Source: Gammaproteobacteria bacterium (GTDB taxonomy: Bacteria; Pseudomonadota; Gammaproteobacteria; UBA12402). From it: a stretch of 43,601 nt of DNA. Shown here in pieces: positions 1 to 43,601 of the stretch (its first letter is position 1; every line of letters starts with the position of its first letter). The stretch spans positions 1 through 43,601 of the forward strand of contig JAHJDF010000005.1 of assembly GCA_018812595.1 (NCBI GenBank), written 5' to 3'. Under the pieces are notes generated by a model. It saw nothing but the letters and a program-made list of their open reading frames with translations. It had not been told where the DNA came from and did not search any database. Both the position numbers and the translations under genes were made by a program.

Positions 1-53
1 ATCTTCAGTTTTTCCTGTGGACTAAACTTTCTCCTGATAACTCCATTCATCAT
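1..53 (-). CDS. N-terminus of an IS3-family transposase OrfA (truncated by the window edge)
   Basis: Hand translation from ATG at 53 (or 50) gives MMNGVIRRKFSPQEKLK. RRKFSxEEK is the usual HTH_Tnp_1 start. RBS at 58-63. Too short to appear in the ORF track. Confidence 0.55.
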   Translation of the reverse strand, partial: MMNGVIRRKFSPQEKLK

Positions 54-129
54 TTTTCTCCTCTATTGGGAGAAATTTTAACATCTTCATTAACCCCTCT
101 TTACTGTCTAGTTTTGGGGGACCACTTTA
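1..129 (-). mobile_element. Probable left end of an IS3-family insertion sequence, continuing out of the window
   Basis: The minus strand reads TAAAGTGGTCCCCCAAAACTAGACAGT (129->103), resembling IS3-family terminal IRs although it starts TA rather than TG. It is followed by a GAGGAG RBS and an ORF start typical of IS3 OrfA. Confidence 0.55.
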
Positions 130-599
130 GAGATAACCGGCAATCTTCCTCCAGAAGTAATCAAATACAATTGCAAGAAGGGGGAACTTGAAACATTGTT
201 TTCTACGCTCTCGGAAAGCGACCCTCACTATGAAGAAGCGGGGCAAGCAAAAAAAAGATGGAAGCTTTCTTAGAATCACTCAACGCATTAGATGTAAACC
301 CCCGCACCTGCAGACCTTAATTTCTACATCTTTTAAAACGGGCAGATACTCAAATCTGCCCTCATCGTTATCTTTGGCTTCGGCGGGTCAGGAAAAACAA
401 AATTGTTTTTTTGCGATTCAACATTGGAACGCTAAGCTATTTAATGATTTGTTTTGTAAAGTATCGAAAACATCTAACAAAGCACCGTCATTCCATTACT
501 AATAACCAATAATAAAGAGGCCCTTTAAATATGTTTTTTGGAAATAAAAAACACAAACGAGACACAGGGATATAGAAATTCACAAATTCTTCCGAACAA

Positions 600-983
600 A
601 TGACCTATAGACTTCCCGAACATATAAAGCTTCGCCATTTCACAATCACTCGGGTATTGCTGGAAAAGCTCAACAATAAGGAACCACTCTCCCACATCGA
701 GGAAAAGGAACTCGGTTGCACCGACGCAAAAATCTGTGCAATGAGAATGGATGGAGATCTTTATTTATGTACGAATCAGCAGTTATTTAAGCGGGTAAAA
801 GAAATGCAAATGAGACATATTTGCGAAAATGGAGCACATAAAATATTGTTTCCAAACCTCTTAAAAAAGGACCCTAACTACAACCTCGCTGTTGCAGTAA
901 AAAAAGAACTCGAGAAATACCTGAAACCAATCATGATTTATACAGAAACAACAAACCAACTTTCTAAAACCCTCCGAGCCTAA
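600..983 (+). CDS. Hypothetical protein, possibly the 3' remnant of a decayed gene next to the IS
   Basis: 127-aa ORF with no recognised motif; the upstream 130-600 region contains only short broken frames. Confidence 0.35.
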   Translation: MTYRLPEHIKLRHFTITRVLLEKLNNKEPLSHIEEKELGCTDAKICAMRMDGDLYLCTNQQLFKRVKEMQMRHICENGAHKILFPNLLKKDPNYNLAVAVKKELEKYLKPIMIYTETTNQLSKTLRA

Positions 984-1006
984 TTTTTTTACTCAAAACA
1001 AGTAAT

Positions 1007-1032
1007 CAGAGACGCAATAAATCGCGTCTCTG
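1007..1032. repeat. GTAG-type palindromic repeat (degenerate)
   Basis: CAGAGACGCAATAAATCGCGTCTCTG hairpin; its reverse complement matches the copy at 28280-28309. Confidence 0.7.
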
Positions 1033-1092
1033 CACTTCGTTGTGTCTTCATGATTTCTGATTACAATCCAGCCTCTTAATAAATAGCGCAAT

Positions 1093-1110
1093 GGGGCGAA
1101 GATTCGCCCC
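1093..1110. other. GC-rich hairpin upstream of the peroxiredoxin gene
   Basis: GGGGCGAA-GA-TTCGCCCC followed by TCTTT; either terminator-like or a REP remnant. Confidence 0.4.
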
Positions 1111-1136
1111 TCTTTAATAATATAGAGGATAAAAAC

Positions 1137-1742
1137 ATGGCGACTTTAGTTGGGCAAAAAGCCCCTGATTTTACAGCTGCTGCTGTTCTAGGTTCTGGCG
1201 AAATCAAAGACAAATATGATTTCTTGAACTCCATCAAAAACAAATACGCGCTTTTGTTCTTTTACCCCTTGGATTTCACTTTTGTTTGTCCTTCTGAACT
1301 CATTGCGCTCGACCACCGCAGGGAAGAATTTAAAAAACGCAACATCGAAGTCATCGGGATTTCTGTGGATTCGCCTTTCACTCACAATGCATGGCGATGC
1401 ACACCAGTCAATAAAGGCGGCATTGGCCCTGTGAGCTTCACCCTCGTAGCCGATTTACAACACGCTATCGCAAAAACATACGGAATCGAACACCCAACAG
1501 AAGGCGTTGCTTTTAGAGCGGCTTTTGTGATCGATAAGAACAGTGTTGTTCGCTCCTCTATCGTGAACGACTTACCCATCGGACGAAACATCGATGAAAT
1601 CCTGCGCCTTTTTGATGCCGTTGAATTCTTCGAACAAAATGGAGAAGTCTGTCCAGCAAATTGGCGACACGGCGACAAAGGCATGAAAGCATCCACCTCT
1701 GGCGTTGCTGAATACCTTTCAAAACACGGCGAAGAACTATAA
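1137..1742 (+). CDS. ahpC: 2-Cys peroxiredoxin (AhpC/TsaA family)
   Basis: FYPLDFTFVCPSE peroxidatic motif and GEVCPANW resolving motif; GAGGA RBS. Confidence 0.95.
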   Translation: MATLVGQKAPDFTAAAVLGSGEIKDKYDFLNSIKNKYALLFFYPLDFTFVCPSELIALDHRREEFKKRNIEVIGISVDSPFTHNAWRCTPVNKGGIGPVSFTLVADLQHAIAKTYGIEHPTEGVAFRAAFVIDKNSVVRSSIVNDLPIGRNIDEILRLFDAVEFFEQNGEVCPANWRHGDKGMKASTSGVAEYLSKHGEEL

Positions 1743-1767
1743 ACATTGCATTTTCTATGGAATCAAC

Positions 1768-3150
1768 ATGAAAAAACTGTTTCTACCCTTTGTATTTCTA
1801 AGTTTGACGAGCGTCTCAGTATGGGCAAACGTGCCTCAACAGAATGCCGTCAATACAAAGGGAGTCAAACAAGCAACGCCCGTAAAAAAAGCCTCCCCCG
1901 TTGATGATGACGAATATTATCTGGAGCCGGTGAGCCAAAAAAAAACAACTCCTGCAAACGCGTCGACTCAAGACGATGACGAGTATTACCTTGATGCAAC
2001 ACAACCTAAGACACCAGCAGCTAACAAAAGAAAACTCCCGCCGTCTTTGCTTGAAGATCAACAATCGCATCAGTTAGACAAACTCTCTCAGTCTCGCGAC
2101 AACCCAAAACCAAAGCATTATTGGAAAGACAAATTAGGCGCTGCCGCCCTGCTTGATGTTGATTTAACCGACGCTACGCACCCGGGTTTTACACATTCGC
2201 GCGACGACGACATTTCAGTTCCTAATATCAAAATTAATTTAGATGGCAAATTAGACCCTTGGTTAAGCGGTCATATTGGACTGTTCTGGAGCACGAATGC
2301 AGATCGGTTTTATCCAGAAGTTTCAGGTCATCAAAAAAGAAGCGTTCAATTCGACGAGGGATTCGTCACTCTGAAAAATTTCAACGCGACTCCGTTTTAC
2401 CTGCAAGCAGGCCGACAATATTTGCCATTCGGGAGTTACCACCGTTTCCCAATCTTAAAACCGCTAACACAAACTCTTTCAGAGATACGTGAAGACTCTG
2501 TTCAACTAGGCTTTATTAGAAAAAATAATTTCTACGGAACAATTTATGGTTTTCAAGGATTGTCGGATCTCTCGTACGGGCACAAAGCAAATTACGGCGC
2601 AATGTTTGGCTATTCCAACATCAGTGAAAGCACAGCCTTCGACTTCGGCGTTAGTTTTCTTAGAAACATGATCGATGTCGGAGCGATTCGTTACGGATTA
2701 CCTTCGCATCACTATCACACACGAGTCGGCGCCATCAGCACCCACATCGATTTATACACAGGCCCTTTTAGTTTTGCAGTGAGATACGTTTCCGCACTTC
2801 GTAACTTTTCACGCTACGATTACGCGTGGCAAACAAAATCCGGTTCCGTTCGAGGAGGAAAACCTCACGCAGCCTCATTGATTGCGGGATACACTTTTAA
2901 AACAGCAAAGAAAGAAAGTCGCATAGACATCGGTTATCAATGGTCGAAGGAAAGTCACAACATAAACATTTCTCAAGACAACCCTTCTCAATTACCGAAA
3001 AACAGGATCAGCGCTTCTTATGCTGTTTATCTTTGGAAAAACATCATTGTCGCTTTTGAATACGATCACGATCACGATTATTCAAAAGCAAACGGCGGCA
3101 CGAATCGCTTCAACAACACAGCGACAATTCGCTTGACGGCTTTAATCTAA
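1768..3150 (+). CDS. Outer-membrane beta-barrel, LbtU-family siderophore-porin-like
   Basis: Signal peptide from ATG 1768 (MKKLFLPFVFLSLTSVSVWA); F-D-E-G-F-V-T-L and PFYLQAGRQYLPFGSY motifs; alternating beta-strand pattern to the C-terminus. Confidence 0.65.
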   Translation: MKKLFLPFVFLSLTSVSVWANVPQQNAVNTKGVKQATPVKKASPVDDDEYYLEPVSQKKTTPANASTQDDDEYYLDATQPKTPAANKRKLPPSLLEDQQSHQLDKLSQSRDNPKPKHYWKDKLGAAALLDVDLTDATHPGFTHSRDDDISVPNIKINLDGKLDPWLSGHIGLFWSTNADRFYPEVSGHQKRSVQFDEGFVTLKNFNATPFYLQAGRQYLPFGSYHRFPILKPLTQTLSEIREDSVQLGFIRKNNFYGTIYGFQGLSDLSYGHKANYGAMFGYSNISESTAFDFGVSFLRNMIDVGAIRYGLPSHHYHTRVGAISTHIDLYTGPFSFAVRYVSALRNFSRYDYAWQTKSGSVRGGKPHAASLIAGYTFKTAKKESRIDIGYQWSKESHNINISQDNPSQLPKNRISASYAVYLWKNIIVAFEYDHDHDYSKANGGTNRFNNTATIRLTALI

Positions 3151-3198
3151 GCAGCAACTATCTTTTTGATTTCATTTTAACCAACAGGAGAAAAAAAC

Positions 3199-3432
3199 AT
3201 GGCCGATGTAAACGATAAAAATGCATTGAACGTTCCAGGGCCTTTCTATGTCGATGAAAACTGCATCAGTTGCGGTATGTGCTGCGACACGGCCAGTGAA
3301 TGTTTCAAAATGGATGACGACACGGGCGTTGCTTATGTCTTCAAGCAACCCAAAACCCCTGAAGAAACCGCCGAATGCCAAGAAGCCAAAGAAAGCTGCC
3401 CAGTAGAGGCGATAGGAGATGATGGTAAATAA
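3199..3432 (+). CDS. Single-cluster 4Fe-4S ferredoxin
   Basis: CISCGMC...CPVEAI in a small acidic protein; AGGAG RBS. Confidence 0.92.
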   Translation: MADVNDKNALNVPGPFYVDENCISCGMCCDTASECFKMDDDTGVAYVFKQPKTPEETAECQEAKESCPVEAIGDDGK

Positions 3433-3442
3433 AAAACCATCT

Positions 3443-3514
3443 TGTCATCCCCTCGAAGGTGTGGATCCAGTTATATATTTATCTTCTGGATCCTTAGCTT
3501 GCGCGGGGATGACA
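3443..3514. repeat. CGTC/TGTC-type REP doublet between convergent ferredoxin and nifJ
   Basis: TGTCATCCCC..GGATCCAG, an AT-rich spacer, then CTGGATCC..GGGGATGACA. Confidence 0.9.
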
Positions 3515-3517
3515 GTT

Positions 3518-6500
3518 TTAGATTAGTTTCTCTATAAATTTCCAACGACGATCGACGTCTTCTTGAGCTTCTCTCAATAACATATTTGCTTCTTCTGGAT
3601 TAATCTTCGACAACATCGAGAAACGAGTCTCGTTCTTCATGTAATCAATCAAAGGAATGGATGGTTGTTTTGAATCTAAAGAAAATGGATTTTTCCCTTC
3701 TTTCTCTAAACGAGGATCGTATCGATACAATGGCCACGTACCGCTGTTCACCGCCAACTTCTGCTGCTCTGCGCCATAACGCAGATTAAATCCATGCGCG
3801 ATGCATTGACTGTACGCAAGAATCAATGATGGCCCCGGATAACTTTCCGCTTCTTTAATCGCTCGAATGGCCTGCGCGGGATTTGCCATCATCGCTATTT
3901 GAGCCACGTATACATACCCGTAAGGAAGCATCATTAACCCTAAATCCTTCTTCGGATTCTTTTTCCCGTGCGCAGCAAACTTCGCAATAGCTGCTCGAGG
4001 TGTTGCTTTGGAAGATTGACCGCCGGTATTGGAATACACCTGCGTATCCATCACGAGCACATTGATGTTCAAGCCAGAAGCTAATACGTGATCTAAACCT
4101 CCAAAACCAATGTCATAGGCCCATCCATCACCGCCCATCAACCAGATGCTGTGAGGAACAAGATAATCGGCCAATACAAGTAATCGACTAGCTGCTGGAT
4201 CATTTAATGACTCAAGTTTTTTCTTCAATTGCGCGACTCGTTTGCGCTGTGCATCGATGTCCTTTCCATTTTCTAAGAGCTCTTTGACCCATTGAGGCTG
4301 TTTCAATTTAGGCTCCAGTTGATGCAACAACTCCACCGCCTGTTCGTGGTGTTTATCCTCTGATATACGGAACCCTAAACCAAACTCCGCATTGTCTTCG
4401 AAGAGAGAGTTTGACCACGCCGGCCCCTTGCCTTCGGCATTTTTCGTCCAAGGTGTTGTGGGTAAATTGCCTCCGTAAATCGAAGAACAACCCGTCGCAT
4501 TAGCAACCACCATATGATCGCCAAACATCTGAGTAACCAATTTAATATAAGGCGTTTCACCACAACCCGCACAAGCACCAGAAAACTCAAACAACGGCTC
4601 AGAGAATTGTGCGGTCTTTACGTTCGTGAGATCCGTTTGCGTGCCTGTGATTTTTTCAAAAAAGCGAAGACTTTCTCTATCTTGTTCAAGATCCAGCGTT
4701 TTTTCCTGCATATTGATCGCCTTCAATTCAGGATTTTGTTTGTTTTTCGCCGGACAATTTTGCACACACAACCCGCAACCGGTGCAATCTTCTACATAAA
4801 CCTGCAATGTATATCTCTGCTTTCCTGTCTTATCTCCTTTCAACGCAGCCGATTTTAAATGCTGAGGAGCGTCTTTTAATTCCTTCTCATCGTATTGCTT
4901 CATACGAATCACACCGTGAGGACAAACAAAATTACACAACCCACATTGAATACACGTTTCAGGATCCCAAACAGGGGCAGTTGTAGACACGTTCCTCTTC
5001 TCCCATTTCGTCGTACCGGACGGGAACGTTCCGTCACAAGGCATAAAGCTCACAGGAATTTCATTGCCTTCATCTCGCATTAATTTTGCTGTGACTTCTT
5101 TCACAAAAGTTGGCGCTTCATCTGTAATTGCCGTCGTAAATTGCAACTTGCTTGTAACGTTCTTAGGAACCTTCACCTTCTTTAAGCGCTTCAATGTTTT
5201 ATCCACAGCCGCAAAGTTTTTACGAACAACTTCCTCACCTTTTTTGCCATATGTTTTTTGGATCGCTTCCTTAATTTTCTCTAACGCTGTTTCCTCCGGA
5301 AGAATCTTTGTAATGGCAAAGAAACACACTTGCATGATTGTGTTGATGTGCACACCAATGCCGCATTCTTTGGCCAACTTATAAGCATCGATCACATAAA
5401 ACTTTAACTGCTTATCAATGATGTGTTTCTGCACGACAGCTGGTAAATGATCCCAAATCTCCTTGGCGTCATAAGGGCTATTTAGTAAGAACGTCGCCTT
5501 CTTTCCTGCGCATTCCAAAAGATTGGTTTGAAACAAGAAATTAAATTGGTGGCACCCGACAAAATTAGCGGAATGAATTAAATAAGTAGAACGAATTGGA
5601 TTTGGGCCAAACCGTAAATGTGAAACTGTGCGCGCTCCTGATTTCTTAGAGTCATAAACAAAATATGCCTGCGTATACAGATCCGTATTCTCACCGATGA
5701 TCTTGATCGAATTCTTGTTCGCACCGACCGTACCGTCTGATCCAAGCCCATAAAACACAGAACGCACGACATCGATGGGTTCAATTTCAAAACTTGAGTC
5801 ATACGCCAGACTTGTGTGCGTCACGTCATCATCAATACCTATCGTGAAATGATTTTTAGGTTCTTTTTTCTTTAGCTCATCGAAAATGCCTTTGACCATT
5901 GCTGGCGTAAATTCTTTCGATGACAAACCGTAACGACCACCAGTCACAACAACCTTTCGCAATTTCTGTTCATTCAAACAAGTGGCCACTTCTTCATACA
6001 ACGGTTCGCCCACTGCCCCCGGTTCTTTAGTACGATCCAAAACGGCCAACGATTTCACGCTCTTCGGTAACATTTCTAAGAAATGTTCTTTCGGGAAAGG
6101 TCTAAATAAACGCACCTGCAAGAATCCAACAGACTTTCCTTTCTTATTTAAGTGCTCGACCGTTTCTTTAACGGTTTCACTGCCAGACCCCATAATGACA
6201 ATGACATGTTTGGCTTTTGGATCACCGAAGTAATCGATCAAGTGATAATTCCTACCTACTTTTTTAGCAAAACGGTCCATCACTTTCTCAAGAATTGAAG
6301 GCAACGCCACATAATAAGGATTCACCGTTTCGCGTCCTTGAAAAAACACGTCTGGATTTTGAGCCGTTCCACGAATCACTGGATGTTCAGAACTTAATGC
6401 GCGTTTGCGATGTTCAAAAATTAATTGTTCATCGATCATCGAACGCATTTGATCGTCCGATAACATCTCAATCTTGTTGATTTCATGGCTCGTTCTGAAC

Positions 6501-7018
6501 CCATCAAAGAAATGAACAAAAGGAACTCGCGACTCTAACGTCGCCGCTTGAGAGATAAGCGCCATGTCATGCGCTTCTTGAACACTGCTGGAACACAGCA
6601 TGGCAAATCCCGTCGAACGAACGGCCATGACATCGGTGTGATCACCAAAAATAGACAATGCTTGTGCCGCAATAGAACGAGCAGCCACATGAAAGACGGT
6701 AGGTGTCAATTCACCTGCGATCTTGTACATGTTCGGGATCATCAACAACAGCCCTTGAGAAGCTGTAAAGGTTGTCGTCAAAGCCCCTGTTTGCAGTGAA
6801 CCGTGCACAGCACCGCTTGCCCCACCTTCACTCTGCATTTCAACCACATGGGGAACCGTGCCCCACAAATTGGGTTGCCCCTCTGCCGAAAAAAGATCGG
6901 CATGTTCGCCCATCGGTGAAGAAGGGGTAATAGGATAAATAACGCACAACTCATTTAGAGGATACGCAACGCGCGCAACCGCTTCATTTCCATCGATAGC
7001 TTTCATGGTGGTGTTCAT
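3518..7018 (-). CDS. nifJ: Pyruvate:ferredoxin (flavodoxin) oxidoreductase, single-chain NifJ type
   Basis: DGNEA, YPITPS, MQSEGGA, two CxxCxxCxxxCP clusters, FEFSGACAGCGE and TPP motif GGDGWAYDIG; AAGGAG RBS before ATG 7018. Confidence 0.97.
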   Translation of the reverse strand: MNTTMKAIDGNEAVARVAYPLNELCVIYPITPSSPMGEHADLFSAEGQPNLWGTVPHVVEMQSEGGASGAVHGSLQTGALTTTFTASQGLLLMIPNMYKIAGELTPTVFHVAARSIAAQALSIFGDHTDVMAVRSTGFAMLCSSSVQEAHDMALISQAATLESRVPFVHFFDGFRTSHEINKIEMLSDDQMRSMIDEQLIFEHRKRALSSEHPVIRGTAQNPDVFFQGRETVNPYYVALPSILEKVMDRFAKKVGRNYHLIDYFGDPKAKHVIVIMGSGSETVKETVEHLNKKGKSVGFLQVRLFRPFPKEHFLEMLPKSVKSLAVLDRTKEPGAVGEPLYEEVATCLNEQKLRKVVVTGGRYGLSSKEFTPAMVKGIFDELKKKEPKNHFTIGIDDDVTHTSLAYDSSFEIEPIDVVRSVFYGLGSDGTVGANKNSIKIIGENTDLYTQAYFVYDSKKSGARTVSHLRFGPNPIRSTYLIHSANFVGCHQFNFLFQTNLLECAGKKATFLLNSPYDAKEIWDHLPAVVQKHIIDKQLKFYVIDAYKLAKECGIGVHINTIMQVCFFAITKILPEETALEKIKEAIQKTYGKKGEEVVRKNFAAVDKTLKRLKKVKVPKNVTSKLQFTTAITDEAPTFVKEVTAKLMRDEGNEIPVSFMPCDGTFPSGTTKWEKRNVSTTAPVWDPETCIQCGLCNFVCPHGVIRMKQYDEKELKDAPQHLKSAALKGDKTGKQRYTLQVYVEDCTGCGLCVQNCPAKNKQNPELKAINMQEKTLDLEQDRESLRFFEKITGTQTDLTNVKTAQFSEPLFEFSGACAGCGETPYIKLVTQMFGDHMVVANATGCSSIYGGNLPTTPWTKNAEGKGPAWSNSLFEDNAEFGLGFRISEDKHHEQAVELLHQLEPKLKQPQWVKELLENGKDIDAQRKRVAQLKKKLESLNDPAASRLLVLADYLVPHSIWLMGGDGWAYDIGFGGLDHVLASGLNINVLVMDTQVYSNTGGQSSKATPRAAIAKFAAHGKKNPKKDLGLMMLPYGYVYVAQIAMMANPAQAIRAIKEAESYPGPSLILAYSQCIAHGFNLRYGAEQQKLAVNSGTWPLYRYDPRLEKEGKNPFSLDSKQPSIPLIDYMKNETRFSMLSKINPEEANMLLREAQEDVDRRWKFIEKLI

Positions 7019-7067
7019 GCTGAATTCGCTCCTTCGGTGACTGAAAAAAGCGCGCAATATAAATGAA

Positions 7068-7337
7068 AACGTCATCTCCGCGAAGGCAAACGTCGTCCCC
7101 GCGAAAGCAAATGTCGTCCCCGCGAAAGCAAATGTCGTCTCCGCGCCATCATCGTCATCCCCGCGAAAGCAAACGTCGTCCCCGCGAAAGCAAACGTCGT
7201 CCCCGCGAAAGCGGGGATCCAGATTAATTTATTTTCTGGATCCCCGCTTTCGCGGGGATGACGATGGGGAGCTTTTGCGGGGATGACGATGGGGAGCTTT
7301 TGCGGGGATGACGATGGGGAGCTGCGAGGAAATGACA
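7068..7337. repeat. REP doublet with tandem arrays on both flanks
   Basis: About 7 copies of a ~21-bp unit AAACGTCGTCCCCGCGAAAGC on the left, a central palindrome at ~7195-7263, and ~3 copies of a 25-bp unit GATGGGGAGCTTTTGCGGGGATGAC on the right. Confidence 0.92.
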
Positions 7338-7346
7338 ATGAAAAAA

Positions 7347-9122
7347 TCAAGGCGCAAAAATAACGAGTAATTGATTGCTTTTTAATTGCTTAGAAGGATC
7401 GATTTTGTTCCAACGTTTAATGTCAGAAACACGTACACGATATTGATGCGCAATCGCGCTTAATGTCTCACCTGTTTTTACGCGATGCATGATCTTATGA
7501 GGAGCGCTCTTTTTTACGGAATGATGAGTAACTTTTTTCTTGATGACCTTTTTATGCCCCGTATGCGTGATATGCACACGAGACTTCTTCGACTTCGCTT
7601 GCGATAACCAGCCACCGGGCAATTTCAACGTTTGCCCAAGGCGAATAGAAGAATGATGCAAATGATTTTCTTTTCGTATTGTTGTGACGCTGATGTGATA
7701 TCGCTTCGCAATTGAAATTAACGAATCGCCCTTTTTCACTTTATATAAGGTCGTGTACACACGATATTTAAAATAGTGTTTAGGCGGCCAAATGATCAGC
7801 TCTTTGCCTACTTTAAGGTCCTTCTCGTGTTTAATCCCATTCCAAAAACGAATCTGCCGCGGTTTGACTTCATACTGCTTAGCAATTTTAGCCAGCGTAT
7901 CTCCAGGACGTACGACGTGATGCGTAATTTTGATTTCAGGCAAGGTCGTGTGATGTGAAAAATATTTTTTCTCTGACGCTAAAATAATTTTCGTAATGTG
8001 ACTAGAAGAAGACGGGATAAGGAGCACTTGTCCGTTGTGGAGCACATGACCGGAAATGCGATTCACGCTTCGAATAATATCAACCGAAGTTTTAAAGCGT
8101 TTTGCCACACTAATTAATGAATCCCCTTTCTTCACCTTATAACGCTGCCAAGTCACACGTCGACTCATGGGAATTTTTGCCAACTGCTTCTTAAAGCCCG
8201 CCGCTTTGTCCACCGGCAACAACAACAAATGAGGACCTTTTGGATCGGTCGCCCATCGATTAAAGCCCGGATTTAACTCCGTTAACTCTTGCAAGCTGAT
8301 AGCTGCCATGCGCGCGGCATGTTCTAAATCTATTTGGGAACCCACATCCACAGAGGCCAAGTAAGGTGCATTTTCTATAGGGGGAAGAGCTAAAGGATAG
8401 TCATCAATGTTTTTGATAATGGTGGCCAACGCCAACAATTTCGGCACATAACTTTTCGTTTCAGAAGAAAGCGGTAAATGCCAAAAATCAATTGGCTTTC
8501 CTGCTTTCAAATTTTTCTTGATAGCCGCATTGAGATTGCCTTCACCTGTGTCATAAGCCGCAATAGCAGCCAACCAATCGCCATGGAAAAAGTGGTTGAG
8601 ATACGCCAAATAATCCAAAGCGGATTTTGTTGAAGCCATGATGTCTCTTCGACCGTCATACCACCAATCTACTTTTAATCCGAAACCAGATGCTGTGCCC
8701 GGCATCATTTGCCACAAACCGGCCGCCCCCGGTTGAGAATAAGCAAAAGGGTTATAGGCACTTTCGACCATAGGAATCAACGCCAATTCAGCGGGCAAAT
8801 TACGCAACTTGACCTGTTGATAAATATAAAAAAGATAAGGTCTTGCCTGTTCAGCAACTTGACGCAAATAACCAGGATGACTGACGTACCAGTTGATTTG
8901 TTTTCGCACGTTTGGATTTTCTGGCGTTTCATCCGGCAAGCTGAAATCAGAACTCATCGCATCCCATATATTGCCAACATACTGAGTTTGCTCAGCAGGA
9001 TGATCGATCTGCGCGGGCACCGCCAAACCTCCATCGTTTGGAACCGTAGAACACGCAGTCAAAAGAAGAACGCTGCAACCTACGCAAAAGGCTGCAATAA
9101 ATAATTTAATTTTGGGAAACAT
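7347..9122 (-). CDS. mltD: Membrane-bound lytic murein transglycosylase D (SLT domain + 4 LysM)
   Basis: Lipobox LTAC; VESAYNP and AAGLWQMMP SLT motifs; four V(K/R)xG(D/E)(S/T)L LysM repeats; mltD-yafS-rnhA-dnaQ synteny. Confidence 0.9.
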   Translation of the reverse strand: MFPKIKLFIAAFCVGCSVLLLTACSTVPNDGGLAVPAQIDHPAEQTQYVGNIWDAMSSDFSLPDETPENPNVRKQINWYVSHPGYLRQVAEQARPYLFYIYQQVKLRNLPAELALIPMVESAYNPFAYSQPGAAGLWQMMPGTASGFGLKVDWWYDGRRDIMASTKSALDYLAYLNHFFHGDWLAAIAAYDTGEGNLNAAIKKNLKAGKPIDFWHLPLSSETKSYVPKLLALATIIKNIDDYPLALPPIENAPYLASVDVGSQIDLEHAARMAAISLQELTELNPGFNRWATDPKGPHLLLLPVDKAAGFKKQLAKIPMSRRVTWQRYKVKKGDSLISVAKRFKTSVDIIRSVNRISGHVLHNGQVLLIPSSSSHITKIILASEKKYFSHHTTLPEIKITHHVVRPGDTLAKIAKQYEVKPRQIRFWNGIKHEKDLKVGKELIIWPPKHYFKYRVYTTLYKVKKGDSLISIAKRYHISVTTIRKENHLHHSSIRLGQTLKLPGGWLSQAKSKKSRVHITHTGHKKVIKKKVTHHSVKKSAPHKIMHRVKTGETLSAIAHQYRVRVSDIKRWNKIDPSKQLKSNQLLVIFAP

Positions 9123-9326
9123 GAAAATTCATAGTGTGGGATTAAAAATTGCGTCGGATGGTACGAAAGCAAGATACAAACGGTCAACTAGAAGTTTTTG
9201 GAACTAGAAGTTTTGGGAAATTAGCAATTCATGATTGGTCAAGAATTGTTGAAAGAAAGATCATCACCTTGCTCACAAAACCCTTTTTCAGTAACTTCGC
9301 GCGATCTTCGTAGGAAAGGAATTCAT

Positions 9327-10079
9327 ATGGTTTATACACAAAAGAAATTTGCTGCTTGGTTGAAATCATCGTTGGCAACTGCTGTTACAACAGCGGAATC
9401 GATCGGTCTCCGCTCTTTTTGGAAGAAAATTCAAGGCATGAATCTCTTGATTCTTGGAAGCACTCAACAAGCAAAATTATTGAAAGAATGCCCAATCAAA
9501 GATCGAATTTTTGTCCCTCCACAAACAGAAGAATCTTCAACAGAACGTGTCATTAACACCCCATACAATGCATTGCCCGTCTTATCTGACACTGTCGATC
9601 TCATCGTCTTACCGCATACATTAGAAATCGTGGAGGAACCGCACGAAGTTTTACGTCATGTTGAAAAAGCACTCCGCATTGGTGGACATTTAATCATTAT
9701 CGGTTTCAATCCATGGAGTTTATGGGGACTTAGGCAATTGTTTTCATTCCGACGCAGCGCACCATGGTCTAACACTTTTTATTGTGCGTGGCGCATTAGC
9801 GATTGGCTGCGTGTTTTAAATTTTGAAGTGGTCAAACTCAATCGCACGTTGTACAGACCGCCGATCAACAACATGAAGTTTTTTCGCGCATTAAAATTTA
9901 TGGAATTCCTCGGCCGTTTTTTGTTTCCATTTTTTGGAGGCAGCTATGTTTTATTAGCAGAAAAGAAACGATACGTGCTCACACCATTAAAAGAGCAATG
10001 GAAAGAACTAGCGATGAATTTTCAAGCCAATATGGCTCCTCCGGTCACAAGGAATATTAAGCATGAATCAGACCGTTAA
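9327..10079 (+). CDS. yafS: YafS-like class I SAM methyltransferase
   Basis: [40 protein letters not shown]; located directly before rnhA; AAGGA RBS before ATG 9327. Confidence 0.8.
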
Positions 10080-10497
10080 AATTTTTACCGATGGCGCTTG
10101 TCGCGGAAACCCAGGTCCTGGTGGATGGGGCGCTGTGCTGCAATACGACCAGCACGAAAAGTATCTTTATGGTGGAGAAAGACTCACCACCAACAACCGC
10201 ATGGAACTCACCGCAGCCATTAAAGGTCTTAAAGCACTCAAACAGCCTTGTCATGTTGTATTAACAACCGATTCGAATTACGTCAAAAATGGAATCACTC
10301 AATGGATTCATCAATGGAAAAAGAACGGATGGAGAACTGCCGCAAAACAACCTGTTAAAAATGATGATTTATGGCGCGAATTAGACACCCTGACAGAACG
10401 CCACGAAATTGAATGGAAATGGATCAAAGGACACGCCGGCCATAGAGAAAACGAACTAGCCGACGAATTGGCGAATCAAGGAATAGATGAATTATAA
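10063..10497 (+). CDS. rnhA: Ribonuclease HI
   Basis: [34 protein letters not shown]. Confidence 0.98.
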
Positions 10498-28334: not shown

Positions 28335-29009
28335 ATGTCCATTAAATCTTGGCCAATACATGAACGCCCTCGAGAAAAATTGCTCGAGCAAGGAGCTCAG
28401 CAACTATCCGATACAGAGTTATTGGCGATCTTTATTCGATCAGGGTTGCAAGGAAAAACTGCTGTCGATTTGGCGCGAGAACTCATTCTGCAATTCGGCA
28501 GCTTTAAAGCATTGCTTAAAGCAGAATTTAAAGATTTTTGCCGGATCCCCGGCTTGGGTATCGCAAAATATGCACAACTACAAGCCGCATTAGAAATCAG
28601 CAAACGTTACCTTTATGAAGATTCCACGAATCAAGAAGTGTTAACAAATCCTCGGAGTGTTAAAAAATTTCTGATCTCACATTTTCGAAATCACAAAAGA
28701 GAGGTGTTCGCATGTATTTACCTAAACAACAAAAACCGAGTGATCGGATTTAAAGAGCTTTTTTTTGGAAGCATTAACCGAGCCGACATCTATCCGCGTG
28801 AAATCGTGAAATCTGCATTAGAACAAAACGCTGCCGCCGTTATTTTCGTACACAACCACACATCAGGCGATCCAACCCCCAGTGACGCAGATCGAGAAAT
28901 CACGAAGGTATTAAAGAAAGCTTTGGAAATCGTAGAAATCAAAACACTCGATCACATGGTCATCGGTGAACAAGGCTGTTTCTCATTAGCAGAGTTCGGA
29001 TGGGCTTAG
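28335..29009 (+). CDS. radC: RadC/YicR JAB-domain protein
   Basis: ERPREKL, LSDTELLAI, YPREI, HNHTSGDPTPSDAD, LDHMVIG. Confidence 0.96.
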   Translation: MSIKSWPIHERPREKLLEQGAQQLSDTELLAIFIRSGLQGKTAVDLARELILQFGSFKALLKAEFKDFCRIPGLGIAKYAQLQAALEISKRYLYEDSTNQEVLTNPRSVKKFLISHFRNHKREVFACIYLNNKNRVIGFKELFFGSINRADIYPREIVKSALEQNAAAVIFVHNHTSGDPTPSDADREITKVLKKALEIVEIKTLDHMVIGEQGCFSLAEFGWA

Positions 29010-29033
29010 CTGCTTGCTAAAAATCCACTTCAT

Positions 29034-29314
29034 CGTCATTCTTAGCTTTGGCGGGAATCCAGGGAAACCAACCTTCTAGTAATAACGCTCAAGGAACGTC
29101 ATTCCCGCGTAGGCGGGAATCCAGGGAAACCAACCTTCTAGTAATAACGCGCAAAGAACATCATTCTTAGCTTCGGCGGGAATCCAGAAAATGAATGAGA
29201 CTTGGATCCCCGCCTTCGCGGGGATGACGTTGGTCTGGGCGGGGATGACGTTGGTCTGGGCGGGGATGACGTTGGTCTGGGCGGGGATGACGTTGGTCTG
29301 GGCGGGGATGACGT
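29034..29314. repeat. REP cluster: two 62-63-bp tandem units, a doublet, then four 21-bp units
   Basis: REP starts at 29034, 29097 and 29159 with near-identical spacers; GTTGGTCTGGGCGGGGATGAC x4 at 29229-29312. Confidence 0.92.
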
Positions 29315-29369
29315 CAGTGTTTGTTTTTAGATGTATGTGGTATGTGAATTTTAATGAGGGAGCCCTGCG

Positions 29370-29993
29370 CTAGCGGACGGGAGTGTATCCAGCTCTTGTT
29401 ACTACTGAGCTATATCTCTCTTGCACTTTTTCCTTTGCTTTCTTAAAAAATGACACCGGACATGTTCCGCAGAAACCAAGAGGCGCGGCTAATAAAAATA
29501 GGGCCGTGTGCCCTATTTTTGAACGCTTGCTTTCTTCGCTTTGAACAGCCTGCTTAAGATCTTTGTATTCCGATATTGGGGCTTCTATTGCTGTCTGTAT
29601 GGCTGTTTTAACCAACTTAGGGTAAGTGGCAAAATTTTCCAACTGAAAGCAGCAATTCAGAAAGAAATATGTGCCTCTGTCTATTGAATCTGACTCTCTA
29701 TCCCTGATTTTGTTTGCTAACGCAGAATGATGACGATGCACATTTAGACAGAGATAACCAAGCTCACATGCCGTAGCTAGCAACGTAACGCCTGCAAATA
29801 CACCAGTGCCTAAAAGCAATGATCCGGAAACAAAACAAGCCACCACATCACAAACTAATGCGAAAGTTACGATGGATCCAAGCATCGCCTGAAAACCAAT
29901 GGATCCTGCTCGATGGTTTCGGTCATTTTTCGGCAACAAAATTTGCATCACATTGCGCACAACACTGTCAAAAATTCGTTCGCTCTCCAACAT
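29370..29993 (-). CDS. Hypothetical membrane protein, paralogue of 30153-30749
   Basis: Long hydrophobic hairpin; GGGAGG RBS; shares RNVMQ-LPK, TYPK and C-terminal YTPVR with its neighbour. Confidence 0.8.
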   Translation of the reverse strand: MLESERIFDSVVRNVMQILLPKNDRNHRAGSIGFQAMLGSIVTFALVCDVVACFVSGSLLLGTGVFAGVTLLATACELGYLCLNVHRHHSALANKIRDRESDSIDRGTYFFLNCCFQLENFATYPKLVKTAIQTAIEAPISEYKDLKQAVQSEESKRSKIGHTALFLLAAPLGFCGTCPVSFFKKAKEKVQERYSSVVTRAGYTPVR

Positions 29994-30152
29994 TTGTTCA
30001 CCCTCCCATTTTTCTTTTTCTTGATAAAATTCAGTATAGACAGAATTTATGAATACGCAGAAAAAGTCTGGAAAATCAGTATCGAGTCAAAATGATAAAA
30101 AATTGTTAAAAGTAATGTTGTATTTCAGAGGAGGGCTATATCGTTTCTATCA

Positions 30153-30749
30153 TCATCTAACGGGAGTGTATCTCGCTCTTGCCAAGACCGATTGATATCT
30201 CTCTTTCAAGTTTTGACCTGTTTTCCGGAAAAAGGTCGCTGGGCATTTTGTCAAACATGCGATAGGCGCAACTAATGCATACCCAACGGTATACGCTACT
30301 TTTACGGGGTTACTCTTCCTCTCAATATTCTTTTTTAATCCTTTGCCTTCCAATACAGGAACTTCCATTACCGCCTTCAACCCTGATTTAAGTATTTTTG
30401 GATATGTGCACGGACGACAGGAATCAAGAATGAAATATGTGGCCTTATCTATTCCGTCAGCTATTTCAGAATTTATTTTGTCTTTCAAAGAGGAACGATG
30501 TCGATTCGCATTCACCAAGAGATAGCAGGCCTCAAAACCCACAAATTGAGCAGCAGCAACTAATAATGCAATTGGCAACATCAGCCTTAATCCAAATGCA
30601 AACATAAAACCAATCAGCACAAGACTTGCGGTGTTTACTACAAATACAATCTGACAATCAATCGCCAACATCCTGTGACCCAGCTTACTTTTCGGCAAAA
30701 AAACTTGCATCACATTGCGGATAACAGATTCAACAGCTTCAGATAACAT
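30153..30749 (-). CDS. Hypothetical membrane protein, paralogue of 29370-29993
   Basis: AGGAGG RBS; same motifs as its neighbour. Confidence 0.8.
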   Translation of the reverse strand: MLSEAVESVIRNVMQVFLPKSKLGHRMLAIDCQIVFVVNTASLVLIGFMFAFGLRLMLPIALLVAAAQFVGFEACYLLVNANRHRSSLKDKINSEIADGIDKATYFILDSCRPCTYPKILKSGLKAVMEVPVLEGKGLKKNIERKSNPVKVAYTVGYALVAPIACLTKCPATFFRKTGQNLKERYQSVLARARYTPVR

Positions 30750-30832
30750 TTGAACCTCCTGTTCTTCTCTTTATTCGATGCACTTCAGTATGTATCTATT
30801 TTAGACGTTTGCAGAAATAAGGTTTTATTGCG

Positions 30833-32263
30833 TCATCTTGGCTTCGAACCGTGGGGGTGAAGAACCCCATCTTCTAACCAAGGAAATATAACTTGATCCT
30901 CATTTGGCTCAGATCGCCCTTTAAGGAATTTGGACAAAAGCCACGGACTAATTTTTGGAGAAGTTAAAACGGTGCTTAAATATAAAACAGTCCGTAATAA
31001 CCGATTAGAAGCAAACGGCCTCGATTCATGGATAGATCGATGCATTTTTCCTACTACTTTGTGTATGCCTTTTGAAAGCAATAAAGTTAAGAGGGCATAT
31101 TCCATCATAGAAAGCGTCAGAGAAGAAAAATAAGAATAGCAAGAAAGACACTGAGACCCGAAATCAATCGCACCATGCGCAACCGGTTCTAGGTAATTAA
31201 AAGCCGTGTCTCTTGATACCCCACAATCTTCACAAATATCCCCCATAAGAGAAGAGGACAACGTTTTTTGCGCCCATCGAGTCCCTAATTCAATTGCTAG
31301 ATTTCGAAGCACGGGCATTCCTAACCAACATTGCATTACCCAAAAAAACGCCGCACTGCCTCCGCTAAACGAGAGCTTTAACCCATTGGGCAATTCAGGA
31401 AATTGCAAATCAAGAACTTCTCTGAAGATAGATAAATCTGAAACCTTAGAGGAAAGGGAGATAAATCCTGCACCGAGATTGTTGTACCAACGACCGGAAT
31501 TAGAGATGGCAAATTCTTTTTCATCAATGAATGAAACAAGTTCTTCAGACCGTGCTTTAAGAAAAGACGATAAATCAGTAGACGGTTCTGCTAGGTCTGA
31601 TGATTCAAGCAATTGAAGCAATAGATCCAAAATACGATGAAGCGGCAAATAGGAAAAACGATAGAAAGCCTCCCTATTTGAAAAAAGCTCCTGCACTCGC
31701 CTTGAATACGCAAAGGTTTGTTCTTCTTCAACTCGAAATTGATTCAATCCCCTGAACCAACTCTCCAGAAACACATATCGCTGAATAGCACGAAACAAAT
31801 TGGAGGGAATCGTCCTATGCTTTTGAGAAAAAGTATCGACAGGTTCTTTAAGTGATGTCGTTAATGTTTCCCCCTTTTTTTGAAATGCTTCTCGGGTTCC
31901 TTCATTTGTTTTGTATACCATTAGAAACGCATCATCGTTGAGCCGACTAAAGTCATCCTTATAACGGTTTAGCGCTTTCCGATAATCTTCAAAAGAAATC
32001 GAGCTATCTAGTTCGGAACATTGTTGTAAACAATTTTCTAAAACGGAATACAGTCTATTTATGACCTCTGACATCTCTTGCAATGTCTCTAACTTTATTT
32101 TTTGTATGGTGCCCCAAGCTTTAAGCGCCCTTCTTGTGCTTTCAATGCACTCAAAAGTCTCAGAAGGAAACAACCGAAAAAAAAGCCGCAATTGCTGATA
32201 CAACGCGTTGATACATTGAAATTGAAGATCAAAAACTGAGGGATAAAGCTGTGGATTGGTCAT
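30833..32263 (-). CDS. Hypothetical protein (helical N-half, hydrophobic segments in C-half)
   Basis: 476-aa open frame with no recognised family. Confidence 0.7.
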   Translation of the reverse strand: MTNPQLYPSVFDLQFQCINALYQQLRLFFRLFPSETFECIESTRRALKAWGTIQKIKLETLQEMSEVINRLYSVLENCLQQCSELDSSISFEDYRKALNRYKDDFSRLNDDAFLMVYKTNEGTREAFQKKGETLTTSLKEPVDTFSQKHRTIPSNLFRAIQRYVFLESWFRGLNQFRVEEEQTFAYSRRVQELFSNREAFYRFSYLPLHRILDLLLQLLESSDLAEPSTDLSSFLKARSEELVSFIDEKEFAISNSGRWYNNLGAGFISLSSKVSDLSIFREVLDLQFPELPNGLKLSFSGGSAAFFWVMQCWLGMPVLRNLAIELGTRWAQKTLSSSLMGDICEDCGVSRDTAFNYLEPVAHGAIDFGSQCLSCYSYFSSLTLSMMEYALLTLLLSKGIHKVVGKMHRSIHESRPFASNRLLRTVLYLSTVLTSPKISPWLLSKFLKGRSEPNEDQVIFPWLEDGVLHPHGSKPR

Positions 32264-32493
32264 TTTTTATTCTCATAATCTTTAGAACAACCTATCAAAT
32301 ACCATAGCACACGATTCCAACAGAAGGGGTTGCAGCACCTCCTAAGTTTTCTATAAAAATACCTCCTTTACAGAGTTCTCCCCCTTAGATCCCCTATCAG
32401 CAAAACATTTCACTTGCTCGAAAATGGGGGATTTGCTATAAGAGCGCCCTTTTTTGCCCGGTCTAAATAGGCCATAACGTTTTGGAGTTCATC

Positions 32494-32727
32494 ATGCCTC
32501 GCATTTGTATTGTTACCGGCAAACACGTGATGAGTGGTAACAACGTTTCTCACTCCCATCACAAAACAAGACGCAAATTTAACCCTAATTTGCATACCCA
32601 TCGCTTTTGGCTTGAAAGCGAACAACGCTTTATAAAATTGCGTGTCAGCAAGAAAGGAATGAAGACAATCGATAAAAAGGGCTTGGAAGCTGTTCTATTT
32701 GATATGCAAGAAAAAGAAGGGGCGTAA
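32494..32727 (+). CDS. rpmB: 50S ribosomal protein L28
   Basis: [26 protein letters not shown]; GGAG RBS. Confidence 0.97.
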
Positions 32728-32730
32728 ATC

Positions 32731-32934
32731 ATGGCAGTCCGCGAAAAAATTCGAATGAATTCAACGGGTGTTAAGAAAGACGGTAAAAAAACCGGCTATT
32801 TCAAAACAACTACGAAAAATAAAACCAACATGAAAGAAAAATTCAAAAAGAAGTATTTCGACCCGCGTGCGTGGAATCCTGAAACAGAAAAATTCGGAAT
32901 GCATGTCCTTTTTGAAGAAGGAAAGATCAAGTAA
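32731..32934 (+). CDS. rpmG: 50S ribosomal protein L33 (extended, Cys-free)
   Basis: [31 protein letters not shown]; follows rpmB. Confidence 0.9.
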
Positions 32935-32937
32935 TTC

Positions 32938-32966
32938 AAAAGGGCGAACAATCGCCCTTTTCTTTC
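32938..32966 (+). terminator. Intrinsic terminator of rpmB-rpmG
   Basis: AAAAGGGCGA-ACAA-TCGCCCTTTT followed by CTTT. Confidence 0.8.
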
Positions 32967-33028
32967 TCCTTCACTCTCCATTCCTTGTGCTATCCTTATT
33001 CCATCTTCATCAATAAAAACAAGTTGTT

Positions 33029-33445
33029 ATGAACAATCCAAAATCTTCAATTTCTGAAATAAAGCGCAAAAAAAGCGATCGAACGCGCCCAATTTCTAAA
33101 ATAGAGCACAAGAAACAATTAGAAAAAAGACAAAGCCTACAAATGCTCATCTCAGCCGGTCACGAAGCCTCTAAAGCCGGTGTATTAGGCCAACGAATGC
33201 CAGAAGAACAAACGCCTGAAGGAAATGAAGCGCCCGCAGAAGAAATGTCGCAAATAAAAGAACATCCTTGGTTGAGCCAGCTTCCAGTCGGCTGCAATGA
33301 CCCCGCATTATCTAAGTGGATAAAAAATAACTCTCACTGGAAAACAGTGTTACAACAATATCCGGAACTGGCCCCCCCAGAATTGAGGTTGTTAGCTGAA
33401 GCTAAAAAAGTTCATACCCCTCTCCCAGTGCTCGTACGCTCTTAA
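33029..33445 (+). CDS. Hypothetical hydrophilic protein
   Basis: 138-aa ORF; the basic N-terminus and IKEHPWL motif recall a Legionellales conserved hypothetical (from memory, unverified). Confidence 0.65.
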   Translation: MNNPKSSISEIKRKKSDRTRPISKIEHKKQLEKRQSLQMLISAGHEASKAGVLGQRMPEEQTPEGNEAPAEEMSQIKEHPWLSQLPVGCNDPALSKWIKNNSHWKTVLQQYPELAPPELRLLAEAKKVHTPLPVLVRS

Positions 33446-33492
33446 CACAAGATGTGAAAAACATAGCTCTGCAATTTGCAGCATCGCCATCC

Positions 33493-34470
33493 CTAACGAG
33501 GGATTCTTTTTCTATACCCAGTATTGAGTCTTCTTTGTGCCAACCGTTCTTCCTGTTCTCGTAGCAATTTTTCTGAACTTTCCAAAACCACGTTTACCAA
33601 ATCAGTCGCATTGATGGGTGGGAAGAAAACCCCAACCTCATCAGCCTCTTCATAAATCTTAGTGCTCACAGAATCATTTTCGACTTCAACAGTTACGGTT
33701 ATCCCAAGCTCTTCACTATCAAAAACACTAAGGTAAGGAGACAGTTGCAAAGTGAGCGGCTTATCTTCGATAGAAAGCGATAAATCATCTCTTTCCCCTC
33801 GACTCAAAAAGTCATAAAAACTTTTACGAAACACGTCATCACGCAACAATCTAAATAAACCCTTATATTCTTCTACCCGTTCATCTTCCGTGTTGTCATC
33901 TGGTCGTTGGCCTCCATACACGCTTAAAGCATTTAAACGCACCACTTCTATCTCTTTTAAATTGAGAGAACCAATTCGCTTCAAGCTTTCGGTCAAGAAA
34001 ATACGCAGATGCGCTTGCTGCTCTTCATAATTTTGACCTTCCTCAACTTCTTCTAACTCCGACTCTGTTTCCAAATCCGAATCCTCATCTGTTTCTGATT
34101 CTGTTTCTGATTCTGATTCTGATTCTGAAATCTCACTATCGTCTTCTGCGCTGTCAATCAAACGATCCATGCCCGAGTGAAATAGAGCAATATAACGCTT
34201 CCACTCTTTGCTTACCTGCACCTCAAAATCCAAAACAAACACTAAACACGAAGCAACAGCTCCGGTAAAAAGATGTTCTCCTTTTTGAAACGGAATAACC
34301 TTTAGTTCATCCATGTCCACATCCACTTCGCTTAACAATTTGCACCATGCTGGCAAAGAAACAAATTGTTCTCGCTCATCTTTTATTCTTCTTCTTTTAA
34401 ACATAAGACCCTCTTTTGTTTCTCTAATTAAATCTTCAAAAATATAGTAATGAAAATGCCTTTTTGCCAA
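33493..34470 (-). CDS. Hypothetical acidic protein with an ES/ET low-complexity tract
   Basis: 325-aa ORF; a 6-nt microsatellite at ~34088-34127 encodes SESESESETESETD. Confidence 0.7.
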   Translation of the reverse strand: MAKRHFHYYIFEDLIRETKEGLMFKRRRIKDEREQFVSLPAWCKLLSEVDVDMDELKVIPFQKGEHLFTGAVASCLVFVLDFEVQVSKEWKRYIALFHSGMDRLIDSAEDDSEISESESESETESETDEDSDLETESELEEVEEGQNYEEQQAHLRIFLTESLKRIGSLNLKEIEVVRLNALSVYGGQRPDDNTEDERVEEYKGLFRLLRDDVFRKSFYDFLSRGERDDLSLSIEDKPLTLQLSPYLSVFDSEELGITVTVEVENDSVSTKIYEEADEVGVFFPPINATDLVNVVLESSEKLLREQEERLAQRRLNTGYRKRIPR

Positions 34471-34574
34471 TCACCAACCAACGATAAAAATCTCAGCATT
34501 ACTTTTCACACATTTAAAAATGTGTCGTAAACTTTTCAGGGAATTTTCAACACCACCTTAAAAGGAATTTACAT

Positions 34575-35105
34575 ATGTACATATTCAAACGCTCTCTAAC
34601 CACTCTCGCACTTTTTATTTATAGCATTACCGCTTTAGCCCTACCGACGTCACCCTCTAAAAATCCACCGTTGCAACTTCTATTCATTCAAGAAGCTAAA
34701 ATCGCTGAGCTCACGCCAATGCAACAAACAGGGCAGTACCAACTAACACTGAAACAAGTCTCACCCAGAGTGATTTATTTTTCAGACAGGCCTCATCGAG
34801 TCGTTGGACAAACGACAACCAGTAAATTCATCAACGCATGGAATAAAAATTCAGACAGTTTCGCAAAAAATAATCCGAATGCTGCGTTGCATTATGCGAC
34901 CTTCGAAGCAAGCAATAAGCATGGTATTCACACAACGGTCTATAAATTACAGAAACCCGTATACAACAAAGCAGCCCATACCTTGACTTATCAAGTCACG
35001 CCATTGCAAACCGACTTTGCTCTAGCGCATATCACTTATCATGACCCTGTTTTATTCATCGATTCCTTCATACCAAGCTGTGGCGTAACATGCGAAATCA
35101 TGTAG
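34575..35105 (+). CDS. Secreted hypothetical protein
   Basis: Signal peptide; LLFIQEA, YFSDRPHR, NPNAAL and LFID motifs; AAGGA RBS. Confidence 0.8.
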   Translation: MYIFKRSLTTLALFIYSITALALPTSPSKNPPLQLLFIQEAKIAELTPMQQTGQYQLTLKQVSPRVIYFSDRPHRVVGQTTTSKFINAWNKNSDSFAKNNPNAALHYATFEASNKHGIHTTVYKLQKPVYNKAAHTLTYQVTPLQTDFALAHITYHDPVLFIDSFIPSCGVTCEIM

Positions 35106-35116
35106 AAAATCTATGC

Positions 35117-35143
35117 GGTGGAGACAATAAAAGAGTCTCCACC
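35117..35143. terminator. Hairpin between the secreted ORF and ankH
   Basis: GGTGGAGAC-N9-GTCTCCACC; argues against the GTG start at 35118. Confidence 0.45.
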
Positions 35144-35147
35144 CCTT

Positions 35148-36572
35148 ATGACCAACCATTTCAACCATATGAATCACACACTTTCAGACGCCATCATTTA
35201 CGATTCTGCCGAAGCAGTGCAACAACTCGCAACATCTCCTGATCTCAATAAATTCGATGAATACGGCTACACACCACTGATTCAAACCGCCATTGTGAAC
35301 GACACACAGAAAGCGCAAATCGTTATAAATGCCGGTGCCGACGTAAATGGATTTGATTTAACAGGAAGAACAGCGCTGCATTGGGCTGCTGAAAACAACA
35401 ATCTTGAGCTGTGCAAGTTATTACTCAAACACAAAGCAAACCCCAATGCATATACAAGAGCAGGACAACCCGTCCTCGTGATGCCCTTGCTACGCAACTA
35501 TCGATCGATCACAAAGCTCATTCGATCACGAGAAGGAGACCTCAACTTCGCGCAAGATTTCATTAACACAAAATTACTCGGCCATCGGTTCGAGCTGCTC
35601 GGCCAAGTAGACATCGTTGATAACACGAACACTTTCATCGAAATCAATTACGAAGGTTTCTATTTAGAATTCACCGTAGCGTTGGCATTGCATTCGTTGC
35701 TGAGTTTTCAAAACAACTACGCCGCTCGAAACTTACGCCCGCTTTTCAATCAAATTGGAAAAATCGCAACCGCAATACATATTGCGAGCAAGCTCATCAG
35801 TTACCAAAATTACCTGGTAAACGTAGAACAAAATCAAAGCACGATTCAAAAACTACTTAGCTATCCGTTACGAATGATCCCCGTTGCTTACCAAGGCCAT
35901 GCCATTTCCTTCATGCAATTAGGCCCCTATTTTGCTCGTTGTGATCGCGGCGCATTTGGTAAAAAGCACGGCACAGCGATCATCTACGTCATGAAACACC
36001 CTGAACTTTTTACAGACCAATTGATTCAAAAATTGATGTACACCCGCCAACACTCCGCTTTTATTGAGCGAGGAATTGATGAAACGCTCGATTTAATCCC
36101 TTTGATGACGCTGCCATTGTCTCCACAAACTGCGGGCAATTGTTCCTGGGCAAACACCGAAGGATCCGCTCCGATCATGCTTGCCATGCTCTTGCTTTAC
36201 GAGCTTCACGATCACTCACAACAAGACTTAAAAATCATCGAAAAAGAAGCAATGAATTTTTATGAGAATTGGGTGGAATGGGATAAACGAATTGCGCTCA
36301 TTCACTGTATTGATGCATTCAAGTACGCGAACAAAGCAAGGCGTGCATCGAAAGCCGCTGTGCTCGCGGCAATCTTTTTCCAAAGTTGTGATTACGACGA
36401 TCCAAAAGACAGGGAAAAAGTTAAAAAAATTCTTCCCATCCTAACAAACGCACAATATCGCTACATTCTAAAAAGCTATGTGGATGTCTACTGTAAAGAT
36501 AGTGAATCAGAAGATGCCAAACGATTACTTGGCATCCTGGATGATTTTGGAATTGATGCGTCGCAACTATAA
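35148..36572 (+). CDS. ankH: Dot/Icm effector AnkH (LegA3) homologue: ankyrin repeats + cysteine-protease-like domain
   Basis: DEYGYTPLI, DLTGRTALHWA, KLLGHRFEL-G-VDIV, YEGF-LEFT, GHA, CDRG, GNCSWAN, WVEWDK and YILKSY match AnkH as recalled along its full length. Alternative start at 35169. Confidence 0.88.
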   Translation: MTNHFNHMNHTLSDAIIYDSAEAVQQLATSPDLNKFDEYGYTPLIQTAIVNDTQKAQIVINAGADVNGFDLTGRTALHWAAENNNLELCKLLLKHKANPNAYTRAGQPVLVMPLLRNYRSITKLIRSREGDLNFAQDFINTKLLGHRFELLGQVDIVDNTNTFIEINYEGFYLEFTVALALHSLLSFQNNYAARNLRPLFNQIGKIATAIHIASKLISYQNYLVNVEQNQSTIQKLLSYPLRMIPVAYQGHAISFMQLGPYFARCDRGAFGKKHGTAIIYVMKHPELFTDQLIQKLMYTRQHSAFIERGIDETLDLIPLMTLPLSPQTAGNCSWANTEGSAPIMLAMLLLYELHDHSQQDLKIIEKEAMNFYENWVEWDKRIALIHCIDAFKYANKARRASKAAVLAAIFFQSCDYDDPKDREKVKKILPILTNAQYRYILKSYVDVYCKDSESEDAKRLLGILDDFGIDASQL

Positions 36573-37040
36573 TTTTCGTTGCAATGCAGCTTGGACAAGC
36601 TTAGGCACGAAAGACGATACATCCCCTCCTGCTATCGCAATTTCTTTAATCAAACTAGAAGAAACAAAGGTGTAATTCTCTGAAGGGGTAAGAAACACCG
36701 TTTCAATCTCTCCCAAAAAACGATTCACGCTCGCCATTTGAAATTCATAATCAAAATCAGAAACAACCCTTAACCCTCTTAAAATAATGTTTGTTTCTTG
36801 TTCTTTAGCAAAATCAGCTAACAATCCAGAAAACCCTTTCACTGCAACACGGTTGTCTTCAGCAAACACACCTCGGACTAACTGTTCGCGTTCTTGCAAA
36901 GAAAACAAAGGTGCTTTTCTTGGATTGTCAGCAATGCCAACAACCACCGTATCAAAAATTTCTAATGCTCTTTTAATGAGGTCTACATGCCCATACGTAA
37001 TGGGATCAAAGGTCCCTGCATAAATAATTTTGTTTTTCAT
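36567..37040 (-). CDS. coaD: Phosphopantetheine adenylyltransferase
   Basis: GTFDPITYGH, RGLRVVSDFDYE, VSSSLIKEIA. Confidence 0.98.
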   Translation of the reverse strand: MKNKIIYAGTFDPITYGHVDLIKRALEIFDTVVVGIADNPRKAPLFSLQEREQLVRGVFAEDNRVAVKGFSGLLADFAKEQETNIILRGLRVVSDFDYEFQMASVNRFLGEIETVFLTPSENYTFVSSSLIKEIAIAGGDVSSFVPKLVQAALQRKL

Positions 37041-37075
37041 GTTCGTTCCTCAATGTTTTTCTATAACTTCGCCAT

Positions 37076-37202
37076 CGTCATTCTTAGCTTCTTACTGAAA
37101 TCCAGATCCGCTCTGTCATTCCCGCGCAGGCGGGAATCCAGAATTAATATATTTTTCCAGATCCACACCGAAGCGGGGATGACGACAGAATCGGGGATGA
37201 CG
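37076..37202. repeat. Composite REP cluster between coaD and topA
   Basis: Degenerate half, doublet, then one 18-bp end duplication (ACAGAATCGGGGATGACG). Confidence 0.88.
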
Positions 37203-37209
37203 ATTCTTA

Positions 37210-39483
37210 TTACGCCTTTTCGACGTAGTCACAATTCTTTTGGGGGCAAACTTTTTCTGCGCCTCGACGTTTCGTTGTTTTCAGCGTCAATAATGGCCAC
37301 CTGCATTTCGGACACACTTCTTCGATCGGCTCATCCCACACAGCGTATTTGCAATCCGGATACCGTGAACAAGAATAAAAAATCTTCCCTCGTTTAGAAC
37401 GCCGTTTAAGCATCGTCCCTTTATGACATTCAGGACAACGCACCCCGGTATCCTCTGGCTTTTGCAGAGATTCAATGTATTTACATTTCGGATACCCGCT
37501 ACAGGCTATAAATTTTCCATATCTTCCTGTGCGAACAATTAAATCGGAACCGCACTGTGGACATTTTCTTCCTTCCACAACCTCCGGCTTCACCTCTTCT
37601 TTGGCATTCTCATCAAGGTTTCTCGTGTAATCACAATCTGGATAACCAGAACACCCCACAAAACGCCCACGACGCCCCAACCGGATCGTTAATTTCTTGC
37701 CACATTTAGGACACTCTTCATCTAATGCTTCTTGTGTCACATCTTTTCGTTGAACAGTTTCTCCGACCTCATCAATTCTCTTTTTAAAAGGCGCCCAAAA
37801 CATTTCAAGCAACGGCAGCCAAACTTTTTCACCGCGAGCAATTGCATCTAAATCGTCTTCTAAGTGCGCCGTAAAATCATAGTCCACGTATTGAGTGAAG
37901 TACTCGGTCAAAAAGCGATTCACCACGCGCCCTAAATCGGTCAAATGAAACCGCTTTTGCTCAAGCGTTGCATACTCTCGGTTAATGAGCGTAGAAATAA
38001 TACTGGAATAAGTGGAAGGGCGACCGATGCCATACTCTTCTAATGCCTTCACCAAACTTGCTTCGGAATAACGCGGCGGCGGTTCTGTAAAATGCTGCTC
38101 ACAAAGAATATCGCGCAAATCCACCACATCGCCTTCGGACAACGGTGGAAGCACTTTTTCATCCGATTCTTGTTTCTTCGTGTCATCTAGGCTTTCTTGA
38201 TAAACCAAAATAAACCCTGGAGTCACAATGGTTGAACCGTTGGCACGAAAATAATTTTTCTGCCCGCAAAGCAAATCAACCGCCACGGTATTCATCGTTG
38301 CATGAATCATCTGGCACGCGAGGGTTCGTTTCCAAATTAAGTTGTACAACTTGAATTGATCGCTCGACAACGCATGACGAATAGATTCTGGCTCTCGCAA
38401 AATTGAAGTTGGTCGGATGGCTTCATGCGCTTCTTGCGCATTTTTCGATTTGCTTCGGTATTTCCGTGCCGTTGCTGGCACATTTTCTTTTCCAAAACGA
38501 TCCGCAATAAACCCACGTATTTCTTGAATTGCCTCATCCGCTAAATTCACAGAATCCGTACGCATGTAGGTAATCAAACCGGCAGAACCTTCACCAATAT
38601 CGATGCCTTCATACAATTGCTGAGCAATACGCATCGTACGTTGCGTGGTAAACCCGAGTTTTCTTGAAGCCTCCTGTTGCAATGTCGATGTAATAAAAGG
38701 CGCCGCAGGATTTCGTTTTCGTTGTTTCTTCTCAACTTTATCAACCGTCAACGTTCCATCGGCTTCTTTTAATAATTTTTTCTTAACATCCGCAGCCTGT
38801 TTCTTATTGACCACCGTAAATTGTTCAACTTTCTTGTCTTGATAAACCGTCAACTTGGCATCAAACACGCTATCTTTTTCACACTGAGCAACAACACTCC
38901 AATATTCTTTGGTTTCGAATTTTTCGATTTCAAGTTCACGCTCAGCAATCAAACGCAACGCAGGGCTTTGCACACGACCGGCCGACAAACCCGCACGAAT
39001 TTTTTTCCAAAGCAATGGGGATAGATTGAACCCAACCAAATAATCTAACGCACGTCGAGCTTGTTGCGCATTCACCAAACTCATATCAATCGCACGAGGA
39101 TTTTTAATAGCTTCTTGAATCGCCGACTTTGTAATTTCATGAAACGCTACTCGAAAAATAGACTTGTTCTTCAAAGCCCCCTTCTCCTGCAGAATCTCAT
39201 AGATATGCCACGCAATAGCCTCCCCTTCGCGATCAGGGTCAGTCGCCAAATACAAAGTATCGACCTTCTTTAAAGCCTTGATGATTTCATCCACATGCTT
39301 TGCATTTTTTTCGATGATTTCGTAATGCATTTTGAAATCATTTTGCGTCTCGACTGCACCTTCTTTCGGCAAAAGGTCTCGAACATGTCCGAAAGAAGCA
39401 AGAACGACGAAATCTTTACCAAGGTATTTTGTAATGGTTTTAGATTTTGCCGGGGATTCAACAATGACTAAATTTTTACTCAT
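37210..39483 (-). CDS. topA: DNA topoisomerase I with C-terminal zinc ribbons
   Basis: IVESPAK, ATDPDREGE, SAGRVQS, ITYMRTDS, QEAHEAIRPT, GIGRPSTY; repeated CPxC ribbons. Confidence 0.98.
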   Translation of the reverse strand: MSKNLVIVESPAKSKTITKYLGKDFVVLASFGHVRDLLPKEGAVETQNDFKMHYEIIEKNAKHVDEIIKALKKVDTLYLATDPDREGEAIAWHIYEILQEKGALKNKSIFRVAFHEITKSAIQEAIKNPRAIDMSLVNAQQARRALDYLVGFNLSPLLWKKIRAGLSAGRVQSPALRLIAERELEIEKFETKEYWSVVAQCEKDSVFDAKLTVYQDKKVEQFTVVNKKQAADVKKKLLKEADGTLTVDKVEKKQRKRNPAAPFITSTLQQEASRKLGFTTQRTMRIAQQLYEGIDIGEGSAGLITYMRTDSVNLADEAIQEIRGFIADRFGKENVPATARKYRSKSKNAQEAHEAIRPTSILREPESIRHALSSDQFKLYNLIWKRTLACQMIHATMNTVAVDLLCGQKNYFRANGSTIVTPGFILVYQESLDDTKKQESDEKVLPPLSEGDVVDLRDILCEQHFTEPPPRYSEASLVKALEEYGIGRPSTYSSIISTLINREYATLEQKRFHLTDLGRVVNRFLTEYFTQYVDYDFTAHLEDDLDAIARGEKVWLPLLEMFWAPFKKRIDEVGETVQRKDVTQEALDEECPKCGKKLTIRLGRRGRFVGCSGYPDCDYTRNLDENAKEEVKPEVVEGRKCPQCGSDLIVRTGRYGKFIACSGYPKCKYIESLQKPEDTGVRCPECHKGTMLKRRSKRGKIFYSCSRYPDCKYAVWDEPIEEVCPKCRWPLLTLKTTKRRGAEKVCPQKNCDYVEKA

Positions 39484-39554
39484 TTTTTACTCATTTTTTA
39501 AATTTAGGAATTTAATGGATGACGTATAGACAATAACCATGACGTGACAAGCAT

Positions 39555-40034
39555 CTAATGTACAACGCTTTTATCTTCGGAAAACAGGATGTCTTCTAAC
39601 AATTGCAGAGATTTACTCATAGAAGGACAGTAATACAACACCATAAAAACAACCACTTTGACGTCTTTAACATCTAAGAACACTTCATCCAACGCCATCA
39701 GACGATCCAGCACAACCTCGCGCATCACGGCATTCAAAACTCCGATTCGCTCTAAGGAAAGTAGATATTCTTGTGCGTCCACACTCAATCGTTTCTGTTC
39801 TTCATCTGTTAATATGCGAAAAGTTCCGCGCGTTACTTTCTTTATTTTTTTAACAAGTCTTAAGAGTTTTTTTAAAGTGCGAAACCACAATAACGTTTCG
39901 TCAACGGATTGCGTTTGAAACCCCGCCTCAATCACTTCTCTTTTCATATCATCAATGGCTTGATCTTCGTAATTGTTTTGTAAAGCATTCGTATCAAAGT
40001 AACTATCAAACAAATACGTCAGTACTTCTATCAT
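39555..40034 (-). CDS. smg: Smg / DUF494 protein
   Basis: MIEVLTYLFD, EAGF, FRILTDEE, REVVLDRLMAL; located upstream of topA. Confidence 0.85.
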   Translation of the reverse strand: MIEVLTYLFDSYFDTNALQNNYEDQAIDDMKREVIEAGFQTQSVDETLLWFRTLKKLLRLVKKIKKVTRGTFRILTDEEQKRLSVDAQEYLLSLERIGVLNAVMREVVLDRLMALDEVFLDVKDVKVVVFMVLYYCPSMSKSLQLLEDILFSEDKSVVH

Positions 40035-40174
40035 CTTGTTTGCTCATGTTGTTCATTTCATTACATGCGATTGTATGACGCAAAATATAGCTCAATGCAA
40101 GTCAGTCCGCTGAGATTCCTCTCTAACAAGTTCATCAATAGGCCAATAACCCCTTTGAAACGATCCATCTCCAT

Positions 40175-42538
40175 CTATAACTCTATACCACTCATCCAAA
40201 TTTGACCGAGGCTGATGCTTCCGTCGGAGGGAGGTAATTGATTGGGTAGAAAAGTACGAATGTTTTTTTGGATTAATAAGCGTGTTAAGTCTTCTGTTAA
40301 AACTTTATTTAAAAAACAGCCTCCGCTCATCACGACAGTTTTAATGCCCGTCTCTTGAGAAGCGCACGACACCCAATCTGCTAATGCAGCTGATAACGTG
40401 CCGTGAAAACATGCAGCGCCCTCTTTTTGATTCATAGGCAACAACTTCAAGAACAAAGGCGTCAGGTCTAGTTCGTTGTTCTCTGTAATACGCCAACCCG
40501 CCCGATCAACAACAGGCGTCAAGACCAAACTTTCTAAGCACATGGCGGCTTGTCCCTCGTATGCCGAAACGGTTTGCACACCTAACAATGCACTTGCTGC
40601 ATCAAACAGACGCCCACAACTGCTTGTTCTTGGGGAATGGATCTCTCGATCCAAAATCTGTAGCACCGAAGACAACGATTGAAATGTATGAAATCGCTGC
40701 TGAATTGCCTCTTGTTTTCCCAACTGGTGCAATACGCTCACGGCCATCCGCCACGGTTCTCGTGCCGCAATATCTCCTCCCGGTTGAGCCAACGTTTTTA
40801 GATGCCCTAGCCGCTGATAGCGCGCTCCTTCTAATAAAAAAAGTTCGCCGCCCCACGATTCGCCTTGTTCGCCGTAGCCATACCCATCCAGTGACAGCCC
40901 CAAGACAGGTTCTTGCAAATGATGTTCTGCCATCACTGCTGCGCAATGTGCGTGATGATGTTGAACTCCGATGGCCGGCACTCCTTGTGCTTGTGCCCAC
41001 TGTGTTGAATAAAAATCGGGGTGCCAATCGTGCGCGATGTATTCAGGTTTCACGTCCAGCAATTTCAACAAATGCTCTAAGGACTCTTGAAAGAATTGGA
41101 TCGTCTCTGCGTTCTCTAGATCGCCGATATATTGCGAAACATAAGCTTCATTCCCACGTACAACACAGAATGTGTTTTTCAAAAGTCCTCCAACCGCTAA
41201 ACCAGGTGGCAAAGAACGCGCTAATTTTATTGCATTAGGGACATACCCTCTGGCACGTCGCACAAACAATGGTTTTCGGTTCACGACATTAACTACGGAA
41301 TCATCCACCCGCGTCAAAATGTCACGATTGTAAGAAACGATCGCATCCGCAATGTTTTCGAGTTCCTTTTCTGCTTTTTGATCATCAATTAATAGCGGCT
41401 GTCCGCTTAAATTTGCGCTGGTTACAACCAAAACAACATCTTGTTTTTCTGCGAACCACAGATCGCCTTTAGGACGATCTAACAAACCATGGAAAAGCAA
41501 ATAATGCAGCGGGGTAGACGGCAACATGACGCCAAAGCTCGACAATCCTTGCGCGATGTCTGGTGCTAATAGCTGTGTTGCTGTTGTTTCTGGATCCCCG
41601 CTTTCGCGGGGATGACGAAGAGCGGCTTCATGGGGATGACGAAGAGCGGCTTCATGGGGATGACGAAGAGCGGCTTCATGGGGATGACGAGAGAACACTT
41701 TTTTAGGCAATAACACGATGGGCCGGCTTCTATCTTGCAATAGCTCCTCTGCTTCAGGAGAAGTTTCAGCAAAAGAATCTAAGCTCGACACATTTAATGT
41801 CATCAATGCAAACGGCTTCGCATCACGCTGTTTCCGTTGTCTTAAACGATGAACTGCATTTTTATTGTGTGCGTCACAAATCAATTGATATCCACCCAAC
41901 CCTTTCACCGCCACGATCTCGCCCGCTTGAATTTTGGAAACGATTTCGTCTATTGGCATGGAAAGTTTTGGACCGCATGCGGGACAAGCAGTTGGTTGCG
42001 CGTGGTACCGACGGTTGAGAGGATCCGAATAATCTTTTTGGCACGATTCACACAAAGGAAAAGTTCGCATAGACGTTTGTGAACGATCGTAAGGAAGGCT
42101 TTGAATGATGGTGAGTCTCGGGCCGCAATTGGTGCAATTTAAAAATGGATAATGGAAAAAGCGGCTTTTGGGATCGAACAACTCCTGTAAACAGTCGTTG
42201 CAAATACAAATGTCCGGAGAAATACACGTTGCAACTTTTTCGCTTTTTTGACTTTGAATAATGGAAAAACCGACCTCGTTTTTCTTTGGTTCAATGTCTT
42301 CTAAAACAATCTCATCAATCACTGCAAGCGGCGGCAAATCCTTTCGAAGTTTTTCAACAAATTGATCGACGCCTTCGCCTTGAATTTCAACAGTAACACC
42401 CGAGCTGTGATTAAAAACAAATCCAGTACATTGGAGTGCAATCGCAATCCGGTAAACACACGGACGAAATCCAACGCCCTGAACACGGCCATTGATGTGC
42501 AACCGTTTTCGCTTTTGAGGAGATTGCTGCGAGATCAT
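40175..42538 (-). CDS. hypF: [NiFe]-hydrogenase maturation carbamoyltransferase HypF, with an in-frame repeat insertion
   Basis: GRVQGVGFRP, CxxC zinc fingers, KGLGG, TSAN, QHHHAH, SSCGRLFDA, DGSISLGQ; ATGA overlap with the hypB stop. Confidence 0.95.
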   Translation of the reverse strand: MISQQSPQKRKRLHINGRVQGVGFRPCVYRIAIALQCTGFVFNHSSGVTVEIQGEGVDQFVEKLRKDLPPLAVIDEIVLEDIEPKKNEVGFSIIQSQKSEKVATCISPDICICNDCLQELFDPKSRFFHYPFLNCTNCGPRLTIIQSLPYDRSQTSMRTFPLCESCQKDYSDPLNRRYHAQPTACPACGPKLSMPIDEIVSKIQAGEIVAVKGLGGYQLICDAHNKNAVHRLRQRKQRDAKPFALMTLNVSSLDSFAETSPEAEELLQDRSRPIVLLPKKVFSRHPHEAALRHPHEAALRHPHEAALRHPRESGDPETTATQLLAPDIAQGLSSFGVMLPSTPLHYLLFHGLLDRPKGDLWFAEKQDVVLVVTSANLSGQPLLIDDQKAEKELENIADAIVSYNRDILTRVDDSVVNVVNRKPLFVRRARGYVPNAIKLARSLPPGLAVGGLLKNTFCVVRGNEAYVSQYIGDLENAETIQFFQESLEHLLKLLDVKPEYIAHDWHPDFYSTQWAQAQGVPAIGVQHHHAHCAAVMAEHHLQEPVLGLSLDGYGYGEQGESWGGELFLLEGARYQRLGHLKTLAQPGGDIAAREPWRMAVSVLHQLGKQEAIQQRFHTFQSLSSVLQILDREIHSPRTSSCGRLFDAASALLGVQTVSAYEGQAAMCLESLVLTPVVDRAGWRITENNELDLTPLFLKLLPMNQKEGAACFHGTLSAALADWVSCASQETGIKTVVMSGGCFLNKVLTEDLTRLLIQKNIRTFLPNQLPPSDGSISLGQIWMSGIEL
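41590..41690. repeat. REP plus three 24-bp tandem units inside hypF
   Basis: CTGGATCCCCGCTTTCGCGGGGATGAC (41590-41616) followed by GAAGAGCGGCTTCATGGGGATGAC x3 (41617-41688). Confidence 0.95.
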
Positions 42539-43209
42539 TTTTGTTGCATTAACCATTGAATCCACGCTTCGAATCCTTCGCCGGTCTTCACGGATAACGG
42601 AAAAATAGTTAAATGAGGATTCACTTGTCGCGCGTATTGCAAACAACAACCGAGATCGAAATCCACATAGGGCAACAAATCGATTTTATTCAGCAACATG
42701 ACGCTGGAAGCATGAAACATATAGGGATATTTCAGAGGTTTATCTTCCCCTTCTGTCACGGATAACATCACGACTTTATGCGCTTCGCCCAAATCGAAAG
42801 AAGCGGGGCAAACGAGATTTCCGACATTTTCAATAAACAAAAAATCTTCGTCGTGAATTTTTAAATCTTCCATCGCATGACCGATACCGTGTGCATCTAA
42901 ATGACATCCTTGTCCTGTGTTGATTTGCTTGACCGGGACTTGCGTACTCTGAATTCGTAATGCGTCTTGATCGGTTTGTTGATCCCCTTCGATCACAGCG
43001 GATCGATAACGATCTTTTAACGCTTCAATGGTTTTGACCAATAGAGAAGTTTTTCCAGAGCCAGGGCTAGAAACAAAATTCAATGCACAAATATTGTATC
43101 GCGTTAAATAGTCACGATTTTTCAAAGCGAATTCATCGTTTTTAGTCATTAATTTTTTTTCTACATCAATGTGTTGATGATCGTCACCACAACCGCAGGT
43201 ATCGCACAT
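42535..43209 (-). CDS. hypB: Hydrogenase nickel-insertion GTPase HypB
   Basis: MCDTCGC, SPGSGKT, CHLDA, ENVGNLVCP, DKPLKYP, NKID. Confidence 0.97.
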   Translation of the reverse strand: MCDTCGCGDDHQHIDVEKKLMTKNDEFALKNRDYLTRYNICALNFVSSPGSGKTSLLVKTIEALKDRYRSAVIEGDQQTDQDALRIQSTQVPVKQINTGQGCHLDAHGIGHAMEDLKIHDEDFLFIENVGNLVCPASFDLGEAHKVVMLSVTEGEDKPLKYPYMFHASSVMLLNKIDLLPYVDFDLGCCLQYARQVNPHLTIFPLSVKTGEGFEAWIQWLMQQK

Positions 43210-43544
43210 TATTCAACCTCCAAAGATTTAATGTTTAATTCTTCACCGCTCAATAATTGAAAATCATGAGACCGACATTCTGGACAAGCATCGTACAGTT
43301 TTTGAATGGAAAAAAGTGTAGCGCACTGATTGCATTTCGCTTTTCCGGGTACATCGATAATCACAAGTTTTGATCCTTCTAATGCTGTGTTTTGAACCAC
43401 CACATCAAAGGAAAACAGGAGCGCTTCTTTTTGCACACCGGCCAATAAACCTAATTCAAGGATAACCGCATGCACCTTTCGATCGCCTTCAAGTGCGTCG
43501 AGCGCAATATCCACAATGTTTCGACACAAAGTCAGTTCATGCAT
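43209..43544 (-). CDS. hypA: Hydrogenase maturation nickel chaperone HypA
   Basis: MHE N-terminus, CNQC..CPEC, GEEL. Confidence 0.96.
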   Translation of the reverse strand: MHELTLCRNIVDIALDALEGDRKVHAVILELGLLAGVQKEALLFSFDVVVQNTALEGSKLVIIDVPGKAKCNQCATLFSIQKLYDACPECRSHDFQLLSGEELNIKSLEVE

Positions 43545-43601
43545 AACAATTTCAGACAGTAAAAATATAAAAAAATTTACAAAATAAAATCCAAATAATT
43601 C

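What the first reader, a model, noticed from the sequence alone, without database searches (positions are those of the whole stretch)
3199..43544. Dot/Icm-type host-associated bacterium with an anaerobic fermentative/H2 toolkit
Seen: an AnkH homologue and an LbtU-like porin share the window with single-chain PFOR, a convergent ferredoxin, ackA, pta and hypABF. Known: AnkH is a core Legionellales effector; well-studied Legionella and Coxiella are aerobic or microaerophilic respirers; PFOR-Pta-AckA yields ATP by substrate-level phosphorylation and a hydrogenase can reoxidise ferredoxin. Inference: an anoxia-adapted Legionellales lineage, possibly a parasite or symbiont of anaerobic protists.
Basis: partly seen in the sequence, partly recalled or inferred. 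Interest (0 to 1): 0.7.

Follow-up and report, generated by a model that had tools for sequence, protein, structure and literature searches.

The report
Fermenting, non-respiring Legionella relative from groundwater
This DNA comes from a groundwater relative of Legionella that keeps the Dot/Icm injection system but shows no genes for respiration, so it likely lives by fermentation, probably inside an oxygen-free protist and probably venting hydrogen; it is one of nine genomes on a single non-respiring branch that likely also holds the recently described amoeba symbiont Centrionella.

Summary
All named genes are real. Even depth in three other runs argues against a chimera. The 1.47 Mb genome (100% complete) has a Dot/Icm cluster. 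It shows no heme-copper or bd oxidase, complex I, TCA cycle, PDH or quinone/heme synthesis, and only class III ribonucleotide reductase. It has full glycolysis, PFOR-Pta-AckA, arginine deiminase and a group 3b-type NiFe hydrogenase. It is a predicted obligate fermenter; the host and net H2 output are inferred.

The idea is partly in print: Ca. Centrionella anaeramoebae (UBA12402; bioRxiv 10.64898/2026.04.11.717937). This genome is not Centrionella: it has AckA/Pta and upper glycolysis, lacks PFL, and carries another hydrogenase lineage.

New here: 9 of 14 family genomes lack respiration and form one clade (100/100), sister to five respirers. That points to one old loss across six genera. A Coxiella-group genome may be a second origin. 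The scan had not noted this on other DNA. New variant of a known kind; interest 0.58.

The parts
1137..1742 (+). AhpC-type peroxiredoxin (peroxide defence)
   Evidence: PF00578 and PRK15000
1705..3150 (+). LbtU-family outer-membrane porin (real start probably ~20 codons further in)
   Evidence: NF033652 218 bits, cut-off 90
3199..3432 (+). single-cluster 4Fe-4S ferredoxin, likely PFOR electron acceptor
   Evidence: PF13370 E 2.8e-18; convergent with PFOR; partnership inferred
3518..7075 (-). single-chain pyruvate:ferredoxin oxidoreductase (database form 1166 aa, start at 7018)
   Evidence: TIGR02176 1801/911 bits; 52% to E. coli YdbK; 62-64% to best named non-Legionellales hits
12793..13986 (+). 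acetate kinase AckA
   Evidence: TIGR00016 495/293; 55-62% to main ackA copies of the non-respiring clade
14979..16652 (+). phosphotransacetylase Pta
   Evidence: TIGR00651 375/311, PRK05632 663/418
16820..19453 (+). aminopeptidase N (peptide supply; role in this lifestyle inferred)
   Evidence: TIGR02414 1270/718
35118..36572 (+). AnkH/LegA3 homologue, the conserved Dot/Icm effector of Legionellales
   Evidence: NF043023 558/600 bits over full length; 35 full-length relatives at 37-49% among 36 loci, in records labelled mostly Gammaproteobacteria, Coxiellaceae or Legionellales
37210..40034 (-). topA and smg, the housekeeping neighbours of the hyp genes
   Evidence: dprA with hypCDE lies on contig C85, which ends in a second hypA
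40175..42649 (-). HypF carbamoyltransferase, with an in-frame repeat-derived insertion
   Evidence: TIGR00143 772/466 in two stretches; insertion visible in translation
42535..43209 (-). HypB nickel GTPase
   Evidence: TIGR00073 286/121
43209..43544 (-). HypA nickel chaperone
   Evidence: TIGR00100 95/88

Best explanation
The window belongs to a Dot/Icm-bearing member of the Legionellales that shows no respiratory genes and is predicted to be an obligate fermenter, likely living in an anaerobic groundwater protist and likely releasing acetate, CO2 and H2. Shown as genes: a GlcNAc-type sugar uptake operon, a PPi-dependent glycolysis (PGI, PPi-PFK, FBA, TIM, GAPDH, PGK, iPGM, enolase, PK), PFOR with its ferredoxin, Pta-AckA, an arginine deiminase operon with antiporter, Tdh/Kbl, Fhs, nucleoside phosphorylases, glutamate decarboxylase, F1Fo ATPase, a membrane pyrophosphatase, class III ribonucleotide reductase only, and a four-subunit group 3b-type NiFe hydrogenase with hypA-F and a nickel transporter. 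Inferred: ATP comes from substrate-level steps (PGK, PK, AckA, carbamate kinase, perhaps Fhs). F1Fo runs in reverse and, with the pyrophosphatase, energises the membrane. With no lactate, ethanol, malate/fumarate or nitrate sink found, NADH and reduced ferredoxin most likely leave as H2 through the 3b hydrogenase, helped by two CoA-disulfide-reductase-like flavoproteins. Dot/Icm with AnkH would keep the cell inside a eukaryote. Loss of respiration is inferred to have happened once, in the ancestor of a nine-genome, six-genus clade of GTDB family UBA12402, which likely also contains Ca. Centrionella.
For: Genome 100% complete, 0% contaminated. Six-frame HMM searches find no COX1, cytochrome bd, NuoD, 2-oxoacid dehydrogenase E2, PFL, RnfD or class I/II RNR; positive controls rang in each. 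tblastn with E. coli proteins finds no gltA, sdhBCD, sucABCD, acnB, cyoA-E, cydAB, nuoA-N orthologue, mdh, fumA, ldhA, adhE, narGHI, ubiB/D/E/J, hemA, tatC, pntAB or fpr, while all eight atp genes hit. NrdD 565/326 plus NrdG. Dot/Icm cluster on C72, over cut-off: DotA (TIGR04346), DotB, DotC, DotD, DotH, DotI, DotM, DotN, IcmS, IcmV, IcmW, DotU; best hits under the NCBIfam cut-off: IcmE, IcmG, IcmQ, IcmF. Hydrogenase operon on C81 sits among housekeeping genes; best hits are HydB/G/D/A, with L1 and L2 cysteines and a cleavable tail intact. Family split: the five genomes with COX1, bd, NuoD and class I/II RNR have no PFOR; the other nine have none of the four, 8 of 9 have PFOR and ackA, and 9 of 9 have a NiFe large subunit. 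Those nine form one clade, 100/100 (also 58). G005 carries a HypC-radical-SAM/BATS fusion and an ankyrin gene at its hydrogenase operon, like the HydE-HypC fusion and ankyrin gene reported for Centrionella. Runs holding the DNA are labelled groundwater, biofilm or plain metagenome.
Against: No host is seen, and Dot/Icm, AnkH and a small genome only imply one. Group 3b enzymes are NAD(P)-linked and bidirectional, and the Centrionella authors read their enzyme as H2-oxidising. No protein linking ferredoxin to NAD(P) was found, and H2 from NADH needs very low H2 pressure (established thermodynamics, recalled). The genome is in 122 contigs, so single genes can be missed: GcvP was not found although GcvH, LipA and LipB are present. 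The bin holds some foreign-looking contigs (C7, C31). C72 and C81 are tied to the window by binning and composition only. DotH was found in only 5 of 9 non-respirers. An orphan UbiA, SOD, AhpC and an O2-binding ODP protein remain. The ATP/ADP translocase search had no positive control. The trees used LG+G4 on 13 markers, and G007 is only 37% filled.
Confidence: 0.7

Rival explanations
1. Same anaerobic intracellular life, but the hydrogenase mainly takes up host hydrogenosomal H2 to make NADPH, as proposed for Centrionella. Surplus electrons go to persulfides or traces of O2 through the CoA-disulfide-reductase-like proteins.
For: Centrionella model. 3b enzymes can oxidise H2, evolve H2 or reduce S0 (passage in PMC6852473). 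No transhydrogenase was found, so NADPH needs a source. Two CoADR-like flavoproteins are present, one with TusA and DsrE domains.
Against: This genome has full glycolysis plus PFOR, so it makes surplus reductant, and no organic or respiratory sink was found. Its hydrogenase is only 33-35% identical to the clade-type enzyme that resembles Centrionella's.
Confidence: 0.2
2. An anaerobic fermenter that is not inside a protist: free in biofilm, attached to other cells, or in a groundwater invertebrate, with Dot/Icm used on another target.
For: No host data. It keeps glycolysis, type IV pili/T2SS, two VirB clusters, much c-di-GMP signalling and a Wsp-like chemosensory operon. Two holder runs are labelled biofilm.
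Against: The genome is 1.47 Mb, with many peptidases, amino-acid permeases and salvage enzymes, plus Dot/Icm and AnkH. The order is described as host-associated (listing). The family's two described members live in amoebae.
Confidence: 0.12
3. An ordinary facultative aerobe whose respiratory operons were lost in assembly or binning, or a chimera of a Legionellales contig with anaerobe DNA.
For: 122 contigs; some contaminant-like contigs; a respiring relative shares ackA and the 3b hydrogenase type.
Against: About ten separate loci are all missing from a genome scored 100% complete. The four tested family-wide (COX1, bd, NuoD, class I/II RNR) are also missing from eight relatives that form a clade with it. 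Depth is even in three other runs. The window's tetranucleotide distance is typical (0.074).
Confidence: 0.04

Closest known systems
Ca. Centrionella anaeramoebae (GTDB UBA12402; bioRxiv 10.64898/2026.04.11.717937)
   Same: About 1.5 Mb Legionellales genome with Dot/Icm and no respiratory chain or TCA cycle. Shares PFOR, an ADI operon with antiporter, a cytoplasmic NiFe hydrogenase with an FAD/Fe-S gamma subunit, F1Fo, a membrane pyrophosphatase, the mevalonate pathway and cobalamin adenosyltransferase. Very likely the same family.
   Different: Centrionella: 36.4% GC, PFL, acetate-CoA ligase, no AckA/Pta, only lower glycolysis, HypC-HydE fusion, marine amoeba host. This genome: about 42% GC, AckA/Pta, complete PPi-dependent glycolysis, no PFL, separate hypC, a different 3b hydrogenase lineage, groundwater/biofilm, host unknown; 7 mismatches to the Sym3 probe.
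Anoxychlamydiales (Stairs et al. 2020, PMC7449678)
   Same: Host-associated lineage turned anaerobic; the paper's figure legend lists PFO, ADI-OTC-CK, ACK and PTA.
   Different: A different phylum, using a trimeric FeFe-hydrogenase with HydEFG. No FeFe-hydrogenase turned up here (Pfam scans; motif check).
Group 3b NiFe sulfhydrogenase (Pyrococcus SHI type)
   Same: Four-gene HydB-G-D-A order plus protease; these are the best NCBIfam hits.
   Different: Scores are far below the Pyrococcus equivalog cut-offs. Direction and electron donor are untested. In P. furiosus only an engineered two-subunit form took electrons straight from PFOR (abstract of PMC3200332).
Respiring Legionellales (Aquicella and Coxiella groups; five respiring family members)
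   Same: Dot/Icm and AnkH; one respiring relative also has ackA and the same type of 3b hydrogenase.
   Different: The five respiring family members keep a heme-copper oxidase, bd, complex I and class I/II RNR, and lack PFOR.

Membership tests
Legionellales (sensu Hugoson 2022) | Dot/Icm type IVB secretion core | tested here: met
   C72 cluster: 12 components over a curated cut-off, 4 more as best hits under cut-off; the 1013-aa IcmB-position protein had no model hit
Legionellales (sensu Hugoson 2022) | AnkH/LegA3 core effector | tested here: met
   NF043023 558 bits over full length (cut-off 600); Hugoson reports AnkH in Legionellales s.s. and Berkiella
Legionellales (sensu Hugoson 2022) | Phylogenetic placement | tested here: met
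   Family is monophyletic (100/100), beside records labelled Coxiellaceae/Legionellales. A named record inside it is listed in the Aquicella group in Hugoson's Suppl. Table 2. No cultured Legionella or Coxiella was in the tree.
Legionellales (sensu Hugoson 2022) | Intracellular life in a eukaryote | not testable with these tools
   No host or microscopy data
GTDB UBA12402 / Ca. Centrionellaceae | GTDB family assignment | tested here: inconclusive
   Indirect but strong. Kinship jumps from family to class, so the order holds one family. The family is in the Aquicella group, as stated for UBA12402. A UBA12402 row in Needham 2022 Supp Data 11 fits the size, contig count and completeness of a respiring family member. 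A Centrionella-like HypC fusion is in the clade. The tools give no GTDB name.
Ca. Centrionella anaeramoebae | PFL present, AckA/Pta absent, upper glycolysis absent | tested here: not met
   PFL not found; ackA/pta in the window; PGI, PFK, FBA, GAPDH and PGK present
Ca. Centrionella anaeramoebae | Sym3 16S probe site; 36.4% GC; HypC-HydE fusion | tested here: not met
   7 mismatches to Sym3 (42); GC about 0.42 (7); separate 77-aa HypC
Ca. Centrionella anaeramoebae | No respiratory chain or TCA; PFOR; ADI; Dot/Icm | tested here: met
Group 3b NiFe hydrogenase | Four-subunit operon (Fe-S beta, FAD/NAD(P) gamma, small, large) plus protease | tested here: met
   C81:9408-14205; HydA model 261 bits against FrhA 125 and VhuA 116
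Group 3b NiFe hydrogenase | Intact L1/L2 Ni-binding cysteines and C-terminal cleavage tail | tested here: met
Group 3b NiFe hydrogenase | HydDB reference-tree assignment; NAD(P)/H2 activity | not testable with these tools
   No HydDB and no assay
Obligate anaerobe (genomic criteria) | No terminal oxidase, and only O2-sensitive class III RNR | tested here: met
Anoxychlamydiales-type metabolism | Trimeric FeFe-hydrogenase with HydEFG | tested here: not met
   None in about 990 of 1,245 ORFs scanned with Pfam, nor by motif; no six-frame HMM search was run for it
Anoxychlamydiales-type metabolism | ATP/ADP translocase (energy parasitism, general chlamydial trait) | tested here: inconclusive
   0 of 5 genomes, but no positive control rang

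The most novel reading that the evidence does not exclude
Centrionella is not a one-off. It is the one cultured tip of an old, six-genus radiation of obligately anaerobic Dot/Icm symbionts that lost respiration once and then swapped hydrogenases (two 3b lineages, Ech- and Hyf-like group 4) and PFOR copies as they spread through anoxic subsurface protists. This groundwater member is a sugar-fermenting, H2-producing intracellular bacterium, in effect a bacterial hydrogenosome with an injection system. The Coxiella group made the same switch independently (GWE2_37_16).
Probability: 0.35. Interest if true: 0.8.

Novelty: new variant of a known kind. Interest (0 to 1): 0.58.

Why it matters
Legionellales were treated as aerobic parasites until one anaerobic symbiont was reported in 2026. 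A whole clade with respiring sister genomes gives a natural before-and-after series for how an intracellular bacterium drops respiration, which genes arrive (PFOR, ADI, class III RNR, hydrogenases) and which are kept (Dot/Icm, AnkH). It also predicts unknown anaerobic protist hosts in groundwater. A full-length 16S is in the assembly, so the host can be looked for directly by FISH. If the cell vents H2 from host sugars, it bears on how hydrogen-exchanging endosymbioses begin.

Tried and rejected
1. The second hydrogenase (C7, Mvh/group 3c-like with MvhD) was set aside as a probable contaminant: tetranucleotide z 4.5, codon score 0.018 per residue, foreign neighbours, and no match of this type among the family operons examined. 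ACS/CdhC on C31 (z 8.4) was set aside likewise.
2. A PDH complex, suggested by lipA/lipB, is rejected: no E2 in 5 of 5 genomes; the aceE hit is transketolase and the lpd hits are CoADR-like. The sdhA hit lies next to nadA and is read as NadB.
3. Glycine cleavage feeding Fhs is not supported for this genome, since GcvP was not found.
4. PFOR donor is unresolved. Named hits from many phyla tie at 62-64% (only the 8000 best word-sharing candidates were scored, 120 listed, 37 used in the tree). All 13 Legionellales copies lie on one side of a 99-support branch. The window copy is outside the main family subclade, but one clade is not rejected (AU p 0.48).
5. The TopA-only tree put respirer G003 among the non-respirers; this is judged a long-branch effect, since the concatenated trees move it out.
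6. The Sym3 probe has 4-8 mismatches to all four family genomes with a 16S, so it cannot place Centrionella.
7. RNA run X12 gave short, patchy contigs and is no evidence of expression. Runs with a small share of words were not used for habitat.
8. Paper searches for a Legionella group 3b hydrogenase found nothing relevant; that L. pneumophila has one is recalled only.
9. No structure or complex prediction was run, as the families are well known.
Full report
Observation. The window is the whole of contig C101 of a 1.47 Mb, 122-contig genome scored 100% complete and 0% contaminated. Composition is flat and the contig's tetranucleotide distance is typical of the large contigs. Contigs of three other DNA runs cover the two 20-kb stretches laid at even depth: in X2, 9-12 over LbtU, PFOR, ackA-pta, AnkH and topA, and 8.7-10.6 over hyp. 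They break at repeats. No foreign contig joins PFOR to AnkH directly, so the case against a chimera rests on depth and composition. Seven runs hold at least 0.8 of the sampled words; leaving out the possible source, six runs from five studies remain, labelled groundwater (3), biofilm (2) and metagenome (1). They may come from one site.

Placement. The AnkH query returned 36 loci, 35 of them full length at 37-49% identity, mostly labelled Gammaproteobacteria, Coxiellaceae or Legionellales. Hugoson et al. report AnkH in Legionellales s.s. and Berkiella (passages). A concatenation of 12 rpoBC-region proteins plus TopA makes the 14-genome family one clade (SH-aLRT 100 with 30 genomes; 100/100 with 22 genomes, where G006 and seven distant genomes were left out). 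A named record inside the family is in Hugoson's Aquicella group. The family is very likely GTDB UBA12402. Its order seems to hold one family, the Centrionella preprint puts UBA12402 in the Aquicella group, and a UBA12402 row in Needham 2022's Supp Data 11 fits the figures of one respiring member. The tools do not give the name, so this is inference (about 0.9).

Dot/Icm. Contig C72 holds a cluster. Over curated cut-offs are DotA (TIGR04346), DotB, DotC, DotD, DotH, DotI, DotM, DotN, IcmS, IcmV, IcmW and DotU. IcmE, IcmG, IcmQ and IcmF are best hits under the NCBIfam cut-off, and a 788-aa coupling-protein-like gene lies at the IcmO position. DotH was found in 9 of 14 family genomes, including 5 of the 9 non-respirers.

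What is missing. Six-frame HMM searches with ringing controls found no COX1, cytochrome bd (37), NuoD (36), 2-oxoacid dehydrogenase E2 (103), PFL (82), RnfD (102) or class I/II ribonucleotide reductase (76). tblastn with E. coli proteins found no citrate synthase, AcnB, SdhB/C/D, SucA-D, Cyo, Cyd or Nuo orthologue, while all eight ATP synthase subunits hit. It also found no Mdh, FumA, LdhA, AdhE, NarGHI, UbiB/D/E/J, HemA, TatC, PntAB or Fpr. The weak hits to SdhA, AceE, Lpd, Ndh and FumC are read as NadB, transketolase, CoA-disulfide-reductase-like proteins and adenylosuccinate lyase. The only reductase found is NrdD with NrdG. That class III enzymes are O2-sensitive is established knowledge.

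What is present. About 990 of 1,245 ORFs of 90 residues or more were scanned with Pfam (E cut 1e-18 to 1e-20 outside the window), with follow-ups in 73, 85 and 129. Ribosomal and ATP synthase genes, polysaccharide clusters, long repeat proteins, short ORFs and nine tiny contigs were skipped. Found: a sugar transporter with GlcNAc kinase/deaminase-like genes, PGI, PPi-PFK, class I aldolase, TIM, GAPDH, PGK, iPGM, enolase, pyruvate kinase and PpsA; an arginine deiminase operon with antiporter, carbamate kinase and OTCase; Tdh and Kbl; SHMT, FolD and Fhs; nucleoside phosphorylases; glutamate decarboxylase; a membrane pyrophosphatase; the mevalonate pathway; Isc; SOD and AhpC; NicO and hypA-F. On C81, between groEL/glyQS and lipB/lipA, lies a four-gene hydrogenase operon plus protease. 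Its best models are the group 3b HydB, G, D and A, and its nickel motifs are intact. A second, Mvh-like operon on C7 is a composition outlier and is treated as a contaminant.

Mechanism. The gene inventory is shown. Inferred: ATP comes from PGK, PK, AckA and carbamate kinase, and F1Fo in reverse plus the pyrophosphatase energise the membrane. Glycolysis and PFOR give surplus NADH and reduced ferredoxin, and no organic or respiratory sink was found, so H2 evolution by the 3b enzyme is the likeliest outlet (about 0.6 for this step). The weak link is ferredoxin. 3b enzymes are NAD(P)-linked, no ferredoxin:NADP reductase or Rnf was found, and the precedent I read for direct PFOR-to-3b transfer is an engineered P. 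furiosus heterodimer (abstract). 3b enzymes can also oxidise H2 or reduce sulfur (passage), and two CoADR-like proteins offer a persulfide or O2 sink. The host is inferred from Dot/Icm, AnkH, genome size and the family's two described members (about 0.7 for an anaerobic protist).

The family pattern. Five genomes (G001, G003, G006, G009, G010) have COX1, bd, NuoD and class I/II RNR, and no PFOR. Nine (G000, G002, G004, G005, G007, G008, G011, G012, G013; 79-100% complete; six genera) have none of these four; the PF00346 hits in seven of them are hydrogenase-type. Of the nine, 8 have PFOR, 8 have ackA and 9 have a NiFe large subunit. ADI was found in 4 of 6 tested and NrdD in 3 of 6. The nine form one clade (100/100) sister to the respirers (91/89), and the four outside genomes tested besides G041 all respire (87, 116, 117). 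One loss of respiration is the simplest reading. Against it: TopA alone drew G003 into the group, and the model was LG+G4. The window's HydA is 69% identical to one G007 copy and 52% to respirer G009, but only 33-35% to the clade-type operon of G002, G005, G007 and G008. So hyp genes and this hydrogenase are not in themselves marks of anaerobiosis. All Legionellales PFOR copies group apart from 18 named outsiders, and no donor stands out.

Comparison with the literature. A full-text search for Legionellales with PFOR, anaerobic and hydrogenase returned one paper, as did a second wording; UBA12402 returned two. That paper is the April 2026 preprint on Ca. Centrionella anaeramoebae. I read its abstract, introduction, parts 2-5 of 11, discussion and the first part of the supplementary legends; figure images and supplements were not available and may bear on novelty. 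It describes a 1.52 Mb UBA12402 symbiont of an anaerobic amoeba with Dot/Icm, PFOR, PFL, ADI and a NiFe hydrogenase, without respiration, AckA/Pta or upper glycolysis. It calls it the first genomically characterised anaerobic Legionellales from marine environments. The words 'MAGs', 'groundwater' and 'freshwater' do not occur in its text, and I saw no survey of anaerobic traits in other family genomes. Its hydrogenase operon has a HydE-HypC fusion and an ankyrin gene; G005's operon has a HypC-radical SAM/BATS fusion and an ankyrin gene, though in another position. This suggests Centrionella sits in the same clade, and that its 'group 3c' enzyme is the clade-type 3b; both points are inference. 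The window's genome is not Centrionella. Anoxychlamydiales (passages) are the convergent case in another phylum. The scan's own notes held nothing on this. Notes on this genome concern repeats and agree on groundwater.

Verdict. The concept is now known from one preprint. What is added is a metabolically different groundwater member, evidence that the trait is ancestral to a six-genus clade with respiring sisters, and a hint of a second origin in the Coxiella group (G041: PFOR and a group 4 subunit, no COX1, bd or NuoD, but only 73% complete). New variant of a known kind; interest 0.58.

Noticed in passing
G041 (named record GWE2_37_16; loci L054, L057): Outside this family (Coxiella group, 73% complete in Hugoson's table), yet it has AnkH, PFOR and a group 4-type large subunit, with no COX1, bd or NuoD found: a possible second, independent anaerobic Legionellales lineage.
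   Followed up: partly
G002, G004, G005: No ribonucleotide reductase of any class was found in these 90-96% complete genomes. They may salvage host deoxynucleosides, or the gene may be unassembled.
   Followed up: no
L253:8474-9826 (G005:C3): HypC fused to a radical SAM/BATS (HydE-like) domain after a 3b hydrogenase operon, followed by a rubrerythrin-like gene; an ankyrin gene lies before hypA.
   Followed up: partly
family loci L251-L260: The clade mixes hydrogenases: two 3b lineages only 33-35% alike (G007 has both), Ech-like group 4 (G008, G011) and Hyf-like group 4 (G005, G011); five genomes have a second PFOR.
   Followed up: partly
window, inside hypF near 41590-41660; also hypE on C85: In-frame peptide insertions made of the genome's palindromic repeats (three copies of an 8-residue unit in HypF); the reading frames stay open.
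   Followed up: no
G000:C85 end and window 43209-43544: A second, near-identical hypA follows hypC-hypD-hypE-dprA, so the hyp genes flank the dprA-smg-topA locus and the duplicate probably broke the contig.
   Followed up: partly
G000:C20:3063-4766; G008:C15: 16S genes of about 1,700 nt, roughly 150 nt longer than in G010; family 16S identities are only 80-86%.
   Followed up: no
G000:C45 and C10: Two VirB-type (IVA) secretion clusters besides Dot/Icm.
   Followed up: no
G000:C69, C30, C40, C41: YgeW carbamoyltransferase, a xanthine-dehydrogenase-like molybdoenzyme, XdhC and a MobA-like gene: a possible purine-fermentation route.
   Followed up: no
G000:C82 (L154:4502), C117 (L147:11122), C81: Orphans: UbiA without other ubi genes; GcvH, LipA and LipB without a detected GcvP or 2-oxoacid dehydrogenase.
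   Followed up: partly
window 29370-32263, 33029-34470, 19592-20824, 10492-11823: Two similar hydrophobic ORFs and three further ORFs without any family, a secreted-looking DSPc phosphatase and a Fic protein: effector-like, untested.
   Followed up: no
G000:C72 (L132:14607-17708): Three-gene FAD glycerol-3-phosphate dehydrogenase-like unit (DAO, Pyr_redox_2, DUF1667), with no glycerol kinase found.
   Followed up: no
G000:C7, C31, C52, C94, C102 and others: Several small contigs are composition outliers and look foreign, although the bin is scored 0% contaminated.
   Followed up: partly
G010: An 8.3 Mb genome in the same genus as a 2.4 Mb one.
   Followed up: no

Follow-up and report, generated by a model that had tools for sequence, protein, structure and literature searches.

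The 43,601-nucleotide stretch of DNA analysed here (the window) carries many copies of one palindromic repeat, several of them extended outwards by short tandem arrays, and the question it raises is to which family these repeats belong, how faithfully the reiteration follows one end of the repeat, and what process could have produced it.

The repeat family and its loci in the window

On comparison of their sequences the palindromes of the window are shown to be the CGTC-1 REPs of Di Nocera, De Gregorio and Rocco (2013), equivalent to the NTS/dRS3 repeats of Neisseria and to the "Ssn-related motifs" (SRMs) of Chenal et al. (2025). CGTC-1 REPs are described in the available text of PMC3733652 as having a CGTC tag, an 8-bp stem starting from AT, a 4-nt loop and a CCA tail, as occurring mainly in head-to-head dimers and as being in some cases intragenic; tag, stem, loop, tail, dimers and intragenic copies are all present here, and the earlier note's assignment of the palindromes to a CGTC-type family of the dRS3 kind is borne out by this published consensus. 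The unit consists of a CGTC tag, the 8-bp stem ATYCCCGC, a 4-nt loop (GAAA, GTAG or similar) and a CCAG tail, and is mostly laid out in head-to-head pairs around an AT-rich loop. With at most one mismatch, GGGGATGACG has 43 matches in the window, against a mean of 1.23 and a maximum of 4 in 100 dinucleotide shuffles, and across the genome CGTCATYCCCGCGAAAGCGGGRATCCAG has 82 exact matches and its reversed control none, 82 being the number of copies that fit the GAAA-loop form exactly. The pattern GTCATYCCCGC-N4-GCGGGRATCC is fitted by 276 genome copies, which have the published stem, loop and tail (ATYCCCGC / N4 / GCGGGRAT / CCAG). An unpaired tag, CGTC or TGTC/CCTC, stands at one end of the palindrome, position -1 of GTCAT being C in 68% of the copies that stand singly and in 87% of the internal ones, and head-to-head dimers predominate, with 111 '><' transitions against 3 '<>'. 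The repeats also share the hairpin consensus of the NTS/SRM-SsnA system (Chenal et al. 2025), fitting CGTCATTCCCGCGMAVGCGGGAATCYRG or the degenerate SRM form, and an ATCCCC/GGGGAT subfamily differs from that consensus by one compensated pair.

Where the earlier note had listed 11 clusters, the present count is of 10 solid clusters and two single weak matches (13920 and 14837). Its listed arrays were found again, those at 7067, 7246, 25845, 26015, 29218 and 41608 by TRF and the 16664/16778 units and the 37175/37193 step by eye, and extra half units lie at two loci beyond that list (20871 and 23562). The features are as follows, with the strand where one is assigned.

3442..3515: head-to-head CGTC-1 REP/NTS hairpin pair, tags TGTC.../...GACA, without extra half units, behind the PFOR gene
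7067..7212, plus strand: 5' half units, each made of tag, 5' arm, loop and AAA/AAT, in an array (TRF 21 bp x7.0, 84% matches) that leads directly into the complete hairpin at 7195
7195..7263: core head-to-head pair, with an AT-rich loop between a hairpin and its inverted partner
7246..7323, minus strand: array in which loop, arm, tag and 7 nt of flank are simply tripled in tandem; TRF 25 bp x3.1; 3 nt microhomology (GCT)
13920: single weak motif match
14836..14863, plus strand: single NTS-like hairpin (weak motif match 14837) within the 3' end of a dapF-like ORF
16664..16787: 25-nt half unit, head-to-head pair, 25-nt half unit, by eye; one half unit, together with its linker, is the exact reverse complement of the other
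19500..19569: head-to-head pair; in front of it stand the tail and 9-nt spacer belonging to another, degenerate unit
20871..20965: a 23-nt half unit followed by a head-to-head pair whose right hairpin is a CTTAGC variant
23562..23681: two half units (23562, 23585), diverged and unlike in their linkers, followed by a head-to-head pair
25845..25940, plus strand: half-unit array, 26-28 bp; TRF 28 bp x3.5; runs into the pair 25931-26003
26015..26080, plus strand: second short array, ending in a hairpin tagged on both sides; TRF 26015-26068, 28 bp x1.9
29036..29187, plus strand: 62-bp x2.4 array of degenerate hairpin + 35-nt spacer, NIME-like in layout
29203..29314, minus strand: full hairpin (29203-29229) and 21-bp x4.6 array; TRF 29218-29314, 100% identical
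37112..37202: head-to-head pair whose right hairpin is degenerate, with a single additional 18-nt half unit (37175/37193), the 18-bp step by eye
40175..42649, minus strand: hypF ORF (TIGR00143, two matched stretches) with a 40-residue insertion
41590..41690, minus strand: single hairpin (41590-41617) and half-unit array inside hypF; TRF 41608-41690, 24 bp x3.5, 100% identical

The unit of the 29218 array, also present on contig C41, equals a 33-nt full unit (hairpin + 6-nt spacer) minus its loop and 3' arm. Such a derivation is clear for a few short units (29218 = C41:4635; C35 against C39) but is not general.

Polarity, boundaries and reality of the arrays

It is clear that the reiteration is one-sided. 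A module of about 8 nt of upstream extension, tag and 5' arm, sometimes with the loop, is repeated directly and in tandem, at 18-28 nt per copy, outside the full hairpin on the side that bears the tag, and units of 31-36 nt made of a full hairpin and spacer build the same kind of array. Genome-wide, the 731 copies of the 5' half form 199 direct pairs spaced 15-30 nt, whereas the 324 copies of the 3' half form none at that spacing. Roughly one third of the copies in the genome lie in half-unit arrays; direct-copy runs number 184, each of 2 to 8 copies, spacings peak at 21, 25 and 33 bp, and 116 of the 190 tandem repeats of period 15-35 contain the motif. The outward repeat-end arrays first seen in the window are confirmed by these counts and occur throughout the genome. 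Their fixed polarity, as the earlier note had it, holds in 109 of the 112 clusters with two orientations, which are strictly tags-outward, and its view that reiteration is specific to repeat ends is upheld by perfect hairpins, the outer arm being repeated outward in 95 of 315 of the family; among 192 other GC-rich hairpins the count is 2, and these two are variants of the CGTC family. The same asymmetry is seen at ssn loci of other phyla, with 31 direct pairs of the 5' half in 10 of 80 loci and none of the 3' half. Among 400 other genomes of the class, 8 contain runs of at least three half units, which with the present one makes 9 array-bearing genomes out of 401; the reversed control gives none apart from 2 matches in one genome without forward matches, and all five further genomes tested that carry the 5'-half motif contain half-unit pairs.

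The constant breakpoint proposed earlier is retained for one edge only. At the outer edge 83 of the 113 outermost short-unit blocks begin 0-3 nt 5' of GTCAT, while the inner edge of the periodic tract is scattered over hairpin positions 9-19. Matches of 2-3 nt between suffix and flank are in excess, 35 against about 15 expected from a null rescaled to the 89 blocks without a match of 7 nt or more. For most linkers no template was found within 200-250 nt on either strand. Reverse-complement linker matches downstream (16 of 106, against about 6 expected) come mostly from mirror-image arrays, and templating nearby was rejected as an origin, the remaining linkers being without a local template. 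Descent of the linker from a decayed copy of the flank was rejected as well, the identity of 30.0% against 26.4 +/- 1.6% (z = 2.3) being too weak to explain the linkers. A bias towards the strand that lagging-strand synthesis exposes, suggested by the count of pairs (89 against 52), was dropped because the count per block is not significant (63 against 48, p = 0.18), and folding of 29170-29325 as single-stranded DNA was uninformative (z = -1.67, best-fold ensemble frequency 0.0011).

Within hypF the array and its hairpin add 40 residues in frame, including the peptide (RHPHEAAL)x3 RHPRESGDPE, and leave an 823-codon frame open. The insertion is absent from the HypF of three relatives (G007, G018 and G009), in an empty-site comparison that covered the hypF site, and this absence suggests that the array grew in situ. 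The period is divisible by 3 in all ten intragenic blocks. To call the whole a "sequence-generating system", as the earlier note did, is an overstatement, but in-frame peptide repeats have been added to at least seven long reading frames, an effect already familiar from related repeats. These intragenic arrays also bear on the suspicion that the arrays are artefacts of short-read metagenome assembly. Many contigs of the genome end in such arrays, which in practice break assemblies, and the Logan contigs never span one, stopping at 25904, 29079/29285, 37128-37136 and 41614-41616/41661; as they stop at every array, what they cover is flanks and array edges rather than copy number. The species is present in several groundwater and biofilm samples, seven runs containing at least half of the sampled words. 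The same contigs, from four runs of four studies and with "joints" linking repeat copies of different loci left out, reproduce the flanks and array edges, the majority of arrays fall inside contigs and do not reach the length of a read, and like arrays occur in records titled whole chromosomes (for example L028 and L057). Taken with the open hypF frame and the periods divisible by 3, this makes an assembly artefact scarcely credible.

The Ssn nuclease and possible origins of the arrays

As the earlier note had stated, no candidate enzyme was found in the window. Its guess of a small GIY-YIG enzyme agrees with the published Ssn in the available text of PMC11893778, and an ssn homologue lies between repeats on contig C45 of the same genome. 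N. meningitidis SsnA and other homologues bind the CGTC/NTS hairpin as single-stranded DNA and cut a few nucleotides upstream, according to the same text (PMC11893778), and this published cut side is the side on which the arrays lie. On our reading of that text the Neisseria cut falls 3 nt 5' of CGTC; the periodic tracts here, with their usual start 0-3 nt 5' of GTCAT, would begin a few bases nearer the hairpin. The homologue (PF01541, 53.5 bits, C45:22423-22641) has CGTC repeats on both sides and corresponds to the single-domain GIY-YIG protein of about 95 aa of the NTS/SRM-Ssn system, and its best tblastn segments are 59-77% identical to 80 retained loci from many phyla. The motif lies within 500 bp in 69 of these 80 loci, and in 39 ssn is bracketed by inverted copies with tags outward, the NTS-ssn-NTS layout (Chenal et al. 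2025) that is also present here. The C45 gene has a 94-codon open frame with no ATG, GTG or TTG between the upstream stop and the GIY motif, and an ATG in another frame; judged from the reading frames, the only ssn copy looks shifted by one base near its 5' end, through either a true frameshift or an assembly error. No name for the homologue was returned by NCBIfam, and a PDB sequence search gave only spurious WD40 matches and a weak UPF0213 match. With the query used, ssn was not found in three array-bearing genomes (87, 78 and 64% complete). Literature searches combining GIY-YIG with repetitive extragenic palindromic found nothing, and those combining it with REPIN found nothing relevant.

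The other enzymes proposed in the earlier note fare poorly. The idea that a HUH/RAYT or IS110-type recombinase drives the arrays has in its favour a Y1 transposase gene on contig C73, with a half-unit array about 1 kb away. This gene is the only PF01797 match (NF033573, 57.4 bits against a cut-off of 55), and on both sides it has a 48-nt palindrome of its own and 119-bp repeats rather than CGTC hairpins, so that the arrangement of a REPIN-RAYT or REPtron, a Y1 gene flanked by the same repeat, is not found. PF01548 and PF02371 have no match in the genome, which is 100% complete by marker genes; absence of an IS110-type element is not thereby proven, since repeats often go unassembled. Di Nocera, De Gregorio and Rocco (2013) likewise found no transposase gene with CGTC repeats at its flanks (available text of PMC3733652), and the idea is close to refuted.

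The best explanation of the data, held tentatively and at a little under an even chance, joins the family identity to cutting by Ssn, re-copying of the tag and 5'-arm module, and subsequent growth by slippage. A cognate small GIY-YIG Ssn would bind the folded hairpin in single-stranded DNA and cut a few nucleotides 5' of the tag. Repair or restart from the break would then re-copy the adjacent tag and 5' arm, and synthesis would stop where the hairpin starts folding, a proposal that would account for an outer edge that is fixed and an inner edge that is ragged. From the second copy onwards the array would grow, shrink and be homogenised as identical units slip or undergo unequal exchange; any of the 5' halves can pair with the one 3' arm, which may favour misalignment and perhaps provide further cut sites. 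Some units or whole composite elements would spread to other loci, and within genes only arrays with a period divisible by 3 would survive. The strict one-sidedness, affecting the tag half only, outward, in several phyla and at no other hairpins, argues for a directional process starting at the published cut side. The stronger claim, that half-hairpin arrays are products made in the cell by the Ssn cut 5' of the hairpin and by re-copying of "cut site + 5' arm", Ssn and its motif forming a self-amplifying pair, is possible but doubtful. If true, the arrays would record the places where Ssn cuts, provide it with additional sites and, on growing inside genes, write new repeats into peptides, and a first mechanism for the multiplication of CGTC REPs and SRMs would be at hand. 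An Ssn-driven origin is countered by an ssn that looks frameshifted while several arrays are 100% identical, by the three array-bearing genomes in which ssn was not found with the query used, by the offset of a few bases from the Neisseria cut as read here and by the lack of a significant strand bias. Simple local re-copying would place the linker upstream of the outermost copy, and this is seen in 24 of 113 blocks only (with 4 partial cases); the lack of a local template for most linkers and their slight resemblance to the flank also count against the explanation.

One plausible alternative dispenses with a nuclease and traces the arrays to ordinary replication slippage, or to unequal exchange, at a hairpin of great stability: the fork stalls, the nascent end re-pairs by microhomology and the direct repeat expands in the manner of a minisatellite. 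It is somewhat unlikely, and stays a live rival because the one ssn gene, in its assembled form, looks frameshifted while the arrays look young. Within an array the units are 95-100% identical, inner breakpoints are ragged, strand bias is not significant, and in 24 of the 113 outermost blocks, as in the 7246 array of the window, flank and repeat end have simply been duplicated, with 0-3 nt of microhomology. What slippage does not readily give is the absence of arrays from effectively all of the roughly 190 unrelated GC-rich hairpins whose stems are equally long, the restriction to the 5' half in this genome and in distant phyla, and the 78 of 113 arrays in which the motif bounds both ends and the linker differs from the neighbouring flank, which a single slippage step could not make. 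In another alternative ready-made modules ("upstream extension + tag + (part of) hairpin", or a whole composite pair with extra half units) would insert beside or within an existing copy and would then be amplified locally. The 8 nt upstream of non-internal copies include 79 redundant 8-mers shared across loci, against 10.0 +/- 2.7 predicted from column make-up; linkers and single-copy flanks have one position-specific make-up, yyyywYC; linker ends (the last 8 nt + GTCAT) recur at another locus in 42 of 105 cases, or about 30-40%; and identical half units stand at unrelated loci and as mirror images flanking one pair (window 16664/16786; contigs C47, C11 and C66). The earlier statement that the linker differs between arrays is mostly right, 109 of 121 distinct short units occurring in a single place, but linkers are not strictly locus-specific, the units at 16664 and 16786 being exact mirror images and the 29218 unit recurring on contig C41. 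The uniqueness of most whole units itself speaks against module insertion, Ssn is in the available text a hydrolytic nuclease with no known transposase-like activity (PMC11893778), and insertion alone does not account for the accumulation of 5' halves only; it is the less probable course, and rather improbable.

Relation to known repeat systems

The repeat family and its nuclease are already published and, as far as the available texts of PMC3733652 and PMC11893778 extend, the polar half-unit arrays, which were not found described there, are the addition made here. In the former, clusters of CGTC repeats are called rare and no dedicated enzyme is reported; in contrast to CGTC-1 REPs as published, about one third of the copies here lie in tag-half arrays. 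The subject of Chenal et al. (2025) is the whole hairpin and natural transformation in Neisseria; 'tandem' is absent from the main text as available, and the role of Ssn in other bacteria and the multiplication of the repeats are left open (PMC11893778); how CGTC repeats spread is stated as open in both papers. The present system departs from NTS/SRM-SsnA in that its ssn copy looks frameshifted.

In Neisseria, NIMEs are made of whole dRS3 copies that alternate with RS blocks of 50-150 bp. They share the hairpin core, which recurs along intergenic DNA with other blocks in between, and the 62-bp array at 29036-29187 resembles them; the units here are otherwise 18-36 bp and mostly without the 3' arm, and only that array comes close to a NIME. 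In REPIN-RAYT/BIME systems the dispersed unit is reportedly an inverted pair of hairpins, with a single-copy gene for an enzyme acting on single-stranded DNA between two copies. Dispersed inverted pairs and an enzyme gene between two copies are found here too, but the enzyme is a GIY-YIG hydrolase and not a HUH tyrosine transposase, the tag is CGTC and not GTAG, and the RAYT-like gene of this genome serves another palindrome; BIMEs moreover alternate in orientation, unlike the half-unit arrays. The Coxiella elements QMITE1/2 were considered and set aside as a different element, QMITE2 having, in the available text of PMC5896051, a GTAG REP targeted by IS1111.

Palindromic elements of Rickettsia are said to be inserted in frame in genes. 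Like the HypF insertion, they are in-frame hairpin inserts in conserved proteins, and one of them, RPE-6, is classed as CGTC-1 in the available text of PMC3733652. The HypF insert differs in having also grown by tandem 24-bp half units into a perfect 8-residue peptide repeat, and the insertion of perfect peptide repeats into conserved proteins such as HypF is of practical consequence. Separately, the arrays create spurious ORFs.

The repeat family and its half units in the window

The hairpin family represented in the window, like its nuclease, is already known. CGTC-tagged REPs were defined by Di Nocera et al. (2013; PMC3733652), and the available portions of that paper give CGTC-1 an 8-bp stem starting with AT, a 4-nt loop, a CCA tail and a mainly head-to-head dimeric arrangement, equate it with Neisseria dRS3 and Rickettsia RPE-6, call clusters of CGTC repeats rare and state that a dedicated transposase was not found. 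The identical hairpin is the NTS, or Ssn-related motif, of Chenal et al. (2025; PMC11893778), the only literature found that joins GIY-YIG with dRS3 or SsnA with GIY-YIG. According to the available portions of this second paper, cutting by Ssn, a small GIY-YIG single-stranded DNA nuclease, persists when the hairpin halves come on separate strands, the ssn gene is typically flanked by the repeat in a layout likened to an insertion sequence, and the Neisseria cut, as read from oligo lengths, lies 3 nt 5' of CGTC. The word 'tandem' is absent from its main text, and no description of polar arrays of the cut-side half was found in the available portions of either paper.

Within the window the 10-mer GGGGATGACG, allowing at most one mismatch, has 43 matches, against a mean of 1.23 and a maximum of 4 in 100 dinucleotide-preserving shuffles. 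The full unit reads C-GTC-ATYCCCGC-(GAAA, GTAG, GCAG or GAAG)-GCGGGRAT-CCAG, that is, tag, 8-bp stem, 4-nt loop and tail, and paired full units face each other over an AT-rich loop of about 15 nt with their tags outward. The extra units are made up of tag and 5' arm, at times with the loop and one or two further bases, followed by a short pyrimidine-rich linker; in every case they lie on the tag side of a full unit and share its orientation. The arrays listed in the earlier note are real, being recovered by Tandem Repeats Finder or plain in the sequence, and extra half units occur at two more loci (20871 and 23562).

Tandem arrays and single extra units in the window
7067-7212: tandem array, 21 bp x7.0 (Tandem Repeats Finder)
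7246-7323: tandem array, 25 bp x3.1 (Tandem Repeats Finder)
16664/16778: single extra units, 25 nt (sequence inspection)
25845-25940: tandem array, 28 bp x3.5 (Tandem Repeats Finder)
26015-26068: tandem array, 28 bp x1.9 (Tandem Repeats Finder)
29218-29314: tandem array, 21 bp x4.6, 100% identical (Tandem Repeats Finder)
37175/37193: single extra unit, 18 nt (sequence inspection)
41608-41690: tandem array, 24 bp x3.5, 100% identical (Tandem Repeats Finder)

In four public runs from four studies, contigs share the flanks and extend into the edges of the arrays; no contig spans one, as is expected of short-word assembly graphs.

A sub-form in which one arm is CTAAGRAT (or ATYCTTAGC), with a weaker small hairpin, has 70 copies genome-wide against 276 canonical ones (window examples at 16730-16762, 20937-20965 and 23609-23681) and might be a decayed or nuclease-resistant form. 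The array at 29036-29187, in which a degenerate hairpin and a 35-nt spacer form a 62-bp unit (x2.4), differs in style from the half-unit arrays and resembles Neisseria mosaic elements.

Polarity, edges and linkers across the genome

The genome to which the window belongs, as contig C101, measures 1.47 Mb (122 contigs, 41.9% G+C), and in it the motif is carried by 116 of the 190 tandem repeats with periods of 15-35. Direct copies form 184 runs (2-8 copies, spaced 15-48 nt), with spacing peaks at 21 (59 cases), 33 (59) and 25 (36), and these split into 145 homogeneous short-unit blocks, 45 blocks of full hairpin plus spacer and 40 others; 93 of the 145 short-unit blocks lead directly into a full hairpin. 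The fixed polarity proposed earlier holds across the genome, clusters with both orientations being strictly tags-outward in 109 of 112 cases. Copies of the 5' half (GTCATYCCCG) number 731 and those of the 3' half (CGGGRATCCA) 324, with 199 and 0 direct neighbours, respectively, at 15-30 nt. Perfect hairpins with an 8-bp stem and at least 50% G+C served as a control, scored for repetition of the outer arm plus 3 nt at 15-30 nt further out: the arm is reiterated in 95 of 315 family members and in 2 of 192 other hairpins, both of them sequence variants of CGTC-1, so that reiteration at the repeat ends exceeds that at other GC-rich hairpins, the comparison on which the earlier note had staked its idea. 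Given these counts and the 199 pairs against none, reiteration is a property of the CGTC-1 repeat, and of one of its halves.

The breakpoint, previously described as constant, is tight on the outer side and variable on the inner, where the 145 blocks depart from the consensus 9, 10 or 11 nt after GTCAT in 22, 15 and 25 cases, within positions 12-15 in 42 and after 16-18 in 32. The outer edge was assessed in the 113 outermost blocks away from contig ends by matching the flank to the unit end, the prediction coming from these same units set against flanks of unrelated single copies.

Match of flank to unit end at the outer edge (blocks observed; predicted where calculated)
0 nt: 24 observed; 60.5 predicted
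1 nt: 24 observed; 31.1 predicted
2 nt: 25 observed; 15.2 predicted
3 nt: 10 observed; 4.1 predicted
4-6 nt: 6 observed
7 or more nt: 24 observed

A simple duplication of flank plus repeat end would require the linker upstream of the outermost copy; in a looser test of the same 113 blocks, with one mismatch tolerated, it is present in 24 and partial in 4, absent in 78, and shorter than 4 nt in 7, so that in most arrays the motif stands at both ends. A local template is lacking for most linkers: their 7-mers recur in the 200 nt upstream at 33 of 106 blocks and, as reverse complements, downstream at 16, where chance predicts about 6, and their resemblance to the flanks is marginal (30.0% identity vs 26.4% +/- 1.6). 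Linkers and single-copy flanks share a common make-up by position, with C at -1, T/C at -2, A/T at -3, pyrimidines to -7 and little G. The suggestion that linkers differ between arrays survives for whole units, 109 of 121 being unique, but not for linker ends, 42 of 105 of which are found again at another locus. Among the 8-mers upstream of non-internal copies, 79 are redundant against 10.0 +/- 2.7 after column shuffling. Recurrent 8-mers directly 5' of GTCAT (ACTGTATC at 9 loci, TCTGTTCC at 6 and CCCGTTTC at 6) are shared among loci, and the dispersed unit thus extends at least 8 nt past the tag in some subfamilies. A few short units equal full 33-nt units minus the loop and 3' arm, among them the 29218 unit of the window, which also occurs on contig C41 adjoining full 33-nt units. 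Mirror-image half units flank some pairs on both sides (window 16664/16786; contigs C47, C11 and C66).

The hypF gene contains the array at 41608-41690 together with its hairpin, and their in-frame translation is (RHPHEAAL)x3 and then RHPRESGDPE. The comparison with empty sites called for earlier was made at hypF: in HypF of three relatives (63, 62 and 46% identical over this part of the protein) both sides align and 40 residues are missing exactly at the array, which shows that the repeat, once inserted into hypF, expanded at that site. Across the genome, long open frames (at least 80 codons on each side) hold 10 blocks at 7 loci, and the period is a multiple of 3 in every one (21, 24, 30, 33 or 36), as against about half of all spacings.

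Candidate enzymes and the origin of the arrays

Three kinds of enzyme had been proposed to act in trans. The IS110-type guess finds no support, with no IS110-type match in the genome as assembled. The HUH/RAYT guess fares no better, the single Y1 transposase gene being bracketed by a different palindrome, its own, of 48 nt, and by 119-bp repeats. At this locus (C73:21853-25197, L001) the IS200-like gene sits between two perfect copies of the palindrome; three tandem 119-bp repeats adjoin it on one flank and a single inverted copy on the opposite flank, and degenerate CGTC repeat ends surround the whole. The small GIY-YIG guess agrees with the published Ssn. The two GIY-YIG matches in the genome are a UvrC-sized one and the ssn homologue, a 94-codon frame at C45:22423-22641, with two half units and a CGTC-1 hairpin upstream and two half units, a hairpin pair and further repeats downstream. 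It is the only copy found in the genome with a three-sequence profile. As assembled (22400-22700; L008 900-1202), the GIY frame offers none of the start codons ATG, GTG and TTG downstream of the preceding stop, and the probable ATG is out of frame with the GIY motif; the alternatives are a young pseudogene and an indel introduced by assembly.

It is tentatively proposed that nuclease-started re-copying plus slippage makes the arrays: Ssn would cut on the tag side and so start re-copying, and slippage between identical units would then drive array growth and homogenisation. In its simple form this proposal sits poorly with the upstream linker missing at most arrays, with orphan linkers, with the apparent frameshift in ssn and with array edges offset from the Neisseria cut. 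Pure slippage at a hairpin-stalled fork, with no nuclease involved, would account for the simple duplications but leaves the one-sidedness and specificity unexplained, and seems rather unlikely. Seeding by insertion of ready-made modules would explain shared extensions and mirror images but leaves the accumulation of 5' halves alone unexplained, and is improbable. Polar arrays of the cut-side half offer a testable handle on the multiplication of CGTC-1 repeats.

Other genomes and the host organism

A scan of one genome per species for ssn relatives yielded 518, of which the best 80 (59-77% identity) were kept; these come from Planctomycetota, Chloroflexota, Nitrospirota, cyanobacteria, Desulfobacterota and several proteobacterial classes. 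The published association of ssn with the repeat is reproduced among these best 80, the motif lying within 500 bp of ssn at 69 loci. Inverted copies, tags outward, bracket the gene at 39; a copy lies only upstream at 15 and only downstream at 11, and neither is present at 15. Short direct pairs at the same 80 loci number 31 for the 5' half (10 loci) and none for the 3' half. In the distant genome G381 (contig C36; L010 1380-2000), hairpins of a second CGTC-tagged family (stem ACCCCGGA...) flank ssn on both sides at about 10 nt from the start and the stop; a truncated 5' half unit precedes one of these hairpins, and CGTC-1 copies lie immediately outside.

Among 401 sampled genomes of the class, 9 have runs of at least three half units; these include the present one, which has 103 pattern hits vs 53, 23, 17, 12, 10, 6, 4 and 4 in the others; the reversed pattern gave 0 across the 401 except for 2 hits in one genome without forward hits. 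Half-unit pairs (1-9 each) are present in five further genomes, three repeat-bearing ones from the same family and two re-tested from the class sample. By a 17-nt pattern the present genome has 470 copies vs 80, 55 and 17 in three other genera of its family. Ssn homologues were found in 7 of 10 repeat-bearing genomes tested and missed in 3 that are 64-87% complete. Like arrays also occur in records titled as whole chromosomes (L028, L057).

The window has genes of Legionellales type (LbtU porin, AnkH/LegA3-like protein) as well as PFOR and hydrogenase maturation genes. At 3518-7075, 40175-43544 and 35118-36572, PFOR, hypA/B/F, acetate kinase and phosphotransacetylase genes lie near that for the AnkH/LegA3-like Dot/Icm effector, and this gene content suggests that the groundwater bacterium is host-associated and lives anaerobically or microaerobically. 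At 34088-34128, within an ORF on the minus strand (33493-34470), the hexamer TCTGAT is repeated 6.8 times; contigs from two of the four public runs (X1 and X3) lack 12 bp of this tract, which is thus a coding repeat of variable length within the population.
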